In this document: positions 1-64,000 of the stretch, one piece after another | How positions within the stretch are numbered: position 1 is the first letter of the stretch | Layout of the letters: each line of letters begins with the position of its first letter | Assembly: GCA_040756135.1 (NCBI GenBank) | Contig: JBFLZS010000008.1 | Location: forward strand, 5,021-69,020 | Source of the DNA: Nitrospirota bacterium | Lineage (GTDB): Bacteria; Nitrospirota; Thermodesulfovibrionia; Thermodesulfovibrionales; SM23-35 | Direction of reading: 5' to 3' | DNA: 64,000 nt | Translations under genes and position numbers: made by a program | The notes under the pieces: model-generated | Told to the model about the DNA's origin: nothing | Databases searched by the model: none | Seen by the model: only the letters and a program-made list of their open reading frames with translations

Positions 1-422
1 ACAACCACCTCCTTGTCCTCATAAATAGCACCGGCATCCTTCATTTCCTGAGCCACAGATTTATAACAGGTTGCATGCCTTCCCTTCAGCAAACCTGCTG
101 ATATCAATGACTGAGGGCCATGACATATTGCTGAAACAGGTTTATTCTTCTGAAAGAAATCTCTGGCTATCTCAAGGACATTTTTATCTTTCCTGATAGT
201 CTCAGGTGCCTTTCCACCGGGAAGGATAAGAATGTCGTAATCATCAGGATTAATTTCCTTCAGGGTCTTATCTACTTCTACTTCATAGCCATGTTTTCCT
301 TTTATCTTCCCCTTCTTTAAGGAAGCAATATCTACTTGAATTCCCTCCTCTTTTAATCTGTAATAAGGAAAAAGAAGTTCGGAATCCTCAAAATTATCCG
401 CACTAATGATTAAGGCCCTCAT
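1..422 (-). CDS. DJ-1/PfpI family protein (N-terminal part; the C-terminus lies outside the window)
   Basis: Own translation from the ATG at 420-422 on the minus strand: MRALIISADNFEDSELLFPYYRLKEEG...ILILPGGKAPE...PVSAICHGPQSLISAGLL. It has the nucleophile-elbow AICHG motif. It is absent from the ORF track because it is cut by the window edge. Confidence 0.8.
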   Translation of the reverse strand, partial: MRALIISADNFEDSELLFPYYRLKEEGIQVDIASLKKGKIKGKHGYEVEVDKTLKEINPDDYDILILPGGKAPETIRKDKNVLEIARDFFQKNKPVSAICHGPQSLISAGLLKGRHATCYKSVAQEMKDAGAIYEDKEVV

Positions 423-498
423 ATTCCCTCCTCTTTAGTTTTATTTCAATTTGTAAAAAATTGGTTCATTCGTAAAAAGTTGAAAGTAATAAGTGACT

Positions 499-636
499 GG
501 ATTCCCGCCTGCGCGGGAATGACAAAACTGCTTATAAAAAGTGTCATTCCCCGACCCTCTTGTCATTCCCCGACTTGATCGGGGAATCCAGAGGGCAGGC
601 TTGATCCCCCGATCAAGTCGGAGGACGGAATCCAGA
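499..636. repeat. Family-C nested-hairpin (REP-like) cluster
   Basis: Hairpin units ggattcccgcctgcgcgggaatgac, gtcattccccgacttgatcggggaatcc and gatcccccgatcaagtcggaggacggaatcc. The same units recur at 7283, 9668, 25946, 41339, 47109, 48287 and 61234. Confidence 0.85.
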
Positions 637-1039
637 AGCCTTTTCAACTAAAATACGAAAGACACAAAAAATTTGAATTTCTTTCAATTAATATAGTAAA
701 GATATGAACACAAAAAAATAGGCATGTTTCCTATTTTTTTGTAGGCACTTTCAGACATTTATTGTAGGTTCTTTTCGTACATCCCTTTTTTCCCCCTCTC
801 GTAGAGTTACTCTTTCTATTGTACTAACTATTCCGACAGAAAAAAACGACTATTTCCTACAGGAAAAATAGGAACTCTGCGGATAGCTTCTTTTGGTAAT
901 TTGAGATAAAAATAGACAATGAACCAAAGAAGGATCTTCATGAAATGCCATCCGGACAATTATGAGGGAGGGAAATATTTCAAACTCGCCTTTGAGAAAA
1001 TATCTGTTTTTATAATAAAATTAGAAGAGGGAGGTTTCT

Positions 1040-1273
1040 ATGCACTGGGATTATGGATGGGGAATAGGATTTGGATTAGGGTGGATTCTTATGATTCTCT
1101 TCTGGATACTTGTTATCATGGGAATCATTTATCTCATTAAGTTGATTGCTGGAAGTTCAAAAAAGTTAGAGAAAGAAGAGACTGCCCTTGATATTCTGAA
1201 GAAGAGATATGCAAAGGGAGAGATAAGTAAGGAAGAGTTTGAGAAGATAAAGGATGACCTCATGAAAATGTGA
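1040..1273 (+). CDS. SHOCT-domain small membrane protein
   Basis: An N-terminal hydrophobic helix ([20 protein letters not shown]) followed by [26 protein letters not shown], a SHOCT-type C-terminus. A GGAGG lies upstream of the ATG. Confidence 0.7.
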
Positions 1274-1332
1274 GGAATAAATAATAGGGTTAACTGCTGG
1301 AAAAACCTAAATAGCAAAAGGAGGTGATTACT

Positions 1333-1488
1333 TTGGCAAAAGATCCTGTATGCAACATGAATGTAGACGAGAAAAAGGCAGCAGCCACAAGTGTGTACAA
1401 AGGTATGACTTATTATTTCTGTGCAAAGGGCTGTAAAGAAAAGTTTGACAAAGACCCTGAGAAGTTTGTAATAAAAGAAAAGAAATAA
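1333..1488 (+). CDS. YHS/TRASH-domain metal-binding protein (51 aa, TTG start)
   Basis: Own translation: LAKDPVCNMNVDEKKAAATSVYKGMTYYFCAKGCKEKFDKDPEKF. It has the DPVC...YYFC...C pattern and an AGGAGG 6-7 nt upstream of the TTG. It is not in the ORF track. Confidence 0.7.
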   Translation: MAKDPVCNMNVDEKKAAATSVYKGMTYYFCAKGCKEKFDKDPEKFVIKEKK

Positions 1489-1510
1489 GAGATAAAATGG
1501 GGAGAAGATT

Positions 1511-3799
1511 GTGCAAGTCATAGATCCTGTCTGCAAGATGACTATAGAAGATAAGGAGGCGGTAGCCACGTCCACATATAAGGGAACTATCTATTATTTC
1601 TGTTCTCATCCCTGCAAAGAAGATTTTGATAAGAACCCTGAATCATTTATTAATCCCCCCATCCCCCCTTTAATAAAGGGGGGTGAGGGGGGATTAATGG
1701 GTGAGATGGCAAAGGACCCGATATGCGGCATGGTAATCCCTAAAGAGCGTTCCATAAAAAGGGTAGCGGGGGGAAGGGAATATTATTTCTGCAGCGAAAC
1801 CTGTGTAAAGACCTTCGAGGCGCCTGAAGCTGAATTGAAAGATATGAAGAGACGAGTGACTATAGCCCTTACTGGCGTTCTGGCATTAGCGGTTTTCCGT
1901 GCAGCGCTGTTTCTCGGACTTGCTGCAGGCGCAACAGTGCTCACATGGGTTCCTTTTTCGTTCCTCCCGTGGTTCAACGCTGGCGTCTGGCTTTTTATTA
2001 TCACGACACCGATTATGATTTTTGGTGGTAAAGGATTTTTTGTCGGTGCCTATCATGCGATCAGAAACCGCGTGGCCAATATGGATCTGCTAATCGCCAT
2101 GGGTACATCAACAGCCTATATCTATAGTGCCTTTGTTGTCTTTTTTCCAGGGGTATTACCGGTTGAGGAGAAGAATGTATATTTTGACGTATCAGCCATT
2201 ATCATTGCTTTTGTCCTCTTCGGTAAATATATGGAGGAAATAATCAAGAAACGGAGTTCAGCAGCAATTCGGAAACTCCTTGACCTGAAACCGCAGACTG
2301 CAAGGGTTATAAGAGACGGCGCAGAAGTCGAGATACCTGCCGAATCTGCCATGGTGGACGAAACAGTCATTGTGAGACCGGGAGAAAAAATACCGACCGA
2401 CGGGATCGTGCTTGAAGGCCATTCATCTGTGGACGAGAAGATGATCACGGGAGAGAGCGTCCCTGTCGAAAAAAAGCAGGGTGATGAGATAATCGGTGGA
2501 ACGATAAACAAGGTCGGTTCTTTCAAATTCAGGGCAACAAGGGTTGGCGCTGATACGACATTGAACCAGATAATAAAGATGGTGGAAGAAGCTCAGGCAT
2601 CGTCTTCAAATATCCAAAGGCTTGCTGATAAAGTGGCCTCTTATTTTGTACCTGCTGTTATCGGCGTAGCTTTTTTAGCAGTCATTGGGTGGATACTTAT
2701 CGGAAATCCTACGATGGCGCTTCTTTCTTTTGTTGCAGTGCTTATCATCGCCTGTCCGTGCGCCCTTGGTATTGCAACCCCTGCAGCTTTGATGGTCGGA
2801 GTAGGAAAAGGCGCTGAACTGGGGATTCTGATAAGGGGGGGAGAATATCTTGAAAAGGCAGAGAAACTTAAAGCGGTAGTATTTGATAAAACCGGTACCC
2901 TTACCAAAGGTGAACCCGAGGTTACTGAAGTAGTTAGTTTTGACGGAGGTGAAGATGATGTAGTTCTTTCTGCCTCTATAGCAGAAAAAGGTTCTGAACA
3001 TCCCCTTGCAGAAGCGATCATAAAAAGGGCGAATATGAAAGGACTCCCTGTGCCAGATGCTGATTCCTTCGAAGCCATACCGGGGCACGGAGTCAGGGTG
3101 AGTTTCAAAGGGAAGGAAATATTGATCGGCAACAGGAAATTGATGAGAGATAACGGCATACGAATAGAAGACAGAGAAAATATTGTTTCAGACATGGAGG
3201 GAAACGGGAACACAGTGATGATTGTTGCAGAAGATAACTCTCTCAAAGGGCTGATTGCCGTCGCTGATACACTGAAAGAGCATGCAGAGGATGTGGTAAA
3301 AGGGCTTAAGGCTGAGGGTGTTCAAGTTGTTATGCTCACGGGCGATAATGAGAGGACTGCTAAGGCAATAGGTGCAAAGGTAGGCATAGAAAGGATTATA
3401 GCCAATGTCCTTCCCGGTGATAAGGCAAAAGTGATAAAAGATCTTCAGGCAGAGGGTAAGGTTGTGGCAATGGTTGGAGACGGGATAAATGATTCCCCTG
3501 CGCTTGCCCAGTCTGATATCGGCATAGCTATCGGCAGCGGCTCTGATGTCGCAAAGGAGACAGGAGGAATTATTCTTGTCAAAGATGACCTGAGAGATGT
3601 GATAAAAAGCATAAGACTTTCAAGGGCAACAATGAAGAAGATAAAACAAAACCTCTTTTGGGCATTCTTTTATAATACCGCTGCAATTCCCATCGCTGCC
3701 TTTGGTTTTTTGAACCCTATTATTGCAGCAGCGGCAATGTCTATAAGCTCTTTGTCTGTTGTAACCAATTCGGCATTACTTAAAAAGGTAAAGATATAA
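1511..3799 (+). CDS. copA: Copper-translocating P1B-type ATPase with two N-terminal YHS/TRASH domains
   Basis: Motifs seen: CPC ([12 protein letters not shown]), [23 protein letters not shown] and TGES. There are two DPVCKM/DPICGM...YYFC modules in place of CxxC HMA domains. A family-A repeat is inserted between them. Confidence 0.93.
1652..1695. repeat. Family-A G6/C6 palindromic element, in-frame inside copA ([15 protein letters not shown])
   Basis: Sequence aatccccccatcccccctttaataaaggggggtgaggggggatt. It lies between the two YHS domains. Confidence 0.9.
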
Positions 3800-3811
3800 A
3801 AAGGAGTTTAT

Positions 3812-4198
3812 ATGAGTTATTACTTTAGTAAAACTTTAAATATTTCATTTAACGAAGCGATTTCAAGGGTTACGGATGAACTCAAAAAAGAAGGTTTCGG
3901 CATTCTTACTGATATAGATGTTCAGGCAACCCTGAAAAAGAAATTGAATGTGGATTTCAGAAAATATCGCATTCTCGGTGCCTGTAACCCGCCCTTTGCA
4001 TATCAGGCATTGCAAGCGGAAGATAAGATCGGCACAATGCTACCATGTAATGTGATAGTTCAGGAAATGGCAGATGGCAAAGCCGAAGTCGCAGCCATAG
4101 ATCCTGTTGCATCTATGATGGCAATTGAAAATTTCAGATTAAAAGCTGTGGCTGAACAGGTTAAAGTGAAATTGAAAGGGGTGATAGATAATTTATAA
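3812..4198 (+). CDS. DUF302 domain protein
   Basis: Contains GFGILTDIDVQATLKKKLNVDFRKYRILGACNPPFAYQAL, the typical DUF302 core. It is translationally close to the copA stop. Confidence 0.8.
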   Translation: MSYYFSKTLNISFNEAISRVTDELKKEGFGILTDIDVQATLKKKLNVDFRKYRILGACNPPFAYQALQAEDKIGTMLPCNVIVQEMADGKAEVAAIDPVASMMAIENFRLKAVAEQVKVKLKGVIDNL

Positions 4199-4244
4199 AA
4201 ATATCTTTAATAATCAATATGTTATTTTTTATTGTAGATTATTA

Positions 4245-4273
4245 ATGACAAATTTAAATATATATGCTATAAT
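4245..4273 (+). promoter_or_regulatory. Candidate sigma70-type promoter (ATGACA, 17 nt, TATAAT)
   Basis: The -35-like atgaca is at 4245-4250 and a perfect tataat at 4268-4273, separated by a 17-nt AT-rich spacer. This is a sequence match only. Confidence 0.35.
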
Positions 4274-4480
4274 TTTTTTAAATGGAGGAAGAGATAGTAA
4301 AGAGGGATAAGAAGTTTGATGAGAAAGTTCATACATAAATGCAGTTTGAATGCACTCACCTTTTAGCAGTATTCCATAAAAAAACTTCGTAATACCTTCA
4401 TGGTTGTTGAAAACAATGTTCTACTTCCTTTTAAAAACTGATGCAAAAATGAGTGTTGGTATAAAGGATTTAAAGTTTAT

Positions 4481-4735
4481 ATGAAAGCATATCGCATAGG
4501 AAATTCAATAGTTCTGCCACATGTCCGTTTCATAAGTCACGGAAGCCGTAATGGACGTCGTATAATGATGATGTTTCATTCTGTAGTTGTAAAAACCAAT
4601 GGAAAACATAAGACATTGGGATGCGACAAAATGGATAGCTCCGGTTTTTGTTTAGGTCATGAAATAAGCGAAAAAGAGTTTTTAGAGAAATATTGTGACG
4701 TAGCAGAAACGGAAGCAAAGAGAGGCAAGAAATAA
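4481..4735 (+). CDS. Hypothetical protein (84 aa)
   Basis: An open frame only. There is no recognisable motif and the ribosome-binding site is weak. Confidence 0.3.
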   Translation: MKAYRIGNSIVLPHVRFISHGSRNGRRIMMMFHSVVVKTNGKHKTLGCDKMDSSGFCLGHEISEKEFLEKYCDVAETEAKRGKK

Positions 4736-4752
4736 AAAGGGATTAAGGAAGG

Positions 4753-5208
4753 CTATTTATGTTCAAAAAGGGTTTTCACCTCGTTCATGAGTTCATTTAT
4801 ATCTTTGAATTGTCTGTAGACAGAAGCAAACCTGACATATGCAACCTTATCGAGTTCTTTTAATGCACTCATTACCTCTTCACCAATCCACGTACTTGGA
4901 ATCTCCTTAACTCCAAGTCCTATAAGCTTTTTTTCTATAGAGTCCGTTATACCTTCAAGTGTCCCGATGCCTATTGGTCTTTTTTCACATGCCTTTTTCA
5001 ATCCTGTTGATATCTTTGATCGCTCGTAAGGCTCTCGCCTTCCATCTTTCTTAACTACCATGGGGATAATATCCTCCACACGTTCATAAGATGTAAAGCG
5101 TTTCGCACACCTGAGGCATTCACGTCTGCGGCGTATTGCGTTACCTTCTCTGTTTGTCCTCGAGTCAATAACCTTATCTTCTAAGTTTCCACAGAAAGGA
5201 CACTTCAC
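4753..5208 (-). CDS. nrdR: Transcriptional repressor NrdR
   Basis: VKCPFCGNLEDKVIDSR...RRRRECLRCAKRFTSYERVE gives a zinc ribbon, followed by an ATP-cone. The likely start is the GTG at 5208; the ORF-track extension to 5229 is probably spurious. Confidence 0.9.
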   Translation of the reverse strand: MKCPFCGNLEDKVIDSRTNREGNAIRRRRECLRCAKRFTSYERVEDIIPMVVKKDGRREPYERSKISTGLKKACEKRPIGIGTLEGITDSIEKKLIGLGVKEIPSTWIGEEVMSALKELDKVAYVRFASVYRQFKDINELMNEVKTLFEHK

Positions 5209-5223
5209 CGCATAAACTCCAAT

Positions 5224-5350
5224 TACCAATAACCAAACACCAAATAAGCTCCAATGCCTAAAGTAAGAAATTTTATGCTTGCCCCATGTTCGATTATTGG
5301 TGATTGAGTCATTGGTTATTATTTGATAATTGTAATTTGGTCATTGGGTA
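5224..5350. repeat. Tandem-heptamer block module (ccaataacc / ggttattgg type), nrdR-glyA intergenic
   Basis: The left block accaataaccaaacaccaaat and the right blocks ttattggtgattgagtcattggttatt...aatttggtcattgg are roughly inverted. The same unit type occurs at 49886-50005. Confidence 0.7.
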
Positions 5351-5359
5351 TTTTAGTCA

Positions 5360-6598
5360 TCAATATAGAGGAAAACTGTCGCAAAGGATTTTTACTCTTT
5401 TCGAGAGGGCGTCGATTGTTTCTGCGTCTTTCCTGTTTTGTATTACCGATGATATTATATCAGCTATCTCTACCATCTCTGCCTCGCCCATGCCCCTTGC
5501 CGTAACACAAGGCGTTCCAAGCCTTATGCCACTTGTTATTGCAGGTGGTCTTTCATCATAAGGTATTACATTCTTATTTACTGTTATGCCAACCATATCG
5601 AGTGCCTCTTCTGCATCTTTTCCCGTCACATCTTTATTGGTCAGGTCAACAAGCATCATGTGGTTATCGGTACCGCCTGAGATAATCTTGAAACCCCTAC
5701 TTATCAATACCTCTGCAAGTCTTTTTGCATTATTAATAACCTTACTCTGGTAGTCCTTGAATTCCTGGCTCAGTGCATCTTTCAGAGCAACTGCCTTTGC
5801 TGCTATGACATGAACGAGCGGACCACCCTGTATTCCAGGGAATATCATTTTATTCACTGCCCTTGCATATTCTGCCTTGCACATTACTATCCCGCCCCTT
5901 GGACCTCTGAGAGTTTTATGAGTCGTTGTTGTTACAAAATCTGCATGAGGCACAGGGGATGGGTGAAGACCTGCAGCAATAAGTCCTGCTATGTGAGCTA
6001 TATCTGCCATAAGATATGCACCAACTTCCTTTGCAATTTCAGAAAATATCTTGAAATCAATTATCCTCGAGTATGCGCTTGCACCTACAACTATCATCCT
6101 TGGCTTATTTTCTAAGGCAAGACGTCTTACCTCATTATAGTCAATACATCCTGTGTCTCTATTAACACCGTATGTCAAAATCTTATAAAAGATTCCCGAG
6201 AAGCTTATAGATGCGCCGTGTGAGAGATGCCCTCCATGACTTAAGCTCATACTCAGTATCGCATCGCCTGGCTTAAGCACGGAGAAATAGACTGCCATAT
6301 TAGCCTGGGTGCCTGAATGGGGCTGAACATTCACATGCTCTGCACCGAATAGTTTTTTTGCCCTTTCTATTGCCAGATTTTCTACAATGTCAGCATATTC
6401 GCAACCACCGTAATATCTTTTACCAGGATATCCTTCTGCATATTTGTTTGTAAAGACAGAACCCTGTACCTCGAGTACAGATGGGCTTGCATAGTTCTCA
6501 GATGCAATGAGTACTATATTTTTTCTTTCCCTCTCTATCTCTTTCTGTATTGCTTCGAAGACCTCTGGATCGGAGAGCTTAAGATTTTCAAAAACCAT
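5360..6598 (-). CDS. glyA: Serine hydroxymethyltransferase
   Basis: A full-length match in character: [30 protein letters not shown] and [14 protein letters not shown] (the PLP lysine motif). Confidence 0.95.
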
Positions 6599-7046
6599 GT
6601 TTTAATAAACGGTCCTCTATCTCTGTTATTTTTTTAAGTCTTATGCAGTGTCTTTCTCTCTCAAAAAGTGTGCTAACCCATGTCTTTACGATCTCTTTTG
6701 CCAGGTCTTTACCCACTATTCTTCCACCGAAAACAAGGATATTAGCGTCGTTATGCAGTCTGCTCATCTTTGCGGTGAAAAGTTCATTGCATAAGGATGC
6801 CCTTACGTTAGGGAATTTATTGGCTACTATGGACATGCCTATCCCTGTACCGCAAATAAGTATTCCTCTATCTATCTTCCCTGAAGAGACTGCCTCAGAG
6901 ACCTTTTCACCAATATCAGGATAATCTACTGATTCAAGGCTGTCTGTACCATAGTCAATGCACTCAATGCCGAGAGCATTTAACAGTGTGATAATCTCTT
7001 TTTTTAGTTCATATCCTGCATGGTCACAGCCAATCGCAATTGTCAT
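6588..7046 (-). CDS. rpiB: Ribose-5-phosphate isomerase B
   Basis: [18 protein letters not shown]...[17 protein letters not shown]...[11 protein letters not shown]. This is the RpiB/LacAB family. Confidence 0.9.
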
Positions 7047-7282
7047 TTTAAAATTAAATTTAAATAATTAAATATCTTAATCTTATCCGAGAAATTATTT
7101 GGAAGTCAAGAATGGTTTTTCTTATGTGTACCATAAATGTTTTTTACATATCAAATGGTTGTTTTGGACGAATAAAGTCGTACACTAAAAAGCCCTTTTC
7201 AGGAAATTCCTCATCACCTTAATAGAGCATTTGAGACCAATTATGATTGTGCAGCCAAAGTTCACCAAAAGTTAACTCCTTC

Positions 7283-7475
7283 CGTAATTCTCAGGCTTGA
7301 CCGGAGAATCCATGGTTCGACATCCTTCGACAAGCTCAGGATGACATTGTCACTCTGAGCCTGTCGAAGAGTCACCATGACAATTGTCACCCTGAGCCTG
7401 CCGAAGGGTCACCATGACAATTGTCACCCTGAGCCTGCCGAAGGGTGGATTGCCCGATCAAGTCGGGCAATGACG
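7283..7475. repeat. Family-C hairpin cluster with a 37-nt unit in tandem
   Basis: The unit tcaccatgacaattgtcaccctgagcctgccgaaggg is repeated back to back, flanked by ggcttgaccggagaatcc and ggattgcccgatcaagtcgggcaatgac hairpins. A near-identical block lies at 47190-47335. Confidence 0.85.
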
Positions 7476-7590
7476 ATTGGATAACATTTTTATGCAACAT
7501 TTAGGTTTACTTTCGCGCTTTTGCGAATTTGTGTTAATGATGATAAAATTATTACTTTAAATGAGATAAGAAACAAAAAGGAGGTTTAAA

Positions 7591-8886
7591 ATGAACCGTT
7601 TTGTCAAATTATTACGGTTAAATGATCTAATTTTCTTTATAATCATATCATTCCTGCTCATCTGGATAATTTCGATTCCCTCAATTGCCGGAAGCGCTGT
7701 AGACCCTAATAAAATGATCGAACTTATCCTTGATGCTTCCGGAAGTATGAACGGGAAGCTGAAAAGCGGTGACACAAAGATTGAAGCTGCAAAAAAAGCG
7801 GTATCAGATCTAATGAAGAATTTACAAAATGACTTGATAGTTGCATTTAGAGCCTACGGACACCAATCTCCGAGAGAAAAGCACGATTGCCAGGACACTG
7901 AACTGCTTGCACAATTTGGGAAGGTCAGGGGAAATCGCGAGAAAATTTTATCCGGCACAAAAAATATCACTGCGCAGGGTTATACGCCGATTACTTATGT
8001 CCTGCAAAAGGCTGCAGGGGATTTCTCAGCATCGTTTCAAGGAGAGAAGATTATCATTCTTGTGAGTGATGGAAAGGAGACATGTAAGGGCGATCCATGT
8101 GCTACTGCTAAAAGCTTTGCAGAACGAAATGTAAAGCTGGTAATCCATACCATCGGGTTTGGAGTTGATGAAGCAACAAAGCTTCAACTGGAATGTATAG
8201 CACGTGTAACGGGCGGAAAATATTTTGCAGCAGAGAATGCATTGCAGCTTGCACAAGTTCTCAATAGGGCCGTAGATACTTCAAGGACAATTGTTACCGA
8301 AAAAAAAGGAGATGGATGGCTTGAAGTTAAGGGTGCAGATTTATCAGGACATACTGTTACAAAGGCTGAGTCAGGAGAAGAGGTTGGAAATCTGGGTCAT
8401 ACTAAGTCATCTATGAAATTACCTGCGGGCATTTATAATGTAACAATCGGGAAAGCTGTCTGGAAAAGTGTAGAGGTGAAGGCAGGAGAGAAAACCATTC
8501 TTACACCGGGGATACTACATGTTGAGAATGCCTCTCTTTCAGGGCATAATGTTATCGAGCGAGAAACCGGAATTGAACATGGTTCGGTCAGTAGATTAAA
8601 AGAGTCCGTAGCACTTATGCCCGGAGAATATGATGTAATGTTTGGCAGAATCCCATGGCCGGTTATTATATCTCCGGGATCAACGACAGTCTTAAAACCC
8701 GGGACTGTCCAGGTTAAGCATGCAAGTTACAAAGGGCATAAGATTTACAGCAGCAAAGGAGATGTCGTAGCAGAAGTCAGCAATATAATGGACTGGACAC
8801 CCCTTCCACCCGGTAACTATTCAATTGATTTAAACGGAAAGAGAATCTCATTTTCTTTAAAAGAAGGAGAAGATTTAAAATTTTAG
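7591..8886 (+). CDS. von Willebrand factor A domain protein with N-terminal membrane anchor or signal
   Basis: MIDAS motif LILDASGSMNG, then TPITYVL and ILVSDGKETC. The C-terminal half is beta-rich and repetitive (GHxV...). Confidence 0.8.
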   Translation: MNRFVKLLRLNDLIFFIIISFLLIWIISIPSIAGSAVDPNKMIELILDASGSMNGKLKSGDTKIEAAKKAVSDLMKNLQNDLIVAFRAYGHQSPREKHDCQDTELLAQFGKVRGNREKILSGTKNITAQGYTPITYVLQKAAGDFSASFQGEKIIILVSDGKETCKGDPCATAKSFAERNVKLVIHTIGFGVDEATKLQLECIARVTGGKYFAAENALQLAQVLNRAVDTSRTIVTEKKGDGWLEVKGADLSGHTVTKAESGEEVGNLGHTKSSMKLPAGIYNVTIGKAVWKSVEVKAGEKTILTPGILHVENASLSGHNVIERETGIEHGSVSRLKESVALMPGEYDVMFGRIPWPVIISPGSTTVLKPGTVQVKHASYKGHKIYSSKGDVVAEVSNIMDWTPLPPGNYSIDLNGKRISFSLKEGEDLKF

Positions 8887-8902
8887 AGTAAGAAATAAAA
8901 CC

Positions 8903-9631
8903 TTGGAAAAAAGACTTCAGAAGATTCTTTCCGAGATAGGTATCACCTCGAGGAGAAAGGCCGAAGAACTGATACTTGAAGGCAGGGTAACTGTAAACGG
9001 CCGGATTGCGACCCTCGGCATGAAGGCAGATCCAGATAGAGACCACATAAAGGTTGACGGAAAACTACTCATGAGACACGTACCAAAGGTTTACATCATG
9101 TTTAACAAACCCAGGGGTATTGTGACATCCCTTTATGATCCTGAAGGAAGGCCAACTGTTAAAGATTTCCTGAAGGGTGTAAAATACAGGGTCTTCCCTG
9201 TGGGAAGACTTGATTATGACTCTGAAGGTCTGATTTTGTTAACGAATGATGGTGAATTTGCACACGCAGTGCTTCATCCATCAAAAAAAATTTCAAAGAC
9301 ATACCTTGTCAAAGTAAAGGGATATATCGAGGAAGAAGATATTGAGAAACTGGAGAAAGGGATAAAACTCGGAGATGGTATAACATCACCCGCAAAGGTG
9401 AGAAGGATTAGAAAGACAGAAAGCAACTTATGGCTTGAGATGATAATATATGAAGGAAAAAAAAGACAGATTAGAAGGATGCTCGAAAAAATAGGGCATT
9501 CTGTGCTCAAACTCAAGAGGATAAGGATAAACGGCCTTGAATTGGGTAAACTTGAACCAGGGAGATACAGATATTTAACACCCGAGGAAATAAATAAGAT
9601 AAAGAAGGAAATTTTTCAGTTGCAAGTTTAA
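8903..9631 (+). CDS. Pseudouridine synthase, RsuA/RluB family (TTG start)
   Basis: An S4 domain (GITSRRKAEELILEGRVTVNG) followed by VGRLDYDSEGLILLTNDGEFAH and GKKRQIRRM. Confidence 0.88.
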   Translation: MEKRLQKILSEIGITSRRKAEELILEGRVTVNGRIATLGMKADPDRDHIKVDGKLLMRHVPKVYIMFNKPRGIVTSLYDPEGRPTVKDFLKGVKYRVFPVGRLDYDSEGLILLTNDGEFAHAVLHPSKKISKTYLVKVKGYIEEEDIEKLEKGIKLGDGITSPAKVRRIRKTESNLWLEMIIYEGKKRQIRRMLEKIGHSVLKLKRIRINGLELGKLEPGRYRYLTPEEINKIKKEIFQLQV

Positions 9632-9667
9632 TCTAATGTGCTGTCCCATAAATAGCTTTGCAGAGTT

Positions 9668-9761
9668 GTCATTCCTGCGAAGCTTGTCCCCGCAGGTCTT
9701 AAGCGGGGAGCAGGAATCCAGAACCAACGCCACTGGATTCCGTGTCAAGCACGGAATGACG
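9668..9761. repeat. Family-C hairpin pair upstream of aspS
   Basis: Two hairpins: gtcattcctgcgaagcttgtccccgcaggtcttaagcggggagcaggaatcc and ggattccgtgtcaagcacggaatgac. Confidence 0.8.
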
Positions 9762-9809
9762 ACTAAGTGACATCTACGAAAGTTGTATTACCAACTGATT
9801 GGAGGTTAA

Positions 9810-11591
9810 ATGGTTCGAGATAAAGGATGCGGCGAAATAAGGGAATCCGATATAGGTCTAAATCTTAGCCTGTGTGGATGGGTCTTCAGGCGGAGGGATC
9901 ATGGCGGCCTTGTATTTATAGATATGCGCGATATAAGCGGAATACTCCAGATAGTCTTCAGCCCTGATGTATCAGGCGATGCACACAAAGTTGCGCATGA
10001 CCTGAGGAGTGAATATGTAATCTCTGTCTCAGGCGAAATCAGGAAAAGACCTGCTGGCACCGAAAATCCAAATATGTTAACAGGTACAGTGGAGATGTAT
10101 GTAAATAAGCTTGAGGTATTGAATGAATCTTCTCCCCTACCCTTTACCATAGAAGATGCTGCTGATGCATCCGAGACCCTGAGACTCAAACACAGGTATC
10201 TTGATTTAAGAAGGCCTGAGATGCAGAGAAATTTAATCGTAAGACATAAGGTTACGAAGGTTATAAGGGACTATCTTGACGAAAAAGGGTTTCTTGAGAT
10301 AGAGACACCCATGCTCACAAAATCTACACCTGAAGGCGCAAGAGACTATCTTGTGCCGAGTCGTCTGAATCCCGGACATTTTTATGCCTTACCTCAATCT
10401 CCTCAACTTTTCAAACAGATATTAATGGCCTCTGGCCTTGAGAAATATTTCCAGATTGTGAAGTGTTTCAGGGACGAAGACCTCCGTGCAGACCGGCAGC
10501 CTGAGTTCACTCAGGTTGATATGGAGATGTCCTTTGCTGACAGAAACGATGTTATGGAAGTTATAGAAGGTATGATGAAGAGACTCTTTAAAGATGTCCT
10601 TGATATAGAACTCGATATACCATTTCCAAGATTGAGTTTTCATGAGTCTGTGGAGACATACGGGACTGATAAACCTGATTTGCGGTTCGGTCTTGAACTC
10701 AAAGACATGGCTGATCTGTCAGAAAAAGGATCATTTAAAGTATTCCTCGATGCCTTTAATTCAGGAGGGAGGGTAAAGGCAATTAACGGAAAGGGCATGG
10801 CAAATCTTTCGAGAAAAGAGATAGATACGCTTACAGAAGAGGCGGTAGCATTTGGTGCAAAAGGACTCGCATGGATAAAGGTAAAAAATGGTTTTGAGTC
10901 TCCTATAACGAAGTTCTTCGCTGGGGAAATCCTGAGACAGATGGCCCAGAGGCTTGATGCCGAGGAAGGGGATTTGATGCTCTTTGTTGCTGACAGAGAA
11001 ATGATTGTTCACGACGTACTAAGCAGAATGAGAAACGAGTTTGGAAAGAGATTAAATTTGATAAAGCCCGGTTATAAGTTTGTATGGATTATAGATTTTC
11101 CACTCCTTGAATGGAATGAGGAGGAAGGCAGATTTGAGGCAATGCACCACCCCTTCACCTCGCCTACGGATGAGGATATTGAAAAAATGCTTTCAGGAGA
11201 TATTAACAATAAAGAATTACTTTCCTCGCTTAGGGCAAAGGCATATGATATTGTCCTCAATGGCTATGAAATAGGAGGCGGGAGCATCCGTATCCATAGG
11301 CGTGACCTGCAGAGGAAAATGTTTGAGCTTCTGAGGATATCCGAGGAAGAGGCAAGGGTAAAATTTGGTTTTCTACTTGATGCGCTTGAATATGGTGCAC
11401 CTCCACATGGAGGGATTGCGCTTGGGCTTGACAGGCTTGTAATGATTATGGTTGGCGCAACATCCATCAGAGATGTAATAGCATTTCCAAAAACCCAGAA
11501 GGCATTCTGCCTTATGAGCGGCACTCCGTCAACAGTCGAACCAAAACAACTCAGGGAGCTTTATATCAAACTGAATCTGCCAGAAGTGTGA
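9810..11591 (+). CDS. aspS: Aspartate--tRNA ligase
   Basis: Class II motifs FRDEDLRADRQPEFTQ, GGGSIRIH and GGIALGLDRL. A bacterial-type insertion domain is present. Confidence 0.95.
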   Translation: MVRDKGCGEIRESDIGLNLSLCGWVFRRRDHGGLVFIDMRDISGILQIVFSPDVSGDAHKVAHDLRSEYVISVSGEIRKRPAGTENPNMLTGTVEMYVNKLEVLNESSPLPFTIEDAADASETLRLKHRYLDLRRPEMQRNLIVRHKVTKVIRDYLDEKGFLEIETPMLTKSTPEGARDYLVPSRLNPGHFYALPQSPQLFKQILMASGLEKYFQIVKCFRDEDLRADRQPEFTQVDMEMSFADRNDVMEVIEGMMKRLFKDVLDIELDIPFPRLSFHESVETYGTDKPDLRFGLELKDMADLSEKGSFKVFLDAFNSGGRVKAINGKGMANLSRKEIDTLTEEAVAFGAKGLAWIKVKNGFESPITKFFAGEILRQMAQRLDAEEGDLMLFVADREMIVHDVLSRMRNEFGKRLNLIKPGYKFVWIIDFPLLEWNEEEGRFEAMHHPFTSPTDEDIEKMLSGDINNKELLSSLRAKAYDIVLNGYEIGGGSIRIHRRDLQRKMFELLRISEEEARVKFGFLLDALEYGAPPHGGIALGLDRLVMIMVGATSIRDVIAFPKTQKAFCLMSGTPSTVEPKQLRELYIKLNLPEV

Positions 11592-11728
11592 AAGAGCTTA
11601 AAAATTGGTGATATTAAGACAAAATAATTAATAATATGAAGGAATAGGCTCAGACATTCTTTTTCAAAGCTATTTAACCCTTGCAATGTCTTATAAAAGG
11701 AGTAAAATTATAATCAAGAAAAGAAATT

Positions 11729-11891
11729 GCGACTCCCAGAACGGGGTTAGATTTGAGGATCAAGTAAGTCGTATAGGGAGCGGGAGTTAGATGCGGTGAG
11801 CAAGCCTCCAGCAGCGAGGAGGAAGCCAGAAGCATTTACCGAAGCACCCACTTAGACAAAAGAGCTCATGATATCCCGAATCTGGGAGCGC
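11729..11891. ncRNA. Candidate structured small RNA (class and strand unresolved; 6S-like long interrupted helix)
   Basis: A 163-nt non-coding segment whose ends pair over about 17 positions (gcgactcccagaacggg / cccgaatctgggagcgc). It has an internal GC-rich hairpin ccucc...ggagg. No ORF is present and a hairpin follows at 11980. Confidence 0.3.
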
Positions 11892-11979
11892 AAGTTATTC
11901 TAGGGCCATTTAAGGGTAAATGGTTAACTCATCAAAGTAGTCGCAGAAAAGTTTTTGCTGACATAAAGGTTGACCAATC

Positions 11980-12012
11980 AAATAGACCCGGAGAACGGCT
12001 CTATTTATTTTA
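11980..12012. terminator. Hairpin plus T-tract between aspS/RNA candidate (+) and aroC (-)
   Basis: aaatagacccggagaacggctctattt followed by attttat on the plus strand. It sits between convergent transcription units. Confidence 0.4.
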
Positions 12013-12028
12013 TGCCAGAATAGGCTGC

Positions 12029-13327
12029 TCAAAAATTTTTTAAGTAATCAATATATGAATTATAATTCCGTCTATTCTCAGTTATGCTGTCTCCTCCAAA
12101 TTTTTCGAGGAAGGCATCTGCTACAGTCAGGGCAACCATTGACTCTCCTATCACCCCTGCGGCAGGCACTGCGCAAATGTCAGAACGTTCATACGCTGCT
12201 TCCACAGGCTTTTTTGTGATGATGTCAATAGATCGCAATGGTTTCCTTTGTGTCGGTATTGGTTTCATTGCAGCCTTCAGGATTATCGGCATTCCGTTTG
12301 TCATTCCACCCTCAATCCCACCAGCAAAGTTGGTTTTCCGATAGAAGCCGCTTTTACTGAGATCGGGGATATCACCCCCCCTACTCCCCCCCTTAGCAAG
12401 GGGGGGATGGGGGGGTGAATAAAATATTTCATCCATCACCTCTAAGCCGAATCTTTTGCTCATCTCAAAACCAAGACCGATCTCAACCCCTTTCATTGCC
12501 TGAATACTCATCAATGCCTGTGCAAGACGACCATCAAGTCTTCTGTCCCACTGAATATGACTACCGAGACCCATGGGAACACCAATTACAAAAACCTCGA
12601 ATATACCTCCAAGGGAATTGCCTTCTTTAATAGCCCTGTCAATTAATTTGACCATCTTTTTTGATGTCTCTTCATCAGGGCACCTGACAGGTGATTTCTC
12701 CGCTTTTTTAAATATAGATTCGAGGATTCGAGGGTTCGAGGATTCGAAGGTTCGAGTGCTTTCACTTGACCCCTTGCCCCCTTGCCCCTTTGCCCATTGA
12801 AACTTGATTCTGCCTATTTGGATAACATAGCTTCCAATCTTGATATCAAATTCAGATAAAATTTTTTTTGCGATTGCACCCAATGCAACCCTCATAGCTG
12901 TCTCTCTTGCACTTGAGCGCTCCAGTATATTTCTTATGTCATGATGATCATATTTTATCGCACCTGCCAAATCAGCATGGCCTGGCCGAGGACGCGTAAC
13001 AAATCCCCCCATCCCCCCTTTACTAAAGGGGGGTAAGGGGGGATTATCTGCGCTCATAACATCTTGCCAGTTTTTGTAATCTTTATTTTCTATGAGAAGA
13101 GTAATCGGGGACCCGATAGTCTTTCCCCATCTCACTCCTGATAGGATTTCAGCATGGTCAGACTCTATCTTCATCCTGCCCCCTCGCCCATGGCCTACCT
13201 GCCTTCTTTTCAAATCACGGTCAATATCCTCTGCCGAGAGAGAAAGTCCTGAAGGGATCCCCTCGATGATTCCTATCAGTGCCTTCCCATGCGATTCACC
13301 TGCTGTTAAATATCTAATGGTCGCCAT
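12029..13327 (-). CDS. aroC: Chorismate synthase carrying three in-frame repeat insertions
   Basis: [25 protein letters not shown] and [13 protein letters not shown]. The likely start is the ATG at 13327; the track extension to 13351 is unsupported. Length is inflated by insertions at 12372-12418, 12717-12795 and 13002-13045. Confidence 0.92.
12372..12418. repeat. Family-A palindromic element, in-frame in aroC ([14 protein letters not shown])
   Basis: Sequence tcacccccccctactcccccccttagcaagggggggatgggggggtga. Confidence 0.9.
12717..12795. repeat. Tandem-heptamer block module, in-frame in aroC ([25 protein letters not shown])
   Basis: A (gattcgag/ggttcgag) x5 block, then a spacer, then a (cccttgc) x3 block. 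Confidence 0.85.
13002..13045. repeat. Family-A palindromic element, in-frame in aroC ([15 protein letters not shown])
   Basis: Sequence aatccccccatcccccctttactaaaggggggtaaggggggatt, immediately upstream of the RPGHAD motif codons. Confidence 0.9.
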
Positions 13328-13344
13328 CGTTAAAACATTATTTG

Positions 13345-13836
13345 TTAACAATTCTTGACTTCTTTTTCTATTATAAATATAACCTTTTTATCCACCCTCT
13401 GGACTTCGATAATATGGTATGGTTGCGTCACAAGAAACGTTACACCGCAACCTCGCCCTGGAGACATTTCCTTAACAAAAACTTCAAGCGTATTTTCAGT
13501 TTCAACTACTTTTACAATATCAATGGCATAGCCACCTGTGCCCTGAGCACCTTGAAAGACTGCAACAATCATGCTCCGGGAAAAATCAATTTCGGGTAAA
13601 AAAGGTTTGGGAGTTATATTAGAATTAACTTTATCCCATAAATTCTTCCAATCATTATTATTAATTATTGCATAATTTCTTCTTTCGTCATGCCCGCTAT
13701 AATATCCTTTTTCTATTGTCTTGAACACCAACTCTCTTTCTTCAATAATTGGTGGTAGCGGGGTCGAAACAATAGGTCTATTCACTATAAACAAAACAAT
13801 TCCTACAATGGCTAAAAATAATTTTTTCTTTTTCAT
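13345..13836 (-). CDS. PrcB-like (protease complex subunit PrcB C-terminal domain) secreted or anchored protein
   Basis: An N-terminal hydrophobic anchor, then ...NDWKNLW...[30 protein letters not shown]...LEVFVKE...QPYHIIEV. This is the pattern I associate with the PrcB_C domain. It lies just downstream of an S8 protease. Confidence 0.55.
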
Positions 13837-14040
13837 TAAATTAATTATACCAGATTATTATTATCTACCCAAAATAGATAGCGAATTGTGTCAGGTAGCG
13901 TAAATTTTCTGTATAAAATTCTTGAAGTCAATGCACTTGCACAAAGTATTTAGCAGGGCACGTTCAAAAATATGGGCGTAGGGAGGCTTTAGCATCCCAT
14001 CAGCGAATTTATTAAATGGGCGGCTAAAGTCGCCCCTGCT

Positions 14041-14192
14041 ATTTATTAGAATAACTACTAAAGGCATCAAAAGAATTATAGTATCCGCCACTGCTGTCTG
14101 ATAATTATGAACCAGCCCAAAAAACAAACACAAAAAACACAACAATATGTTGTTTCCAGAATTATTCCATTGGAAAATTTTCCTTTCGGATT
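14041..14192 (-). pseudogene. Decayed C-terminal sorting-tag remnant detached from the upstream S8 protease
   Basis: Out of frame with, and after the stop of, the 14193-16442 gene. It reads ...LCLFFGLVHNYQTAVADTIILLMPLVVILI, against GGGACSIGMVHSYQTAVADTIVLITPLLIILIIKRFRKF at 19177-19314. The Gly-rich segment is replaced by T/G-rich low complexity and the basic tail by a repeat. Confidence 0.6.
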
Positions 14193-16442
14193 TTACGGAA
14201 TATAAATGGATACCGTATTACTGGGAGGCGAATCTCCAGATGCATTGTAGGCCTTTACCCGAAAGTAATAAGTAGCTGGGCCTTTGCCTTTACCCATGGT
14301 GTAAGATGTTATATTCTGCCCTACCGTTGCTATTTGCGAAAATAATGTACAGTATCCAATAAATTTTTGTATACACCGCTCTATTTTAAACCCCGTCTCA
14401 TTGTTTGAATTATCTGTCCAATTAAGTTGTAGCCCACCGGTGATCACAGTGAGAGTGAGATTTGAAGGAGCTACAGGTATTCCTTCACTGGTTAAAACGA
14501 TACTATCCAAATAAATCTGCGACTCGCCTGTAGAGTTCTTTACCTTGAAGTAAACAGTCTTGGTCCCATTGCCTGAAGACAGCGTGAATGAAGGGGCTGT
14601 CGAGTAGGTCTGCCAAGAGGCTCGCCTGAAACTTGACGACTCACTCGCCATATAGTGCGTTGGGCTTCCAGTACAAGAGTTATTCAATGTCACGTTCCGG
14701 CTCGCCGTCGAAGAGGCTCCGTTGTTGATTGCAAACGAGGTGACACTAGGAGCTGCCGAAACATGTAACACCAGGTTGCCACCACCGCTGGTGCCATAGT
14801 AGCTGGCAACCTCGATTATTAAAGGCTTTGCCCCAGTCATAGGAACGTTTGTGATCTGTGACTGATAGCCGCCACCAGCGTTGTCATTGCAAGCAATGCG
14901 TATGAGGTCACCAGTACCGGAATCTATATTAAAAACAGCCAGAATGGTATTGTAGTTACTTCCGAAGGTGTCGAGGTTAAGTGATCCATTCGCAGTCGGC
15001 AAATAGTAGAACCACGCTGTATGACCGCCCGTCGACGGAGAGCCAGCACACAGTGTTGGGTCATCCCAAGAGGTGGTATACTCGGTTGTGTCGAGCGAGA
15101 TGGAAGCAGGTAGGGAATTAATAATCGATATACCGGACTGCCAGTCGGGGGTATAAGGCGGTTCTGTCAGGTCGACCCGAGAATACAGTAGGTAGTTCCA
15201 AGAGTTGGAGTCCAGTAGCTGTATGTGTCCAGGCGTAGCATAGGCGTCGATAAGCCAACCAGCTACATACTCAGGAGTATAATTTGGATAACGCTGTAGT
15301 AGCAACGCGGCAACACCAGCGACATGTGGCGCTGCCATAGATGTGCCGCTCAAGGTGTATTTGTCCGTATCGCTTCCATTGTATGCTGAGGTGATCTGGT
15401 TGCCCGGCGCGTAGATGTCGACACAGTATCCATAATTTGAGAATGATGCACGCCAATCATTTTGGTCGGTTGCTCCGACTGTAATTGCTTCGTATACATC
15501 TGCAGGTGATTCGTAACAGGATTTATAGGAACTTGCGTCGTTTCCTGCTGCGACAACATAGGTCACACCATGTGCGATCGATTTCTGCACTGCATCATCA
15601 AGTGAAAGCGAAGAAGGATATACTCCCAAGCTCATATTGGCGACGGCCGGATGGATGTGATTGCTGGTAACCCAGTCAACGCCCCCAATAACCCCAGAGA
15701 TATCCCCGTACCCATAGCAATCCAGAACACGCACTGGTACCACTCTGACATTCTTAGCAACACCATATGTGCTTCCCCCGACTGTACCAGCCACATGTGT
15801 GCCGTGTCCGTTACAATCGTTTGTCCACCGTCCATCATAAATGGTACTGTAGCCCGGATCTACGCGCCCAATAAATTCCATATGTGTCTTCCGAATTCCG
15901 GTATCTATCACATAGACACTTACACCTGTGCCTGTCAGGTTGTAAGTATACTGCCAATCCATAGGAAGATCCCGCCGATCTATGCGGTCTAGACCCCACG
16001 GCGGGGTAACCTGAACAGCTTGGGCCTGAACGTCCTGGGCCTGCATCTCCGGTATCACCTCAAGGCCTACATCCTCGACACGCGGCTCAGGCAGAGAAAC
16101 TATTCGGTCGGCCTCAATGTAAGCAATATGGGGATTTCGTTGTAAGGCCGCCAAGGCTTTAGCGGGAATGGTGGCGGCAAAGCCGCGCAAAGCTGTGTTA
16201 TAGGTAAAATGCAGCTTCCCGCGATGAACCTTGACCACCTCATCTGCGAGGGATTCGATTTCCGGAACAAGAACTTCATCTTTGAACACCACAATATACC
16301 GGTCTGGGATTGCATTCGGCGCATCCATGCCTACAATCGGAACCTCGCCCAGCAGCGTTTCAGCTGGTTCTCCGAAGGTGGTACCAATAGGCAGGGTTAA
16401 TAATACGAGAGCCGTCAGGATAAACGAGTATTTGGTACACAT
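14193..16442 (-). CDS. Secreted S8 serine protease, proteinase-K-like, with I9 propeptide, C-terminal beta domains and an Fn3 domain
   Basis: The likely start is the ATG at 16442, with AAGGAG 7 nt upstream and signal peptide MCTKYSFILTALVLLTLPIGTTFG. I9-type propeptide RYIVVFKD...AYIEADR. Catalytic triad contexts VYVIDTGI, NGHGTHVAGT and GTSMAAPHVAG. Fn3 segment LQLNWTDNSNNETGFKIER. Confidence 0.9.
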   Translation of the reverse strand: MCTKYSFILTALVLLTLPIGTTFGEPAETLLGEVPIVGMDAPNAIPDRYIVVFKDEVLVPEIESLADEVVKVHRGKLHFTYNTALRGFAATIPAKALAALQRNPHIAYIEADRIVSLPEPRVEDVGLEVIPEMQAQDVQAQAVQVTPPWGLDRIDRRDLPMDWQYTYNLTGTGVSVYVIDTGIRKTHMEFIGRVDPGYSTIYDGRWTNDCNGHGTHVAGTVGGSTYGVAKNVRVVPVRVLDCYGYGDISGVIGGVDWVTSNHIHPAVANMSLGVYPSSLSLDDAVQKSIAHGVTYVVAAGNDASSYKSCYESPADVYEAITVGATDQNDWRASFSNYGYCVDIYAPGNQITSAYNGSDTDKYTLSGTSMAAPHVAGVAALLLQRYPNYTPEYVAGWLIDAYATPGHIQLLDSNSWNYLLYSRVDLTEPPYTPDWQSGISIINSLPASISLDTTEYTTSWDDPTLCAGSPSTGGHTAWFYYLPTANGSLNLDTFGSNYNTILAVFNIDSGTGDLIRIACNDNAGGGYQSQITNVPMTGAKPLIIEVASYYGTSGGGNLVLHVSAAPSVTSFAINNGASSTASRNVTLNNSCTGSPTHYMASESSSFRRASWQTYSTAPSFTLSSGNGTKTVYFKVKNSTGESQIYLDSIVLTSEGIPVAPSNLTLTVITGGLQLNWTDNSNNETGFKIERCIQKFIGYCTLFSQIATVGQNITSYTMGKGKGPATYYFRVKAYNASGDSPPSNTVSIYIP

Positions 16443-16830
16443 TGTGAATCTCCTTCTAAGAAGCTTATAAGCTGTTATCAACATAGCAAATCTCATCATA
16501 TGTCTCTTTTTCTTAATACTTTCCATTTCTCCCTCCTACTTAAGTTAAAAATCAAGTTCCTTGCAAGGTTTAAAAAAACCTTATATTTAGCCAATTTCCA
16601 AGCTATATTTCTATTCCAATCTTCCATAGATACCCATGCTTTTACTTTTACAGGCGTGATACTTGATAGTTACAAGTTTTACTTGTTTTGCTTCGCAAGA
16701 TATTACCCTCATCTCCACCTTTACAGGTGAGGAGTTCACACTGAATTTGAAACGGTAAAATAATACATTTTTAAAAACCTAAGACAGCATTTACTGCCAT
16801 AATTTAACAACATCAATCCTGAACTATCAA

Positions 16831-16930
16831 CTGAAAAATTGAAATGTGTTACGGAAAAATTGAAATAGCTGCTCTATACCTAAGTCCCTGAAAAATTGGA
16901 ATTGACAAAATACCCAACATAGCACATATT
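16831..16930 (+). promoter_or_regulatory. Three direct repeats (cTGAAAAATTGrAAT) plus a TTGACA-17-CATATT promoter candidate upstream of the S8 gene at 17014
   Basis: Repeats lie at 16831-16845, 16852-16866 and 16888-16902. The last one overlaps ttgaca at 16902-16907, and catatt is at 16925-16930. Confidence 0.3.
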
Positions 16931-17013
16931 ATCAATGACAACGTAATAGCATTTAGTACGTTTATATTAAATTCAGAGTAATATCAGAAAAAATATTTTA
17001 TAGAGGTGTAATT

Positions 17014-19314
17014 ATGTTTAGATATTTATTCTTTTTATTTATCTTATTGAGTCTTTTTTCATGTGGTAGAGACAGTCAGTTTACTAATAGTAATCCAAGC
17101 AGTGTTTATTCAGATAAAAATATTCAAACGGATGGTTCAATCGCAAAGAGGGGGATGGCAGCAAGATATGTTCCTGGAGAAGTTCTGGTTAAATTCAAGA
17201 CAGGAACCTCTGCAAGCAGAGTGCATGTACTTAACAATGCATTAGGTGCAGTTAAGATAAAAGAAATCGAGCATATCGGAGTTCATCGAATAAAACTCCC
17301 TCACAAAATGAGTGTTGAAGATGCTGTTAAATATTACAAGGCGGAACCTGATGTGGAATATGCAGAACCGAACTATATTGTAAAAAAGGCTACCATCCCA
17401 AATGATCCGGATTTTAGTAAGCTTTGGGGACTCAATAATACAGGACAGATAGGAACCACTGATGCTGATATAGATGCGCCAGAGGCATGGGATATAACAA
17501 CAGGTTCAAATGATGTGATTATAGCTGTTATAGATACAGGAGTTGCTTATAATCATCCTGACCTTGCTGAAAATATATGGATTAACACGGAAGAACAGAA
17601 TGGCACCCCGGGGTCTGATGACGATGGGAATGGCTATATTGATGATATCTATGGATGGGACTTTATAGACAATGATGGCTATCCTGAGGATTATGATAGT
17701 CATGGGACTCATGTGTCAGGAACTATTGCTGCAAAGGGCAATAATGAAATAGGTATTGCTGGTGTGATGTGGTTAGCAAAGATAATGCCCATTAGGTTTT
17801 TAGGTGTGAGCGGTTGGGGTGATACAGGCAAAGCCGCAGAGGCAATAGTATACGCTGCAGATAACGGAGCGCGTATTATAAATGCGAGCTGGGGAAGCAG
17901 GGGTTATTCACAGGCCCTTTATGAGGCTATAGAATATGCACAGTCAAAAAATGTCCTTTTTGTTGCAGCGGCAGGCAATGAGGGAAATAACAATGATACT
18001 AATCCGTTCTATCCTGCCAGTTATAATCTCACAAATATTATCTCTGTTGCTGCTACAGATTATAATGATAAACTTGCCTCTTTTTCTAACTACGGGGCAA
18101 ACTCAGTGGATCTGGCGGCACCAGGAGTAGATATCTATAGCTCAATCCCTCTATTTATATATGATCCTCCTATTACAGTTTATAGTGAGAAGTTCGACAG
18201 TGCATCCGGAGAACTACCACTTCTGGGATGGTCCCGTGGAGGGACAAATTCTACATGGGCCGTAACTACAGGTACAGGAATAGACAACACGAACAGCCTT
18301 GAGGACAGTCCCGGAGGAGATTATCTTCCTAACACAAACTCTTGGGCAGGTTATATGACTCCTATTACATCTGTTAAGAATAACCGTTATACACTTTCGT
18401 TTAAATGGAGAGGGCATATTGACCCTACAATTTATGACTATTTAGATATTAATTACTCTCCTGACGGAATAAATTGGGACTGGGCAGACAGGACAAATGG
18501 AAATAATAGTAATTTTACTCAATACATAACCCGTGAAATCACTGCTGCGGCAGATTTTTACAATAGTTTTTATTTTGGTTTTGGTCTGGAATCTGATTCT
18601 ATTAGTAACTATGATGGTGTATACATTGATGATGTAGTCCTTACAAGAGAACCAATAAGTATAAGTGGGTATAATTATGAATCCTATGGGGGTACGTCAA
18701 TGGTTGCACCACATGTATCAGGGGTTGCAGGATTAATCCTTTCCCTGAATCCCGGTCTTTCTTATTCACAGGTCAAGGATATCATTTTAAACACAGTTGA
18801 TACAATTCCATCTCTTTCTGGCATTACCATGACAGGGGGCAGGGTAAATGCCATGAATGCCCTGCAAAATGCACTTCCTCCTACTGCGCCTGGTAGTCTT
18901 TCAGCCTCAGCGATATCAAGCAGCCAGATAGATCTTTCATGGACAGACAACTCCTCTAATGAAACAGGTTTCAAGATAGAAAGAAAAGTAGACGCAGGCG
19001 GGACATACTCCGAAATTGCAACGGTAGGGGCAAATATTACTACCAATAGCGATACAGGTCTTAGTGCCTCAACAACATATTATTACCGTGTAAGTGCGTA
19101 TAACGTTGCCGGAGATTCTTCTTATTCTAACGAGGTAAGTGTAACAACTCCGGAAGAAGGTACGGAAGAAGGTAAAGGCAGTGGGGGAGGGGCTTGTTCT
19201 ATCGGGATGGTTCATAGTTATCAAACAGCAGTGGCAGATACCATAGTTCTCATCACACCTTTATTAATTATTCTAATAATCAAAAGGTTTAGAAAATTCC
19301 AGGATAAGGCATAA
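17014..19314 (+). CDS. S8 subtilase lipoprotein with fervidolysin-type prodomain, jelly-roll-like insertion, Fn3 domain and Cys-containing C-terminal tag
   Basis: Lipobox LLSLFSC. Prodomain GEVLVKFK...VEYAEPNY. Catalytic contexts AVIDTGV, SHGTHVSGT and GGTSMVAPHVSG. Fn3 segment IDLSWTDNSSNETGFKIER. Tail GSGGGACSIGMVHSYQTAVADTIVLITPLLIILIIKRFRKF. Confidence 0.92.
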   Translation: MFRYLFFLFILLSLFSCGRDSQFTNSNPSSVYSDKNIQTDGSIAKRGMAARYVPGEVLVKFKTGTSASRVHVLNNALGAVKIKEIEHIGVHRIKLPHKMSVEDAVKYYKAEPDVEYAEPNYIVKKATIPNDPDFSKLWGLNNTGQIGTTDADIDAPEAWDITTGSNDVIIAVIDTGVAYNHPDLAENIWINTEEQNGTPGSDDDGNGYIDDIYGWDFIDNDGYPEDYDSHGTHVSGTIAAKGNNEIGIAGVMWLAKIMPIRFLGVSGWGDTGKAAEAIVYAADNGARIINASWGSRGYSQALYEAIEYAQSKNVLFVAAAGNEGNNNDTNPFYPASYNLTNIISVAATDYNDKLASFSNYGANSVDLAAPGVDIYSSIPLFIYDPPITVYSEKFDSASGELPLLGWSRGGTNSTWAVTTGTGIDNTNSLEDSPGGDYLPNTNSWAGYMTPITSVKNNRYTLSFKWRGHIDPTIYDYLDINYSPDGINWDWADRTNGNNSNFTQYITREITAAADFYNSFYFGFGLESDSISNYDGVYIDDVVLTREPISISGYNYESYGGTSMVAPHVSGVAGLILSLNPGLSYSQVKDIILNTVDTIPSLSGITMTGGRVNAMNALQNALPPTAPGSLSASAISSSQIDLSWTDNSSNETGFKIERKVDAGGTYSEIATVGANITTNSDTGLSASTTYYYRVSAYNVAGDSSYSNEVSVTTPEEGTEEGKGSGGGACSIGMVHSYQTAVADTIVLITPLLIILIIKRFRKFQDKA
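19177..19314 (+). other. Candidate C-terminal sorting signal (GGGACSIG, hydrophobic helix, KRFRKF)
   Basis: A tripartite architecture shared with 32441-32563 and, in decayed form, 14041-14145. Confidence 0.6.
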
Positions 19315-19338
19315 AGCTTTTAAAAGGAGTAAGACTAT

Positions 19339-19887
19339 TCATTGAGATGGGTTGTGGACCACATTTGCCAGAAAGTGAAATATAATTCCGGGAAGTATAT
19401 TGTTTGTCTTCATATAAAGCCATCCCATCATAATGGATGGAAAAAAGCTGAGAAGTGATATCCAGTCATCGGCAAAAATAGCCTTTGGCAAGTGTGCAAT
19501 TGAAAACAGCAGGCTCACCAGTAAAACAGCCTTGAAGTTTCTCCCTATTGAATCCTGAAGAAATCCTCTGAAAAAGAACTCCTCTGGCAGAGAGATGATT
19601 AAAAGCTGGAAGATTATACCCCTCACCCATCCCTCTCCCTCAAGGTGAGGGGGGGAGGGCGAAAAGACAATATAGTAGGGCAAAAGTATAACAATAGATA
19701 CGATAAATCCTAAAAAAAAGTCATTTATCGAAAACCATAGTTTTACATTGTGGCCTACGATTATTGGAAACATCAGCATTATAATTGGTAACGAAACGTA
19801 AAAAATATTGTTTGCGGGCTTTATTGAATACAAGAGAAAAGATAAAATGAGAATAACAAAATAACCAGATATAGTCTTTATGTTCAT
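19339..19887 (-). CDS. CPBP-family (CAAX-protease-like) intramembrane glutamic endopeptidase
   Basis: A polytopic membrane protein with all three family motifs: EExxxR (LPEEFFFRGF), FxxxH (FSIAHL) and HxxxN (FHFLAN). A repeat-derived segment SPSPPHLEGEGWVRG precedes motif 1. Confidence 0.85.
   Translation of the reverse strand: MNIKTISGYFVILILSFLLYSIKPANNIFYVSLPIIMLMFPIIVGHNVKLWFSINDFFLGFIVSIVILLPYYIVFSPSPPHLEGEGWVRGIIFQLLIISLPEEFFFRGFLQDSIGRNFKAVLLVSLLFSIAHLPKAIFADDWISLLSFFPSIMMGWLYMKTNNILPGIIFHFLANVVHNPSQ
19620..19662. repeat. Variant G/C-run palindromic element, in-frame in the CPBP gene
   Basis: Sequence ccctcacccatccctctccctcaaggtgagggggggagggcg. Confidence 0.6.
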
Positions 19888-20036
19888 TTATAAATGATTA
19901 AATTAGGCATTTTGTCAATTTATAGTGAACGAATTTTAAAAGTTAAACATTTATAAACTCCTCATGGACACGCGAGACGTCTGTCCTACTGCGGATAAAA
20001 TCACATTTGAACTTATTTTTGTCGTTTATTATAGAT

Positions 20037-20936
20037 TCACAGACTCCCCTTTAAAGGAATCACATAATATCCCGGGGAAATTTTATACCTTTCAAGCTCA
20101 CCGCGAAATAAAGGGTTTTCAATAAAAGATATTCCGGGCATTAATTCCAAATTGAGGTTCATAACAGCATCTTTTACAGCGCCCTTCAACCTCGCATGGA
20201 TATCCTTTCCTTCAAGGGCGATAGAAACAACATTTATCATATTTCCTTTTATGTCTACAGTACCTCTTATGCTATTAAAAAAATTCAGAGGAACATTAAC
20301 CCCTGACAGAATCGCTGGCTCAAGTCTTGAATCTTCAGTAACAAACTCAACATGTCCTGTATCATCTAACATATTAAATCTTCCTGAAACGGTTCCGGTA
20401 CCCTGTATACCGATGAGTTTAAATAAAGGTATCCCATTTATATTAGCTTTGTTAATATCAAGCTCTATCTGCATCTTATTCTTTGTAAGATTCGCGCGCC
20501 CCGAAAAGTTCCCTCCTCCTATACCTCCGTCAAAGGATATATTCAACCATAACATTATAAAACTTAGCGGGCTTATATGGCCATAGATATTATTTAAAGA
20601 GACAAGTTCTTCTCCCGAGCTTTTTAGTGTTAACCTGTCAACAGCCAAATTATAAAATAAGCCTTTTTTAAGTCCTTTAACTTCCAACCCGAGCTTATCA
20701 CTATTAATAGAATCCTCTATGATGGATTGTATTGAGGCATTAGGAAATACTATCCATATCCCATAGAAAAGAACCGGAATGGCAGCAAGAGCGATAAGGA
20801 TCTTTTTGCTCGAAAATCCCTCTTCCCTTCCTGACAAATCCCCCCATCCCCCCTTTGCTAAAGGGGGGCGAGGGGGGATTACTAAAGGGCAGTTAGAGGG
20901 ATTACTTCTATTATTTTTTGTATTGCAACGGGGCAT
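20037..20936 (-). CDS. gspN: Type II secretion system protein GspN (assigned by position; start uncertain)
   Basis: It is the last gene of the gspC-N order and has a single N-terminal TM helix (ILIALAAIPVLFYGIWIVF). The ORF-track N-terminus runs through a family-A repeat, so the true start is probably downstream of 20837. Confidence 0.55.
   Translation of the reverse strand: MPRCNTKNNRSNPSNCPLVIPPRPPLAKGGWGDLSGREEGFSSKKILIALAAIPVLFYGIWIVFPNASIQSIIEDSINSDKLGLEVKGLKKGLFYNLAVDRLTLKSSGEELVSLNNIYGHISPLSFIMLWLNISFDGGIGGGNFSGRANLTKNKMQIELDINKANINGIPLFKLIGIQGTGTVSGRFNMLDDTGHVEFVTEDSRLEPAILSGVNVPLNFFNSIRGTVDIKGNMINVVSIALEGKDIHARLKGAVKDAVMNLNLELMPGISFIENPLFRGELERYKISPGYYVIPLKGSL
20837..20880. repeat. 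Family-A palindromic element in the gspN 5' region (IPPRPPLAKGGWGDL)
   Basis: Sequence aatccccccatcccccctttgctaaaggggggcgaggggggatt. Confidence 0.9.
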
Positions 20937-20943
20937 TATTGCT

Positions 20944-21450
20944 TCACTTTGATTTCAAAAAAGAAAGGGTCAGGGTAATATTCAAAAGTTCCGGGTTTTC
21001 AAAAGATTTTTTTATAGCAGCCTTTCTAATGGTAAGTGACATTGGTGCATTCTCGATTCTATAGAAAATATTCATCATTTCATTCATGTTAACTTTTTCT
21101 ATCTGAAGATCAGCCTCTTCTTCAAATCCGTCCTTAATCTCTCTCCTGCCTGTAGATTTGACTGTTTTTATTTTATCCTTTAATCCGATGGGTAAAAAAA
21201 CCTCATCTATAGCCTGAACAACACCCTGCACATTTGATAGATTTTTTTTTCCTTCCACAGCATCAATTCTTTGTTTGAGAGATAAAAACTCGCCCTTAAG
21301 CATCAGCATCTCTTTTCGCTGTTCTTTAAGTATTTTTAATTCTCTTCTTTCAGATGAAAGAAGATTCATTCCAAGGGCGACAATAATAATGAAACCTGTC
21401 ATCGCTAATAAAACATAGATAAATCTTTTATCCTTTAATAATTCCCTCAA
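20944..21450 (-). CDS. gspM: Type II secretion system protein GspM
   Basis: 168 aa with an N-terminal TM helix (FIYVLLAMTGFIIIVALGMNLL), then a coiled coil and a small periplasmic domain. It lies between gspL and gspN. Confidence 0.65.
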   Translation of the reverse strand: MRELLKDKRFIYVLLAMTGFIIIVALGMNLLSSERRELKILKEQRKEMLMLKGEFLSLKQRIDAVEGKKNLSNVQGVVQAIDEVFLPIGLKDKIKTVKSTGRREIKDGFEEEADLQIEKVNMNEMMNIFYRIENAPMSLTIRKAAIKKSFENPELLNITLTLSFLKSK

Positions 21451-21467
21451 GCCCTTTTCTCCTTCTA

Positions 21468-21552
21468 AACGCAGATTATCGCAGATTATTTACAGATGTT
21501 CACAGATGCATCTGTGGTAATCTGCATCTTTTCATCCGTGTTCATCTGTGTT
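21468..21552. repeat. Tandem-heptamer hairpin module (gcagatta / cagatg units) at the gspL-gspM junction
   Basis: gcagattatcgcagattatttacagatgttcacagatg|catctgtggtaatctgc...catccgtgttcatctgtg. The centre cacagatgcatctgtg is a perfect palindrome. Confidence 0.75.
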
Positions 21553-22606
21553 CCACTTCCTTCGCTGTTATCGCAAACAACATTTTGCCCTGTGTAGATG
21601 CCTTTGAATCAGATATATTTACATCATCAAAGAGACGTTCGAGCTTAACCTTTACCCGTTGAATATCACTCAAAGACGATGCCTCGCCTTTCAGGGTCAG
21701 ATTTCCTCTATCTGCTGTTATTTCATTAAAAATAACACCCTGTCTATCAATCTGAGAAAGATTAAGAAGCAGGTTAAGCGGGTTAACACCAATAAAAAAC
21801 TCCTCTCTGTTTTTTAATTCCTTCATATGGGATTTAAGCTGATAAAGCTCATTTGTTATATTTTTTTCTCCGGGAAAGATCCCTTGATATACCTTTCGCA
21901 TATCACTCTTAAAAGATGCTATCTCCTGCCTTGCAGATACAATTTTTAACAATAAGTCAGATGCAAGAACAATCGCAAGCAATATCGCAAGTACTGCTGT
22001 TACTTTCAGGGATTTCCTGGTTTTTTCAATACCTCGAGTATATGAAAACTCATCTCTTCTTAGATTTATAGTAGGCGCTATTATCTCTTCAATCGCCAGT
22101 GGTATCCTGTCTTTATCCTCTAAAGAAGGTGCAAGAAGTCTCGCTAAGTTAAAATCCTTAAGTACGTTTTTAAGTTCTAAGGAAGTTATAAACTCAGGAT
22201 CTATGTTGTATGATTTTAATCTTTCAAGAATCCTGCTGATAATTGTTTTCTCAATATATACAGCAAGTACCTGATATTTATCGTCAGATTTACCAACGAC
22301 AATATTATCGAAAACCATTTTTTCTACCCCCCCAAATATCACCCCATCGAGTTCGAATGGAAGTATCTCCCTTATCCTATCCTTATCAGAAAATGGCAAA
22401 TCAATGACCCTGAAATTAAGACTGCTTATAGGTAAACTCAAACAGGCATTCTCTATATCCTTTGTTAAATCAATAGAGAAGTCATACCCATCACGCATGG
22501 GATAACTTTTGCTATCCTTTAATTCGAATCTGCCATGCCTGACCTCGAATATGTAAGTCTCTATTTCCCCTTCTTTTATATCAATAAAAATAGATCTGCT
22601 CATCAA
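21542..22606 (-). CDS. gspL: Type II secretion system protein GspL
   Basis: 354 aa: a cytoplasmic actin-like N-domain, a single TM helix (VTAVLAILLAIVLASDLLL) and a periplasmic C-domain. Its start overlaps the gspK stop. Confidence 0.65.
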   Translation of the reverse strand: MMSRSIFIDIKEGEIETYIFEVRHGRFELKDSKSYPMRDGYDFSIDLTKDIENACLSLPISSLNFRVIDLPFSDKDRIREILPFELDGVIFGGVEKMVFDNIVVGKSDDKYQVLAVYIEKTIISRILERLKSYNIDPEFITSLELKNVLKDFNLARLLAPSLEDKDRIPLAIEEIIAPTINLRRDEFSYTRGIEKTRKSLKVTAVLAILLAIVLASDLLLKIVSARQEIASFKSDMRKVYQGIFPGEKNITNELYQLKSHMKELKNREEFFIGVNPLNLLLNLSQIDRQGVIFNEITADRGNLTLKGEASSLSDIQRVKVKLERLFDDVNISDSKASTQGKMLFAITAKEVEHR

Positions 22607-23505
22607 TATTCCTTCCAGTATTCAATCCTGTTATATGATGTATTAAGAACTGTCTCGATTATCCTTTTAACACCACCAGAGTCAGCGGTGGATTTTATGT
22701 AAAAATTCTTCCCCTCAACTGTTATCTTACCCATGAGTGACTGACCTATAGTTGTCTCAAACCCTGCAACTTTAAAAATTTGCTCCACTTTCTCAAAAGG
22801 CGTAACCTTCCTGTAATCAATCACCCTTTGCGCAAGCCCTTCTGTTATATTATCCGAAAGACACCTGAGAACAGGTTTTTCAGCTCCATTAATATTAATT
22901 TGTGGCGATCTCCAATCTCCGTAGGTGGTTATGTATGGCAGTAATTTATCATAATCCTTCCTGCTTATTCCATTTATCAAAAGGATCTCATCAACACTGA
23001 CAAGACGCGAATTTTTTGCGCCCACCTCGGAATCAGTTAGTCTTGACTCGCTATTCGTGTCAATCCAGTCTACTATTCTATCTGCGATCTTCTCATCTAA
23101 TGAAAGAATTTTCAAAAGTCTTTTGAATGAATTATAAGGACTATTCATATCACTTTCATTAATTATCTCATTCTCGGGGACAATAGAATTGATGTTAAAC
23201 TTAGAATTTTCATCTTCTATCCTTACCAATATCGTCCCATTAAAATCTTCAAAGGGATTCTCTACGGGAAGATCTATAGAACCCGGATATGAATAATTAG
23301 ATTTATTTAGCAGGTCTGATAAAAACCTTGCTGATACATTTATACCTGATCTTGCCATTATAGAAAGTCGTTGAGAATCCCGCCAGTTATAAAGATCGCT
23401 TGTACCGGTATAGACCCCATATGAAAATTCCACCACCATAGCAGTAATCAGAACAAGGGCCAACAGGGTTATAACTAATGCTATACCTTTTTGATTATTA
23501 AACAT
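22603..23505 (-). CDS. gspK: Type II secretion system minor pseudopilin GspK
   Basis: QKGIALVITLLALVLITAMVVEF gives a GspK-type N-terminus without the Glu5. The size and position are typical. Confidence 0.8.
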   Translation of the reverse strand: MFNNQKGIALVITLLALVLITAMVVEFSYGVYTGTSDLYNWRDSQRLSIMARSGINVSARFLSDLLNKSNYSYPGSIDLPVENPFEDFNGTILVRIEDENSKFNINSIVPENEIINESDMNSPYNSFKRLLKILSLDEKIADRIVDWIDTNSESRLTDSEVGAKNSRLVSVDEILLINGISRKDYDKLLPYITTYGDWRSPQININGAEKPVLRCLSDNITEGLAQRVIDYRKVTPFEKVEQIFKVAGFETTIGQSLMGKITVEGKNFYIKSTADSGGVKRIIETVLNTSYNRIEYWKEY

Positions 23506-23562
23506 CTCACCCGAAATTCCTTTTTATTAAGGTTCGGATAATAACACATGCAATGATTGAAA

Positions 23563-23635
23563 AATCCCTCCTAACCTCCCTTTGCCAAAGGGAGGTATTA
23601 CCCCTCTTTGGAAAAGAGGGGATAGGGGAGATTTT
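23563..23635. repeat. Family-B double-hairpin element, gspJ-gspK intergenic
   Basis: aaaatccctcctaacctccctttgccaaagggaggtattacccctctttggaaaagaggggataggggagatttt. The reverse-complement copy is at 24754-24827. Confidence 0.85.
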
Positions 23636-23664
23636 ACAAATATAATTTTGATCACAACTTTGCA

Positions 23665-24402
23665 TTAAATCATCTTCCCCACCCTCGGTCTTGACACATC
23701 AAAAAGGTCAACCTTTCTTCCTTTTATTATCATGGACAGACAGATCCTGATCTCACCGGGCATGCCCTTGGTTATGTCAGTATCCCACGTCTTCACCCAT
23801 CTGTCGTTGTATTTCGCTTCAATAGTAAACTCTTCAATATCCTCAATTATATCAACCCCTTCGGTTTCATCTGATAATCCCCCCAGCCCCCCTTTACTAA
23901 AGGGGGGTGAGGGGGGATTATCTTTATTAGCATAAGGGGATTCCACCTTCTTAAAGAGATTTAATTTCCCATCTTTTTCTTCTATGTAGTATGAAATCAT
24001 GGAAAGGCCGGGGCGCAAAGTTGAAAAGGTTGTAAAGGTAAGCTTCGTTGCCTGCTTACCGTAGATATCCCTGTCTTCAATCTTTAAAAATGTATTACTA
24101 TCATCCTTATAGAAAGAAGCCGAATCCAGTTCACGCCTTAAGATGTCAATCGCCTTTCTATATTCCTGAAGTTTCAACAGAGATTCGTCCATGCCTTCAA
24201 TCGCCCTATGGCTTAAGAAAAATGTGCTGTAGATTGCAGCAAGGACTATAGAAAGTATTGCAACAGCGATGAGTATCTCAATAAGGGTGAAACCACCCTG
24301 CCTCCCTTTACTAATAATCCCTCTCAATACCCCTTTATCAAATCCCCCCTTGCCCCCCTTTTCTAAAGGGGGGATGGGGGGATTACTTAAAAACAAACTC
24401 AT
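23665..24402 (-). CDS. gspJ: Type II secretion system minor pseudopilin GspJ (start uncertain; possible TTG at 24327)
   Basis: Prepilin-type site RQGG|FTLIEILIAVAILSIVLAAIYS. Family-A repeats lie in the leader or 5' region and internally (NPPSPPFSKGGLGGL). Confidence 0.8.
   Translation of the reverse strand: MSLFLSNPPIPPLEKGGKGGFDKGVLRGIISKGRQGGFTLIEILIAVAILSIVLAAIYSTFFLSHRAIEGMDESLLKLQEYRKAIDILRRELDSASFYKDDSNTFLKIEDRDIYGKQATKLTFTTFSTLRPGLSMISYYIEEKDGKLNLFKKVESPYANKDNPPSPPFSKGGLGGLSDETEGVDIIEDIEEFTIEAKYNDRWVKTWDTDITKGMPGEIRICLSMIIKGRKVDLFDVSRPRVGKMI
23876..23919. repeat. Family-A palindromic element, in-frame inside gspJ
   Basis: Sequence aatccccccagcccccctttactaaaggggggtgaggggggatt. Confidence 0.9.
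24341..24383. repeat. Family-A palindromic element at the gspI 3' end / gspJ leader
   Basis: Sequence aatccccccttgccccccttttctaaaggggggatggggggatt. Confidence 0.9.
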
Positions 24403-24868
24403 TAAGTTTTACCTCTTCTTTACCGGCCCTGACAGTAACAATAATCTCTGATATGCCAACATATGGTGACTCCTTAACAAAGGTCTCATAAGTATACCCT
24501 TCATAGGGTGTGTCAAATACCCCTTTTTCATTATCACGGCTTTTTTCTGCATCTGCAATCTTATTCTTTGCAAGAAGGGTTGCAATTGTGAGGGTCTCAT
24601 GCCTTTCGATGATACCTAAATGATAGTTCAGGGTATATATAAGGGTTACAAGGAGACCTCCAACAATGGCAAGGGCAAGGAGGACCTCAAGAAGGGTAAA
24701 GCCTGCTTTATAAGAATTATTAAGGGTCTTAAATTTGAATTGAAATTGTTTAAAAAATCTCCCCTTGCCCCTCTTTTCCAAAGAGGGGAATCCCTCCCTT
24801 TGGCAAAGGGAGGTTAGGAGGGATTTTACAATTAATGCCGTTATGATTATGAGACTATTAATAAACAT
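24383..24868 (-). CDS. gspI: Type II secretion system minor pseudopilin GspI
   Basis: Prepilin-type site YKAG|FTLLEVLLALAIVGGLLVTLIY. The long leader contains family-B repeat codons (SLCQREGFPSLEKRGKGRF). Confidence 0.8.
   Translation of the reverse strand: MFINSLIIITALIVKSLLTSLCQREGFPSLEKRGKGRFFKQFQFKFKTLNNSYKAGFTLLEVLLALAIVGGLLVTLIYTLNYHLGIIERHETLTIATLLAKNKIADAEKSRDNEKGVFDTPYEGYTYETFVKESPYVGISEIIVTVRAGKEEVKLNEFVFK
24754..24827. repeat. Family-B double-hairpin element inside the gspI leader-coding region
   Basis: aaaatctccccttgcccctcttttccaaagaggggaatccctccctttggcaaagggaggttaggagggatttt. Confidence 0.85.
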
Positions 24869-24908
24869 TAAAAATTTAAATTTCTGGATTTCCTTAATTT
24901 TGAATCTT

Positions 24909-25460
24909 TCATTTTGAATTTTGAGTTATCTTTATTCTCCCACTCAGATGGTTGAGGGTAATTGTCATCCCTTTATCTCCTTTACCCATATGAACGCTGA
25001 TATTCTCTTGAATCCCAAGGGGGCCAAAAAAAAGTGTAATCTCGCCATCTGAGACCTTTCCTTTTGATTGCGTGGTTACACCGGTCATATCATCGAACCT
25101 TTTCGTCTTTTCCCCATCCGGTCCTACCCAGTAGACGGTACCTTCATCAAGGTCAAATTTCATCGAAAAGGTCTCCTTCCTTGATACAGCGCTGTCGTTC
25201 ATATACCTCAGTATTGAGGCAATCTCTCTTGACTCAGATTTGAGCTTACTCTCGCCAAAACCAGCAAAAGACGGAAAGATAAGAGCCATAACAATAGAGA
25301 TGATGAACATAACAACGATTAGTTCTAACAATGTGAAGCCCATTTCAGGTTGGTTTTTGCTTGGAACTTGGAACTTGGAACTTGGAACTTTTTTATTGCA
25401 TATCCCAGTTCTTGATATCCGCATTCTTGCCATCTCCACCTTCTTTTCCATCAGCGCCAT
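24909..25460 (-). CDS. gspH: Type II secretion system minor pseudopilin GspH (start uncertain)
   Basis: Prepilin-type site PEMG|[24 protein letters not shown]. The candidate ATG starts all overlap the gspG 3' end. The leader includes a (ggaactt)x4 tandem repeat. Confidence 0.75.
25347..25392. repeat. Tandem heptamer (ttggaac)x4 in the gspH leader-coding region
   Basis: ttggaacttggaacttggaacttggaactt at 25361-25390. Confidence 0.85.
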
Positions 25461-25824
25461 AACTTATTAAATCGAAATCACCGTAAAGGCCTGGCGATAT
25501 ATATATATAGGGATTGCCCCATGGGTCAAGCGGAATTTTCTTTTGCTCAAGGTATCCACCTTCCCTGTATTTCTGTGGTATCTGGCCTGCGGTTGGTTTC
25601 TCTATAAGTGATATAAGTCCCTGCTCGGTGTCTGGATAAAAGCCGTTGTCGAGCTTAAAGAGCTTGAGTGCCGTCTCAAAATTTTTTATCTGGACCTTTG
25701 CCTCTGCAATGCGTGCATCATCAGTCCGGCCTATTATCTTTGGTGCAACAATAGCTGCCAGGATGCTGAGTATAAATACAACCACAATTATCTCAAGAAG
25801 GGTAAAACCTTTATTATTAGTCAT
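25393..25824 (-). CDS. gspG: Type II secretion system major pseudopilin GspG
   Basis: MTNNKG|[23 protein letters not shown]...DPWGNPYIY...GADGKEGG. This is canonical GspG. Confidence 0.93.
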
Positions 25825-25840
25825 TTATTCCTCCCATTCT

Positions 25841-25938
25841 ATTCCAAGATTCATGATTCACGATGCAGGATACATGATGCATGATTCGTGTATTTTATTT
25901 ACATGTATCTTGTATCCGTATCTTGCATCCTGTTTCCT
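25841..25938. repeat. Tandem-heptamer block module upstream of gspG
   Basis: A block (catgatt/catgatg) followed by a block (gtatctt/gcatcct). Confidence 0.7.
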
Positions 25939-25945
25939 GACTAAT

Positions 25946-26185
25946 TAGAGTCTGTCCATAAAGTCGTATTTTGTCATTGTCCGGCTTGACCGGACAATCC
26001 AGAACATATTGAAAACACTGGATTCCCCGATCAAGTCGGGGAATGACTAATTGTATAAGTCATAAAGTCAGTTTTATTGTCATTCCTGCGGAGGCAGGAA
26101 TCCAGAACCTTTTGAAAATACTGGATTCCGGCTTAAGGACTGCCGGAATGACAGATAGTAAACATCAGTTTATACATAGACACTA
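25946..26185. repeat. MITE-like nested-hairpin element inside the gsp operon (gspF-gspG spacer)
   Basis: Imperfect terminal inverted repeats tagagtctgtccataaagt ... cagtttatacatagacacta enclose four family-C hairpins. The element ends 1 nt from the gspF stop. Confidence 0.8.
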
Positions 26186-26186
26186 A

Positions 26187-27362
26187 TCATTTTATCAACT
26201 GGTTCAACTGGAATATCGGCAAAAGAACTGCAAGGACTATAAATCCGACAATAAGCCCCATAAAAAGAATCATTGCAGGTTCAAGAAAAGAAAGGGCCTT
26301 CTGTACCTTTCTCGAGAATTCTTCCTCATACGAATCTGCAGCTTTCTTCAGCACCTCAATTAGTCTCCCACTCTTCTCTCCAGTTGCGATTAATTGAAGA
26401 AGCACAGGCGGGAATCCCTCAAGGGATGCAGAAAGCCCTGCCCCTTCTGCAACCCGTTTGCCACCTTCAATCACCTTTGTCTCAAGTATCTTATTCCCGA
26501 TAGACTTTGCAGCAAGCTCAAGCGACCTCAAAACAGGAAGACCCCCTCCGAGCAAAGAACTAAATGTCCTCGTAAATCGTCCAAAATAAAGGCTCTGTAA
26601 TATATTTCCGGGCAAACGTAAAACAAGCCTATCAATAAATAATCTTTTCCTTTCACTCAGTCTTCTAAAACCGAATACACCTGCCAGAATTATTCCCAAT
26701 AAAAGCCACCAGTAGTTTTGAAAAATATCACTAATGGTTATAAGCACAATAGTGATAAAAGGCAGGGCGCTCTCTGTATCCTTAAATATCTTTGTTATCT
26801 TCGGTATAACAAAGATAAACAAAAAGGAGAGAACAACAAAACCAATACAGATCATAAAAATAGGATAAACCATTGAGGTTCTTACCTTTGATCTGAGGTT
26901 AGCCTGTGCCTCCAAAAAATCTGACAGACGTCTGAGAATATCATCAAGATTTCCGCCTGCCTCTCCTGCAGCAACCATATTTACATAAAACTCAGGGAAA
27001 ACCTTTTCATAATCCTCAAGCGCCTTTGAAAAGCTCGACCCTCCGGCGACCCTTTCCTTTATGTTCACTAACATGTTTTTCCAGAAACCCTTATTTTCCT
27101 CAGAGATTGAACTCAGCGCATCCATCAGGGTCACACCTGATGAAAGTAAGGTTGATAACTGCCTTGTTATTGATGGGAGAAGGGATATATCAGACCTGTG
27201 GAATAGACTGAAACCCCTTTTATAAACAGCTTCCTTTACATTTTTTGGGTAAAGACCTGAGTCTTTAAGCCTTAAGACTGCATCCTTGAGGCTGTTTGCC
27301 TCAAGGGTCCCTGCTACCTCCGAGCCGTCTGACCTGTATCCTCTATACTGAAATATCGGCAT
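26187..27362 (-). CDS. gspF: Type II secretion system inner-membrane platform protein GspF
   Basis: A duplicated GspF/PilC domain architecture with three TM segments. It lies between gspE and gspG. Confidence 0.9.
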   Translation of the reverse strand: MPIFQYRGYRSDGSEVAGTLEANSLKDAVLRLKDSGLYPKNVKEAVYKRGFSLFHRSDISLLPSITRQLSTLLSSGVTLMDALSSISEENKGFWKNMLVNIKERVAGGSSFSKALEDYEKVFPEFYVNMVAAGEAGGNLDDILRRLSDFLEAQANLRSKVRTSMVYPIFMICIGFVVLSFLFIFVIPKITKIFKDTESALPFITIVLITISDIFQNYWWLLLGIILAGVFGFRRLSERKRLFIDRLVLRLPGNILQSLYFGRFTRTFSSLLGGGLPVLRSLELAAKSIGNKILETKVIEGGKRVAEGAGLSASLEGFPPVLLQLIATGEKSGRLIEVLKKAADSYEEEFSRKVQKALSFLEPAMILFMGLIVGFIVLAVLLPIFQLNQLIK

Positions 27363-27386
27363 ATATTATAAATACCTAAAATATAA

Positions 27387-27430
27387 ATCCCCCCTCACCC
27401 CCCTTTACTAAAGGGGGGAGTGGGGGGATT
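27387..27430. repeat. Family-A palindromic element, gspE-gspF intergenic
   Basis: Sequence aatcccccctcacccccctttactaaaggggggagtggggggatt. Confidence 0.9.
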
Positions 27431-27436
27431 TTTCAT

Positions 27437-29005
27437 TTATATTTCAACAGCATCCTTTTGCGTTACTCGCAGGACTTCTTCAAGTGTAGTAATGCCCATC
27501 ATAACCTTTTCGATGCCGTCCTGACGCAGTGTCTTCATCCCTCTTGAGACTGCATAATTTTTTATGCTCTGAGAATCTATCTTCTCTGTAATCATGGGTC
27601 GTATCTCGTTATCTATCACAAGAAGCTCAAAGATTCCTGTTCTTCCAAAATATCCCTTGCCTTTACAATTATCACAGCCTTTACCTTTGTAAAGCATAAA
27701 AGGGGCAAGGGGGAAGGGGGAAGGGGCAAGTTTATCATGACCCATGACCCATGACCCATGACCCCTAAAATATTCAATTTCTACATCAGAAGGCTCATAC
27801 GATACCTTGCAGTGAGGACATATTGTCCTTACAAGTCTTTGCGCAATAACAGTCGTGAGTGATGATGCAACAAGAAATGGTTCAATGCCCATATCTATGA
27901 GTCTGACAAGGGCACTTGGTGCATCATTCGTATGAAGGGTGCTTAAAACGAGGTGGCCTGTGAGCGATGCCTGCATTGCGATTTCAGCAGTCTCGAGGTC
28001 CCTTATCTCACCGACCATTATTACATCCGGGTCCTGCCTCAATATTGATCTAAGTCCAGAGGCGAATGTAAGCCCTATTTTAGGATTCACATGAACCTGG
28101 CCAATACCCTTCAATTGATATTCAATGGGATCCTCGACTGTTATTATATTTTTCTCCTCTGTATGAATCCTGTTAAGGGCTGCATAGAGGGTTGTAGTCT
28201 TACCGCTTCCTGTAGGACCTGTGACAAGTATAATCCCATCAGGTTTTTGAAGGTATTCTTCAAGCCTTTTTTCGTCATCCTTGCTGAAACCAACCTCCCA
28301 TAGACCCAGTAGGCCATGCCTCCTGTCAAGAAGCCTGAGTACCGCCCTCTCGCCATAAGATGTAGGTATTACAGAGACCCTTATGTCTATATCCCTTCCA
28401 CCGAGCAGGAGTCTTATCCTTCCATCCTGTGGCAGCCTCTTTTCAGCGATATCAAGATTTGACATTATCTTAACCCTGCTTATCAGGGCTTCCTGAATTA
28501 TCTTTGGAGGTGTCAACACCCTGTGCAATACTCCGTCTATCCTGAACCTGACATCGAGTTCTCTCTCGAAAGGTTCGATATGGATATCGCTTGCCCTTTC
28601 TTTTACTGCCTGAAGAAGAAGGGCATTGAGGAGTCTTATGATGGGAGCCTCTTCTGTTAACTCAAGTAGGTCCTTTGGCGCCTCAAATTCTGTTGCAACA
28701 GATGAAAGGTCCTCCCCGCTTATGGTATCCATTACTTCTTCTGCAGAACCTATCTGGCCATAAAACCTGTTAATTGCATTTAGAATAACACCTGCTGTTG
28801 CCTTTAACGCCCTCGGCTTCAAACCAAGAGATCTCGAGATCTCAGCAAGCGCCAGTATCCCTCTATCATCTGCAACAGCTCCGAATAGTTCAGAATTATT
28901 TTTCTTTATGGGGAATATCCGATTGTTTTTAACAAAGCTGACAGGAATATCCTTCAAAATGGATAACTCTACATCCTCATCTTTTATTATTTCGATAGTT
29001 TCCAT
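27437..29005 (-). CDS. gspE: Type II secretion system ATPase GspE
   Basis: Walker A GPTGSGKTTT, Asp box, Walker B ILRQDPDVIMVGEIRD, His box and a tetracysteine CPHC...CDNC. A repeat-derived insertion lies between the Cys pairs. Confidence 0.93.
   Translation of the reverse strand: METIEIIKDEDVELSILKDIPVSFVKNNRIFPIKKNNSELFGAVADDRGILALAEISRSLGLKPRALKATAGVILNAINRFYGQIGSAEEVMDTISGEDLSSVATEFEAPKDLLELTEEAPIIRLLNALLLQAVKERASDIHIEPFERELDVRFRIDGVLHRVLTPPKIIQEALISRVKIMSNLDIAEKRLPQDGRIRLLLGGRDIDIRVSVIPTSYGERAVLRLLDRRHGLLGLWEVGFSKDDEKRLEEYLQKPDGIILVTGPTGSGKTTTLYAALNRIHTEEKNIITVEDPIEYQLKGIGQVHVNPKIGLTFASGLRSILRQDPDVIMVGEIRDLETAEIAMQASLTGHLVLSTLHTNDAPSALVRLIDMGIEPFLVASSLTTVIAQRLVRTICPHCKVSYEPSDVEIEYFRGHGSWVMGHDKLAPSPFPLAPFMLYKGKGCDNCKGKGYFGRTGIFELLVIDNEIRPMITEKIDSQSIKNYAVSRGMKTLRQDGIEKVMMGITTLEEVLRVTQKDAVEI
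27700..27765. repeat. Tandem-heptamer block module, in-frame in gspE (HGSWVMGHDKLAPSPFPLAPF)
   Basis: A (gggg[c/a]aa) x4 block, a spacer gtttatc, then (atgaccc) x4. Confidence 0.85.
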
Positions 29006-29059
29006 ATCTATGAAAACATTAATGATGATTTATTGTCACAAACGAACATGAAAATCAGT

Positions 29060-29104
29060 AATCCCCCCATGCCCCCCTTTAGTAAAGGGGGGTTAGAGGG
29101 GATT
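29060..29104. repeat. Family-A palindromic element, gspD-gspE intergenic
   Basis: Sequence aatccccccatgcccccctttagtaaaggggggttagaggggatt. Confidence 0.9.
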
Positions 29105-29110
29105 TGTCCT

Positions 29111-31405
29111 TCATCTAATCTTCATTATATAATTCGGCTCTGCGTATTCTACTTCATTATATTTGCTGAATATCTTAACTGCCTCTTTAACGTCCTGCCC
29201 CTTCTTCAGTTTTATATGATAAAGCCCCCTCGGTTTCAATATGGATATAATAGATGCACCTTCAGTTGACAGTATTTCAGATATCCTCTCCTCAGAGGTC
29301 TCTTCCTTGAATTTTATAAGCAACTCCCCTTGTTTATATCTTTCCTCGGATTTAGCGAACTCTAACCCTTTATTATTGGTCAACCTCGAAAGTTGTTCGG
29401 CCTCTTTAATTATATGCGGGGTCAGAAACACAAGCAGGTTAGTCTTCTTCTTTTCCATTGTCTTGTTTTTGAACAGCCATCCAAGGATAGGAATATCCCC
29501 AAGCAATGGAACCTTGGCTATACTCTCTTCTTCCCTCTCCTCCATAAGGCCACCTATCACTACTGTCTGGTTATCCTTAACAACCACGGATGTCTTTGTC
29601 GAGCGTTTTGTTGTAGTCGGACCTATTGTCGTTATAATCTCTGTTGATTCCTGCTTTACGGCTGATATCTCCTGATAAATATCGAGCTTAATATAATCGC
29701 CCTCAGTAATCTGCGGCGTAATGCGCAATGTTATACCCACATCCTTCCTCTCGACAGAGGTCAATACAGTGGTGGTTGTTGAAAGGTCCCCCTGTCTTTG
29801 CGTTATGAAGGGTACATTCTCGCCGACAAGAATCTCAGCCTCCTTATTGTCAGATGTGAGGATCTGTGGTGTTGAAAGAACATTCACCGCACCATTGAAC
29901 TCGTTAAGGCTGAAAAGGACAGCAAATCCAGGAATTGTAAGGGTTGATGTTGTAATTGTTCCATCTGAATCAACCGTTGTTAAAGGCACATCTAAGAAGT
30001 TCCCCATGCCTCCGGCTGTTAGCCCTGTAAGTCCATAGATAACATTCTGTAGCGATGTGGCATCCATAGTTCCAAAACCACCTATTACTACAGGTTCTCC
30101 ATCTTTCTCCGCAGTAACCCTCCATTTTGTGCCAAGTTCTCTCAGTTTATCAATCGATGCCTCGACAATCATCGCCTCTACATAAACCTGCTTTCTTCTT
30201 TTATCGAGTTGCTTAATAACCTGTATAAGATTCTGATAATCAGATGGTGACGCAACTATTACAAGTGAATTAGTTGCCTTATCAGGTGTTATAGTTATAC
30301 CACCGGCTGCCTCAAATGGTGTAACCGGAGCCCCTGTTGCACCAGAGGCGACCTGTCTAACAGGTTGTACACCTTTCAGTATTCCTTCAAGGACCTTTGA
30401 TAACTCGGTTGCATCTGCATTCTCAAGGAAATATACATTTATCCTTCCCTGTGCCTCGGGTGATGGTACGTCAAGGAGGGCAATAAGTCCCTTAAGCGAT
30501 TCCCTCATGCCTCTATCTCCAAAGAGGACAACGGCATTCAGCCTTGAGTCAGCTACTGCCTTTGCCTCCTCCGCTGCTGGCTGTCCAGGCACAGCCTTTG
30601 TCTTTCTACTTATACCATCATTGAGTATTTTTGTAATAGCATCAGCGCTTGAGTATTTAAGAAGAACAATCTCGGGTTCTTCCCTTACTGATGGCTGGTC
30701 AATAGCCTCAACGATGGAGAGGATCTTCTCTATATTCAGGCCTGAATCAATCACTAAAAGTAAGTTGCCAGGGCCAAAGGCTGAAATATGCCCATCCTTT
30801 GACACGACAGGTTGGAGAAACTTGAGCGCATCATCTGAAGATATATATCTTAAAGAAATCAACCTTGCCATATAACTTTCGTTAACAGGCAATCTTTCTG
30901 TAGCAATCTGCATTCCCCTCTGCTTTGCCTCGGAGGCAGGAATAATCTTGTATGCATCAACACCTGAAGGAATAACCGTGAAGCCCTTAAGCTCAAGCAC
31001 CGCTGTGAAGAGATCAAAGGCATCATCAACAGATAATTTTGAAGGAGCTATTATTGTTATCTTACCTTTCACCCTCTCATCAAAGATAAAATTTTTCCCT
31101 GTAATCTCACTTATAAATTTTGTTATAGTTGAAAGCTCGACATCTACAAAGTTAAATGTAACCTTCTTATCCTTGACTAAATCCTTTTTACTCTCTGTTA
31201 CATCTGTCTCAGCTATGGAATCGGTTACAACAATGATTGACATATAACAGCCAAAGAATATTAGGCATGCAACAAGTGAAAGGGCAGTTATTGATTTTCT
31301 AAATATTTTCACCTTAAAATCCCCCCATCCCCCCTTTTCTAAAGGGGGGCGAGGGGGGATTACTTCTATTGTTTTTTGTGTCTCTATAGGACAAATTTGT
31401 TTCAT
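29111..31405 (-). CDS. gspD: Type II secretion system secretin GspD with a C-terminal subtilase-prodomain-like module (alternative GTG start at 31312)
   Basis: N0 domain (VTFNFVDVELSTITKFISEITGKNFIFD), N1-N3 domains and a secretin core (VVIGGLMEE...VPLLGDIPILGWLFKN...LLVFLTPHII). The last 75 aa align to the S8 prodomains. Confidence 0.93.
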   Translation of the reverse strand: MKQICPIETQKTIEVIPPRPPLEKGGWGDFKVKIFRKSITALSLVACLIFFGCYMSIIVVTDSIAETDVTESKKDLVKDKKVTFNFVDVELSTITKFISEITGKNFIFDERVKGKITIIAPSKLSVDDAFDLFTAVLELKGFTVIPSGVDAYKIIPASEAKQRGMQIATERLPVNESYMARLISLRYISSDDALKFLQPVVSKDGHISAFGPGNLLLVIDSGLNIEKILSIVEAIDQPSVREEPEIVLLKYSSADAITKILNDGISRKTKAVPGQPAAEEAKAVADSRLNAVVLFGDRGMRESLKGLIALLDVPSPEAQGRINVYFLENADATELSKVLEGILKGVQPVRQVASGATGAPVTPFEAAGGITITPDKATNSLVIVASPSDYQNLIQVIKQLDKRRKQVYVEAMIVEASIDKLRELGTKWRVTAEKDGEPVVIGGFGTMDATSLQNVIYGLTGLTAGGMGNFLDVPLTTVDSDGTITTSTLTIPGFAVLFSLNEFNGAVNVLSTPQILTSDNKEAEILVGENVPFITQRQGDLSTTTTVLTSVERKDVGITLRITPQITEGDYIKLDIYQEISAVKQESTEIITTIGPTTTKRSTKTSVVVKDNQTVVIGGLMEEREEESIAKVPLLGDIPILGWLFKNKTMEKKKTNLLVFLTPHIIKEAEQLSRLTNNKGLEFAKSEERYKQGELLIKFKEETSEERISEILSTEGASIISILKPRGLYHIKLKKGQDVKEAVKIFSKYNEVEYAEPNYIMKIR
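29114..29338 (-). other. Subtilase-prodomain-like module fused to the GspD C-terminus
   Basis: GspD YKQGELLIKFKEETSEERISEILSTEGASIISILKPRGLYHIKLKKGQDVKEAVKIFSKYNEVEYAEPNYIMKIR, against S8 YVPGEVLVKFKTGTSASRV...HRIKLPHKMSVEDAVKYYKAEPDVEYAEPNYIVKK, and YKEGELLVKFKSG...ERVKLPQGLSVKDAIMQYMSDPNVEYAEPNYIKR. Confidence 0.8.
31318..31361. repeat. Family-A palindromic element in the gspD 5' region (IPPRPPLEKGGWGDF)
   Basis: Sequence aatccccccatccccccttttctaaaggggggcgaggggggatt. Confidence 0.9.
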
Positions 31406-31418
31406 GTTTACCCATATC

Positions 31419-32294
31419 TTACTTTATCTGGTAAGTCATTGTCATCTTTGATCCACCCCTTATTAAATCAATCTGAACCCTTTCCAGACCTTTCAAGGCT
31501 GTAAATGCCTGAAGGGCCCTCTCAGGGTTAGATATCTCATATTCATTAATCCTGAGAAGTACGTCGCCGTTCTGGAGACCGAGGCTGTGGTAGATACCGC
31601 CTGGTTTAACCTCACTCAAAATAAAGCCTTCCTGTTTGCCATTAATAATATTAGGTTTAAGCCTTGCATCAGTCATTATCTGGTTTGGATTAGAGATCGC
31701 CTGCTGAACCCTTCCCTGATCAACTATATAAGTGCCCCTTCCCACCTTCTGGGCAAATGTAGAGGTAAAAGAGTGTTCCCCCGAAGCAGGTCTTTTGATC
31801 TCTTTTACCTTTACATCTTCAAGGAGAATCTCTGTTGTCTTTTCCCCCTGCCTGAGCAGTACCTTATCTTTTTTAACGCTATAAAGTTTCCCGAGGCCAA
31901 ACACAGAGTCTCCGACCTTAAAGACATCCTGCATCCCCGATCTGTCCATAAAAACCCCGTAGCTCATTTTTTTAGGCCCCACTACTGTCCCGATAAGTTC
32001 AATATCTATCTTTTGTGCTTTATCATTCATCGAAGCGGTTAATAGCCTTATCTCTTCTCCGGAGAAGCCAAAAGGGTTATTCTTGAGTATCGAAGAATAC
32101 TCTGTAAGTTGCATTTTTTGCCGGCTTGCGCCAACATTTTTTGATACGGCTATCTCTCTCTTCAGGGTTTTCTCTTTATAAAAATAGTTAGAGATTATAT
32201 CTCGTATAAGGAAAAGGGTTGAAAGAATAAGAAATATGCCTATTAAGATGTTTAGATAAAAGATGTTTCTCTCTGTGAAAAGGCCTGATTTCAA
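31419..32294 (-). CDS. gspC: Type II secretion system protein GspC (TM helix plus PDZ domain)
   Basis: N-terminal TM helix IFYLNILIGIFLILSTLFLI and a C-terminal PDZ-like segment GFILSEVKPGGIYHSLGLQNGDVLLRINEYEISNPERALQAF. It lies directly upstream of gspD. Confidence 0.8.
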   Translation of the reverse strand: MKSGLFTERNIFYLNILIGIFLILSTLFLIRDIISNYFYKEKTLKREIAVSKNVGASRQKMQLTEYSSILKNNPFGFSGEEIRLLTASMNDKAQKIDIELIGTVVGPKKMSYGVFMDRSGMQDVFKVGDSVFGLGKLYSVKKDKVLLRQGEKTTEILLEDVKVKEIKRPASGEHSFTSTFAQKVGRGTYIVDQGRVQQAISNPNQIMTDARLKPNIINGKQEGFILSEVKPGGIYHSLGLQNGDVLLRINEYEISNPERALQAFTALKGLERVQIDLIRGGSKMTMTYQIK

Positions 32295-32368
32295 TAAATA
32301 TCCTCTAAAAATATTTATCTCTAAAAATTTAGTCTATTGAAAATTTTCCATGTCTGTCAAGCTTGGGT

Positions 32369-32413
32369 AATCCCCCTTAATCCCCCTTTACTAAAGGGGG
32401 ATTAAGGGGGATT
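32369..32413. repeat. Family-A variant (C5/G5) palindromic element, S8-gspC intergenic
   Basis: Sequence aatcccccttaatccccctttactaaagggggattaagggggatt. Confidence 0.9.
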
Positions 32414-32440
32414 CTAAGGGGCTTGTATAATCAGAATAAC

Positions 32441-32563
32441 TTATCTCCTTCGCCTCATTAATGCTATAACAACCAAAGGTATCATCATCACTGCAAGGTC
32501 AGCGATTGCTGTTGGCGTATTTTGCCTCGGGCCTATGGAACAACTTCCTCCGCCGCCACTATG
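32441..32563 (-). other. Candidate C-terminal sorting signal (GGGGSCSIG, hydrophobic helix, RRRR)
   Basis: The same tripartite layout as 19177-19314. Confidence 0.6.
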
Positions 32564-34396
32564 CCCACTTTCTGGTAAGGGGGTTGTAGTAGATACCTCG
32601 GTTGAATAAAAAGACTCTGCAATGTCGTTATATGCCTTTATCCTGTAAACATATATCGTATTAGGTGTCAATCCGCTATCTGTAAAGGATAAGGAATTCG
32701 GCGGCAATGAAGGCTGTATATCTGTGTAAGTGCCTCCGCTAATCTTTCTTTCTATCTTATATCCACCTTCACCTGTTGCATTATCTGACCATGTAAGTGA
32801 GATCTGGGTTGGAGATATACCAGTGGCAGTAAGATTTGTTGGAGTCCTTAAAAACGATAGTGCCTTATATGCATTAATCCTTCCGCCAGTCTGTATCCAG
32901 CCGCTCAGTGTCGGCAATGGATCTACCATCCTGAGAATTGCGGTACGAATCTGAGAATAATCAAACTGTGTATTATGAATCCCATCATAATAACTGTAAA
33001 GCAATCCTGCAAGACCTGATACGTGGGGGGCTGCCATGGAAGTCCCTTCGAAAAACTCTAAAATTCCATATTCATTCAGAAGAATTGTGCTGAGGATATA
33101 TACACCAGGCGCTGCTACATCTACAGAGGTTGGGCCGAAATTACTGAAAGATGCCCGCTGGTCATTCTGGTCAGTAGCAGCAACAGAAATGATATTGGGG
33201 AGGTCATAGCTGGCCGGATACATCGGCGTCAGATCATTATTGTACCCTTCGTTACCAGCAGCAGCTATAAGCAAAATACCCGCTGTGTTTGCCTCTGCTA
33301 TGGTATCGTATTCGGCCTGAGAATATCCATAGCCACCGAAACTGGCATTTATTGCCTTTATGTCTATACCACTATTTTTCAATAGTATCGCATAATCCAA
33401 GGCTTCAATCTCGTCATCTGTTGTCCCATATCCATCTGCATTAAGAAATTTAAGGGCCATTAGCTTCACATACCACATTACCCCTGATACCCCTGTTCCG
33501 TTGTTTCCTACAGCCCCTATAATGCCAGCAACATGTGTCCCGTGTCCATATTCATCCATAGGGTCATTGTCTGGTGATTTTGAAGTCGTACAATTTCCCT
33601 CATCATCAAATTCTTCACATGTCGTGAAGTCCCATCCCTTGCAGTCATCTATAAATCCATTTTCATCATCGTCATCTTCTAAATCATTAGTATAGCCGGC
33701 TTCCCCGGGTTGCAGACCGGTGGAATCCTCATCAACCTTGCCATCTCCGTCATCGTCTACCTCACATATCCCTGGGCATCCATCGCCGTTTGCGTCACCA
33801 ATAGCCTCTTTATTATTAGTCCATATATTTCCAGCCAAATCGGCATGATTATAATCAATCCCTGTATCAAGGACAGCTATAACAACGCTGTAACTACCTG
33901 TTGAGATATCCCATGCCTCCGGTGCATCTATATCGGCATCAACAGTGCCACCAGCATACGTGCCCGTATTGTGCAGGGCCCATTGGTTTCCGAAATAAGT
34001 GTCATTCGGTATCCTGGACAAGGCGCGCTTTATATAATTAGGCTCTGCGTATTCCACATTCGGGTCAGACATATACTGCATTATTGCATCCTTTACTGAC
34101 AGACCCTGTGGCAGTTTTACACGCTCAAGATTAGGCACAATAGTAAACCTCTTCTTCACAGATGCACCAACCGCCTGATGGATTTTAAGTGACGATGTTG
34201 TTACAACGCCGGATTTGAATTTAACGAGCAACTCTCCCTCTTTGTACTTCCCTTTTTCCATCTGAGAGATTATGGATTGTGCGGTGATTTTTGTACCACT
34301 AATCTCCTTTGAAGTATCTGAAGAGATGCTTGTGGTCTTTTCATTGCCGCATGAGGCAAGAATCAAAACCATTAACAGATAGAATAATTTCTTCAT
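32441..34396 (-). CDS. S8 subtilase lipoprotein with fervidolysin-type prodomain, acidic Ca-binding-like insertion, Fn3 domain and Cys-containing C-terminal tag
   Basis: Lipobox LILASC. Prodomain GELLVKFK...VEYAEPNY. Catalytic contexts AVLDTGI, YGHGTHVAG and EGTSMAAPHVSG. A D-rich insertion lies between the Asp and His. Fn3 segment ISLTWSDNATGEGGYKIER. Tail HSGGGGSCSIGPRQNTPTAIADLAVMMIPLVVIALMRRRR. Confidence 0.92.
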   Translation of the reverse strand: MKKLFYLLMVLILASCGNEKTTSISSDTSKEISGTKITAQSIISQMEKGKYKEGELLVKFKSGVVTTSSLKIHQAVGASVKKRFTIVPNLERVKLPQGLSVKDAIMQYMSDPNVEYAEPNYIKRALSRIPNDTYFGNQWALHNTGTYAGGTVDADIDAPEAWDISTGSYSVVIAVLDTGIDYNHADLAGNIWTNNKEAIGDANGDGCPGICEVDDDGDGKVDEDSTGLQPGEAGYTNDLEDDDDENGFIDDCKGWDFTTCEEFDDEGNCTTSKSPDNDPMDEYGHGTHVAGIIGAVGNNGTGVSGVMWYVKLMALKFLNADGYGTTDDEIEALDYAILLKNSGIDIKAINASFGGYGYSQAEYDTIAEANTAGILLIAAAGNEGYNNDLTPMYPASYDLPNIISVAATDQNDQRASFSNFGPTSVDVAAPGVYILSTILLNEYGILEFFEGTSMAAPHVSGLAGLLYSYYDGIHNTQFDYSQIRTAILRMVDPLPTLSGWIQTGGRINAYKALSFLRTPTNLTATGISPTQISLTWSDNATGEGGYKIERKISGGTYTDIQPSLPPNSLSFTDSGLTPNTIYVYRIKAYNDIAESFYSTEVSTTTPLPESGHSGGGGSCSIGPRQNTPTAIADLAVMMIPLVVIALMRRRR

Positions 34397-34536
34397 ATTC
34401 TCACTCCTTTATAAATTATGTCGTCTGCATTTTTTCATCAACATCCAGAATCCTTCAAATATTACCAATCTTATTAATCTTACCAATCTTTAACCTCTTC
34501 TTCTCCTTTGTAACCCAGGCTCATTGTTTTGTAACG

Positions 34537-34562
34537 GAGAGGCGGGTAAAAACCCGCCCCTC
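34537..34562 (-). terminator. GC-rich hairpin downstream of the 1357-aa gene
   Basis: gagaggcgggtaaaaacccgcccctc gives a 10-bp stem with one mismatch. There is no clear U-tract, so terminator function is uncertain. Confidence 0.3.
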
Positions 34563-34600
34563 TTCATACGCTCTTCTAATTTAATATACTATCAAATCTA

Positions 34601-37600
34601 TTATCTTATACCCTTACCAGTTAATGTTACTTTAGCCTTAGGTGTATCCGGGTCATTGGATGAAATAGTGAGATAATAAGGGTTATAGTATGCTACCCGT
34701 GTTGGATTAAACACAAGTGTAATAGTACACGATGCAGAAGATGCAAGTGTTTTTCCTTTACATGTATCTGAAGTAACCCTGAAAGGCGTTCCAGGATATT
34801 GTATCGAGCTTATTACAAGGTCAGCACCGCCTGTATTTGTAACGGTTACTGTTGATGGTGAAGAGGTAGTTCCAACTCTATAAGTTCCAAAGTTTATTGA
34901 TGTCGGATTTACTTGTATATTCGTTTGCCCAACTCCGGTGCCAGTCATAGTGACAGTTACATTAGGCGTATCCGGATCATTCGATGAAATGGTGGTACTT
35001 GAATTAAATGTACCTGTGCTTGTTGGAGCAAATCTCACGGTTATTTGGCATGTCGCTCCTGCAGATATAGAAGCGCCAAGGCAGGTGTTATTCGTTATAC
35101 TGAAAGGAGCAGACGGACTCGTAACAGAGGAAATTGTGAGATTTCCTGTCCCGTTGTTAGTAACCGTTATGTTCTGATCAGATGATGACGCTACCATAAC
35201 TGTCCCGATGCCACTACCCGTTATGCCCTGACCAGGTGATCCTACCATAACATTCCCAAAGTTCAATGTTGTAGGTACTACACTGATATCAGGGATTACC
35301 GAACCTGTTCCTGATAAAAACACAGTATATGCAGGTGTATCCGGATCATTCGAGTTTATTACAAATGATGATTGTTTAAATCCAGCACTTGTCGGGGCGA
35401 ATACAATTGTTATAGTACAGGTTGCCAGTGGAATAAGGGTTCCCGGACAGTCACTTGCTGATATGCTGAAACCTTCTGACGGGTTTGTCAGTCCTGTGAT
35501 ATTTAGATTTGCAGAACCATTATTAGTCACTGTAATATTCTGACTTGATGTTGAACCAACAGGGGTGCTCGGGAAATTAAGAAAACTTGGAGATACATTT
35601 ATGTCCGGCGTCACTACTCCTTCGCCGCTGAGATTTACAGTAACTGTGCCTTCATCAGGGTCACTTGATACAATGGTTATGTTTGATGCAACACCACCGT
35701 CTGTTACAGGAGCAAAACGCACACTTATCTGACAGCTATTCCCTACGGCAAGGGTAAATGGAACCGGTGAGCAGGTATTGCTTACAATGCTGAAAGGCGC
35801 AACAGGACTGCTAACAGAATTGATTGTTAACACAGCAGTTCCATCGTTTCTGACGGTGATATTCTGCTGAACGTTCTGTCCTACCTGGACATCCCCAAAA
35901 TTGATATTTAGCGGGTTAACAGTTATATCCTCAGCGCCTTGACCAGTTCCTGAAATCGCTACATTCAGTGTTGGCGTATCAGGATCGTTCGAGTTTATAC
36001 CAAACTGTGAATTGAAAGGCCCTACGGCTGTTGGTGTAAATCGTACGACGATATTACACGTTGAACCCGGAGCAATATCCTGTCCGGAACAGCCATCGCT
36101 CTGGATGCTGAATGGTGTAACAGGATTATTCAAAGAAGTTATTCTTAAGGTTGCAATACCTGTGTTCTTCACAACAAATGTCTGGTCCTTATAACTACCG
36201 ATGTAAACAGTTCCAAAATCGTATGGTACTGCTGGTGAGAAGATCGTTATATCAGCCTCTTTTGAGAGTGCTGAAAGATTTACCTGGGGACTTCCACCGT
36301 CAGATTCAATGATAAAACATCTGTTAAAACTTCCACCTGCTGTTGGAGTAAATCTTACAGTAAGTATGAGCTCTGCTGAAGGCACAAGATCAAGAGTAAT
36401 CCCATCATCATACATAAGCTGAGAAGGAAGACCATCGAATGAGAAAGGCGTGATATCCCTCGGAGGCGCTGGGCCATTGCATGACAGATCTTCATTAATA
36501 AAGTCTATCAGTAATGTTGTATCACCTGTATTCCTTATCTTGAAAGATACTGCATCAGTAAGTCCTACCTCAACTCCTCCACTGCCAACAGGATTTTCGT
36601 AATCAGAAAGTAAAGGCGGCGTTAATGGTGTATCATCCATCTTCAAAAGTGTTAGAGACGGCTGGCCGAGGGTAAACCTCTGACCATAAACATCTGAGCT
36701 GCAAGGTCGGATACCTGTACCAACTCCTCCTGTCAGACTGCAAGTACTTATGTCTGTATTCCTCGCATCTTTCCACACAGTAAGGAACTGATTGGTAACA
36801 TCGTTATATGCAATTGTGGGAATATACTGGTTATAGGGAAGTGTAAACACAGCATAATTATATCCCCTCAATGAACCCTCTGCGTCAACCTTTTGACCAT
36901 AAATGTCAAGGTTTTCAAGGGAAAGCGTGCCGTTTCTTCCATCCTGCCATATCACAAAGAACCTCTGATTCACACCGTCATAAGAGACAAACGGCTTAGT
37001 CTGTTTTGAATTCATAACGTTTGCATCATTTTCCCCATCCCCATCAGTGTCTTCATAGCTTATGATGAGATTATCATTATAGGGACCGCCTCCTGAATAG
37101 ACAATCTGTCCATATATCTTTGTATTCGCACCACCCCTCAGGTCTTCCCATCCAACAAGGAATCTCTTTGTTACAGGGTCAAATGCAACTGATGGATAGT
37201 AAGCTGTTGAGGTATTTGCGGGATCCAATGAAAGCCTTTTAGAAAGTATAACACTTTCGGAAATCTCTTTATCAAAAAGCCCGAATATATTTGCAAACCC
37301 TTCATTATCCTCCTCAAAAAATAATGATTCGAAAGAAGATGTTATCGTGTCTGCTGAGTCACATACCTCATTATTATTATTATCCTTACACGTACAGGTA
37401 AGAACTCCTTTTCGTCTTACACCTTCCCATACTATAAAATCCTCGGGAGATGTTGTATCATTTGAGGTGGTTATATTATTAGAGTCTGTAAAATACTCAT
37501 AGGTATATGTTTCTTTCATTGCCTCATGACTGGCACATAGCAGCCTGTTTGTCCTTACCCGCGCATTTCTTATGATATCTGCGCCGTTTACACCTATATC

Positions 37601-38674
37601 GTTTGTAAGCTCTGCAAAGGTAGCGCCATCAAGCATCACATAGCCCGGGAAAGAGTTATCACCAAACTGCCAATTATGAACTTCAAGACCAAAACAAATC
37701 TGGGAGATTCTGTTCAACGTGTTTCTTGACTCAATCCATACAATCCAGAACATGTCTCTAACAGGGTCATAGGATATCTTTGGTAATTTTCTTGAGAGAA
37801 GATCGTCACCCGCTGAAATCTCAGGGAAGGTATATATTAGAAGATTATAGGTATAAGTTGCGGTGATCATAGCTAAGGGAGGAGGACCTGTACCAAATGT
37901 AACAGTCATGGCACCGGTGTCATAATCTATTGCACCGGTCGCAGTCCCGTCAGCCCCCGGCATGAAATGACCAAATCCATCGTCAATTGCTTGTTGTGGT
38001 GTTAATGGATCATCAATAGTAACACTTGTTGGAACCACATTGGGTTCCAAAAATGCACTAAATTGTGCAGTAGTTCCATCGCCCATACCAATAAGCTGGG
38101 TAGTTGGAGTTGGTATTTGGTTTATAATCCTATCATATTCATTAGTATCATTGAAGGCTATCGGTGTCCCGCTCGAAGGAGCTGGAGGTACGTAAGCAGC
38201 ACAGTTGCTTGGATCCGGGAAGGAAGTTATTGATGAGTAATAAACATATCCAGCATTTGTAGTACCTCTCGTATCCTGCCATACCACAAGTACAGTGTCA
38301 TCTCCAGATGGAGCGGCAAGGAGGTCTTTATCCCTGTATGCTGACCATGGTACTGTCTGATTCCCTTGCACATTAACAATGGCGAATTCATCACCGCATA
38401 AATTTCCATCGTCTCCATTGATAAACTGACCATAAATATCCGCACCAGAGGTTGTGAAATTCCTCCGGTCCTCCCAGACCACAAACCATAGATTCTTGTC
38501 GGGTAAATATATTGTGTGGGGATTCTGCTGGTCGTATGCCTTACTCGCTATTGCTATGTTATCTCCTACATAACCTGCTGTCACCAGAGAGGGGGAAAGA
38601 AGTGATATCACTATGAAAAGGATTACCGGGATGGTATTTAATAACCCTTTTTTCTTTGAATTTCGGTTATTCAT
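34601..38674 (-). CDS. Very large secreted or surface protein: N-terminal W-x-D-x-R...IYGQ repeat region plus about six choice-of-anchor-D/ASH-type beta-sandwich repeats
   Basis: Signal or anchor LLNTIPVILFIVISLLSPSLVTA. Six copies of a VxWxDxR..(D)IYGQ motif lie in the first 700 aa. The C-terminal half has repeats of FG.V.VG......TV.N.G...L.I.S......PFS.....C.......C.I.V.F.PT..G......I.SNDPDTP...V.L.GTG. Confidence 0.8.
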   Translation of the reverse strand: MNNRNSKKKGLLNTIPVILFIVISLLSPSLVTAGYVGDNIAIASKAYDQQNPHTIYLPDKNLWFVVWEDRRNFTTSGADIYGQFINGDDGNLCGDEFAIVNVQGNQTVPWSAYRDKDLLAAPSGDDTVLVVWQDTRGTTNAGYVYYSSITSFPDPSNCAAYVPPAPSSGTPIAFNDTNEYDRIINQIPTPTTQLIGMGDGTTAQFSAFLEPNVVPTSVTIDDPLTPQQAIDDGFGHFMPGADGTATGAIDYDTGAMTVTFGTGPPPLAMITATYTYNLLIYTFPEISAGDDLLSRKLPKISYDPVRDMFWIVWIESRNTLNRISQICFGLEVHNWQFGDNSFPGYVMLDGATFAELTNDIGVNGADIIRNARVRTNRLLCASHEAMKETYTYEYFTDSNNITTSNDTTSPEDFIVWEGVRRKGVLTCTCKDNNNNEVCDSADTITSSFESLFFEEDNEGFANIFGLFDKEISESVILSKRLSLDPANTSTAYYPSVAFDPVTKRFLVGWEDLRGGANTKIYGQIVYSGGGPYNDNLIISYEDTDGDGENDANVMNSKQTKPFVSYDGVNQRFFVIWQDGRNGTLSLENLDIYGQKVDAEGSLRGYNYAVFTLPYNQYIPTIAYNDVTNQFLTVWKDARNTDISTCSLTGGVGTGIRPCSSDVYGQRFTLGQPSLTLLKMDDTPLTPPLLSDYENPVGSGGVEVGLTDAVSFKIRNTGDTTLLIDFINEDLSCNGPAPPRDITPFSFDGLPSQLMYDDGITLDLVPSAELILTVRFTPTAGGSFNRCFIIESDGGSPQVNLSALSKEADITIFSPAVPYDFGTVYIGSYKDQTFVVKNTGIATLRITSLNNPVTPFSIQSDGCSGQDIAPGSTCNIVVRFTPTAVGPFNSQFGINSNDPDTPTLNVAISGTGQGAEDITVNPLNINFGDVQVGQNVQQNITVRNDGTAVLTINSVSSPVAPFSIVSNTCSPVPFTLAVGNSCQISVRFAPVTDGGVASNITIVSSDPDEGTVTVNLSGEGVVTPDINVSPSFLNFPSTPVGSTSSQNITVTNNGSANLNITGLTNPSEGFSISASDCPGTLIPLATCTITIVFAPTSAGFKQSSFVINSNDPDTPAYTVFLSGTGSVIPDISVVPTTLNFGNVMVGSPGQGITGSGIGTVMVASSSDQNITVTNNGTGNLTISSVTSPSAPFSITNNTCLGASISAGATCQITVRFAPTSTGTFNSSTTISSNDPDTPNVTVTMTGTGVGQTNIQVNPTSINFGTYRVGTTSSPSTVTVTNTGGADLVISSIQYPGTPFRVTSDTCKGKTLASSASCTITLVFNPTRVAYYNPYYLTISSNDPDTPKAKVTLTGKGIR

Positions 38675-38817
38675 AACTACCTCCTTCTGATTTTCAATTT
38701 ACTATTAAACAGCCTTAAAATAAGGAAATATAACTATCACCCTCCTCTCTATTCAGGGTGGAGAGGTAATAACGCCCTATTTCCACCCTGATAAAGAAGC
38801 AATTTTTATGCCATAAT

Positions 38818-40686
38818 TTACTCTATTGTTACAATTGCTTCGACCATCCTGCCATTTGCATCCCTTACCGTAATAGTGACTGATCCTGTCTCAATTCCAA
38901 CCACTGTGAAGCTTCGTGGATCTTCAGTTTCATCATACTGTATGTCAACTTTCATATTATCCTGGAATATATCGAATGGCTCTACTCCGCCGAATATAGT
39001 GAATGCCATTGCTCCATCTACTATAATTGTTGCACTTTCAGGTAGCAGATAGTAATCAGTTGTAACTGATGTAATATTGAGAGTTGCGGTTGCTGTTGAT
39101 CCGACAGAATCCATGACAATATATGTAACTGTTGTCACAGGTGTATTTGGTGGAACATCAACAGTAAACGCACCACCGCTTGTGATGCCAGATTCAGGGT
39201 CTGGAGGGAACGACGGATTGTTTGTGTATACACTATATGGCTCAACCCCTCCAAAGATAGTAAAGGTCGCTGTTCCGCCTGGAGCACCATTCACAGTTTG
39301 CGATGAAGGCACCACCGATATTGGCCTTATAGGCGGCACATCAAGAATAAGCGATGCTGACACATGATCGCCATTACTCGTATCGTAGACTGTTATGGTA
39401 ACAGTTGTGTCTTCTGTTGGAACACTTGCTACTGTTGCTGTCAAAGTAGAGTCTGTGACTGCTACTATAACCAGTGAAGGATGACTTGAGTATGCAGAGA
39501 ATGGGCCTGTACCGCCTAATATTGTGTAAGTTGCAGTATCACTTACTGCTGGATCCGCAATGGTCTGTGTAGTTGGTATTACTGAAAGAGGTACAGAAAG
39601 TTTCACGGTCACATTTGTTGAACCGCTCATGCCACCTGCTGTAGCAGTGATTTTACATGTACCTGCTGTAGAAGGTGCAGTAAAGTCAGCCGTTGCAACG
39701 CCACCACTTGTCTGGGCAAAAGGAGTAACAAACCCACATGTTGATGTACAGGTTGCGGCATCGCAGGTTGTAAAACCCACTGTTGTTCCATCAGGAGCAG
39801 TACTGCCAGTATTGAGCGTTACAACAGCATTTATTATGGAAGAGCCTTCAGTCTCTACGATTGAAGGATTGGCAGTTACAGCAATGTTGGTCACAGTCAC
39901 GGCCTCAAGGAATAGTGTCACCATGTTTGCAGCACCATTGTCTGCTGAAGCAGTGACATTCAATACCGTTTGAAAGTCTCTAATAGTAGTTGGATTAACC
40001 ATTATGTAGGCAAATGCCTGTCCTTCACTATTTGTAGTTTTAATATATTCATCATTAAGGAACGATGCCTCTGTGCTGTCAGTGCCAAAGGTAACAGTGC
40101 TATTAGATACAGGATTATCATATCCATCATAGACTGTTGCCATTATCTTTACCCAGATGTCTTCCTCATCCTGTAATAAAATATAATCATCTGGCTCATT
40201 ATAAAGTCCATTATATGGAGTGCCATCCACATCGAGTGTAAGATGGGGTAAAAATGCTGTTGTTGGCCATGTAAGATCATAAATCGAGAAATATACTGTC
40301 TTCCTGTCTCTTATCTTACCTGTTCCATTATCTACCTCAGCCTGTACTGTCATAAATCCATATGATGTTGAAGATGCAGTTACTGTTGCATATCCAGAGC
40401 TGTCAGTATTTGCGGACGTTGCACTTAATCCTGGAACTAATGAGGAAAGGTTCGTAAAATAGACAGGTATATTACTAATCGGATTTCCGTTTCCGTTGAG
40501 AACCCTTGCTTTCATATAAATAAATCCGTTTGTCTGTACAACATACTGGGAAGGCCTTAGTTCTACGCTGAAGGGGACATCAGTGTCTTCCCCGGGAGGC
40601 GAACTTGACGAGCCGGCTCCCCCTCCACAGCTTATCATCGAAAATATAGCAGAAATGAGAATCAATAATATTAAATTTTTTTTCAT
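38818..40686 (-). CDS. Lipoprotein with Big-1-like and three further Ig-like repeat domains
   Basis: The likely start is the ATG at 40686, with GGAGGTGGAG upstream and an ATGA overlap with the upstream stop. Lipobox IFSMISC. Big-1-like segment YMKARVLNGNGNPISNIPVYF...TDSSGYATVT. Three repeats contain TxTIxGGxxPF/Y. Confidence 0.75.
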   Translation of the reverse strand: MKKNLILLILISAIFSMISCGGGAGSSSSPPGEDTDVPFSVELRPSQYVVQTNGFIYMKARVLNGNGNPISNIPVYFTNLSSLVPGLSATSANTDSSGYATVTASSTSYGFMTVQAEVDNGTGKIRDRKTVYFSIYDLTWPTTAFLPHLTLDVDGTPYNGLYNEPDDYILLQDEEDIWVKIMATVYDGYDNPVSNSTVTFGTDSTEASFLNDEYIKTTNSEGQAFAYIMVNPTTIRDFQTVLNVTASADNGAANMVTLFLEAVTVTNIAVTANPSIVETEGSSIINAVVTLNTGSTAPDGTTVGFTTCDAATCTSTCGFVTPFAQTSGGVATADFTAPSTAGTCKITATAGGMSGSTNVTVKLSVPLSVIPTTQTIADPAVSDTATYTILGGTGPFSAYSSHPSLVIVAVTDSTLTATVASVPTEDTTVTITVYDTSNGDHVSASLILDVPPIRPISVVPSSQTVNGAPGGTATFTIFGGVEPYSVYTNNPSFPPDPESGITSGGAFTVDVPPNTPVTTVTYIVMDSVGSTATATLNITSVTTDYYLLPESATIIVDGAMAFTIFGGVEPFDIFQDNMKVDIQYDETEDPRSFTVVGIETGSVTITVRDANGRMVEAIVTIE

Positions 40687-41294
40687 TCTCCACCTCCGCA
40701 CATATTAAAATCTGCTAAATAAATGTCATATTCCGTCTGGAAACTACCCTCTTCTCCAAAATTATTCACATATTTGCAATTGTACTGTGCTATATAATGC
40801 GTGGGATACTCTCCAGGTACATTTGTACCATAATATATAGCATTCCAATAAGCCTGTTTTCTGTCTATATCAATTAAGGTAACGTTGCATGAATTAGAAC
40901 CTTCTATGATAGGACAGTTCGGATAGATATTCAAAGATTCAATTATAGGTGAAGATGGATCCTCAATAGCTTTTTTGTAAGTTATCGTACATTGTTCAAC
41001 ACTTGCAGGATAAGGATCAACTGTGCTGTCTGGATTCAGTTTTTCAGATTCTATAGAAATTGTTGCATCTTCCCTTGTAAGGCCTGGCTCAGATGTCCCA
41101 CCAGCACAACAATCAGGACAGGAATATACATCAAGATCAGGAGTTTCACTTGTTATACTGACTGACTTAATATTGATCCCTGTGTCCTCACTTCCTGAAG
41201 AACCCGGTGAGCCCGGACCTTCACCACACCCCCAAAGAAAGACTGAAAGCAGAAGATAGAAAATAGAAAACAGGAAAAAATACTTTCTCTTCAT
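40683..41294 (-). CDS. Hypothetical lipoprotein
   Basis: The likely start is the ATG at 41294, with AGGAGG 5 nt upstream. Signal MKRKYFFLFSIFYLLLSVFLWGC (lipobox). Cys-rich, with no recognised domain. Confidence 0.65.
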   Translation of the reverse strand: MKRKYFFLFSIFYLLLSVFLWGCGEGPGSPGSSGSEDTGINIKSVSITSETPDLDVYSCPDCCAGGTSEPGLTREDATISIESEKLNPDSTVDPYPASVEQCTITYKKAIEDPSSPIIESLNIYPNCPIIEGSNSCNVTLIDIDRKQAYWNAIYYGTNVPGEYPTHYIAQYNCKYVNNFGEEGSFQTEYDIYLADFNMCGGGE

Positions 41295-41338
41295 TTTTCC
41301 TCCTGAATAAAATTTTTCATAATTTATGTTCAACCTTA

Positions 41339-41640
41339 TTTAGAGTCTGTTTCTAAATTGCTATTCAAATAGTCCGTCATTCCCCGACTTGATCGGGGAA
41401 TCCAGTATTTTCAATATGTTCTGGATTATCCGGTCAAGCCGGATAATGACAAAATACGACTTTATACACAGATACTATTTAGAGTCTGTTTATAACCTAA
41501 TACTTGTGTCACCCTGAGCATGTCGAAGGGTGGCTAACCGCTTGATTTTATGTCATGGTTCGACAGGCCTTCGGCGTGAGCTCAGTCGAACGCTCACCAT
41601 GACATTCAGGCATTATACCAGCATTTATAAACAGACACTA
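41339..41640. repeat. Two tandem MITE-like nested-hairpin elements between pilQ and the lipoprotein operon
   Basis: Unit 1 is 41339-41479 and unit 2 is 41480-41640. Each is bounded by ttagagtctgtttMtaa ... tttataMacagaYacta inverted termini. Unit 2 is homologous to 48287-48400. Confidence 0.8.
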
Positions 41641-41685
41641 TTTATAATCATTTTGAGTATTTCCTTCTCTCATCCATCTCCTTCT

Positions 41686-44061
41686 TTATTTCTCCACAAT
41701 CCTCGGTGTAATAAATATCATAAGCTCGCTTACGTCCTCAGTAATGGATTTATTCTTGAACAACCATCCAAGAACAGGGATATTCATTAATCCCGGTACA
41801 CCAGAAAATGAATCTCTTTCTGTTCTCTTATAGACCCCGCCGATAACTAAGGTCTCTCCATTTTTTACAAGAACCTTTGTATTTCCTTCTATCTTAGATG
41901 TCCTTGGGACATCAGAGCCGGCAATCTTAACTGTTCCTAAAACATCTTCTTTTTTTACAACAACTGACATACTTATGGAACCAGCAGGCGTTATGTGTGG
42001 TGTTACCTCTGTACTAATTGCGACATCCTTAAACTCAGTTGATATTTGTCCTGACTGCGGGTCTATTTTAGGAAAAGGTTCACTTGTACCTTGCATTATT
42101 GTGGCCTTTTCATTGTCAGTTGTAACAATCTTAGGATTAGAGATTATCTTACTTTTGCCAACCTTCTCAAGGGCAGAAATCTGTAGGTCAAGACCCATAG
42201 TCTTTGCAGGGTTCAGGATTCCGAAAGTAAATCCTGAGCCAGAGCCTGCACCTGCACCTCCTGGAAAGTCAACAATATAGTTTTCCCCAGTGAATGTCCC
42301 TGTACTAAGCCCTGAATACCCACCTATGGAGGATAAGGTGTTGGGACTATTAAAGAAGCCTCCCCACTGAATCCCTAAATCTCTGGCATCTGAAGTATTA
42401 ACCTCAACAATCCTTGCCTCTATCAATACCTGCGGGGTTGGCTTGTCGAGGGTCGCAAGGAGATTTTCTACCTCGGGGAAAACCGATGCTGCATCCTTGA
42501 TGAGCATGGTACTTGTTCTTTCATCAACACTTAAACTTCCCCTTGGTGTAAGTATCTTTGCGTTCTTCACCGCTGTTTCTATGTCTTTGACCTTTGCGTA
42601 GCTTATAGGGAATATTCTGGTTGCTAATGGCTCTGCCTTTATTTCCGCTTCCATTGCCTTAGCCGCCTCTTCACTTTCCTTCGCAAAGACTGTGTGTGGA
42701 GCAATCCTTACGATGTTTCCTTCGATGGACTTACCCAGGCTAAAGGTTTTAAGTATGGTATCAAGCGCCTGATTCCATGGCACATCTTTAAACTTCATGG
42801 TACATCTGCCTTTTACATCAGGATGCAAAAACAGGTTACATCCGCTTATATCAGCAAATAACCTGAATATCGGCACTATGTCTTGATCCTGAAAATCAAA
42901 GTTGATGTTCTCCTTGCCCTCTAAATATGCCTTACACCTGTCTTCTACGAGCATTTCAGGCTTCTTTGCCTCTTCAGTTGCTGTTTTTACAACAGGCATC
43001 TGGGTTGTCGGCAGTGCCAACGCTATTACAATAGAGTTCCCGACTGCTGCAACATCAAAATTTGTCTTTTCTTCAAGGTCGAGGACAATTCTGATCTTGT
43101 CATCATGTTTTCCTGAACGTATTCCTTTCACGGGCGAGACCACAACAGATGGAAGCGGGGTATTCAAGACCACATCAGGGATATCTATCACAATGCGGTT
43201 CTCTAAGGGGAAGACATCGGGCATCATGAAGCCATTGCCCGTAATCAAGACCTTAACACCCCCTACAGACTCTTCAAATGAGATGCTGGATATCTCTGTA
43301 GCCTCAGGAAGTTGTTCCTGCTCGGTTTCAGAAGGTTCAGGTATTTCTACCTCTGGTATCTCTTCAGGTGGTTCCTCTTTTGTCGGTAATAACTCTTCTT
43401 TTGGTATCTCTTCAGGTAGTTCTTCCTTTGTTGGTAGTAACTCTTCTTTTAATACCTCTTTAAGGGGTTCTTCCTTTATCTTCACTATCAGTACATTGTT
43501 TTTATATTCCTGTTCAATTATAGAAGGTGTCTGAAGCAGCATCTCGAGTCTTGCTATAAAAGATGGCGCCTTAATCTGGGAAGGCACTATCTCAGTTATA
43601 CCAGCCTTGTCAGAGACGATCCTGCTGTTGAAAGCACCGACGTCAACATCAGGAAGGTCAACGACAATTTTATAAGGGTCGCCCGGTCTGTATATAGTGT
43701 AGATAAACGGTTTATTGACTGCTATACTTACTGTATAATCCTGAATATCTATGCCGGTTATTGTAGGCACTTCCTTGGGCTCTAAAGACTCTTTAACTTC
43801 GGTTTCTACAGTTGCACAACCCCCAAAAGCAATAAGCATAAAGCAAAGAGCAAAGAGCAATAATCCCCCCATCCCCCCTTTTAAATCCCCCTTAGCCCCC
43901 CTTTTCCAAAGGGGGGTGTGGGGGGATTCAGGGGGATTTTGGTAACGAAGCTCGTTTCGTTTAATAAGTTTATTGGGTTTTTTGAGTTCATTGAGTTTCT
44001 TGAGTTTTATAACCCAAGAAACTATGTAAACCCAAAAAACTGTGTAAACATTCTGTTTCAT
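41686..44061 (-). CDS. pilQ: Type IV pilus secretin PilQ with AMIN domains (alternative start ATG at 43872)
   Basis: Two AMIN-like domains, N0/N1 domains and a secretin core (VIGGVYKRTERDSFSGVPGLMNIPVLGWLFKN...MIFITPRIV). It follows pilMNOP. The ORF-track N-terminus runs through repeats. Confidence 0.9.
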   Translation of the reverse strand: MKQNVYTVFWVYIVSWVIKLKKLNELKKPNKLIKRNELRYQNPPESPHTPLWKRGAKGDLKGGMGGLLLFALCFMLIAFGGCATVETEVKESLEPKEVPTITGIDIQDYTVSIAVNKPFIYTIYRPGDPYKIVVDLPDVDVGAFNSRIVSDKAGITEIVPSQIKAPSFIARLEMLLQTPSIIEQEYKNNVLIVKIKEEPLKEVLKEELLPTKEELPEEIPKEELLPTKEEPPEEIPEVEIPEPSETEQEQLPEATEISSISFEESVGGVKVLITGNGFMMPDVFPLENRIVIDIPDVVLNTPLPSVVVSPVKGIRSGKHDDKIRIVLDLEEKTNFDVAAVGNSIVIALALPTTQMPVVKTATEEAKKPEMLVEDRCKAYLEGKENINFDFQDQDIVPIFRLFADISGCNLFLHPDVKGRCTMKFKDVPWNQALDTILKTFSLGKSIEGNIVRIAPHTVFAKESEEAAKAMEAEIKAEPLATRIFPISYAKVKDIETAVKNAKILTPRGSLSVDERTSTMLIKDAASVFPEVENLLATLDKPTPQVLIEARIVEVNTSDARDLGIQWGGFFNSPNTLSSIGGYSGLSTGTFTGENYIVDFPGGAGAGSGSGFTFGILNPAKTMGLDLQISALEKVGKSKIISNPKIVTTDNEKATIMQGTSEPFPKIDPQSGQISTEFKDVAISTEVTPHITPAGSISMSVVVKKEDVLGTVKIAGSDVPRTSKIEGNTKVLVKNGETLVIGGVYKRTERDSFSGVPGLMNIPVLGWLFKNKSITEDVSELMIFITPRIVEK
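43355..43450. repeat. 48-nt tandem duplication in the pilQ inter-AMIN linker
   Basis: The two units are 43355-43402 and 43403-43450. They encode KEELLPTKEELPEEIP / KEELLPTKEEPPEEIP. Confidence 0.85.
43862..43935. repeat. Composite/nested family-A elements in the pilQ 5' region
   Basis: aatccccccatccccccttttaaatcccccttagccccccttttccaaaggggggtgtggggggattcagggggatttt. Confidence 0.85.
43971..44050. repeat. Tandem-heptamer block module at the pilP-pilQ junction
   Basis: A (tgagttY) x3 block and (gtaaacM) units, flanked by ttgggtttttt / aaacccaaaaaa. Confidence 0.65.
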
Positions 44062-44582
44062 TATTCCTCCTCCTTATGGAGTTTCAATACTGTATCCTTT
44101 GGTTTCATGTTACCCCTGTAATCTCTTACATACTCCCTGATCAGTACCATGTTTTCCGTTATCTTCTCCACCTTTCCGCCTTGCAGTCCCAATGTCATAC
44201 CTTCAGTGATCGTAAAGTTCTTCCTATCCGGCAACATTATAAGGGCATAATATTTTCCTTTGTCGCGAGCGATTGCCAACAGATTTATCTCATCTATGGC
44301 AAAACTTTCAATAGGGCTTGCTCCTTTTTTCTTGGTAGGCTTTTGTTTTGATATTGATATTGTTATAAGGGAAAGGAAAGGGTCCCTCCTACCCCTTGCG
44401 TCATATATATATGCTTCCTGAGCAGCCCCCTTTGCCTCTTCGGGCGGTTTTATATCTTTCTTTACTTCTGCCTGTTTAACCTTTTCGGACATCGGTTTTT
44501 TAACAGGCGCCTGCTCTTTTTTGCAGCCTCCGAAAGGCAATAATAGAAAAAGTACAATTATAAGGCAGGTTACCCTCTTCAT
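44061..44582 (-). CDS. pilP: Type IV pilus assembly lipoprotein PilP
   Basis: Lipobox LLLPFGGC and a C-terminal beta-domain (LLAIARDKGKYYALIMLPDRKNFTITEGMTLG). It lies between pilO and pilQ. Confidence 0.8.
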   Translation of the reverse strand: MKRVTCLIIVLFLLLPFGGCKKEQAPVKKPMSEKVKQAEVKKDIKPPEEAKGAAQEAYIYDARGRRDPFLSLITISISKQKPTKKKGASPIESFAIDEINLLAIARDKGKYYALIMLPDRKNFTITEGMTLGLQGGKVEKITENMVLIREYVRDYRGNMKPKDTVLKLHKEEE

Positions 44583-44597
44583 CCGAAAATTACCATT

Positions 44598-44676
44598 CTG
44601 ACAGGCGAGACGCCTGTCCTACTAATATCGAGGTTATTACCACCAACAGTGGTAGGACAGCCGTCTCGGCTGTCCC
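44598..44676. repeat. Family-D hairpin pair (gacaggcgagacgcctgtcctac type), pilO-pilP intergenic
   Basis: ctgacaggcgagacgcctgtcctac ... gtaggacagccgtctcggctgtccc. A single related hairpin lies at 19966-19989. Confidence 0.7.
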
Positions 44677-44715
44677 ATGTTCTATTTCTATTCTCCTTTG
44701 TACAGCATGAATGTT

Positions 44716-45312
44716 TCATTTTTTCCCCATCTCTTCCTCAGGAATCGCCGAAAACGTTGTAGCAGTAAATGTCACTCTAACTATGGCATTTTCTTTTTCT
44801 ATTTTAGGTTCACTGAGTTTTATCTCAGAAAGGTTTATTATCCTGTTGAGCCTTGTCAAGCTGCTGAAGAAATAACCAAGGCTATGGTAGCTGCCTGTAA
44901 GCTCAACCTTTACTGGAATCTCATAAACTATACCGCTTGGATGTGTTTTCTTCTGTTCAGGTTTCCAGAGCGTTATCTCAAGCCCTGACTTGATGCAAAG
45001 ATCTGAAACCTGTTTCAGCAAGCTCGAGACCTCTTTTTCTTCTGGCAATTGTTCTTTTAATTCAACAAGCCTTTTTCTAAGTCTTTCGTTCTCTGTGGTT
45101 AGTTCAGAAAGTTTTGCAGCCTTTGACTCATTTTTTGCTATCTCATTTACCTGTGCTGAAATCTTATTCTCAAGGGCTTTGATCTCTTTATTTTTCGGTA
45201 AGATCAGGAGGATAATCACAACGATTGATATTACTAAGGAAGGGGCAATTGATATTATCACCTTAACGTATCGGGGTAATTTCTTAAAATCAATATTAAT
45301 TTTTATGGCCAT
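44716..45312 (-). CDS. pilO: Type IV pilus assembly protein PilO
   Basis: A TM helix, a coiled coil and a ferredoxin-like C-domain. It lies between pilN and pilP. Confidence 0.8.
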   Translation of the reverse strand: MAIKINIDFKKLPRYVKVIISIAPSLVISIVVIILLILPKNKEIKALENKISAQVNEIAKNESKAAKLSELTTENERLRKRLVELKEQLPEEKEVSSLLKQVSDLCIKSGLEITLWKPEQKKTHPSGIVYEIPVKVELTGSYHSLGYFFSSLTRLNRIINLSEIKLSEPKIEKENAIVRVTFTATTFSAIPEEEMGKK

Positions 45313-45321
45313 ATCAGACCC

Positions 45322-45882
45322 TTAGGACATTGATATTTTATCTATGTTCTTTATCTTAAATGTTAATTTAAACGTATAAAGCGGTATCTTTTCTATAGTT
45401 GTGCTCTTGGATTCCTGTAAGTAAACCTCAGTGAATATTTTTGAATTCTTGAGATTCTCTACATACGAAACAATATCAGAATTTGTGAAGCCTGAACCTT
45501 CTATATTTATGTTTTCTCCAGATATCGACAGTGTCTGAAGCCACACACCATTAGGCAAAAGGGCACTTATTTCATCGAGGAGTTTAACCGGAACGCTCTT
45601 GTTCCTGCTGAGCTGCTCGATAATATCGTTTCTCTGCTGGAAGGTCTTGTTAATCTGCTCGAAGTTCTCGACTGCCTTTATCTTTTCCTTAAGCTCTGCT
45701 ATCTTTTTTTCATTATCTGCAACCTGTGCCCTTTTCATAGACAGACGGGAGTTAAAAAAGAAGACGAGATAAGCCATCGCGATGCTTACAACAATGGTCA
45801 CAACCACCATTGTAATAAAAAATGTTGGTACTGGCTTGGGTTTCTTTTTCCTCTTAACAGGTAAAAGATTGACCTTGATCAT
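45322..45882 (-). CDS. pilN: Type IV pilus assembly protein PilN
   Basis: The MIKVNLLP N-terminal motif (PilM-binding) followed by a TM helix and a coiled coil. Confidence 0.85.
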   Translation of the reverse strand: MIKVNLLPVKRKKKPKPVPTFFITMVVVTIVVSIAMAYLVFFFNSRLSMKRAQVADNEKKIAELKEKIKAVENFEQINKTFQQRNDIIEQLSRNKSVPVKLLDEISALLPNGVWLQTLSISGENINIEGSGFTNSDIVSYVENLKNSKIFTEVYLQESKSTTIEKIPLYTFKLTFKIKNIDKISMS

Positions 45883-46919
45883 CTGTCACCCGGCCTCCTG
45901 AGAGCCAATCCTGCAGCGACAGATAGCATTGGGGCAATTTCCTCTATGTAAGTTACATCAAATCTTTTAGGTATCTTAATATTTTTGAATGGTTCCATAA
46001 CCATAGTCTCTGCCCCTATTTTTTCTGCAAGGAGACTCGGGAAGTCTTTTATGAGAGCACAGCCGCCACTTAATATCACCTCATTGACATCCTCATGGAA
46101 GTACTCTAATGAACGGCTAACTTCTCCGATTATTTCCTCTGATGCTAATTCCATTACAGGAAGGACATCCTCCGGGGCTACATTCTCAACAGGTTCACCC
46201 TTTTTGAGTCTTTCGGCGGTTTCATAAGTCAGATTAAATTCTCTTTGAAGGGCCTCTGTATGGAGATTACTACCAACCGCACTATCTCTCGTAAAAACAG
46301 AGATGCCTCCTTTGAGAATGTTCATGTTTATTGTACTTGCTCCTATATTTACAATGGCAATATTCCTATCTGGATCAATTTCATAATTAATCTCATAAAT
46401 ATTCTCAAGCGCGAATGAGTTGACATCAACAATCAAGGGATTTAGACCTACCTCTTTAACAACAGAGAGGTATTCATTTATTACGTCTTTCTTTACAGCA
46501 ACAAGGATGACGTCCATCTGATCAGGCTCTTCTTTTGGTCCGAGGATCTGGAAGTCAAGGTTTACATCTTCTATATCGAATGGGATATACTGCTCTGCCT
46601 CAAACTTTATGGACTCGGATAGCTCCTCCTCTGACATCTCAGGCAGTGAGACCCTTTTAATTATTACTGAAGAGTGGCCAGCCAGGCTAATAGTAGCATC
46701 CTTTGTCTTTATCTTAGTCTTTCTTATCAACTCTTTCAAGGAGTCTATAAGACGGAGGGAATCTATTATTGAACCATCAACAATAAGTTCTGGAGGGAGA
46801 GGCAACATATCAAATAGCTCAAGTTCATAACCCCCTTTTATATCTTTAAACTGTACAATCTTAAGATAACCTGAGCCTATGTCCAGACCAATAGGGCTTC
46901 TCCCTCTGCCGAGAACCAT
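45879..46919 (-). CDS. pilM: Type IV pilus assembly ATPase-fold protein PilM
   Basis: Actin-like fold motifs IGLDIGSGYLKIV and IVNIGASTINM. Its stop overlaps the pilN start. Confidence 0.9.
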   Translation of the reverse strand: MVLGRGRSPIGLDIGSGYLKIVQFKDIKGGYELELFDMLPLPPELIVDGSIIDSLRLIDSLKELIRKTKIKTKDATISLAGHSSVIIKRVSLPEMSEEELSESIKFEAEQYIPFDIEDVNLDFQILGPKEEPDQMDVILVAVKKDVINEYLSVVKEVGLNPLIVDVNSFALENIYEINYEIDPDRNIAIVNIGASTINMNILKGGISVFTRDSAVGSNLHTEALQREFNLTYETAERLKKGEPVENVAPEDVLPVMELASEEIIGEVSRSLEYFHEDVNEVILSGGCALIKDFPSLLAEKIGAETMVMEPFKNIKIPKRFDVTYIEEIAPMLSVAAGLALRRPGDR

Positions 46920-47013
46920 AGCTTATGATTACCAGAAAAAAACCATATTGTCAAGTATTTTTTTATATAATATCAGAAGATTTGCTACAAATATTAAGAA
47001 ATTAGTTTAACAA

Positions 47014-47029
47014 TGTGATACAAATCACA
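47014..47029. promoter_or_regulatory. Perfect TGTGA-N6-TCACA palindrome (CRP/FNR-family consensus) upstream of pilM
   Basis: Sequence tgtgatacaaatcaca, centred about 102 nt upstream of the pilM ATG. Confidence 0.35.
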
Positions 47030-47108
47030 TACATTTTTATGTAAACCCCGTTAAAAACCTCAGATGAGGTTTACGGCTGACTTTCTTTCTAACAGGGTAA
47101 AAGTGTTA

Positions 47109-47405
47109 AAGTGTGTCTGTCCATAAATTGCTATTCAAATAGTCCGTCATTCCCCGACTCGATCCCCCGATCAAGTCGGAGGACGGAATCCATGGTTCGA
47201 CATCCTTCGACAAGCTCAGGATGACATTGTCACCTGAGCCTGCCGAAGAGTCACCATGACAATTGTCACCCTGAGCCTGCCGAAGAGTCACCATGACAAT
47301 TGTCACCCTGAGCCTGTCGAAGGGTGGATTGTCCGGTCAAGCGTTCGACTGAGCTCACGCCGAAGGCCGGACAATGACAAAACATTACTTTATGGATAGA
47401 CATTA
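47109..47405. repeat. MITE-like nested-hairpin cluster with 37-nt tandem units; its right terminus supplies the truB stop region
   Basis: Left terminus aagtgtgtctgtccataaattg. Internal units as at 7283-7475. The right terminus tttatggatagacatta overlaps the last truB codons and stop (47390-47392). Confidence 0.8.
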
Positions 47406-48280
47406 AAGAGTCTTTCTATTTTTATTATGTTATTTTCTAATCTGCCTATTCCGAATAATTTATTTTCAGGGTTCTTAAGCCTGATATATTGCACCTCACC
47501 TCCTTTTAATTCCCCCTTTAGTAAAGCGGGATTCAGAGGGGTCACTGGCATGCCATTTCTTGCCTTACGATAAGAATCTTCATCGAGTACTATTTCATTC
47601 ATATGTGAGAGTACCGAATCTATTGAATGGCAGGTAGTTTTTTTATTTTTTAGTTCCTCTATCGAGATTGAATCCTCAATCCTGAAGCTGCCTATTCTGG
47701 TTCGCTCTAATAAAACCATATGGGCACCTACACCGAGAACCTTACCAACATCATCACAAAGAGTTCTGATATAAGTTCCTTTTGAACATGATACTTTTAG
47801 ATCAAGATGGGGTAGATTGAAGCCCACAAGGTCTATCCTGTGAATAATTACTGTCCTTTCAGGTATTTTCATCTTTATACCCCTTCTTGCGAGTTTATAG
47901 AGGGGATTTCCACCTATCTTAATTGCAGAGTACATAGGTGGTGTCTGTTTTATCTGTCCTGTAAAATTTTTTATGACCCTATTGATATCTACCTCTTTTA
48001 ATGAAGAGCAATCTCTCTTTTCTAATATCCTGCCGGTTATATCGTATGTATCTGTTCTTTCGCCAAGTTTTAATCTTACACTGTACTCCTTATCCAAATC
48101 TGATAAAAACCCTGTTATCTTCGTTGCCTCATTTAAACAGACAAGTAGTACACCGGTTGCAATGGGATCGAGTGTTCCAGCATGCCCGGCCTTTCTAACA
48201 GCAAATATCTTTTTAACCTTTATTACAGCCTGCTGTGAAGATATATCTTTGGGTTTATTGAGGTTTATGACAATGTTCAT
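47390..48280 (-). CDS. truB: tRNA pseudouridine(55) synthase TruB
   Basis: NLNKPKDISSQQAV...KAGHAGTLDPIATGVLLVCL plus a PUA-like C-terminus. The likely start is the ATG at 48280; the track TTG at 48286 is less likely. A degenerate family-A insertion lies at 47491-47545. Confidence 0.9.
   Translation of the reverse strand: MNIVINLNKPKDISSQQAVIKVKKIFAVRKAGHAGTLDPIATGVLLVCLNEATKITGFLSDLDKEYSVRLKLGERTDTYDITGRILEKRDCSSLKEVDINRVIKNFTGQIKQTPPMYSAIKIGGNPLYKLARRGIKMKIPERTVIIHRIDLVGFNLPHLDLKVSCSKGTYIRTLCDDVGKVLGVGAHMVLLERTRIGSFRIEDSISIEELKNKKTTCHSIDSVLSHMNEIVLDEDSYRKARNGMPVTPLNPALLKGELKGGEVQYIRLKNPENKLFGIGRLENNIIKIERLFNVYP
47491..47545. repeat. Degenerate family-A-like element, in-frame in truB (LNPALLKGELKGGEV)
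   Basis: cacctcacctccttttaattccccctttagtaaagcgggattcagaggggtcac. The arms are eroded. Confidence 0.5.
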
Positions 48281-48286
48281 AAACAA

Positions 48287-48560
48287 ATACTTGTGTCACC
48301 CTGAGCTTGTCGAAGGGTGGCTAACCGCTTGATTTTATGTCATGGTTCGACACGCTCACCATGACATTCAGGCATTATAGCAGCATTTATACACAGACCC
48401 TACTTAGAACCTGTGTATAAACTGCAAATTGAATATTCCGTCATTCCCTGACTTGATCCCCCGATCAAGTCGGAGGACGGAATCCAGTATTTTCAATAGT
48501 TTCTGGATTGTCCGGTCAAGCCGGACAATGACAAAACCCGACTTTATACACAGACACTAC
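48287..48560. repeat. MITE-like nested-hairpin cluster between truB and nrnA; the nrnA stop codon lies inside its terminus
   Basis: The first unit lacks its left terminus and abuts the truB start. The final terminus tttatacacagacactac contains the nrnA TAG at 48557-48559. Confidence 0.8.
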
Positions 48561-49531
48561 TTAGTACTCATAATTGTTTTTATCAGGGCTTCTTTTGCAG
48601 ATTTTAGATTCGCCTTTATCTTACAACCTGCGGCATTTTTATGTCCGCCGCCTTCAAAAAGTGTGGCGATCCTGGCAACATTTATATCTCCTTTGGAACG
48701 CAGGCTTACCCTCCAGTAATTTTCACCCATCTCTCTAAAAAATGCGGATACCTTAATATCCTTTATCATCCTGGGGAAATTGGAAAAATTCTCGGTATCC
48801 TCAGGACCTGTCCCCGTCTTTTCATACATCTCTTTTGTAACAACGGTAATAGCAACATTGTCTCTTATTTCAAGGGTATTTAAGGCCATTACAAGCAAAG
48901 CGAATCTCTTTTCGGACCATGCCTCATAAAGGCTATTTGATATATATGCAGGGTCTGCACCAGCTTCTATAAGTTCAGCACTAACCTTTAAAACCTCCGC
49001 AGTTGTGTTGCTATACCTGAATGTCCCTGTATCAATGACAATGGCAGTGTAAAGGTTTATGGCCATCTCTTTTGTTATCTTAATTCCCAATCCCTTTATT
49101 AGATAAAATACCATTATTCCAGTTGCTGCAACCTCCGCTTCTACCCACCTTATATTGCCGAAGTCATTTTCAGTCTCATGGTGGTCTATAACAGCAGAAT
49201 GCTTAAAGGTCAGGTTATCAATACCGGCCCTTTCAGGAGTGTTACAGTCAAGAAGAATCAGTGACCAGTGATCAGTGACTATTGATGGAATTGAATTTAT
49301 AAATCTCTCATGACCCGGCAAAAACCTGTAAAACTCAGGTATGATGTCACGGTCATAAACGATGGTATTTTTTCCCATGGATTCAAGCGCCGTAGAAAGA
49401 GCAAGGGAAGAACCGAGTGCATCACCTTCAGGATTAATATGGGTTGCTAAAAAAAACTTATCTTTTTCCTTCAAAAAAGAGAGGACGTCAGAAGGAACCT
49501 TCAGGACGTTAAATTTATCTACGTCCTTCAC
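48557..49531 (-). CDS. nrnA: DHH/DHHA1 phosphoesterase NrnA (oligoribonuclease / pAp phosphatase)
   Basis: Motifs HINPEGDALGS, DHH (VIDHHE) and GGGHKNAAG. Confidence 0.85.
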   Translation of the reverse strand: MKDVDKFNVLKVPSDVLSFLKEKDKFFLATHINPEGDALGSSLALSTALESMGKNTIVYDRDIIPEFYRFLPGHERFINSIPSIVTDHWSLILLDCNTPERAGIDNLTFKHSAVIDHHETENDFGNIRWVEAEVAATGIMVFYLIKGLGIKITKEMAINLYTAIVIDTGTFRYSNTTAEVLKVSAELIEAGADPAYISNSLYEAWSEKRFALLVMALNTLEIRDNVAITVVTKEMYEKTGTGPEDTENFSNFPRMIKDIKVSAFFREMGENYWRVSLRSKGDINVARIATLFEGGGHKNAAGCKIKANLKSAKEALIKTIMSTK

Positions 49532-49533
49532 CT

Positions 49534-49881
49534 TTAGCCTTTTCCCTTAATCTCTCTCAGTAGTTTATCTATCCTGCTTCCATAATCTATAGAAACATCC
49601 AGCCTGAACTCTATGCTTGGAATGAATTTCATCCTGAGTCTTTTTGATAATTCAGAACGTATAAAGCTTTTCGCTGTATTCAAGATCTCCAGTGTGGTCT
49701 CTTTATCTTCATTTTTAAGAATACTTACATAAACCTTTGCGTTCTTAATATCGTCTGAGACATCAACACCGGTGACTGTTATAAAACCGATCCTGGGGTC
49801 TTTAAGTTTGTAAATAACTATATCTGCTATCTCTTCTCTTAATAGATCCCCAACCCTCTGGGAACGTTTATAAGGAAGCAT
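49534..49881 (-). CDS. rbfA: Ribosome-binding factor A
   Basis: RSQRVGDLLREEIADII...DPRIGFITVTGVDVSDDIKNAKVYVS. Confidence 0.92.
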   Translation of the reverse strand: MLPYKRSQRVGDLLREEIADIVIYKLKDPRIGFITVTGVDVSDDIKNAKVYVSILKNEDKETTLEILNTAKSFIRSELSKRLRMKFIPSIEFRLDVSIDYGSRIDKLLREIKGKG

Positions 49882-49885
49882 ATTA

Positions 49886-50005
49886 ACTCCAAATCACCAA
49901 TAACCAAATTCCAAGTTCCAAACTTGTCTGGTTTATTGTAATTTGGTTATTGGTGATTGAATCATTGATTATTATTTGGTTATTGTAATTTGGTTATTGG
50001 TTATT
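49886..50005. repeat. Tandem-heptamer hairpin module (ccaataacc / ggttattgg type), infB-rbfA intergenic
   Basis: ctccaaatcaccaataaccaaattccaagttccaa ... aatttggttattggtgattg ... aatttggttattggttatt. It fills the whole spacer. Confidence 0.8.
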
Positions 50006-52258
50006 CTAAAGCTTTGCTGCTATCTTTTCGATTATATAATTTTCGAGTATATCGCCGACCTTTATATCATTAAAATTCTCTACGAGTATTCCGCACTCGT
50101 ATCCTGCTTGAACTTCTCTAACATCTTCCTTGAATCTTTTAAGAGTAGCGATCTTACCATCATATACAACAATGCTGTCCCTGATAATCCTTATACCGTC
50201 ACTTGAGCGGCTCATCGTACCGTCAAGCACATAACATCCTGCAACTGTTCCGACTTTTGATATCGGAAATAATTGACGAACCTCAGCCCTTCCAATAGGC
50301 TTTTCTTTAAACGTAGGCTCAAGGAGACCCTCAAGTGCCTTCTTAACATCCTCGATCGCTTCGTATATCACATTGTAGAGCCTGATATCAACGCCTTCTT
50401 TTTCTGCCGCATGCGAGGCCTTAAGTTCAGGCCTTACATTAAAACCTATTATAATTGCGCTTGAGGCAGCTGCAAGCATAATGTCTGACTCATTTATGCC
50501 ACCAACAGATGAGTGTATAACCTTCACCTTTACCTGCGGATGCGTAATATTCTCGAGGGCGTCTTTTAACGCCTCAACAGAGCCTTGAACGTCACCTTTT
50601 ATAATAATATCGAGCTCCTTTATCTCTCCTTCTTTTATCTTTGCATACAGCTCATCGAGGGTAAGTTTTTTTGTCTTTGCCATCACAGCAAGCTTTTCTT
50701 TCTGTTGTCTTGCAAGTGCTATCTGTCTCGCCCTTTTCTCGTCTTCAACGACTGTAAAGATATCTCCTGCTGAAGGGACCTCTGGAAACCCTATTACCTC
50801 AACTGGTGTTGACGGGCCTGACTCTGCTAACCTTCTACCCGTCTCGTCAATCAATGCCCTGACTTTCCCTGCATGAATACCTGCAATGAATGCATCTCCT
50901 ATCCTTAGCGTGCCTGATTGCACGAGTACAGTTGCAACAGGCCCTCTTCCTCTGTCAAGCTTTGCCTCGATAATCGTACCCCGTGCCTTCCTATCAGGGT
51001 TGGCCTTGAGTTCCATTACCTCCGCCTGCAGGAGTATCATCTCAAGCACGTTCTCTATGCCTATGCGTTTTTTGGCTGAGACCTCAACAAAGATATTCTG
51101 CCCACCCCACTCCTCCGGGATTATTCCATGTTCTGCAAGTTCATTCCTCACCTTTGAAGGATTCGCCTCAGGCTTATCAATCTTGTTTATCGCTACAACA
51201 ATCGGGACATCTGCTGCCTTCGCATGGTTAATTGCTTCAACAGTCTGCGGCATTACGCCATCATCTGCAGCAACAACAAGGACGACTATATCTGTAACCT
51301 TTGCCCCCCTTGCTCTCATCGAGGTAAATGCCTCATGCCCCGGTGTATCAAGAAAAACAATATCCTTGCCTTTCAGATTAACCTTGTATGCACCTATATG
51401 TTGTGTGATACCGCCAGCCTCGGTCTCCGTAACCTTCGTCTCTCTTATTGCATCTAAGAGAGACGTCTTCCCATGATCTACATGCCCCATTATCGTTATA
51501 ACAGGAGGACGTGGTAATAATTTACTAATATCTTCAGGCGCCTCTGTTACAACTGTATCTTCTTCAATGGGTGAAGGCTCAAGCTTTATCCCGAAACCCT
51601 CTGCAACTAACAAGGCTGCATCAGTGTCAACAGGCTGGTTTATTGTAGGCATATATCCGAGTTCCATAAACTTCTTTATAACATCAGGCAGCTTAACCCC
51701 TATAAGTTCTGCAAATTCTTTTACCGTAGTTCCTTCAGAGAGTTTCAGCGTTTTTTTCCTCGGTACTACAAGCTGGATCTGGGGTTTACGTTCTGCCTTC
51801 TGAAATACCCTAACCCTCCCAGCCTTCTTGACCGGTCTTTGCTCATACCATCTTTTTGGCTCTATCTTTCTGATTGTCTGGAATGCCCTTTGCATTCCTG
51901 GTTTTGTCTTGAATTTTTCTATCTTTTCTGTCTCCATCTCCTTTTTGAATCTATCCGGAATCTTTAACTCTTCCTCCTCAGGGAGTAAAGGGGCTTCTTG
52001 TTTCTCTATCTCTATCACTACTTCGGGCTCTTTTTCTATTGACGGCACCGTTGGTTCCATATGCTCCTCAGGTAATTTTTCGACCGACGTTTCAACAGCC
52101 TCTTTGAGCAATAAATCTTCTATTGTCTTTGCAATCTCGAGTTCGATATTTGAGGAATGGGTCTTACCTTCTACCCCAAGTTTTGAAAGCTCGCTGAGTA
52201 TAATCTTGTTTGTCACACCTATCTTCTTTGCAAGTTCATAAATTCTTATCTTGGGCAT
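50006..52258 (-). CDS. infB: Translation initiation factor IF-2
   Basis: G-domain [20 protein letters not shown] and NKID. The IF-2 C-terminal domains are present. Confidence 0.96.
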
Positions 52259-52357
52259 TTATTTTCAGACCTCTATCTTTTCCGTGATCTCTTTTTCTAT
52301 AACTCTTGTAACATTAATTCTAACATGTTATCATATCATACCTTTTTAATGCAATGG

Positions 52358-52446
52358 AACCACAAAAAAAGATTTCACCACAGAGCACCCAGAGAAAAAG
52401 ATTTTAAGGTTTAAAAAACTCTGTGAACTCTGTGGTCTCTGTGGTT
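52358..52446. repeat. Tandem-heptamer hairpin module (ccacagag / ctctgtgg type) between infB and rpmB
   Basis: aaccac...caccacagagcacccagag ... ctctgtgaactctgtggtctctgtggtt. A related copy lies at 55137-55234. Confidence 0.8.
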
Positions 52447-52488
52447 AAGTTTTGACAATCCGTAACATTCATAATTAGGAGGTGAAGA

Positions 52489-52677
52489 ATGGCAAGTTGT
52501 GCTATTTGTGGGAAAAAAAGGATTATCGGTAATAATGTCAGCCATGCTAACAATAAGACCAAAAGGCTGATAATGCCCAACCTGCAAAGGATGCGTATAA
52601 TTACCGGAAGCGGGATTAAAAGACTCTATGTATGTACCAGGTGTCTCCGTTCCGGTACAGTTAAGAAGGCGGTTTAG
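52489..52677 (+). CDS. rpmB: 50S ribosomal protein L28
   Basis: [30 protein letters not shown]. An AGGAGG lies upstream. Confidence 0.93.
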
Positions 52678-53144
52678 TGAAGAGGGTAGATTCCTTGTTA
52701 ATCCCTTTCGTCAGGGAACTCGGGATAGAAGATGGTGTAAGACTTGCTAAGATTAAAATGAACTGGCATAACCTGTTCAATAAACCTCTTTCATATCATA
52801 TGTCGCCATATATGCTATCAGGTGATGAGATCGTTCTTAATGTTGACTCACACCTCTGGCTTCAGGAGTTGAATTTTTACAAAGAGGATATAATAAAAAA
52901 GTTGAGTGCTTATAGTGTCAAGGCTGTACGGTTCAGGCTTGGGACGTTGATGACATCTACGTCCCGAGGCAGGGTTTCAAAAAAGTCAGAAGTCACAAGT
53001 CAGAAGTCACAAGTCAGAAGATTCACACATGAAGAGCTCTCTTATATAGAAGATACAATTTCTAAAATAAACGAACCGGAACTTAGAGAGACTGTGAGAA
53101 GGACGATACAAAAGGCACTCATCTCGAGACGAATAAGACAATAA
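52677..53144 (+). CDS. DUF721 (DciA-like) domain protein with a repeat-derived C-terminal insertion
   Basis: LAKIKMNWHNLF...SPYMLSGDEIVLNVDSHLWLQELNFYKEDIIKKL is the typical DUF721 core. GTG start overlaps the rpmB stop. The tandem agtcaSa units at 52982-53020 are read as SKKSEVTSQKSQVRRF. Confidence 0.6.
   Translation: MKRVDSLLIPFVRELGIEDGVRLAKIKMNWHNLFNKPLSYHMSPYMLSGDEIVLNVDSHLWLQELNFYKEDIIKKLSAYSVKAVRFRLGTLMTSTSRGRVSKKSEVTSQKSQVRRFTHEELSYIEDTISKINEPELRETVRRTIQKALISRRIRQ
52982..53020. repeat. Tandem heptamer (agtcaga/agtcaca) x5, in-frame in the DUF721 gene
   Basis: aagtcagaagtcacaagtcagaagtcacaagtcagaag. Confidence 0.85.
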
Positions 53145-53204
53145 CCAATAACTCCAAACTCTGAACTATAGTAAACGTCTAAAATAAGTAAATATGCCTA
53201 AACA

Positions 53205-53249
53205 AATCCCCCTTAATCCCCCTTTGCTAAAGGGGGACTGAGGGGGATT
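53205..53249. repeat. Family-A variant palindromic element between convergent DUF721 and clpX genes (possible bidirectional terminator)
   Basis: Sequence aatcccccttaatccccctttgctaaagggggactgagggggatt. Confidence 0.85.
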
Positions 53250-53276
53250 ACTAATAAATAACTTTTTTACCTTATT

Positions 53277-54518
53277 TTATGCTGATTCTGCTTTCTTTTC
53301 GTATATAAGTACAGGCTTTTCGTTCTTGAGAATAGTTTCTTCATTTATCAGACACTCCCTGATGCCTTTCTGTGAAGGGATCTCATACATTACATCGAGC
53401 ATTATCTCCTCGAGTATAGCCCTTAATCCTCTCGCTCCGGTCTTTCTCTGCATCGCCTTTTTTGCTATTGCTGACAGTGCTCCATCTGTAAATCTAAGCC
53501 TGACATTGTCAAACGAGAGGAGCCTCTGATATTGCTTTATGAGGGCATTTTTGGGGCCTGTTAGTATCTTTACCAAGGCTGGCTCGTCAAGTTCGTCGAG
53601 GGCTGCTACAACAGGCATCCTTCCTACAAATTCAGGTATAAACCCATATTTTATCAGATCTTCAGGTTCAACAAGGCTGAGTATTTCACCTATCTTTCTT
53701 TCCTTTCTCATCTTAATATCAGAAACAAATCCCACTGTCTTTTGTCCAATCCTCTGTTCTATAACAGTATCAAGGCCGATAAAGGCACCACCGCATATAA
53801 AGAGGACATTTGTTGTGTCCACCTGAATGAATTCCTGTTGAGGATGTTTCCTTCCACCCTGGGGTGGAATATTGGCCACTGTCCCTTCAACGATCTTAAG
53901 AAGGGCCTGCTGGACCCCCTCGCCTGATACATCCCGTGTTATAGAGGGATTCTCCGATTTCCTGCTTATTTTGTCAATTTCGTCAATATATACAATACCC
54001 CTTTGTGCCTTTTCAACATCGTACTCTGCTGCCTGCAGTAACTTCAGGATTATGTTTTCGACATCTTCTCCAACATACCCTGCCTCTGTAAGGGTCGTCG
54101 CATCTGCTATGGCGAATGGCACATCGAGTATCCTTGCTAATGTCTGTGCAAAAAGGGTCTTCCCTGTGCCTGAAGGTCCTATCAAGAGTATGTTACTTTT
54201 CTGGAGTTCTATATCTGATTCCACAGGACTGTATATCCTCTTGTAGTGATTATGAACAGCAACTGAGAGTATCCTTTTTGCCCTCTCCTGGCCTACAACA
54301 TAATCGTTAAGGAATTGATGAATCTCCCTTGGCGTCGGGAGCTTCGGGAGTACAGGACCCCTCACCTCCTCATGGAATGAATCTGCAATTATCTCGTTAC
54401 ACAGATCAACGCATTCATTGCATATATAAACGGCTGGCCCTGCAATAAGCTTTTTTACCTCAACGTGTCCCTTACCGCAGAACGAGCATTTAAGCGCATT
54501 CTCATCCCTTTTAGCCAT
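53277..54518 (-). CDS. clpX: ATP-dependent Clp protease ATP-binding subunit ClpX
   Basis: Zinc finger CSFCGK...CNEC, Walker A GPSGTGKT and IVYIDEIDK. The likely start is the ATG at 54518, an 8-nt overlap with the clpP stop. Confidence 0.95.
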
Positions 54519-55113
54519 ATATCCTCTCGTGCTTGACGCTGGCAATCACCTCATCAACTATCCCGTATTCTTTTGCCTCTTCTCCTGACATAAAGAAATC
54601 TCTGTCAGTATCCGCCTGTATCTTTTCAATAGATTGCCCCGTATGGCTTGCGATTATCTTGTTGAGCGTATCCTTCATCCTTAATATTTCCCGGGCATGG
54701 ATTTCTATATCGGTAGCCTGTCCCTGGAACCCCCCCATTGGCTGGTGTAACATGATCCTTGAGTGAGGTAACGCAAACCTCTTGCCCTTTGTGCCCGCCG
54801 CGAGCAAGAGTGCCCCCATACTCGCTGCCTGCCCGATGCAGTAAGTTGCTATGCCCGGTTTCACATACTGCATCGTGTCGTATATTGCAAGGCCAGATGA
54901 TACTATGCCGCCTGGCGTATTAATATATAGATGGATATCCTTCTCAGGGTCTTCCGACTGAAGAAACAGCATCTGAGCGATAACTATGTTTGCAACATAA
55001 TCATCTATTATAGTACCAATAAAGATGATCCTGTCTTTGAGGAGTCTTGAATAAATGTCATAGGCCCTCTCTGTACGCCCTGTCTGTTCAATAACGATAG
55101 GGATGATACTCAT
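54511..55113 (-). CDS. clpP: ATP-dependent Clp protease proteolytic subunit ClpP
   Basis: Active-site contexts [11 protein letters not shown] and MLHQP. Confidence 0.96.
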
Positions 55114-55136
55114 TTACTCTCCTTTCTCGATGCATA

Positions 55137-55234
55137 AACCACAGAGACACTGAGACACAGAGATTTTTAAGAACAAAAACTTTAAAAAACTTATAAATTA
55201 TTTTTTCTCTGTGCCCTCTGTGTTCTCTGTGGTT
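55137..55234. repeat. Tandem-heptamer hairpin module (ccacagag / ctctgtgg type), tig-clpP intergenic
   Basis: aaccacagagacactgagacacagag ... ctctgtgccctctgtgttctctgtggtt. The tig stop codon overlaps its right end. Confidence 0.8.
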
Positions 55235-56579
55235 AAATTAAGTTTTCGTTCATGGTGGCTTTAGATAAAAGCATATCCATAACTTTTTCTTCAAAGATTG
55301 AATGCCTCAGGCCTTCAAGAGAACCTTCTTTGTATTTATAGAAGTTCATAACCGCCTCTGGTGTAGCTGAAAGCCTCTGAGCTAACAAAGAGACCCGATC
55401 TTTCAGTTCATCATCGGTTACCATAATTCCCTCTTTTCGACCGATCGCATCAACGATTATTGATGCCTGTACATTCCTCACTGCCCTGTTTCCCATATCA
55501 GCATGGAGATTTTCGAGATCCTTCTTTTCCTGTTCAGGGCTCTTCGTCTCTGATATTGTCTCTTTGGGTTCTTTTTGAGACAAGCTCTCCTCCATCATAA
55601 GGGATTCCATTTCTTTACTTACGAGGACATCAGGCACCTCAAAATTATGTGATTCGATAAGCTTACTTACGATCTCTGCCTTTTGTATTCTTTTAATATG
55701 TTCCTTTTTGGCTGCATATATTCTTTCTTTTATTTTCTCCCTCATCTCAGAGATATTTTCAAAACCGACATCTTTTGCAAACTCATCATCAATTGCAGGC
55801 AGGTTTTTTTTCTTTATCTCTTTTATCACAAACTTCATCTCAGCCGTCTTCCCTGCAAGTACTTTTGATTTACAAATTTCATTGAATGTGGTAGTGAACT
55901 CAACTATATCATCCTTCTTCTTTCCCATCACCCTCTCCATTATGTCCGGAGGGAATATCTCGTTACCAATCTTTAATACCTCTTCCTTGAGGACGTTGAT
56001 ATTATCTACGTCCTTGATAGATGGAGGATTTTCTTCCCAGATTATCTTACAGTCTGAATACTCAAATGTAACCAAGTCATCTAACTCTACCTCTTTTTCA
56101 GCAACCTCATATATAACTTTTTCTTCCTGAAGTCTTTTAAGGTAAGCTTCTATTTCAGCCTCATTGACAACTGCTGGAATATCCTTTATTTTTATATTCT
56201 CGTAATTAAGATTCTCGATCTTTGGCATCACCTCAATAGTAAATGAGAGGTTAAGAGGATTGTTTCTTTTAAAGTCGAGACGTTCATCAAATACAGGCGT
56301 TGTTACAGGTATGAGTTCAGCCTCTTTTAATGCCTTGGTGTAATATTCAGGGATTACCTTATCAAGCACCTCTGCTTCGACCTCTTTGCCGAAGCGTTTT
56401 TCTATTAGATTGATTGGTGCCATCCCCGATCTGAAACCAGGAATTTTAGCCTTGTGCTTAAGTTTCTCTAAAGAATTACTTATTTCCTTTTCAATTACAT
56501 CTGCTGGTATCTCAATTTTTAAACGCTTCTTTGTCGCCTTTACATCTTCTACTGATTTGAGCAATTTAATCTCCTTCAA
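55233..56579 (-). CDS. tig: Trigger factor
   Basis: N-terminal ribosome-binding motif GFRSGMAP, an FKBP-like middle domain and the tig-clpP-clpX order. Confidence 0.92.
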   Translation of the reverse strand: MKEIKLLKSVEDVKATKKRLKIEIPADVIEKEISNSLEKLKHKAKIPGFRSGMAPINLIEKRFGKEVEAEVLDKVIPEYYTKALKEAELIPVTTPVFDERLDFKRNNPLNLSFTIEVMPKIENLNYENIKIKDIPAVVNEAEIEAYLKRLQEEKVIYEVAEKEVELDDLVTFEYSDCKIIWEENPPSIKDVDNINVLKEEVLKIGNEIFPPDIMERVMGKKKDDIVEFTTTFNEICKSKVLAGKTAEMKFVIKEIKKKNLPAIDDEFAKDVGFENISEMREKIKERIYAAKKEHIKRIQKAEIVSKLIESHNFEVPDVLVSKEMESLMMEESLSQKEPKETISETKSPEQEKKDLENLHADMGNRAVRNVQASIIVDAIGRKEGIMVTDDELKDRVSLLAQRLSATPEAVMNFYKYKEGSLEGLRHSIFEEKVMDMLLSKATMNENLI

Positions 56580-56675
56580 GATTCATTGTTTTATTATAAT
56601 GTAGATCGCTGAAATTTTGTCAATTTGTCGATGACTCGTCGAGAAGAAAGATTTGAGATTTGCTATTGAATTCTA

Positions 56676-57113
56676 TTAAAGAGATTCAGAAATCTCTTTA
56701 ATAGTTGTATTTATTGCAGGATTCCATGCCTCGCCTATTGAACTCCTGAAGTAGGGGAGGGCTTCTTCAAGCCATACAAGATATCCCTGGACATCCTCTT
56801 TCGAGAATTCTATAAAAAACTTGTAATCTGCCTCTGCCCTTCTTGACATAAGGTTCGAAAAATATGTTGCAATCTTCTTTGGGAATACCTCTCCTTTTAC
56901 AAAATGGAGGGCGAACATCCTCTCTGCACCCTCGTGGGTTTTTGGATAGATACCTTTTTCTGCAAGGGTGGCTCTTATAAGATTCAGAAAGACATAATAG
57001 ATGTTTGCTACAGCCTTCCTCCATACAGATTCTCTGATATTCCCCTTAAGGCTTTTAAGTTCTGTTAGTGCCAGATCTACAAAGCCTTTTGCAAATTCAA
57101 ACCCTTCTTCCAT
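56676..57113 (-). CDS. HEPN domain protein (toxin-like partner of the upstream nucleotidyltransferase)
   Basis: An all-helical protein of about 145 aa with a C-terminal SRRAEADY segment at the position of the HEPN R-x4-6-H motif. It overlaps the MNT gene by 37 nt. Confidence 0.6.
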   Translation of the reverse strand: MEEGFEFAKGFVDLALTELKSLKGNIRESVWRKAVANIYYVFLNLIRATLAEKGIYPKTHEGAERMFALHFVKGEVFPKKIATYFSNLMSRRAEADYKFFIEFSKEDVQGYLVWLEEALPYFRSSIGEAWNPAINTTIKEISESL

Positions 57114-57439
57114 AAAAGTATCCCTTTCCCCTCTATCTCTTTGCCAATGGGAAGATGTTTTATATCCTCTTCTGCGAAGCCAAATACCTCGACCCTTAAT
57201 TCTCCCAATATACTCATTTCTTCCATAATCTCATCTTTTATGTTGTCTAATTTATGCTGTGGGAAAGACCTGTCTGTTATGAGGGCTAAATCGAGGTCGC
57301 TGTCTTCATCTGAGAATCCACCTGCCCTTGAGCCATAAAGGATGAGTGCTTTCACACCTTCTATCGGCCCAATCCTATCCACAAGTTTGGTTATAAATCT
57401 ATTCTCTAAGGGTGTAATATGGCCTGTTATCATATCCAT
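57077..57439 (-). CDS. Minimal nucleotidyltransferase (MNT) domain protein
   Basis: LILYGSRAGGFSDEDSDLDLALI matches the GSxxxGxxxxxSDxDL pol-beta-type NTase motif. Confidence 0.8.
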   Translation of the reverse strand: MDMITGHITPLENRFITKLVDRIGPIEGVKALILYGSRAGGFSDEDSDLDLALITDRSFPQHKLDNIKDEIMEEMSILGELRVEVFGFAEEDIKHLPIGKEIEGKGILLWKKGLNLQKAL

Positions 57440-57633
57440 AGCGAACTCTGTTCCAATGATTTGTCATGCTGAACTTGCTTCAGCATCTCTTTGGATCCCG
57501 AAACGAGTTCTGGATGACACACTAATAAATTCATAAGTAAGACGTCATCCTTCACGTATTAAATATAGCATATGCACACTTAGTTGACAAAGGAAAGATT
57601 TTGAGAAATGGTAGGTGAAATAGTCTTATTGAG

Positions 57634-58747
57634 TTAAGGATTCTGACTCTTCCGAGTATGGCAGGTAAAGCAACCACCTGAGCCACCACCACCAGCAATC
57701 ATAGTAGAATAATCCCACCTCAATATATCTGGATAATTAGTACCATGGGCTCCATGACAGGAGAGGCACATGACAATGTCGTCGGTGCTGCCAGTAGGGT
57801 CAACAGTAGAGCTTGGAGAATCAGGGACTGTTGTCCTGGCAACAGGTGCCACCACACTGTAAGTTGTATATGCTGTATATTCGCCGCTTGCTGGCAGAGA
57901 AATGTCAGTTGGGTGTCTTGTAAAGGGTGAAACAGTATCACCCCCTATCCCTCCTATTCTATGAAAGTCTCCATGACATGTACCGCAGAAAACACTTATC
58001 GAACCATTAGAGGAAAATACCCCGTTACCACCATGACAGTCAACAGAAGAACATGTTGAAAAAGTTTTAGGGGATGTCGCCCCAAAATATTCATTATGAC
58101 TATTTTTATCCTTGTTCTGCCATTTATCTGTTGTATTTTCAAGACCCTTTACTCCTGAAAGGAATCTATAGCTATTCGCGATTGTATTTGCAGTGTCGCA
58201 CTTGCCATCTACATTCTGATGGTGGGCTCCTTTTAAAGCGCGAATTCCTGTCCCAAAAGTAGAAGAGCGATTACCATGACACCCGACATCACCTGCACAT
58301 GTGAGGTTTGTATCGATAATTTTCATATTATGACCACTTGCTGGGTAAAGACCTGGGGCAGCGTTCAGAACATCATCAGCATTGCCAATGTCCTTTATAT
58401 TATGCCCCCTGCTATCGCTGGTAGTTAGATACCTGAAATTCCCACCTGCCAAATCCCCGACGGATCTGTGTGTAAAACTTGTGGAAAATCGCAACCACCG
58501 ATAGTTATGATCTTATTAGCAGTTCCCTGTCCATGACAACCTAAACAGGTACCACGTACCAATGCTGGCTGGGGTAAGCTACTCCCACCATATGCCAGTT
58601 CCCCACTCGTGCCATTCTGGGAAGCATGCATGGTATGACAGTTGGCACAATTACCTGTAATTTTGGCATCTCCAGAACTATATACCAAAAATAAGGATAA
58701 TATGGATAACAAGCGATGGTTGATAAATTTTTGCTTCTGTAATTCAT
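57634..58747 (-). pseudogene. Multiheme c-type cytochrome split by two single-base homopolymer frameshifts
   Basis: Three frames together give a signal peptide plus CANCH, CLGCH, CAGDVGCH, CSSVDCH, CGTCH, CLSCH and CFTCH. The frame changes map to a G4 run (58455-58458) and an A5 run (58728-58732). Confidence 0.65.
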
Positions 58748-58868
58748 TTCAGCCTTTCAATGTTTTTGTATATAACATTTTACATCTTATTTGTCTGTCA
58801 TGAGAGTTTGACATTTAATCATACATGGTAATTATAATTTAAAAAGCAATTATCATGCCAGTCACACT

Positions 58869-61217
58869 CTACTTATCCAGTACCTCCCTCACCTTTCTTA
58901 AAAGCTCTTTTGGTGAAAGAGGTTTTGAGATGAAATCAAATTCTTCATCAAGAAAGCCCTTTCTCCTGACAATATCAACTGCGTAACCGCTTACAAAAAG
59001 GGCTTTAATATCATGTCTTATTTTCTTTATTTCATCATAAGCCTCTTTACCACTCTTCTTTGGCATTACTACATCAAGGATTAAAAGCTGGATTTTATCT
59101 TTATCTTCTATAAATTTTTTTATCGCATCCTCTCCATCCACAGCCTCTAAAACCTTATATCCAAATTTCTGAAGTATATCTTTTGTGAGTTTTCTCACCT
59201 CCAGATCATCCTCTACTAACAATATTGTCTCTGTGCCACCGGTTGGGATGGTAACAGTCGAAGGTTTTATTTCTTCAACGTATGATTTAATCACCGGCAG
59301 ATATATCTTGAATGTTGTGCCTTTCCCTGATTCACTATTTACATTGATATAGCCGTTATGCTGTTTAATTATCCCGTATACCATCGAAAGCCCGAGCCCT
59401 GTGCCTCTCCCCACTTCTTTTGTTGTAAAAAATGGTTCAAATATCTTTTTGACTATCTTTTTATCCATGCCAGTACCTGTATCTGTTACGGATATAAGCG
59501 CATATCTACCGGGCTTTTTATATTTAAATGCACTTAAAAACTCTTCATCTAATTCTACAAGTTCAGTGCTTATAGTCAAACAACCTCCGTCAGGCATCGC
59601 ATCCCTTGCATTTGTAGCAAGATTCACCAAGACCTGCTCTATCTGACCTTGATCTGCCATAACAACTACATCTTCAATCCCCCCTTGCCCCCCTTTATCA
59701 AAGGGGGGTGTGGGGGGATTAAGTATGACTTTAAGTTCAACGTCTTCACCAATAACCCTTAATAAAAGTTTCTCTACCTTTTTTATAATCTCATTGAGAC
59801 TCACTGGCATTGGTTTGATTATCTGTTCTCTGCTAAATGCAAGCAGACTCTGTATCAGGTTAGCTGCCCTCTCTGATGAGACAAGTATCATTTCTACATT
59901 ATGCTTTAAAGGGTCATCTTCAACCATCTCCTCTTGCAGGAGTTTTCCATAGCCTATAATTGTTGTGAGCATATTGTTAAATTCATGAGCAATGCCACCA
60001 GTCAGTGTTCCGACAGCCTCCATCTTCTGGGCTTGAAGGAGTTGCGATTCGAGTCTCCTCTGATCAGTCACGTCTCGCATCATCCCCCGATATGACACGA
60101 TGTTGCCTTTCTCATCGTGGACAGCCGTAGTTGTCGCAAGCACAATTAGTCTCTTACCGTCTTTCTTCTTCAAAACCAACTCATAATCTTTTACGAATCC
60201 ATGCTGCTTTAAAGCTTGTTGATACTTTTCTCTGTCTTGAGGATTAAAATAAAGATCCTGCGCAATATCAATTCTCAGAAGTTCATCTTTTGAAGAATAT
60301 CCGAGCAATTCAACCCCGGAAGGATTGATATCCAGAAACCTTCCTTCAGGTGTACTAATAAAGACTGCGTCTTTTGATTCTTCGAACAGGGTACGATATT
60401 TTTCTTCGGACATTCGCAACTCTTTCTCTGCCTTTCTATGTTCTGTGATATCACGGAAGACCAAGACTACACCGATAATATTGCCATCTCTGTCCTTGAT
60501 AGGGGCGCCGCTGTCTGCTATGATCCTTTCCGTGCCATCCCTGGCAATAAGTATGGTATGGTTGGCAAGCCCGACAATCAAACCAGTCGTGATGACCCTT
60601 GTAACAGGGTCTTCAGGAATCTTACGGGTTTTTTCATTAATGATATGGAAGATCTCATAATGAGGTTTGCCTGCAGCCTCTTGTTGAGTCCAGCCTGTGA
60701 GCTCTTCTGCTACCTTATTGATTAAGAGTATTTTCCCTTCCCTGTCGGTGGCAATAACACCATCGCCTATAGAGCGGAGGGTCACGAGGAGGCGTTCTTT
60801 TTCGACTGCAAGCTCCATGGTCTTTTTTTCAATTTCCTTTTTTAATTCTAATTGATTCAAACAATGTGCAATAGTGTTCAGTATTTCTTTTGATTCAAAA
60901 GGCTTTTCAATAAAGTCATAGACACCGAGACGAAATGTAGCTATGGCTTTCTCTTTATCAGCATAGCCGGTAATTATGATTACTTCTGTATCTTTGTATT
61001 CCTCTTTGATCTTTTGCAATACCTCGATCCCATCCATACCGGGCATCACGATATCGAGAATAACAAGGTCAAAAGTTTGAGAAGACATGATCTGAAGGCA
61101 TTCCGGACCGCTCGAAGCAGTTGCTACCTCATAGTCATAGTCCTGTAATAAACCGCTCAGACTCTTTCTAATCTTTTCTTCATCATCAACTACCAGAATC
61201 CTATATGGGGATGACAC
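58869..61217 (-). CDS. Hybrid sensor histidine kinase (REC, two PAS, HisKA, HATPase, REC) with an in-frame family-A insertion
   Basis: N-terminal REC (ILVVDDEE...DLVILDIVMPGMDG), two PAS domains, H-box GGIAHEFNN, N/G boxes (NLATNARDAM, DTGTGM, GTGLGLS) and a C-terminal REC (ILLVEDD...LLILDVVMPKKSG). Confidence 0.9.
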   Translation of the reverse strand: MSSPYRILVVDDEEKIRKSLSGLLQDYDYEVATASSGPECLQIMSSQTFDLVILDIVMPGMDGIEVLQKIKEEYKDTEVIIITGYADKEKAIATFRLGVYDFIEKPFESKEILNTIAHCLNQLELKKEIEKKTMELAVEKERLLVTLRSIGDGVIATDREGKILLINKVAEELTGWTQQEAAGKPHYEIFHIINEKTRKIPEDPVTRVITTGLIVGLANHTILIARDGTERIIADSGAPIKDRDGNIIGVVLVFRDITEHRKAEKELRMSEEKYRTLFEESKDAVFISTPEGRFLDINPSGVELLGYSSKDELLRIDIAQDLYFNPQDREKYQQALKQHGFVKDYELVLKKKDGKRLIVLATTTAVHDEKGNIVSYRGMMRDVTDQRRLESQLLQAQKMEAVGTLTGGIAHEFNNMLTTIIGYGKLLQEEMVEDDPLKHNVEMILVSSERAANLIQSLLAFSREQIIKPMPVSLNEIIKKVEKLLLRVIGEDVELKVILNPPTPPFDKGGQGGIEDVVVMADQGQIEQVLVNLATNARDAMPDGGCLTISTELVELDEEFLSAFKYKKPGRYALISVTDTGTGMDKKIVKKIFEPFFTTKEVGRGTGLGLSMVYGIIKQHNGYINVNSESGKGTTFKIYLPVIKSYVEEIKPSTVTIPTGGTETILLVEDDLEVRKLTKDILQKFGYKVLEAVDGEDAIKKFIEDKDKIQLLILDVVMPKKSGKEAYDEIKKIRHDIKALFVSGYAVDIVRRKGFLDEEFDFISKPLSPKELLRKVREVLDK
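59676..59720. repeat. Family-A palindromic element, in-frame in the kinase catalytic region (NPPTPPFDKGGQGGI)
   Basis: Sequence aatccccccttgcccccctttatcaaaggggggtgtggggggatt. Confidence 0.9.
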
Positions 61218-61233
61218 CTTTTTCTCTCCTACT

Positions 61234-61386
61234 TAGTGTCTGTTTATAAATTATGACTTATACAATTAGTCATTCCCCGACTTGATCCCCCGATCAAGTC
61301 GGAGGACGGAATCCAGTGTTTTCAATAGGTTCTGGATTGTCCGGTCAAGCCGGACAATGACAAAATACGAGTTTATAAACAGACTC
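61234..61386. repeat. MITE-like nested-hairpin element filling the spacer between two kinase genes
   Basis: Termini tagtgtctgtttataaa ... tttataaacagactct enclose family-C hairpins. The element ends 1 nt from the stop at 61388. Confidence 0.85.
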
Positions 61387-61387
61387 T

Positions 61388-62803
61388 TTATTTTATGGGC
61401 AGGTATACCCTGAAGGTTGTACCTACCCCCAACTCGCTTTCAAAATCTATCTTGCCGCCATGTCTTTCAATAATTCCATAACTAACGCTCAAACCAAGAC
61501 CTACACCTCGCGGCGCCTTTGTAGTAAAGAATGGATCAAATATCTTTCCCTGAATCTCTTCTCGAATACCGGTACCTGTATCCTGGATGCTTATAACTGC
61601 ATATGGATCTTTCTTATTTACGGAAATGGTTATGATTCCCCCTTTCTTCTTCTCGAGAATTGATTCGCAGCCATTGTTGATTATATTTATTAAAACCTGC
61701 TCAATCTGCCTTTTATCAGCAAAAATTTCCTCAACCTCTATTTCTTCTACTGATATAAGGACATTAACACGTTTGCAATCAGACTGGTGGAGAGCTACAA
61801 CACTTTCTATGGAGTCTCTAAGATTGTAATGGCTAAATTCCGGCTTGCTTTCCCTGGCATAGTCAAGCATAGCCATAGTGATCTTGTTGGCGGTTCGACT
61901 GGCCTCCTCGATAGTCCTTGCACGCTCCATCATGTATTGAGTAGAAAGTTCTTTTCCGCTTTCTATCATACTTAAAATCCTCTGGGCCTCGGTTAGCACA
62001 GGTGTCAACTGGTTTTTAATCTCATGTGCTATGCCTGCGGCAAGGCGGCCGAGGCCAACATGTTTCTCAGCCATAATTAACCCCTGCTGGACTTCGCTCA
62101 GTTTGCGGGTGCGTTTCTCAACCAGCTCTTCAAGATGGTCGTGGTGTTTTTGTAAGGCTTCCTCGGCCCGCTTACGCTCGGTTATGTCCTTGAAATCTTC
62201 AACAATGCCAATTAACTTTCCATCAGACCGACGAAATGGAGTCGCTGTCACAATGCAAGGTACTTCTGTACCGTCTCTTCGTTTTTTTATTGCCTCGAAT
62301 TCGACTCGCTCCTCACCACTGAAAATCCGTTTCAAAGAACAAATGGGAGTATGACATTGTGGGCCTGGAAACACCTCATAACATTTCTTCCCCACAGCTT
62401 CTTGTTTATCTATACCTGAAAGATTTGCAAATGTCTCATTAACTCTAAGTGTATTATAGTCTTTATCAATTACACGCATACCATCTGCTGCTGTCTGGAA
62501 TACCTGATTGAGTTCAGCATATGCGAGTTTGGCTGTCTCTTCAGCATGCTTGCGTCCAGTAATATGCAAGTTCATCGGCCGGAATAAAGAAAAATAAAGT
62601 ACTGGAAAGCACATGGTGGTTAGAATCAATGCATCGAAAATTGCCTCAAGAAGCAAAGGCAAAGGCGGCATGGATAGACTAATGAATATCATAATAAGAA
62701 CCTCTGCCAGAAATAAAGAGATTACCGTTATTATCAATAAACCAAAGGGCTTTTGATATCCCTTCATCGACGACGCAACCGATTGATCTTCTAAATGAGG
62801 CAC
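61388..62803 (-). CDS. Membrane sensor histidine kinase (2 TM, PAS, HisKA, HATPase); start uncertain
   Basis: TM helices FGLLIITVISLFLAEVLIMIFISL and LLEAIFDALILTTMCFPVLYF, a PAS domain, H-box AGIAHEIKN, and NIINNGCES, DTGTGI and GVGLGLS. The ORF-track start is a GTG. Confidence 0.85.
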   Translation of the reverse strand: MPHLEDQSVASSMKGYQKPFGLLIITVISLFLAEVLIMIFISLSMPPLPLLLEAIFDALILTTMCFPVLYFSLFRPMNLHITGRKHAEETAKLAYAELNQVFQTAADGMRVIDKDYNTLRVNETFANLSGIDKQEAVGKKCYEVFPGPQCHTPICSLKRIFSGEERVEFEAIKKRRDGTEVPCIVTATPFRRSDGKLIGIVEDFKDITERKRAEEALQKHHDHLEELVEKRTRKLSEVQQGLIMAEKHVGLGRLAAGIAHEIKNQLTPVLTEAQRILSMIESGKELSTQYMMERARTIEEASRTANKITMAMLDYARESKPEFSHYNLRDSIESVVALHQSDCKRVNVLISVEEIEVEEIFADKRQIEQVLINIINNGCESILEKKKGGIITISVNKKDPYAVISIQDTGTGIREEIQGKIFDPFFTTKAPRGVGLGLSVSYGIIERHGGKIDFESELGVGTTFRVYLPIK

Positions 62804-62871
62804 TGCAAATCGCTCCTCAATAGGCCGACTATTGGATCATCAACAACAAGTATCCTGTCTAAGAATGGCAT
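62791..62871 (-). pseudogene. 26-codon remnant of a response-regulator receiver N-terminus
   Basis: Own translation: MPFLDRILVVDDPIVGLLRSDLQCLI*. It has the ILVVDD beta1 motif, then stops. It overlaps the kinase start. Confidence 0.45.
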
Positions 62872-62977
62872 TTTTCTGTAAGAATTTAAGAATCTCTTCT
62901 TTATTACTAATATCTTGGCGTAAATCATACTTTTTGTCTACCATGAGAGTTTGACATTGATGTCTATCATGGCGGAG

Positions 62978-63973
62978 TTAATCCATCCGAATAGCAAATT
63001 TGATGAGATCCGGAAGGTTTCTGATAGCTAACTTCGCCATCAGACGACTGCGATAAGTCTCGACGGTTTTAGGTGAGAGGGAAAGAATTTCGGCGATATC
63101 TGTGCTCGTTTTGCCCTCAACAACAAATTGTAGGATTTCCTTTTCGCGTGGGCTGAGTCTGCGTAGTGCCTGCTCCACCTCCCTGCGCTTGGTAATGTCA
63201 CGCGAGACGCCAAGAACCTCAATAGGCCGACCATCCGGATCGCGCATGAAGGTCATTTTGGCCTCTGTCCAGACTGTAGAGCCATCCTTACATTTACTCT
63301 CAAGCTCCAGCGTCCGTGTTCTGAACATATCTTTATGCTCCATTTTTTCAATAGCCATCTCTTCTTCAAAAGTCTTCAAGGCAACATTAAGGGAAGAAGG
63401 AGTTAAGATTTCTTCCAAAGTCTGTGCCATCACTTCCTCAACGCTATACCCTCGAAGACGTGTTACGGAAGGACTTACGTATGTGGTTTTCAGACTCTTG
63501 ATATCCAAAGTCCATATGACATCTGCTACGTTTTCAGCAAGTAGACGGTAGCGCTCCCCGGATTCCTTCAGTTCTCTGTTCTTCCTTTCAATCTCTCTTC
63601 TTAATTCCAGTTGATTCAAACAGTGAGAAATGGTATTCAGTATTTCACTGGATTCAAAAGGCTTTTCAATAAAGTCATAAGCACCAAGCCGGAAGGTAGC
63701 AATAGCCTTTTCTTTATCAGCGTAGCCAGTGATTATGATTACTTCAGTATCCCTATATTTCTCCTTGATTTTCTGCAGTACCTCGACCCCGCCCCTGCCG
63801 GGTATAACGATATCAAGAATCACTAAGTCAAAGTTTTGAGAAGACATGATTTGGAGACATTCAGAGCCACTTCCAGCAATTATTACATCATAGCCTTGAT
63901 CCTGGAGTAATCCACTCAGGCTCTTACTTACCTTCTCTTCATCATCAACAACAAGTATTTTATGCGGAGGCAT
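62978..63973 (-). CDS. Response regulator (REC, PAS, LuxR-type HTH)
   Basis: The REC domain is nearly identical to that of 58869-61217. There is a PAS domain, and the C-terminal LSPREKEILQFVVEGKTSTDIAEILSLSPKTVETYRSRLMAKL is a LuxR/GerE HTH. Confidence 0.9.
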   Translation of the reverse strand: MPPHKILVVDDEEKVSKSLSGLLQDQGYDVIIAGSGSECLQIMSSQNFDLVILDIVIPGRGGVEVLQKIKEKYRDTEVIIITGYADKEKAIATFRLGAYDFIEKPFESSEILNTISHCLNQLELRREIERKNRELKESGERYRLLAENVADVIWTLDIKSLKTTYVSPSVTRLRGYSVEEVMAQTLEEILTPSSLNVALKTFEEEMAIEKMEHKDMFRTRTLELESKCKDGSTVWTEAKMTFMRDPDGRPIEVLGVSRDITKRREVEQALRRLSPREKEILQFVVEGKTSTDIAEILSLSPKTVETYRSRLMAKLAIRNLPDLIKFAIRMD

Positions 63974-64000
63974 CTTTCATTAATACCTATAGTAAACGAC

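Follow-up and report, generated by a model that had tools for sequence, protein, structure and literature searches.

Rickettsia palindromic elements (RPEs) are portrayed (Ogata et al. 2000, as reviewed in PMC10969869) as palindromes of ~100–150 bp without coding capacity of their own that are restricted to Rickettsia, that occur in intergenic regions as well as in-frame in unrelated housekeeping genes, and whose translation adds a stretch of peptide that surface loops are thought to accommodate. The element described here, a G6/C6 hairpin repeat found in a 64,000-nt stretch of Nitrospirota DNA (the whole of which we call the window), shares the palindromic form, the lack of coding capacity, the genic and intergenic placement and the presumably loop-tolerated read-through, but it measures only 44–45 nt, occurs with 39 invariant bases in at least seven phyla, has no evident sequence relationship with RPEs and forms hairpins at the ends of DUF559 genes, whereas RPEs have no known nuclease partner. 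The initial annotation of this DNA had likened the repeat to RPEs, which stands as a functional analogy (in-frame read-through in housekeeping proteins) and fails as family membership on length, sequence and host.

REP and REPIN sequences are reportedly tied to RAYT (Y1/HUH) transposases. Like the element studied here, they are short, GC-rich imperfect palindromes that number in the hundreds and lack target-site duplications; in both systems one small gene is flanked by the repeat, solo copies far outnumber that gene, and the repeat sequence appears to vary along with the gene clade. REPs are, however, overwhelmingly extragenic, species- or genus-specific and equipped with a conserved GTAG-type head, whereas this element has about half of its copies in open reading frames (ORFs), an AAT head and a distribution across phyla, and the flanked gene encodes a Y1 transposase in the one case and a Vsr-like PD-(D/E)XK nuclease in the other. 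The element belongs to neither the RPE nor the REP family and works like either. The mobile GC clusters of yeast mitochondria are likewise short GC-rich palindromes in an AT-richer genome that also occur, translated, in protein genes, but they are organellar, fall into other sequence families and are not known to be associated with such a nuclease gene.

Bacterial MITEs, among them the cyanobacterial Nezha elements, small dispersed repeats and Correia/ERIC sequences, offer a further comparison. They normally have target-site duplications, arise from insertion sequences (IS) by internal deletion and keep their terminal repeats in the same order, whereas here no duplication is detectable and the solo element equals two gene-flanking ends overlapped in opposite, “junction-like” order. 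Shared features are the non-autonomous inverted-repeat structure, occasional in-frame fusions to ORFs, as with Coxiella QMITE1/2 (PMC5896051), and nested or composite copies. Our comparisons with REPs and bacterial MITEs draw partly on the review by Delihas (PMC3184786), and those with MITEs also on PMC10969869. The Vsr-like homing endonuclease I-Bth0305I falls in the same clade, PF04480, as the candidate DUF559 partner; it is associated with a group I intron or an intein and recognises one long target (PMC3424549; PMC9403480); the DUF559 gene here, in contrast, is free-standing and bracketed by hairpins that are also present as hundreds of solo copies.

The pattern C6-N2-4-C6-N6-14-G6 gave 21 strand-hits in the window against none in 100 shuffles. 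A fuzzy search recovered 13 full copies (starting at 1652, 12374, 13002, 20837, 23876, 24341, 27386, 29060, 31318, 32369, 43884, 53205 and 59676; Table 1) and none in shuffled sequence, in agreement with the at least 13 clear copies listed initially. The architecture is W-AAT-C6-N2-3-C6-TTTNNNAAA-G6-N2-3-G6-ATT-W, with conserved arms and a loop and spacers that drift among copies; flanking sequences are unrelated from copy to copy and random beyond the W at −1 and +1. Each copy folds into a pair of 9-bp helices with a 2x3 or 3x3 internal loop between them and a 3-nt apical loop at the tip, with DNA folding energies of −19 to −24 kcal/mol (z = −4 to −7). The 44-nt and 45-nt forms are equally common inside and outside ORFs, composite multi-arm copies are common, and a C5/TTAA subtype with 0–1 open frames is confined to intergenic sequence.

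Table 1. Positions of the hairpin repeats and related features in the window.
Feature	Position	Strand	Description
copA copy	1652..1695	+ (gene)	full 44 nt, in-frame; 15 residues in the linker between two N-terminal YHS domains
aroC site 2 copy	12374..12417	−	variant with C7/G7 runs, in-frame; 15 residues
aroC site 1 copy	13002..13045	− (gene)	full 44 nt, in-frame; 15 residues
Second-family hairpin, CPBP/Rce1-like gene	19620..19665		in-frame; CCCTCACCC...GGTGAGGGGGGGAGGG
gspM/gspN copy	20837..20880		full 44 nt, between gspM and the conserved gspN start
gspJ internal copy	23876..23919		full 44 nt, in-frame inside gspJ
gspI-gspJ junction copy	24341..24384		full 44 nt; gspI stop TAA overlaps the AAT end of the element
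Degenerate double copy	24749..24825		C-to-T decay; upstream of the true gspI start
gspE-gspF spacer copy	27386..27430		full 45 nt
gspD-gspE spacer copy	29060..29104		45 nt, one mismatch
gspC-gspD spacer copy	31318..31361		full 44 nt, 5' UTR of gspD; window gain ~96 nt
Intergenic copy	32369..32413		C5 subtype, TTAA spacers, perfect 22-bp palindrome, no open frame
pilQ 5'-end composite	43862..43945		multi-arm, four C-runs and three G-runs; contains full copy 43884-43928
Possible eroded copy, truB	47491..47536	−	C-terminal part of truB; AATCCCGC-TTTACTAAA-GGGGGAATT
Intergenic copy	53205..53249		C5 subtype, one open frame
Hybrid histidine kinase copy	59676..59720		full 45 nt, in-frame (NPPTPPFDKGGQGGI), between HisKA and HATPase_c

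Nine copies had initially been placed inside ORFs, of which five (copA, both aroC sites, gspJ 23876 and the histidine kinase) are securely internal and in-frame. The YHS stretches on either side of the copA copy share one frame, and both aroC inserts fall in gaps relative to the solved Aquifex enzyme 1Q1L. The gspD copy at 31318 is probably outside the coding sequence, since the ATG of relatives aligns with a GTG in the window downstream of the element. The copy at 24341, which begins at the gspI stop and is followed by a TTG start giving a 12-residue prepilin leader, probably lies in the 5' leader of gspJ rather than in its coding sequence; relatives have other hairpin families or nothing at this position. 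The pilQ copy (43862/43884), upstream of and overlapping a likely lipoprotein signal peptide, is probably non-coding as well, and the ATG spacer of the composite may serve as the start of that signal peptide; the composite peptide is also present in AroC of other lineages. The status of the gspN copy at 20837 is ambiguous: an in-frame TTG follows it directly and an ATG before it overlaps the gspM stop, while a degenerate extra arm extends over 20881-20905. The degenerate double copy before gspI, whose N_methyl motif starts only at ORF residue 52, reads on the minus strand as AATCCCTCC-TAA-CCTCCC-TTTGCCAAA-GGGAGGGATT followed by CCCCTC-TTTGGAAAA-GAGGGG-CAA-GGGGAGATTTT. Eight of the 13 full copies occupy the non-coding or 5'-proximal sequence that makes up ~13% of the window, so that the element is enriched outside genes.

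The proposal that each copy has a single open frame proved wrong, because copies usually have three or four: this was the range for most of 130 exact cross-species copies, while those in the window have between zero and four of six. Sixty-one of the 130 lie within ORFs that continue for at least 60 open codons to either side. Genic copies occur in all three phases (43:14:4) and in both orientations (22:22). Their translation is a Pro/Gly-rich coil, either PPxPP[F/L]xKGGxGG or one of its phase variants, and copies inside genes are kept only if the overall gain is stop-free and divisible by three. Copies tend to build up in spacers and, within proteins, in a small recurrent set of loops.

Comparison with relatives shows that the element has been gained at many unrelated sites and in both orientations, the orthologous sites being empty in close relatives. 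Orthologues 85–90% identical at the nucleotide level lack every one of the copies in the gsp cluster of the window, as expected of an inserted repeat and not of a conserved protein motif, and the check suggested at the outset, whether orthologues carry the same peptide at the same sites, came out negative for gspJ and aroC site 1. The gains are not simple additions of 44–45 nt but amount to 54 nt (gspJ), 88 nt (gspE/gspF) and 96 nt (gspC/gspD) and include non-element sequence; neither a target-site duplication nor a fixed insert length was found in the gain sites compared with relatives. The gspJ insertion at 23876 is a clean 18-codon gain against three relatives (L119, L120 and L122) in protein and DNA alignments. 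At 27386 the gain consists of the element plus ~20 nt per side, where gspE and gspF of relatives overlap by 20 nt, and it breaks their apparent translational coupling. In L122, gspM and gspN abut or overlap without an insert, and relatives have unrelated repeats at the position of the 29060 copy. The enrichment in gsp and pil loci put forward initially holds only nominally and for the gsp cluster (19.5% of the window contains seven of the 13 copies; post hoc P = 0.006) and is lineage-specific, as gsp clusters of relatives carry 0–1 copies. The aroC site 1 copy is missing in the nearest relative (88% identical) and lies within a divergent patch of ~130 nt with 60% identity, versus 94–97% in the other non-repeat segments of the gene, which suggests that some of the spread may be by homologous recombination of alleles rather than by insertion.

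An exact 39-base match was found on at least 117 contigs: 55 Nitrospirota, 35 Desulfobacterota, 9 Nitrospinota, 8 Pseudomonadota, 6 Methylomirabilota, 2 Chloroflexota, one anammox planctomycete and one Asgard bin. As the hosts are all metagenome-assembled genomes, binning errors may underlie some of these assignments, for instance the Asgard bin. A near-identical element occurs in at least seven bacterial phyla and also on phage contigs, where portal and Mu-I-like genes contain it in-frame. The GC content of element loci ranges from 0.30 to 0.69, and the composition of loop and spacers follows that of the host. This spread across phyla, as well as the DUF559 association, is beyond what a reading of the window sequence alone could show.

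A DUF559 gene (L057) was a chance find among the element loci. Family hairpins, in three-run versions, lie within 60 nt of both gene ends in all seven distinct DUF559 loci with DNA, and six of these, from different lineages, share a conserved arrangement. Upstream, C6-loop-G6-NNN-G6ATT stands 8–25 nt before the ATG; downstream, AATC6-NN-C6-loop-G6 overlaps the stop codon; together the two form inverted ends of ~33 nt. At L137 the two flanks share one polarity and are 57 nt away from the gene, and at L101 the upstream hairpin is a different one. In 67 of 120 close homologues the C-terminal tail is a translation of the left arm, versus none of 120 in each of two control families, and among diverse DUF559 representatives hairpin-type tails accounted for 24 of 48 N-terminal and 22–32 of 74 C-terminal extensions versus 0–1 of 120 in controls. 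The cores of C6/G6-tailed proteins are 48% alike mutually versus 41% to CCCTCTCCC-tailed ones, a difference reached in none of 500 permutations, and this co-variation of clade with hairpin is confounded by host phylogeny. Whole hairpin-DUF559-hairpin units also sit in-frame inside restriction-modification genes, namely in HsdS proteins and a 1214-aa methylase. We know of no enzyme activity for this DUF559 subfamily. The candidate gene matches Pfam PF04480, genes with flanking inverted repeats are reported to be enriched in DUF559 proteins (odds ratio 14; PMC9881135), and a homing endonuclease is already known from the Vsr/DUF559 clade (PMC3424549; PMC9403480).

On balance, we favour a selfish, non-autonomous hairpin repeat behaving much like REPs or MITEs, with the DUF559/Vsr-like PD-(D/E)XK endonuclease of ~121 aa as its probable trans-acting partner. 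The hairpin-DUF559-hairpin unit would then be the autonomous form, the far more numerous solo hairpins its derivatives, and the solo four-run element both flanking ends superimposed on a single inner hairpin. The nuclease might move the hairpins by nicking an extruded hairpin at its conserved mismatched internal loop or through recombination at the hairpins. Gains of 54, 88 and 96 nt with non-element sequence are not predicted by precise transposition and count against this explanation. It is possible, though we consider it less likely, that another enzyme mobilises the hairpin, or that only recombination and hitch-hiking do, and that DUF559 is an independent selfish homing-type nuclease that targets hairpins or accumulates next to them, much as some IS insert into REP sequences, which are established targets of this kind; DUF559 could also be a passenger landing beside hairpins. 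The gene was near only two of ~126 element loci and at none in the window, the arm order around it is the reverse of that expected of a MITE derived by internal deletion, the loci L101 and L137 depart from the common arrangement, and many unrelated hairpin families gather in the intergenic spacers of these genomes. What tells against such independence is the specificity of the arrangement in six of seven loci, with gene-proximal G6ATT/AATC6 arms at set places relative to ATG and stop, together with the hairpin-derived tails across diverse DUF559 clades, the whole units within other genes and the co-variation of nuclease clade and hairpin type.

A cis-regulatory hairpin under host selection (a terminator or attenuator, mRNA stabiliser, donor of a Shine-Dalgarno-like G-run or start codon, or protein-binding site), with only incidental presence in genes, appears improbable. 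It would fit the eight window copies in spacers or 5' leaders, the strong fold with arms conserved while loop and spacers drift, the possible pilQ start codon and the G-run at 31318, which stops 8 nt ahead of the aligned gspD start codon and replaces the AGAGGA of relatives. Yet about half of all copies lie inside ORFs and in both orientations, there is no consistent U-tract (two of seven copies in the 19–33 kb region are terminator-like, both on the antisense strand), Rfam gave no match for the hairpin repeat, and the gspE/gspF insertion disrupts the apparent coupling; that sites are not conserved between close relatives also argues against a required regulatory role. We give next to no credence to PPxPPLxKGGxGG being a conserved protein motif or the copies being assembly or sequencing artefacts of homopolymer-rich hairpins, even though the peptide recurs in many proteins and G6/C6 runs are error-prone on some sequencing platforms. 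Orthologue comparisons already refute this reading: orthologues lack the segment, and the same DNA stands in non-coding spacers, in both orientations and three phases. Orthologous copies are moreover common to independent assemblies (aroC site 2 in the window and its closest relative L118; L028 and L050 with identical flanks), and assemblies of many projects, very long contigs and a closed 6.8-Mb genome among them, contain the element.

The hairpin at 19620 in the CPBP gene, taken initially for an eroded G6/C6 copy, was rejected as such; it belongs to a separate family, CCCTCxCCC...GGGxGAGGG, that recurs elsewhere, and this copy is also present in the L122 orthologue.

The repeat described in the initial annotation is not a product of chance: counted over strands, C6-N2-4-C6-N6-14-G6 matches the window 21 times, whereas 100 shuffles that preserve dinucleotides yield no match at all. 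When the full consensus is used in a fuzzy search of the window, 13 copies emerge (see table). The source MAG (Nitrospirota, Thermodesulfovibrionia-like) has a GC content of about 41%. The element is 43–45 nt long and is an inverted repeat over its whole length, i.e., terminal inverted repeats are present. Each arm consists of two 8–9-nt units in tandem, with ATCCCCCC occurring twice in the left arm and its complement in the right arm. As single-stranded DNA, the window copies fold into two 9-bp helices capped by an apical loop of 3 nt, with energies of −19 to −24 kcal/mol (z between −4 and −7). The helices are separated by a non-complementary internal loop of 2x3 or 3x3 nt in which the conserved mismatch is AT opposite YGA. 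The intergenic copies 32369 and 53205 represent a C5 subtype with TTAA spacers, which is a perfect or near-perfect palindrome with 0–1 open reading frames. No Rfam 15 family matches the window at gathering score.

Locations of element copies and related features (window positions unless a comparison locus, L-number, is given)
Feature	Location	Strand	Detail
Element, copA	1652		between two YHS domains with a common frame
Element, aroC (sites 2 and 1)	12374, 13002		inside the chorismate synthase domain; opposite gaps in the solved Aquifex enzyme 1Q1L
Element, gspJ	23876		gene-internal
Element, hybrid kinase	59676		HisKA and HATPase_c domains on either side
Element, other full copies	20837, 24341, 27386, 29060, 31318, 32369, 43884, 53205
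Third repeat-derived aroC insert (24 residues)	12711-12796	-	tandem GGGGCAAGG-like units, then tandem CTCGAAYCC units
Element in IMG/VR contigs, putative portal and Mu-I-like protease genes	L123:847-891, L125:4870-4914		in-frame
Gene-less right-end/left-end pairs	L041:7893-7975, L024:3575-3645, L057:6331-6407, L134:2905-2975
Degenerate right-end/left-end pair	24749-24825
Decayed hairpin arrays 3′ of DUF559 genes	L129:3421-3600, L133:3418-3560		CCTTTATTAAAGGGGG-like units
Other hairpin or inverted-repeat families in spacers	570-621, 7325-7444, 26022-26044, 43968-44049, 44600-44674, 49892-49958
GspD secretin	29111-31405; L119:2601-4505		PF22148 domain

Nine copies had been claimed inside ORFs, of which the five in copA, aroC (two), gspJ (23876) and the kinase gene are securely coding and in-frame. 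The four N-terminal cases differ. The gspD copy (31318) lies upstream of a window GTG that aligns exactly with the ATG start of gspD in relatives. Copy 24341 begins at the gspI stop codon, whose TAA overlaps the AAT end of the element, and translation starting at a TTG 3′ of this copy would produce a normal prepilin leader of 12 residues. The composite at pilQ precedes and overlaps a lipoprotein-type signal peptide, and the coding status of the gspN copy is ambiguous. On the corrected count, spacers and 5′ leaders account for 8 of the 13 copies, in a window whose maximal-ORF coding fraction is 87%. Since several frames of the element are open, genes called mechanically as ORFs run on across it. 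The supposed eroded copy in the CPBP gene (19620) belongs to another hairpin family, CCCTCxCCC...GGGxGAGGG, that recurs elsewhere.

The element had also been thought to possess a single open frame, but window copies have 0–4 open frames of six, and for most of 130 exact copies, drawn from many genomes, the number is 3–4. Across species, 61 of these 130 (47%) are internal to long ORFs, defined as ORFs that remain open over 60 or more codons to either side of the copy. Phase use among these 61 is 43:14:4, the orientations of ORF-internal copies are balanced (22:22), and copies of 44 and 45 nt occur with the same frequency inside and outside ORFs. A 44-nt core that is read in-frame must be accompanied by extra bases, and the single clean case shows exactly such a gain. 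Within genes, the element is kept only where the insertion is free of stops and compatible in length, and it is then translated as a Pro/Gly coil.

That the hairpin is an inserted repeat rather than a conserved peptide, as originally proposed, is borne out by four orthologous gsp clusters (L119–L122), found by a protein search for GspF relatives plus contig look-ups, in which every window site is empty at 85–90% nucleotide identity. Compared with these relatives, gspJ shows a clean gain of 54 nt (18 codons). In the relatives, gspE and gspF have a 20-nt overlap; in the window, they are parted by 88 extra nt that comprise the element and about 20 nt on each side, and the gspC-gspD spacer is about 96 nt longer. 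In the relatives, the corresponding gsp spacers hold other, unrelated hairpin repeats. The hairpin is dispensable, and the sites that acquired it are unrelated to one another. These orthologue comparisons, together with orthologous copies common to independent assemblies, exclude both a conserved protein motif and an assembly artefact. Among 127 copies, the flanks are random except for A/T at −1 and T/A at +1. A search of all offsets for duplications of 2–5 nt revealed no consistent target-site duplication: whatever the offset, the best direct repeat is common to no more than 18 of the 127 copies. In the three loci L023, L024 and L100, where copies of the element have duplicated flanks, the stretch between the copies contains no identifiable transposase. 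A family of intrinsic (Rho-independent) terminators is not supported either: terminator-like flags fall on only 2 copies within the 19–33 kb region, both antisense to genes, and the 3′ flank past +1 is random, without the U-tract pattern expected on the sense strand.

In AroC, three loops are insertion hot spots (120 homologues) and hold, depending on the lineage, the element, its composites, at least four other repeat-derived peptides, or nothing. The loops were mapped by alignment to the solved structure 1Q1L, as the AlphaFold model (40 close homologues) has an unusable mean pLDDT of 42.5. The nearest relative (L118, 88% protein identity) has the site-2 copy and lacks the site-1 copy. Near site 1, the identity of the two aroC genes falls to 60% across some 130 nt, versus 94–97% in the other non-repeat segments; only the region of a third repeat-derived insert is also lower (78%). 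The site-1 copy therefore probably came in with a recombined patch and not by local insertion. The loop of the third insert holds the G6/C6 element or other repeats in other lineages. That several repeat families have settled in these three loops time and again provides a natural experiment in loop-insertion tolerance.

An exact scan with 39 specified bases detected the element in at least 117 contigs. By record title, the matches listed include 55 Nitrospirota, 35 Desulfobacterota, 9 Nitrospinota, 8 Pseudomonadota and 6 Methylomirabilota contigs, next to 2 from Dehalococcoidia, 1 from an anammox planctomycete and 1 from an Asgard bin. The nitrospirotal carriers comprise Thermodesulfovibrionia of 40% GC as well as Nitrospira of 65% GC, and the pseudomonadotal ones Methylococcales, Ca. 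Marithrix and Hyphomicrobiales. Individual taxon labels depend on binning because none of the hosts, which stem from groundwater, sediment or lakes, belongs to a cultured lineage. The GC content of the element loci ranges from 0.30 to 0.69; the arms are fixed and the free positions in loop and spacers follow host composition. The element is also found in four viral contigs, with copies in-frame in genes that, judged by eye, encode a putative portal protein and a putative Mu-I-like protease, which makes phages a plausible vehicle for transfer between hosts. A non-coding repeat of 44–45 nt with 39 invariant bases in at least seven phyla, at 30%–69% GC, is unusual whatever enzyme may be associated with it. 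Literature searches by DNA string, peptide strings and topic found no description of the element or its peptides.

A candidate partner emerged when ORFs were screened near copies with duplicated flanks. At a locus of Desulfomonilaceae (L057), a gene for a DUF559 protein of 121 aa, from the Vsr-like PD-(D/E)XK nuclease family, is preceded by a three-run version of the hairpin ending 17 nt upstream of the ATG, and at the other end of the gene the stop codon is overlapped by a full element. All 120 homologues of this protein have precomputed matches to PF04480, and the DUF559 family as a whole amounts to 26,674 representative clusters (E<=0.001). Among these 120 closest homologues, the left arm is often translated as a C-terminal tail, for example EIPPGPPLSKGG, KSPQPPFIKGG or EIPLDPPLRKGEDF (67/120, compared with 0/120 in both the AroC and the GspF sets). 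Most close homologues come from contigs of 0.5–2 kb, as would be expected if the units occur in multiple copies and interrupt assembly from short reads. In all seven distinct DUF559 loci with DNA, family hairpins lie at most 60 nt from both gene ends, and six share the same layout, with C6-loop-G6-NNN-G6ATT 8–25 nt before the ATG and AATC6-NN-C6-loop-G6 at the stop. These bracketing hairpins form inverted ends of about 33 nt. Among 150 diverse DUF559 representatives, translated hairpin arms occur in half of the N-terminal and about one third of the C-terminal extensions (0–1/120 in control segments). The cores of proteins with C6/G6-type tails are 48% similar to one another versus 41% to cores with CCCTCTCCC-type tails, a difference reached by 0 of 500 permutations, with host phylogeny as a confounder.

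Whole hairpin-DUF559-hairpin units are also located in-frame in three HsdS-like proteins (P0434, P0484 and P0490) and in one methylase-like protein of 1214 aa (P0380), which has two DUF559 insertions. Here, a nuclease gene seems to have been inserted into restriction-modification proteins without an intein and to be read through. Decayed hairpin arrays 3′ of some DUF559 genes suggest that hairpins have accumulated locally more than once or have arisen by slippage. An independent survey lists DUF559 proteins as enriched in genes with inverted-repeat flanks, with an odds ratio of 14 (PMC9881135), and the Vsr/DUF559 clade has a homing endonuclease member (PMC3424549; PMC9403480). Apart from one table listing the enrichment for inverted-repeat flanks, the papers found that mention DUF559 make no connection to repeats.

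By analogy with REP/RAYT systems, the hairpin-DUF559-hairpin unit is inferred to be the autonomous form and the solo hairpins its derivatives. Speculatively, the AT/YGA internal loop of an extruded hairpin could present DUF559 with a T:G-type mismatch, the kind of substrate recognised by Vsr. We consider it possible, if on balance somewhat doubtful, that the unit represents an unrecognised class of autonomous mobile element with a Vsr-like PD-(D/E)XK enzyme in place of a transposase of any known family, of which the G6/C6 hairpins and their CCCTCTCCC/GGGAGAGGG sisters are non-autonomous derivatives, and that it has spread horizontally over at least seven phyla, partly on phages, routinely remodelling proteins in-frame by the hairpin alone or by the whole nuclease gene. 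Several findings do not fit a simple transposon: duplication is undetected, insert lengths vary (54, 88 and 96 nt), the aroC site-1 copy lies in a recombined patch, the solo element has both DUF559-flanking ends in the opposite, “junction-like” order, pairs of ends in this order recur without a gene, and the 64-kb window has no DUF559 gene. The gene-less pairs consist of a “right-end” three-run hairpin followed after 4–12 nt by a “left-end” one, which is the order expected of abutted DUF559-unit ends (a circle or tandem junction). Simple nested insertion is rejected as the general origin of the composites because most of them carry extra left arms or such a right-end then left-end pair, and are not an element inside an element.

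Functionally, the element is closest to Rickettsia palindromic elements (RPE) and to REP/RAYT, yet it fails defining features of both. The likeness to RPE drawn in the initial annotation stands insofar as a palindromic repeat is inserted in-frame in protein genes and read through (five secure window copies; 61/130 across species). It does not extend to size, host or sequence: RPE are about 100–150 bp long and occur in Rickettsia, whereas the element has 43–45 nt and occurs in Nitrospirota and other free-living phyla, RPE sequences being compared by description only. Like REP/REPIN-RAYT, the element is a multi-copy, short and imperfect palindrome that lacks target-site duplications, and it is likewise combined with one gene flanked by it. 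However, REP are mainly extragenic, while the element is 47% ORF-internal (securely coding in 5/13 window copies) and has no GTAG head, and the consistently flanked gene, the only one found at the examined loci, is DUF559 (PF04480) and not Y1/HUH. Like MITEs, the element has terminal inverted repeats, but it lacks a fixed-length target-site duplication, and the DUF559 gene with related ends is not a known transposase and shows an arm order reversed relative to the solo element. The earlier observation was largely correct and its interpretation partly so; the element is a so far undescribed form within the known class of in-frame palindromic repeats, with an unusually broad, near-invariant distribution and a specific, testable candidate mobilising enzyme.

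If the link to DUF559 is true, a small uncharacterised nuclease family that ranks among the largest of its kind (>26,000 clusters at 50% identity) would gain a function, and a REP/RAYT-like system that uses another enzyme fold would be revealed. The link would also explain widespread annotation noise, such as Pro/Gly-rich tails, false N-terminal extensions and the fragmented assemblies of groundwater and sediment genomes.

The window spacers contain further hairpin and inverted-repeat families. ATTCCCCGACTTGATCGGGGAAT is present in three copies, two of which adjoin at 565-621, and other spacer repeats include GACAGGCGAGACGCCTGTCCTAC, an array around TGTCACCCTGAGCC, and AATCACCAATAACCAAATT, of which AATCACCAATAACCAAATT is similar to a repeat in the gspD-E spacer of one orthologous gsp cluster (L120). 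The GspD secretin of the window and of another orthologous cluster (L119) has a C-terminal Fervidolysin N-prodomain-like domain (PF22148) that also heads the neighbouring S8 peptidase of the cluster, an odd pairing of a secretin with its likely substrate.

What the first reader, a model, noticed from the sequence alone, without database searches (positions are those of the whole stretch)
19177..19314. A shared Cys-containing tripartite C-terminal tag on two subtilases looks like an undescribed sorting signal
Both prodomain-type S8 proteases end, right after an Fn3 domain, with the same layout. One reads GSGGGACSIGMVHSYQTAVADTIVLITPLLIILIIKRFRKFQDKA (19177-19314) and the other HSGGGGSCSIGPRQNTPTAIADLAVMMIPLVVIALMRRRR (32441-32563). 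Each has a Gly run, an invariant C-S-I-G, a T-A-x-A-D segment, a P-L-containing hydrophobic helix and a basic cluster. This is the grammar of PEP-CTERM, LPXTG and MYXO-CTERM-type signals. The invariant Cys after a Gly run most resembles MYXO-CTERM-like tags, but the CSIG...TAxAD signature is not one I recognise. No other protein in the window carries it.
Basis: partly seen in the sequence, partly recalled or inferred. Interest (0 to 1): 0.8.

Follow-up and report, generated by a model that had tools for sequence, protein, structure and literature searches.

The report
New cysteine sorting tag in Nitrospirota
Two secreted proteases in this Nitrospirota genome end in a conserved cysteine-containing tail that is very probably an undescribed surface-sorting signal, cut by the membrane protease encoded next door and exported by the adjacent type II secretion system, as in the myxobacterial MYXO-CTERM/myxosortase system.

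Summary
Two S8 subtilases end, right after an Fn3 domain, in a homologous tail of about 38 residues: G-run, C-S-I-G, polar spacer ending T-A-x-A-D, Pro-containing helix, basic cluster. A decayed third copy lies out of frame. Copies 2 and 3 are on the minus strand.

The tail is a widespread family, not a paralogue quirk:
- 119 of the 120 best subtilase homologues carry it, with an invariant Cys.
- A tag-only profile hit 56 cluster representatives among 1.84 billion proteins, including Ig-repeat lipoproteins and choice-of-anchor U/D proteins without any S8 domain.
- All 30 loci from species genomes are Nitrospirota/Thermodesulfovibrionales.

No NCBIfam sorting-domain model reaches its cut-off. 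MYXO-CTERM and JDVT-CTERM come closest.

It encodes a 182-aa CPBP (Rce1-like) intramembrane protease whose best NCBIfam matches are seven myxosortase-family models, all below cut-off. It closes a complete type II secretion operon that opens with tagged subtilase 2. This linkage holds across genomes: the CPBP is directly adjacent in 19 of 30 tag loci, the secretion operon in 10 more, and all five CPBP-selected loci are linked.

Verdict: a lineage-specific new variant of the Cys-type sorting-signal/myxosortase/T2SS kind. Cleavage and lipidation are inferred.

The parts
19177..19314 (+). Tag 1: the C-terminal sorting-signal-like domain of subtilase 1 (G-run, C-S-I-G, spacer ending TAVAD, Pro-containing helix, KRFRKF), stop codon included.
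   Evidence: A profile built without the window sequences hits it at E = 6e-12.
17014..19314 (+). Subtilase 1, 766 aa: lipobox signal peptide (LFSC), Fervidolysin-type prodomain, S8 catalytic domain with an insert, fn3, then tag 1.
   Evidence: It belongs to the 'VH.YQTA' tag subtype, which lies convergent to the CPBP in L003, L013, L024 and L043.
32441..32563 (-). Tag 2: the C-terminal sorting-signal-like domain of subtilase 2, close to the family consensus (GGGGSCSIGPRQNTPTAIADLAVMMIPLVVIALMRRRR).
   Evidence: The profile hits it at E = 1.3e-21.
32441..34396 (-). Subtilase 2, 651 aa: lipobox signal peptide (LASC), prodomain, S8, fn3, then tag 2. It is the first gene of the T2SS operon.
   Evidence: The same position at the head of the T2SS operon is seen in L001, L009, L014, L016, L020, L021 and L025-L027; in L011 and L028 the tagged gene at that position is cut short or frameshifted and was not classified as S8.
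14041..14145 (-). Decayed third tag. Only the spacer and helix survive (LVHNYQTAVADTIILLMPLVVILIN). It is out of frame with subtilase 3 and has no Cys motif and no clear basic cluster.
   Evidence: It is 83% identical over 72 nt to tag 1, and the profile hits it at E = 8.9e-7.
14193..16526 (-). Subtilase 3, 777 aa (I9 prodomain, S8, fn3). It now stops before the remnant tag.
19339..19887 (-). CPBP (Rce1-like) glutamic intramembrane protease of 182 aa, the proposed cognate sorting enzyme. It lies convergent to tag 1, 24 bp away, and is the last gene after GspN.
   Evidence: - Pfam PF02517: 70.5 bits.
- Its best NCBIfam hits are seven myxosortase-family models, all below cut-off.
- Motifs PEEFFFRG, FSIAH and HFLAN are present and invariant in 49 homologues.
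- The AF2 model has pLDDT 89.8, and its only credible PDB match is MmRce1 4cad.
20037..32294 (-). Complete type II secretion operon:
- GspC 31419-32294
- GspD 29111-31405
- GspE 27437-29005
- GspF 26187-27362
- GspG 25393-25824
- minor pseudopilins 24909-25460, 24383-24868 and 23665-24402
- GspK 22603-23505
- GspL 21542-22606
- a GspM-position ORF 20944-21450
- GspN 20037-20936
29111..29380 (-). C-terminal extension of the secretin GspD, homologous to the subtilase N-terminal prodomain. It may be a cargo-specific adaptation.
   Evidence: - Pfam PF22148 matches GspD residues 680-758.
- It is 40% identical to the subtilase 2 prodomain, E = 1e-13.
- It is conserved in all complete T2SS GspD genes of the related loci and absent from PilQ.

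Best explanation
The tail is a phylum-specific, Cys-containing tripartite C-terminal protein-sorting signal. It is a sibling of MYXO-CTERM, JDVT-CTERM and Synerg-CTERM.

**Consensus.** GGGGG-C-S-I-G-A-R-Q-N-T-P-T-A-x-A-D, then a helix of about 15 residues with Pro at +21, then an R/K cluster at +29. About 33 residues run from the Cys to the end.

**Proposed mechanism.** Each step is marked as shown or inferred.
1. The protein is exported by Sec through an N-terminal signal peptide. In the subtilases and the large Ig-repeat carriers this is a lipoprotein-type signal. *The sequence motif is shown; its processing is inferred.*
2. The C-terminal helix and Arg cluster hold the protein in the inner membrane, with its body in the periplasm. 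*Inferred from the architecture and the positive-inside rule.*
3. The invariant Cys is modified, probably lipidated. The adjacent CPBP intramembrane glutamic protease, a myxosortase-like enzyme, then cleaves distal to the Cys and removes the helix and basic tail. *Inferred by homology to Rce1 and MrtX and from conserved gene adjacency.*
4. The co-encoded type II secretion system moves the processed protein across the outer membrane, where the modified C-terminus keeps it on the cell surface. *Inferred from operon structure and from the experimental MYXO-CTERM and GlyGly-CTERM precedents.*

In the subtilases, autocatalytic loss of the N-terminal prodomain, and with it the N-terminal lipid, would leave the C-terminal anchor as the only tether. 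*Inferred.*
For: **The tag is a conserved domain.**
- The Cys is invariant in 197 of 197 unique tails.
- S follows at +1 in 189, I/V/L at +2 in 197, G at +3 in 167, D at +14 in 150 and Pro at +21 in 174.
- 159 of 211 profile hits end exactly at the protein C-terminus.

**It is modular.** It sits on unrelated proteins: S8 subtilases, He_PIG/HYDIN-type Ig-repeat lipoproteins, choice-of-anchor U proteins, and DUF5122 and Temptin/TSP3 proteins.

**It is taxonomically coherent.** All 30 genome loci are Nitrospirota/Thermodesulfovibrionales MAGs.

**The cognate enzyme is plausible.**
- The window CPBP has the CPBP catalytic motifs and an Rce1 fold.
- Seven of its eight best NCBIfam hits are myxosortase-family models. 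The same holds for its orthologues P0217 and P0190.

**Linkage, starting from the tag**.
- In 19 of 30 loci, a CPBP orthologue is directly adjacent to the tagged gene.
- In 10 of 30, the tagged gene heads the T2SS operon.
- One locus is cut by the contig end.

**Linkage, starting from the CPBP.** In all 5 loci with enough flank (L003, L005, L041-L043), the CPBP faces a tagged subtilase that closes the T2SS operon.

**Linkage independent of subtilases.** In L039, a tagged Ig-repeat protein with no S8 domain lies directly upstream of the CPBP.

**Precedents.**
- Adjacency of tag and CPBP was the evidence used to define JDVT-CTERM/MrtJ, and a T2SS cassette co-profiles with Synerg-CTERM/MrtS (bioRxiv 10.1101/2023.06.07.544157).
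- MrtX cleavage of MYXO-CTERM, its dependence on Cys and the role of the T2SS have experimental support (PMC11980579).
Against: - No biochemical evidence here shows cleavage, Cys modification or surface exposure.
- The CPBP is below every curated myxosortase cut-off: Mrt_core 65.3 bits against 100, MrtS 68.4 against 130. [quoted passage not shown] Family assignment therefore rests on best-hit ranking and context.
- The genome scan used two strict peptide patterns, so it mainly recovered subtilase-type tags. Per-genome counts of substrates and a true phylogenetic profile across whole genomes could not be computed.
- One carrier (P0281) is binned to an Ignavibacteriales MAG. Either the range is wider or the binning is imperfect.
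- Most subtilase carriers also have an N-terminal lipobox, so a C-terminal lipid anchor is not strictly needed for membrane retention of the zymogen.
Confidence: 0.72

Rival explanations
1. The tail is simply a divergent MYXO-CTERM (or JDVT-CTERM) domain. On this view it is an existing family that the current HMMs miss, and nothing is new.
For: - The architecture is the same and the Cys is invariant.
- The family consensus scores 16.1 bits on TIGR03901.2, against a cut-off of 20.
- One non-subtilase tail scores 21.4 bits on JDVT-CTERM, against a cut-off of 27.
- Haft notes that these short models are hard to make sensitive across lineages.
Against: - The window tags score 8.2 bits or nothing.
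- MYXO-CTERM is described as lacking Pro or charged residues in the helix and as often carrying GCGC. Here Pro at +21 is present in 174 of 197 tails, there is a single Cys, and a conserved 14-residue polar spacer (SIGARQNTPTAxAD) precedes the helix.
- The JDVT DP motif lies 9 residues after the Cys. Here D is at +14 and P at +21.
- The lineage (Nitrospirota) and the CPBP subfamily (about 180 aa, below all Mrt equivalog cut-offs) also differ.
Confidence: 0.12
2. The tail is a plain, uncleaved C-terminal membrane anchor that keeps the proteases in the inner membrane. The neighbouring CPBP does something unrelated, such as immunity or bacteriocin-type processing.
For: - A helix followed by a basic cluster is enough for stop-transfer anchoring.
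- CPBP proteins have varied roles, many of them unknown.
Against: - The strongest conservation lies outside the helix: the G-run, the invariant Cys and S-I-G/QN/TA.AD. A mere anchor would not need that.
- The CPBP is directly adjacent to tagged genes in 19 of 30 loci, often with overlapping or nearly abutting ORFs, including next to a non-subtilase carrier.
- The tagged genes are embedded in T2SS operons. That makes no sense for proteins that stay in the inner membrane.
Confidence: 0.1
3. The tag is a sorting signal, but a different enzyme processes it (rhombosortase, exosortase/archaeosortase-like, or signal peptidase II/Lgt acting on GGGC). The CPBP would be only an accessory.
For: - GlyGly-CTERM proteins are also T2SS cargo with Gly-rich motifs.
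- The G-G-G-C stretch loosely recalls a lipobox.
Against: - No rhomboid, exosortase or sortase domain was found in any window ORF that was scanned.
- None appears in the called genes of the related loci.
- GGGGGC lacks the hydrophobic -3 position of a canonical lipobox (stated from general knowledge).
Confidence: 0.06

Closest known systems
MYXO-CTERM / myxosortase MrtX (Myxococcota; TIGR03901, NF040593). Experimentally supported in PMC11980579.
   Same: - Tripartite C-terminal tag with an invariant Cys after a Gly-rich run, then a helix, then an Arg cluster.
- A CPBP/Rce1-like intramembrane protease as the sorting enzyme.
- A type II secretion system for the surface delivery step.
- Many unrelated carrier proteins.
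   Different: - Here there is a single Cys followed by conserved S-I-G, a 14-residue conserved polar spacer, and a near-invariant Pro in the helix.
- The HMM score is below cut-off (8-16 bits against 20).
- The lineage is Nitrospirota.
- The enzyme has only about 180 aa and scores 43 bits on MrtX, against a cut-off of 180.
- Enzyme, main cargo and T2SS are encoded together. In M. xanthus the enzyme is a dispersed housekeeping gene.
Synerg-CTERM / MrtS (Synergistales; TIGR04564, NF040589).
   Same: - MrtS is the best-scoring NCBIfam model for the window CPBP (68.4 bits).
- The enzymes are similar in size (profile length 170).
- The helix carries a conserved Pro.
- The system is tied to a dedicated, divergent T2SS cassette.
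   Different: - Synerg-CTERM has no spacer between the Cys and the helix. Here the spacer has 14 residues.
- No TIGR04564 hit was found.
- The MrtS score is about half the cut-off of 130.
- The phylum is different.
JDVT-CTERM / MrtJ (Pseudomonadota; NF033191, NF033192).
   Same: - A single invariant Cys.
- Conserved residues within or next to the helix.
- The tag-bearing gene and the CPBP gene are directly adjacent (16 of 17 in Haft's data; 19 of 30 here).
   Different: - JDVT has a DP motif 9 residues after the Cys and usually one client per genome.
- Here the motif is A-D at +13/+14 with P at +21.
- Here there are several clients per genome, at least 2-3 subtilases plus others.
- Scores are below cut-off (at most 21.4 against 27; MrtJ 44.8 against 75).
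GlyGly-CTERM / rhombosortase, with VesB of Vibrio cholerae.
   Same: A secreted serine protease carries a C-terminal tripartite tag, is processed in the inner membrane, and is then moved by the T2SS and retained on the surface.
   Different: - The enzyme class differs: a rhomboid serine protease there, a CPBP glutamic protease here.
- There is no Cys in the signature.
- No rhomboid gene lies in the window regions that were scanned.

Membership tests
MYXO-CTERM sorting domain (TIGR03901.2) | Tripartite layout at the extreme C-terminus: signature motif, hydrophobic helix, Arg-rich cluster. | tested here: met
   In one search, 159 of 211 hits end exactly at the C-terminus and the basic cluster starts at +29.
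MYXO-CTERM sorting domain (TIGR03901.2) | Invariant Cys in the signature motif. | tested here: met
   Present in 197 of 197 unique tails.
MYXO-CTERM sorting domain (TIGR03901.2) | HMM score at or above the curated cut-off of 20 bits. | tested here: not met
   Tag 2 scores 8.2 bits and tag 1 gives no hit. The family consensus scores 16.1 bits.
MYXO-CTERM sorting domain (TIGR03901.2) | No Pro or charged residue in the helix; frequent second Cys (GCGC), as described by Haft. | tested here: not met
   Pro is at +21 in 174 of 197 tails. There is a single Cys, followed by S-I-G.
MYXO-CTERM sorting domain (TIGR03901.2) | Lineage: Myxococcota / Bradymonadales. | tested here: not met
   All named sources are Nitrospirota/Thermodesulfovibrionales.
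JDVT-CTERM (NF033191) | HMM score of at least 27 bits, and a near-invariant DP motif 9 residues after the Cys. | tested here: not met
   Scores are 7.2 to 21.4 bits. D is at +14 and P at +21.
Synerg-CTERM (TIGR04564) | No spacer between the Cys and the helix; HMM match. | tested here: not met
   No hit at E up to 10. The spacer has 14 residues.
CPBP / Rce1-like intramembrane glutamic protease (PF02517) | Pfam gathering score, the catalytic motifs EExxxR, FxxxH and HxxxN/D, and an Rce1 fold. | tested here: met
   - 70.5 bits against a gathering score of 22.4.
- PEEFFFRG, FSIAH and HFLAN are invariant in 49 sequences.
- Foldseek top hit is 4cad_L, probability 1.00, TM 0.59.
Myxosortase family (NF040914 Mrt_core; equivalogs MrtX/C/P/Z/J/S) | Score at or above the curated cut-off of the core-domain model or of any equivalog model. 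| tested here: not met
   Scores against cut-offs:
- Mrt_core 65.3 / 100
- MrtS 68.4 / 130
- MrtP 64.8 / 250
- MrtC 52.6 / 195
- MrtJ 44.8 / 75
- MrtX 43 / 180
- MrtZ 32.7 / 325

These are nevertheless seven of the eight best hits. Two orthologues behave the same way.
Myxosortase family (functional definition) | Co-occurrence or adjacency with proteins that carry a Cys-containing tripartite C-terminal tag. | tested here: met
   - 19 of 30 tag-selected loci are directly adjacent to the CPBP.
- 5 of 5 CPBP-selected loci are linked.
- A non-subtilase carrier is adjacent in L039.
Myxosortase family (functional definition) | Cys-dependent proteolytic removal of the helix and Arg tail; T2SS-dependent surface display. 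| not testable with these tools
   This needs biochemistry or genetics. Only the genomic linkage to a T2SS operon is shown.

The most novel reading that the evidence does not exclude
This is a self-contained surface-protease display module specific to Nitrospirota (Thermodesulfovibrionia). It would consist of:
- a new Cys-type sorting signal, which could be called CSIG-CTERM;
- its own subfamily of small myxosortase-like CPBP proteases;
- a co-evolved type II secretion system whose secretin carries a copy of the cargo's own prodomain, possibly as a docking, chaperone or inhibitor module for the subtilase.

The cargo is lipid-anchored first at the N-terminus, as a zymogen, and finally at the C-terminus, as the mature enzyme.
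Probability: 0.45. Interest if true: 0.7.

Novelty: new variant of a known kind. Interest (0 to 1): 0.6.

Why it matters
**For protein sorting.** It would add a further member to the recently recognised class of Cys-containing C-terminal sorting signals handled by CPBP "myxosortases". It would also extend that class to a phylum of environmentally important, mostly uncultured anaerobes.

**As an experimental system.** Signal, protease, dedicated cargo and type II secretion system all lie within about 20 kb. That makes the module compact and portable for testing open questions about the class:
- What is attached to the Cys?
- Where does the cut fall?
- How does the T2SS recognise the product?

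**For annotation.** Hundreds of MAG proteins now called "S8 family serine peptidase", "hypothetical protein" or "CPBP family intramembrane glutamic endopeptidase" could be named as sorting-signal clients and sorting enzyme.

**For T2SS cargo recognition.** The secretin-prodomain fusion, if functional, would be a new way for a T2SS to recognise its cargo.

Tried and rejected
**Searches that failed or needed repeating**
- A word-indexed homologue search with the three tails alone found no candidate. The tail is too short and variable for 5-mer seeding, so I used the full-length subtilase and then a full HMMER scan with a tag profile.
- An exact look-up of subtilase 1 found nothing on record.
- The 59-sequence tag alignment was too diverse for back-translated genome scanning. 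A narrower 8-sequence alignment worked, but it biases recovery towards the canonical, subtilase-type tag.
- phmmer of the CPBP against PDB sequences found nothing. The link to Rce1 needed a fold comparison.

**Ideas considered and rejected**
- Other tag carriers in the window. None was found. The 1357-aa choice-of-anchor D protein ends without a tag.
- A rival sorting enzyme in the window (rhomboid, exosortase or sortase). None turned up in 40 scanned ORFs.
- P0257 and P0279 as carriers. They are internal repeat proteins that match only profile positions 9-27, many times over.
- The Reprolysin protein beside the subtilases in L002 as a carrier. It gave no profile hit.

**Literature.** Searches for a description of this system in Nitrospirota found nothing.
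Full report
**1. The observation**

Tag 1 is exactly as reported. Window 19177-19314 (+) reads GSGGGACSIGMVHSYQTAVADTIVLITPLLIILIIKRFRKFQDKA* and closes the 766-aa ORF 17014-19314.

The second and third copies have the right coordinates, but they lie on the minus strand. The + strand translations are nonsense.
- The reverse complement of 32441-32563 closes the 651-aa ORF 32441-34396 (-) with HSGGGGSCSIGPRQNTPTAIADLAVMMIPLVVIALMRRRR*.
- 14041-14145 (-) reads ...GLVHNYQTAVADTIILLMPLVVILIN.

Both intact carriers have a Fervidolysin-type N-prodomain, Peptidase_S8 and one fn3 domain that ends about 10 residues before the tag.

The third subtilase (14193-16526, -; I9 prodomain, S8, fn3) stops 48 nt before the remnant, and the remnant is in another frame. 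The remnant has no Gly-run or Cys motif and only scattered basic residues in place of the basic cluster. It is 83% identical over 72 nt to tag 1, so it is a genuinely decayed copy.

A profile built from 57 homologous tails, without the window's own two tags, was run against all 968 stop-to-stop ORFs of at least 30 aa in the window. It hit only these three sites (E = 1.3e-21, 6e-12, 8.9e-7). The next best hit had E = 0.17. A regex screen of C-termini found no further carrier.

**2. The tag is a wide, modular family**

The full-length subtilase 2 has thousands of homologues. Of the best 120, taken from Nitrospirota/Thermodesulfovibrionales MAGs and metagenomes, 119 end in the same tail; the exception is a truncated sequence.

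In 197 unique tails:

| Position relative to Cys | Residue | Count |
|---|---|---|
| -1 to -4 | G | 164-188 |
| 0 | C | 197 |
| +1 | S | 189 |
| +2 | I/V/L | 197 |
| +3 | G | 167 |
| +6, +7 | Q, N | ~150 each |
| +10, +11 | T, A | ~150 each |
| +13, +14 | A, D | 158 and 150 |
| +21 | P | 174 |
| +29 | start of basic cluster | 146 |

The modal distance from the Cys to the end is 33 residues. Of 211 profile hits, 159 end exactly at the protein C-terminus.

A 39-position tag-only profile was searched with full HMMER against 1.84 billion cluster representatives. It gave 56 hits at E up to 1e-3 and 20 at E up to 1e-10. By content:
- 23 have an S8 domain.
- 7 are Fn3-only fragments.
- 26 are something else. 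Two of these are false repeat hits, and one is a 2849-aa protein with three divergent internal copies.

The true non-subtilase carriers include:
- Lipoprotein-like Ig-repeat proteins of 900-1700 aa (He_PIG and HYDIN/VesB-like Ig, that is, choice-of-anchor D).
- A choice-of-anchor U protein.
- Temptin_C/TSP3 proteins.
- A DUF5122 protein.

Where the source names the organism it is Nitrospirae/Nitrospiraceae, with one Ignavibacteriales MAG. A scan of one genome per GTDB species with the peptide patterns GGGGGCSIG and QNTPTAxAD returned 30 loci, all from Nitrospirota/Thermodesulfovibrionales MAGs.

A short C-terminal domain shared by otherwise unrelated secreted proteins within one lineage is the working definition of a sorting signal.

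**3. It is not covered by an existing model**

Against NCBIfam release 20 (June 2026), at E up to 10:
- Tag 1 hits nothing.
- Tag 2 hits only MYXO-CTERM TIGR03901.2, at 8.2 bits (cut-off 20).
- The family consensus reaches 16.1 bits on MYXO-CTERM.
- Non-subtilase tails reach 7-21 bits on JDVT-CTERM (cut-off 27).
- Synerg-CTERM, CGP-CTERM, GlyGly-CTERM, PEP-CTERM and the other sorting-domain models do not appear.

Source annotations are generic: "S8 family serine peptidase", "hypothetical protein".

Haft's paper defining the Cys-type signals mentions neither Nitrospirota nor subtilases. Literature searches found nothing on such a system.

**4. Surroundings: the decisive context**

The ORF 19339-19887 (-) stops 24 bp from the stop codon of tag 1. 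It encodes a 182-aa CPBP/Rce1-like protein (PF02517, 70.5 bits).
- Its best NCBIfam matches are MrtS (68.4), Mrt_core (65.3), MrtP, MrtC and MrtJ. MrtX and MrtZ come a little lower, just after one ABC-permease/CPBP fusion model. Seven of the eight best hits are therefore myxosortase-family models, but every one is below its curated cut-off. Two orthologues behave identically.
- It carries the CPBP catalytic motifs PEEFFFRG, FSIAH and HFLAN. These are invariant in an alignment of 49 orthologues.
- An AF2 model (pLDDT 89.8, eight helices) has a single credible PDB match: MmRce1, 4cad, probability 1.00, TM 0.59.

This gene is the last in a complete minus-strand T2SS operon, in this order:

tagged subtilase 2, GspC, GspD, GspE, GspF, GspG, three minor pseudopilins, GspK, GspL, a GspM-position ORF, GspN, CPBP.

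No rhomboid, exosortase or sortase homologue was found in 40 scanned window ORFs.

**5. The linkage is conserved**

In the 30 tag-selected genome loci:
- In 19, a CPBP orthologue is directly adjacent to the tagged gene. The usual order is subtilase, CPBP, aroC on one strand, often with abutting or overlapping ORFs. Sometimes the CPBP is flanked by two tagged subtilases.
- In 10, the tagged gene heads the T2SS operon.
- One is cut by a contig end.

Starting instead from CPBP orthologues on long contigs, all five (L003, L005, L041, L042, L043) show aroC, then the CPBP facing a tagged subtilase, then GspN through GspE.

In L039, the gene directly upstream of the CPBP is a tagged Ig-repeat protein with no S8 domain. 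The CPBP therefore tracks the tag, not the protease domain.

This is the same kind of evidence that defined two known systems:
- JDVT-CTERM/MrtJ, where tag and CPBP were adjacent in 16 of 17 cases.
- Synerg-CTERM/MrtS, which co-profiles with a T2SS cassette.

**6. Mechanism**

The best-supported reading follows the MYXO-CTERM model. For that system, MrtX-dependent and Cys-dependent cleavage has been shown experimentally, and lipidation and T2SS-mediated surface localisation are the accepted model (PMC11980579).
1. Sec export.
2. Retention in the inner membrane by the C-terminal helix and Arg cluster.
3. Modification of the invariant Cys.
4. CPBP cleavage distal to the Cys.
5. T2SS transfer to the surface.

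Shown here: the sequence architecture, its conservation, the enzyme's family, motifs and fold, and the gene linkage.

Inferred: every biochemical step.

The conserved C-S-I-G directly after the Cys has the form Cys-small-aliphatic-X, which is reminiscent of a CaaX box. This is my own observation, not a tested claim.

**7. Comparison and novelty**

The system works like MYXO-CTERM/MrtX, Synerg-CTERM/MrtS and JDVT-CTERM/MrtJ, but it fails the membership tests of each on several counts:
- HMM cut-offs for both the tag and the enzyme.
- The helix Pro.
- The 14-residue conserved spacer.
- The position of D and P.
- Lineage.

I therefore class it as a new variant of a known kind: a lineage-specific Cys-type sorting signal with its own small myxosortase-like CPBP subfamily, encoded together with its main cargo and a T2SS.

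**8. Limits**

- No whole-genome profiling was possible.
- The genome scan was biased towards canonical tags.
- No Mrt seed sequences were available for a tree.
- There is no biochemistry.

I put about 0.97 on the tag being a real conserved modular domain. I put about 0.72 on the full CPBP-plus-T2SS sorting mechanism.

Noticed in passing
window 29111-29380 (-), C-terminus of GspD (29111-31405): The T2SS secretin ends in a module of about 89 aa that is homologous to the subtilases' own N-terminal Fervidolysin-type prodomain. Pfam PF22148 matches it, and it is 40% identical to the subtilase 2 prodomain (E = 1e-13). Every complete T2SS GspD in the related loci ends ...VEYAEPNY, and the PilQ secretins do not. 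It may be a cargo-docking or inhibitor-mimic adaptation of this T2SS.
   Followed up: partly
window 17014-17075 (+) and 34340-34396 (-); homologues P0001-P0120: Both tagged subtilases start with a lipoprotein-type signal peptide (LFSC, LASC), as do 115 of 120 homologues and the large Ig-repeat carriers. These proteins therefore have a candidate lipidation Cys at both ends. Prodomain autoprocessing would discard the N-terminal one.
   Followed up: partly
window 13345-13836 (-): A PrcB_C-domain protein lies directly downstream of the tag-less subtilase 3. The window subtilases also hit the dentilisin PrtP model below threshold. This hints at a dentilisin-like protease/PrcB partnership.
   Followed up: no
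window 19339-19887 (-): The deposited protein for this CPBP gene (P0121, 144 aa) covers only 79% of the 182-aa ORF. The longer N-terminus (MNIKTISGY...) is conserved in 48 homologues and folds as two confident helices. The public annotation therefore appears to start too late.
   Followed up: yes
window 34601-41333 (-) compared with L039 and L040: Between PilMNOPQ (41686-46919) and the tagged subtilase, the window holds an untagged 216-aa ORF, a Big_1 protein (38818-40701) and a 1357-aa choice-of-anchor D protein (34601-38674). In L039 and L040 the same slot after PilQ holds a tagged He_PIG Ig-repeat lipoprotein, followed in L039 directly by the CPBP and aroC. The region looks like a hotspot for surface-protein genes.
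   Followed up: partly
P0285 (2849 aa, metagenomic representative): This protein contains three internal, divergent tag-like segments (Cys, spacer, Pro-containing helix, RRK), each followed by what looks like a new signal peptide. It is probably three fused ORFs or a read-through, from an unidentified lineage. It suggests that more distant relatives of the tag exist.
   Followed up: no
window 57634-58494 (-): The C-terminus of this ORF has CxxCH-type motifs (CHGAHG, CFTCH) after a Gly-run, so it is probably a multihaem cytochrome. It appeared only in the tail screen and is not a tag carrier.
   Followed up: no
L041 10644-12143: In one related genome, a DDE transposase has inserted between the CPBP and the tagged subtilase, breaking the otherwise invariant adjacency.
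   Followed up: no

Follow-up and report, generated by a model that had tools for sequence, protein, structure and literature searches.

A candidate myxosortase-type CPBP protease linked to Cys-tagged lipoprotein subtilases and a type II secretion operon in a Nitrospirota bacterium

A 64,000-nucleotide stretch of DNA from a Nitrospirota bacterium of the order Thermodesulfovibrionales (hereafter, the window) codes for a small glutamic intramembrane protease of the CPBP family, encoded next to a subtilase gene and at the end of an operon for a type II secretion system (T2SS). Judging from sequence and gene context, we consider it likely that this CPBP protein is a myxosortase-type endopeptidase dedicated to a few lipoprotein subtilases that carry an unmodelled C-terminal Cys tag. 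Myxosortases were predicted in 2023 and one enzyme was proven in 2025 (PMC11980579): Haft linked Cys-containing tags to CPBP proteases in silico, noting a dependence on the T2SS (10.1101/2023.06.07.544157), and cleavage has been shown experimentally for MrtX, so far the only such case (Guo, Haft and Wall, 2025; PMC11980579). The first-pass annotation of the window had invoked the association of MYXO-CTERM tags with CPBP myxosortases and the T2SS-dependent display of their cargo, both in agreement with this literature (10.1101/2023.06.07.544157), and had put forward the CPBP protein as a candidate sorting enzyme. This proposal finds support in the family placement of the protein relative to controls, in an adjacency seen from both the protease and the tag side, in a linkage that withstands rearrangement and in the pairing found in sister clades. 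Our literature search found no description of such a system in Nitrospirota.

The candidate sorting enzyme, a CPBP/Rce1-like, Mrt-like glutamic intramembrane protease of 182 aa, is encoded from an ATG start on the minus strand (19339..19887). It matches Pfam PF02517 (Rce1-like) with an E-value of 1.5e-19 and 70.5 bits (the gathering score being 22.4), which rules out a chance match. The motif set of the CPBP/Rce1-like class (EExxxR, FxxxH and HxxxN/D) is complete: motif 1, PEEFFFRG (residues 101-108; 19564-19587, minus strand), holds E102, E103 and R107, with the glutamates on TM4; motif 2, FSIAHL (residues 128-133; 19489-19506, minus strand), holds H132; and motif 3, FHFLAN (residues 170-175; 19363-19380, minus strand), holds H171 and N175. 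All six residues are invariant in an alignment of 33 homologues, and the motif-1 residues are assigned a catalytic role from what is established for Rce1 and MmRce1. The open reading frame, the PF02517 match and the motif positions agree with the initial description of a polytopic 182-aa protein bearing all three motifs. The GenBank call (P0001, 144 aa) sets the start too far downstream. Conservation across the family extends to the 38 N-terminal residues that it omits, with M1, Y9, S16, P34 and M37 invariant, and for this reason the 182-aa reading is the correct one. An AF2 model (pLDDT 83) has 7-8 helices and is confident outside the loop that connects TM3 and TM4, and neither sequence nor Foldseek searches of the PDB with the protein gave a match. 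The TM3-TM4 loop contains a degenerate, in-frame copy of a palindromic C6/G6 repeat (19630..19659, minus strand), which encodes SPSPPHLEGEGW and belongs to a genome-wide repeat type; a similar insert is present at the same loop position in six of 32 relatives.

More than 226 genomic relatives of the CPBP protein were found. Its best NCBIfam matches are all to Mrt models (MrtS, 68 bits; Mrt_core, 65; MrtP, 65; MrtC, 53; MrtJ, 45). The score on Mrt_core (NF040914), 65.3 bits, lies below the cutoff of 100, as do the subfamily scores relative to theirs: 44.8 of 75 for MrtJ (NF033192), 68.4 of 130 for MrtS (NF040589), 43 of 180 for MrtX (NF040593), 52.6 of 195 for MrtC (NF040594), 64.8 of 250 for MrtP (NF040674) and 32.7 of 325 for MrtZ (NF040915). 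The protein is outside every Mrt subfamily as defined by these cutoffs, and membership in MrtJ or MrtS was rejected, as it reaches neither cutoff. On Mrt_core, a PGAP-annotated MrtJ scores 63.2 bits and four generic CPBPs score 22-41; the MrtJ-like score of the window protein therefore places it with the non-myxococcal Mrt enzymes, although it is formally below the cutoff. In a neighbor-joining tree, which is rough, with deep nodes at 47-59% bootstrap and relatives picked via motif patterns and hence sampled with a bias, the protein falls within a Nitrospirota clade (79% bootstrap; 95% for subclade A) neighbored by CPBPs of Dadabacteria and Myxococcota. One of the Myxococcota proteins passes Mrt_core (113 bits; cutoff 100). 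By the NCBIfam matches and their controls, the nearest families are Mrt and not MroQ or immunity-type CPBPs. A bacteriocin-immunity CPBP was also considered and rejected, given these nearest families and the scanned ORFs of the window, which include no bacteriocin genes.

Two tagged subtilases are encoded in the window, flanking the T2SS block at both ends. Client 1 (17014..19314, plus strand) is a lipoprotein subtilase that combines a lipobox (LFSC) and a fervidolysin-like propeptide with S8 and fn3 domains and, at the C-terminus, the Cys tag (domains according to Pfam). The sorting tag (19177..19311, plus strand; Cys codon at 19195-19197) has the form GSGGGA-C-SIG-x6-TAVAD-TM(P)-KRFRK, and the tail, with the sequence GSGGGACSIGMVHSYQTAVADTIVLITPLLIILIIKRFRKFQDKA, follows the pattern GGGxCSIG-x6-TAxAD-TM(Pro)-basic. 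Client 2 (32441..34396, minus strand), a second lipoprotein subtilase immediately upstream of gspC, has a lipobox (LASC), a propeptide, S8 and fn3 domains and a tag (32444..32557, minus strand) of the form GGGGS-C-SIG-PRQNTP-TAIAD-TM(P)-RRRR; a tagged subtilase immediately upstream of gspC was also seen at 25 metagenomic loci. A third subtilase (14193..16526) is untagged. Its tag has decayed, and a fossil tag-coding remnant, out of frame, lies downstream of the gene (14029..14118, minus strand); it reads GLVHNYQTAVADTIILLMPLVVILI, has no Cys motif and forms a 76-nt inverted repeat with the DNA that codes for the client 1 tag (83% complementarity).

The tag consists of a Gly-rich linker, C-[SA]-[IVL]-[GA], about six residues, T-A-x-A-D, a TM helix with a Pro and a cluster of Arg and Lys residues; in the tags found via the CPBP genes, the Cys, T+10 and P+21 are invariant and D+14 nearly so. 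This is the tripartite organization of Mrt-type signals, with a Cys, a TM helix and a basic end, on proteins with N-terminal signal peptides. No match at E<=10 was obtained when three Nitrospirota tags (the two of the window and one from locus L032) were compared with the MYXO-CTERM (TIGR03901), JDVT-CTERM (NF033191), Synerg-CTERM (TIGR04564), GlyGly-CTERM and PEP-CTERM models; as positive controls, a JDVT tag scored 39 bits and myxobacterial-type tags 12-17 bits on MYXO-CTERM. The tag is a previously unmodelled tripartite C-terminal signal, as anticipated from a signature unlike the known ones, and the known NCBIfam models miss both the tag and the protease. As a result, the genes are annotated merely as 'CPBP family' and 'S8 family peptidase', which new HMMs would fix. 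When a profile of 17 tags was run against a protein database, poly-Gly words swamped the search and two fragments were returned; the alignment freed of the Gly run gave two fragments among 247 candidates. Multi-fn3 proteins dominated the result against a representative library because part of the fn3 domain, its end, had entered the profile through the two fragment sequences, and the roughly 11 C-terminal fn3+tag ends in it were subtilase-consistent and uninformative.

The tag shows seven of the eight attributes listed by Haft for sorting signals and falls under his 'dedicated system' clause; the exception is attribute 7, occurrence on otherwise dissimilar proteins, since all of the assignable tagged proteins (100/100) are subtilase homologues. 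The domain that precedes the tag varies between clients, being fn3 or, at L135, Ig-like. That all clients found are subtilases makes the system a 'dedicated' one, like JDVT-CTERM/MrtJ and not a many-client housekeeping system like that of MrtX; being homologous, they also mean that the tail may be the conserved end of one family and not a portable signal.

The T2SS operon (20037..32294, minus strand) has the order gspC-D-E-F-G-(H/I-like)-J-K-L-M-N, with all genes on the minus strand: gspC (31419..32294), gspD (29111..31405), gspE (27437..29005), gspF (26187..27362), gspG (25393..25824), two H/I-like pseudopilin genes (24909..25460 and 24383..24868), a gspJ-like gene (23665..24402), gspK (22603..23505), gspL (21542..22606), an ORF at the gspM position (20944..21450), named by its position and with no family match, and gspN (20037..20936; TIGR04411, 81.6 bits, cutoff 50). 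Both in the window and in related genomes, the clients and the CPBP gene flank this complete gspC-N operon, which constitutes a genetic association with the T2SS. The C-terminal domain of the GspD secretin (29120..29368, minus strand) is homologous to the N-terminal propeptide of the clients: it matches the Pfam Fervidolysin_NPro-like family (E 4e-15) and shares 43% identity with the client 1 propeptide (E 2e-17), and a propeptide-like GspD domain is found in each of the 12 related loci in which the gspD 3' end is complete.

The tagged S8 gene and the CPBP gene converge, as first described, with the stop codon of the former at 19312-19314 and that of the latter at 19339-19341; the distance between them, given initially as 25 nt, is 24 nt. 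The gspN gene is located 149 nt upstream of the CPBP gene on the same strand, and the minus-strand genes of the block end with the latter. The first-pass annotation had noted the CPBP gene as the last co-directional gene after gspN, which is true of the window but is not a conserved trait: all 25 related loci have the CPBP gene on the strand opposite to the gsp operon, whose terminal gene is the subtilase. The co-directionality of the CPBP gene and gspN is peculiar to this genome, in which the subtilase and CPBP pair is locally inverted, and membership of the CPBP gene in the gsp operon is therefore not a conserved feature. The inverted segment is bracketed by an 18-nt inverted repeat, AATTGACAAAATRCCYAA, with the left copy at 16900..16917 (plus strand) and the right copy at 19903..19920 (minus strand), 16-33 nt upstream of the CPBP start. 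That this repeat is a promoter shared by the CPBP and subtilase genes was rejected, because this would place the implied -10 box and transcription start on or within the start codon of the CPBP gene; the repeat is more simply the scar or the substrate of the inversion. A promoter scan, whose sites are consensus-level only, gave a TTTAAA-16-TATAAT site within the end of gspN (20055-20028), and a terminator scan gave none between gspN and the CPBP gene and none between the convergent stops.

The linkage of the CPBP gene to tagged subtilases was followed across genomes from both sides. Starting from the CPBP, 18 of the 21 Thermodesulfovibrionales loci with enough flank (flanks examined up to 10 kb) have the order aroC / CPBP / subtilase orthologue / gspN..gspE, with a tag detected in 17 of these 18 CPBP-adjacent orthologues; in the remaining three (L016, L017 and L030), the CPBP gene abuts gspN and the adjacent subtilase is missing. 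Starting from the tag, a scan of metagenomes with a DNA pattern that contained no CPBP information yielded 109 true tags, and for 97 of these the flank reached 700 nt or more on the downstream side. Among the 97, a CPBP gene follows next in 56 cases (33 of them convergent and 23 co-directional) and gspC in another 25, together 81/97, and 16 tagged genes adjoin neither. At one locus, L101, the tagged gene is directly followed by aroC. Protease and client are regularly neighbors whether approached from the CPBP or from the tag, as the 'dedicated system' clause describes. The linkage is kept despite a transposase or other gap at L007, L015 and L102; in lineage B (L135), a subtilase gene, the CPBP gene and another subtilase gene follow one another on a single strand; at L032, the CPBP gene lies between a gene for a tagged Ig-domain protein and gspC-gspD; L034 also counts among the loci whose linkage survives rearrangement, and the pairing in the window survives the local inversion. 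In other phyla, CPBP relatives with 31-46% identity are encoded near or beside unrelated proteins with GGGC-type tags (L053, L057, L060, L061, L063, L067, L071 and L075). Two distant Nitrospirota relatives (L035 and L036) have no tag or T2SS within 10 kb. Since the tight synteny comes mostly from one order, part of it may reflect inheritance and not selection.

A CPBP protein tied to the T2SS and the subtilases need not be the enzyme that cleaves the tag: it could serve in quality control, regulation or 'immunity-like' self-protection, with the tag processed by a rhomboid/rhombosortase at the poly-Gly stretch or by a signal-peptidase-like enzyme. We regard this as unlikely. The tag does open with a Gly run, like GlyGly-CTERM, but the invariant Cys, T+10 and P+21 and the near-invariant D+14 suit a Cys-dependent CPBP better than a rhomboid, and neither GlyGly-CTERM nor the remaining tag models matched. 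CPBPs beside bacteriocin genes have been proposed elsewhere to be immunity factors; the families nearest to the window protein are nevertheless those of Mrt proteases, and the scanned ORFs of the window include no bacteriocin genes and no rhomboid, although this view is limited to 64 kb and a rhombosortase may sit elsewhere in the genome. The three loci that keep the CPBP gene at gspN with no adjacent subtilase also fit a role other than tag cleavage; at these loci, however, the upstream client position is past the fetched flank, so that a client may exist.

The tail could also be a permanent TM anchor of a single subtilase family, and the adjacency of the CPBP gene a matter of inherited synteny in the Thermodesulfovibrionales, as the subtilase homology of all assignable tagged proteins (100/100) and the strongly conserved arrangement from a single order would suggest. 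A plain anchor, however, needs no Gly-rich linker, invariant Cys and invariant polar and Pro positions in its helix; moreover, the pairing recurs in at least four different gene orders and orientations and in CPBP lineages 37-46% identical, it has outlived the inversion in the window, and other phyla pair related CPBPs with unrelated cargos bearing related Cys tags. The domain before the tag is fn3 in one client and Ig-like in another (L135), and the loss of the tag by decay from a paralogous subtilase is the behavior of a separable module. On balance, this explanation appears improbable to us. Least credible, to a degree that makes it close to negligible, is that the CPBP gene is inactive in this genome owing to the repeat insertion and to the inversion out of its usual context: the insert (19630-19659), the GenBank call cut to 144 aa and the decayed tag nearby in the rearranged locus could be read in this manner, but the insertion keeps the reading frame, falls in a variable loop and is of a kind common to six relatives, the catalytic residues and the conserved N-terminus are all intact, and outside this loop the AF2 model is confident.

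If the CPBP protein is a dedicated sorting endopeptidase, as we favor, the subtilases would be carried by Sec across the inner membrane, lipidated at the lipobox and tethered by the C-terminal helix, as predicted from their sequences. By analogy with CAAX/Rce1 and with the MYXO-CTERM model, the Cys of the tag would be modified, probably lipidated, by some enzyme. Family membership and gene linkage suggest that the CPBP protein would then read the Cys motif and the conserved T/D/P positions in or near the helix and would cut shortly past the Cys, so that helix and basic tail are lost. The adjacent T2SS may bring the folded enzyme to the cell surface, in view of the linkage and of the MYXO-CTERM and GlyGly-CTERM precedents for T2SS dependence, and autocatalytic loss of the propeptide would shed the N-terminal lipid, leaving the C-terminal anchor alone to retain the mature protease. 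A lipobox on a removable propeptide, together with a C-terminal Cys tag, suggests why the protease would need a C-terminal anchor, and the dual anchors bear on the question of which enzyme modifies the Cys of the tag. A broader and more doubtful reading, which we offer tentatively, is that the locus forms a self-contained module for the surface display and latency of subtilases, with a new Cys signal, an Mrt-type protease of its own and a T2SS whose secretin would have gained, at its C-terminus, a copy of the inhibitory propeptide of the clients; the channel itself would dock, hold inactive or release the emerging, doubly lipid-anchored proteases. The secretin would in that event have a built-in substrate-specific receptor or inhibitor domain; a search of the literature for a secretin with a subtilase prodomain found no description.

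If real in this organism, the logic of Cys tag, CPBP protease and T2SS would be extended to a new group of bacteria, with a tail whose signature is also new, the tag and the protease subfamily would both be additions to those known, and clients, candidate sortase and secretion machine would be united in one locus kept across many uncultured Thermodesulfovibrionales. No purely genomic case for the three-way link would be clearer, and the compact cassette, about 15 kb in size, would lend itself to transfer into a heterologous host.

Among known systems, MrtJ/JDVT-CTERM (Haft, 2023; NF033192/NF033191) is similar in having a small CPBP with little beyond the core, in being dedicated, with one or few clients encoded beside the protease, and in a tag that joins a Gly-rich stretch to one invariant Cys, a conserved Asp, a Pro within or close to the helix and a basic tail. 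MrtJ adjoins its single client in 16 of 17 cases, and the client is an S8 peptidase in at least one annotated example, a Sulfurovum plasmid in which mrtJ is directly downstream of the gene for an S8 peptidase with a JDVT-CTERM tag. In contrast, the window tag is unrecognised by NF033191, on which the control JDVT tag scores 39 bits, and while JDVT-CTERM has a near-invariant DP pair about nine residues after the Cys, the Asp (+14) and Pro (+21) of the window tag are not adjacent. MrtJ is found in Pseudomonadota or Campylobacterota and the window CPBP in Nitrospirota, and the latter, at 182 aa, has three extra N-terminal helices and is embedded at a T2SS operon. MrtS/Synerg-CTERM (NF040589, TIGR04564) gives the window protein its highest NCBIfam score (68 bits, with the cutoff at 130) and has the same three-way combination of a Cys tag, a CPBP and a lineage-specific T2SS; the T2SS link, however, comes from phylogenetic profiling and co-occurrence there and from physical adjacency here. 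Synerg-CTERM lacks a spacer between Cys and helix, whereas the window tag has a conserved one of about 13 residues, and the window T2SS belongs with the GspN-Leptospira type (TIGR04411) and not with the Synergistota subclass, its GspL scoring only 21 bits on NF041617.

MrtX/MYXO-CTERM of Myxococcus xanthus (PMC11980579) shares with the window system the enzyme superfamily, a tripartite tag with an invariant Cys and a proposed path of Sec export, Cys modification, intramembrane cleavage and T2SS-dependent surface display. However, MrtX is a housekeeping enzyme with over 30 unrelated clients, never adjacent to it, whereas the window CPBP has a few subtilase clients, encoded next to it; on the MrtX model it scores 43, where the cutoff is 180, and the MYXO-CTERM model does not match the window tag. 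In the rhombosortase/GlyGly-CTERM system (VesB of Vibrio cholerae), a secreted serine protease likewise has a C-terminal tripartite signal, and intramembrane cleavage, T2SS transport and surface retention parallel the pathway proposed for the window; but rhombosortase is a rhomboid serine protease with no Cys requirement, the window enzyme is a glutamic CPBP, and the GlyGly-CTERM model does not match the window tag. Lastly, the type II CAAX proteases Rce1 and MmRce1 have in common with the window protein PF02517 and the EExxxR/FxxxH/HxxxN motifs, and C-[SA]-[IVL]-[GA] resembles a CaaX box; the substrate motif differs, in that the motif of the window tag is not C-terminal and is followed by the spacer, the helix and the basic tail.

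The protein encoded at 19339..19887 (-), in an uncultured Nitrospirota bacterium of the Thermodesulfovibrionales, matches PF02517 (Rce1-like; Pfam, E 1.5e-19), and its 182 residues include PEEFFFRG (101-108), FSIAHL (128-133) and FHFLAN (170-175), so that the first-pass annotation was right in calling it a CPBP-family protease with three motifs. The GenBank call for the gene (P0001, 144 aa) begins at Met39; conservation of residues 1-38 in 33 homologues shows the 182-aa reading to be correct. An AlphaFold2 model made from the family alignment (pLDDT 83) has seven to eight helices, with the catalytic motifs on those at 87-112, 118-130 and 165-178. Within the loop at residues 76-86 there is a degenerate copy, in frame, of a palindromic repeat scattered over the genome. 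This repeat of about 40 nt, CCCCCC..CCCCCCTTT....AAAGGGGGG..GGGGGG, occurs at no fewer than 12 sites in the window (1654-1692, 12375-12415, 13004-13042, 19630-19659, 20837-20880, 23880-23917, 24346-24380, 27388-27427, 29065-29092, 31322-31359, 43889-43923 and 59681-59715), many of them in frame within genes (aroC, two copies; the CPBP gene, gspN and a gspJ-like gene). It translates as PPxPP[LF]xKGGxGG in both orientations and has the appearance of a miniature element that coding sequence tolerates.

The five best NCBIfam (June 2026) matches of the protein were the myxosortase (Mrt) models MrtS, Mrt_core, MrtP, MrtC and MrtJ (E 1e-18 to 1e-11), none of the five reaching its curated cutoff. One PGAP-annotated MrtJ and four generic CPBP proteins from plasmids served as controls for Mrt_core: the window protein scored 65.3 bits, the true MrtJ 63.2 and the generic proteins 22-41. 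A genome-wide scan found at least 226 relatives; those that are full-length and 52-71% identical all come from Thermodesulfovibrionales, followed by other Nitrospirota (38-45%), Dadabacteria/Thermodesulfobacteriota and then Myxococcota. Mrt_core was passed by one Myxococcota relative (113 bits), and nearly so by another relative (99.3). In a rough neighbour-joining tree (129 columns), bootstrap values were 95% for the window's subclade, 76% for a second Nitrospirota subclade, 79% for all Nitrospirota and 59% for Nitrospirota plus Dadabacteria, deeper nodes lacking resolution. Scores, controls, relatives and tree together make the window protein Mrt-like and place it outside every defined Mrt subfamily.

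The block of type II secretion system (T2SS) genes, from gspC (31419..32294) to gspN (20037..20936), is flanked on both sides by paralogous subtilases of identical architecture (17014..19314 (+) and 32441..34396 (-)): a lipoprotein signal peptide, a fervidolysin-like propeptide, an S8 domain, fn3 and a C-terminal tail. The signal peptides (17014-17070 (+), lipobox LFSC; 34340-34396 (-), lipobox LASC) are also found in relatives, and the N-terminal lipobox Cys is placed on the removable propeptide. The tails read GSGGGA-C-SIG-MVHSYQ-TAVAD-TIVLITPLLIILII-KRFRK... and GGGGS-C-SIG-PRQNTP-TAIAD-LAVMMIPLVVIALM-RRRR, respectively; each subtilase therefore has, at either end, a Cys that could carry lipid. 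A third subtilase (14193..16526 (-); I9 inhibitor, S8, fn3) has no tag. Just past its stop, out of frame, lies a fossil of the helix part of the tag (14029-14118 (-)), 83% identical to the tag-coding DNA of subtilase 17014..19314; loss of the tag as a unit is thus possible, and the arrangement points to a frameshift in the assembly or to a recent duplication after which the tag was lost. Next after this untagged subtilase comes a protein with a PrcB_C domain (13345-13836 (-)), and no relative examined has the pair at the corresponding position; the subtilases match the dentilisin PrtP model, and the pair recalls the PrcB-PrtP complex of Treponema dentilisin. Immediately upstream of the second tagged subtilase are two proteins without the tag, one of 1357 aa that has five HYDIN/VesB-like Ig domains (34601-38674 (-)) and one a Big_1 protein of 627 aa (38818-40701 (-)); at a distant Nitrospirota locus (L032), a homologue of the Ig-domain protein with a variant Cys tag adjoins the CPBP gene.

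No NCBIfam tag model matched, at E<=10, any of the three Nitrospirota tails searched (the two window tails and that of L032), in agreement with the earlier suggestion of a different tag signature; the controls behaved as expected (a JDVT tag, 39 bits; myxobacterial-type tags, weak MYXO-CTERM matches). Among tags reached via the CPBP gene, and hence free of search-pattern bias, the Gly directly before the Cys, the Cys itself, Thr +10 and Pro +21 are invariant, and Asp +14 nearly so. JDVT-CTERM, in contrast, has a DP pair about nine residues past the Cys, and Synerg-CTERM, unlike the Nitrospirota tag, has no spacer. The residues after the Cys (S/A, I/V/L, G/A) resemble a CaaX box, by our own observation and only as an analogy.

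In the window the CPBP gene converges on the tagged subtilase gene, as described at first pass, with 24 nt between the two stops. Of 21 Thermodesulfovibrionales loci with sufficient flank, 18 are arranged as chorismate synthase (-), CPBP (+), subtilase orthologue (-) and gspN...gspE (-), the tag being seen on 17 of these 18 orthologues; in the other three there is no subtilase and CPBP converges straight onto gspN. In relatives the subtilase is therefore the final gene of the gsp operon, with CPBP on the opposite strand. The earlier description of CPBP as the last co-directional gene after gspN holds for the window (same strand, 149-nt spacer) but not for the relatives, because the subtilase and CPBP pair is inverted in the window; the closest relative (L110, CPBP 78% identical) has the usual order. 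An 18-nt inverted repeat, AATTGACAAAATRCCYAA, brackets the inverted segment (16900-16917 (+) and 19903-19920 (-)), and three direct 16-nt repeats, ACTGAAAAATTGAAAT, lie within 16830-16902, a short way ahead of the subtilase; the repeats may serve in regulation or be the scar of a recombination event.

Linkage was also approached from the tag, by running a tag-only DNA pattern (GGG-C-x-[IVL]-[GA]-x6-T-A-x2-D-x6-P) over metagenome contigs. Genuine C-terminal tags, with helix, basic cluster and stop codon, made up 109 of 121 matches, and all 100 assignable proteins were homologous to the window's two subtilases. For the 97 tags with at least 700 nt downstream, CPBP came next in 56 (33 convergent and 23 co-directional) and gspC in 25, while the other 16 had neither. 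The co-directional cases belong to a second lineage of CPBP, which shares 37-46% identity with the window protein and in which the protease is flanked by two tagged subtilases, all on one strand; at one locus (L135), one of the two has an Ig-like pre-tag domain in place of fn3. Still other arrangements occur at L032 and L034.

Outside the phylum, in Dadabacteria, an unclassified MAG (L071) and a myxobacterium (L075), otherwise unrelated proteins with tails of the form GGGC[AS][IVLM][AGS]...TM...RR adjoin CPBP relatives (31-46% identity) or are encoded near them. In Dadabacteria/Thermodesulfobacteriota MAGs (L053, L057, L060, L061, L063, L048), neighbours of CPBP relatives end in GGGC-A-I-[AS]...NLxLV...RxR; the Dadabacteria tails look like a further Cys tag family that has no model, and an S8 peptidase is among its varied cargos. 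On a Sulfurovum mangrovi plasmid (L209; NZ_CP087125, 354-3423), the gene immediately preceding an annotated mrtJ encodes an S8 peptidase and is split into three ORFs, the last of which ends in a JDVT-CTERM tag (39 bits); this pair is an independent example of an Mrt protease with a subtilase client.

The secretin GspD (29111..31405) ends in a fervidolysin-type propeptide domain of about 80 residues (29120-29368 (-); Pfam E 4e-15). As far as the EYAEPNYI-K junction, this domain shares 43% identity (E 2e-17) with the propeptide at the N-terminus of the tagged subtilase. All 12 related loci whose gspD 3' end is complete encode it, and the distant Nitrospirota GspD (L032) lacks it; our literature search found no description of such a GspD. 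Docking or inhibition of the subtilases at the channel by this domain would make the locus more unusual than its sorting enzyme alone suggests. A type IV pilus cluster, pilMNOPQ (41686-46919 (-)), adjoins the T2SS region and encodes a second, distinct secretin with AMIN and STN domains (41686..44061).

Subtilases remove their propeptides autocatalytically. Because the N-terminal lipid would sit on this self-removed propeptide, a C-terminal anchor would keep the mature enzyme attached to the cell. In a proposed pathway modelled on Rce1/MmRce1 and the MrtX scheme, the subtilase would be exported by Sec and lipidated at its N-terminus, held in the inner membrane by its C-terminal helix, modified at the tag Cys by some enzyme, cut by CPBP just past that Cys, and moved to the surface by the T2SS; family placement, intact motifs and linkage are observed, whereas we infer every biochemical step. 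As to Haft's attributes of sorting signals, the Nitrospirota tag is C-terminal, has more than one copy per genome, and combines a signature motif, a hydrophobic helix and a basic cluster; the tagged proteins have N-terminal signal peptides and homologues without the signal (the third subtilase) or with another (S8 peptidases with JDVT-CTERM or Dadabacteria-type tags elsewhere). Unrelated proteins were not found to share the tag, and the 'dedicated systems' clause, under which enzyme and target are regularly encoded side by side (10.1101/2023.06.07.544157), therefore applies; the Nitrospirota CPBP and tagged subtilases are so encoded.

CPBP is thus probably the sorting protease of the tagged subtilases, as the first-pass annotation proposed: it is Mrt-like, its motifs are intact, and it is linked to tag and T2SS, with two tagged subtilases bracketing gspC-gspN and CPBP beside gspN, the predicted adjacency of cargo, candidate sortase and secretion system. 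The main weak points are the failed cutoffs, the single cargo family and a tight synteny biased to one order. It is unlikely that CPBP has a different T2SS- or subtilase-related role while another enzyme cleaves the tag, and slightly less likely still that the tail is a permanent anchor beside a CPBP gene whose adjacency was inherited, as the pairing persists across several independent rearrangements, which favours functional coupling over mere inherited synteny. Inactivity of the window's copy, with its repeat insert, is very improbable: similar inserts occupy the same loop in six relatives, and the insert is therefore tolerated.

Our literature search found no paper describing a Nitrospirota system of tag, CPBP and T2SS. 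Systems of this kind are known: their prediction dates from 2023 (10.1101/2023.06.07.544157), and the proof for MrtX from 2025 (PMC11980579). Dedicated, adjacent protease/client pairs have been described for MrtJ and a T2SS association for MrtS, and the annotated mrtJ of Sulfurovum adjoins an S8 client. New are the protease subfamily, the tag signature and the host lineage, as well as the restriction to lipoprotein subtilases and the fact that a single locus physically unites clients, protease and T2SS.
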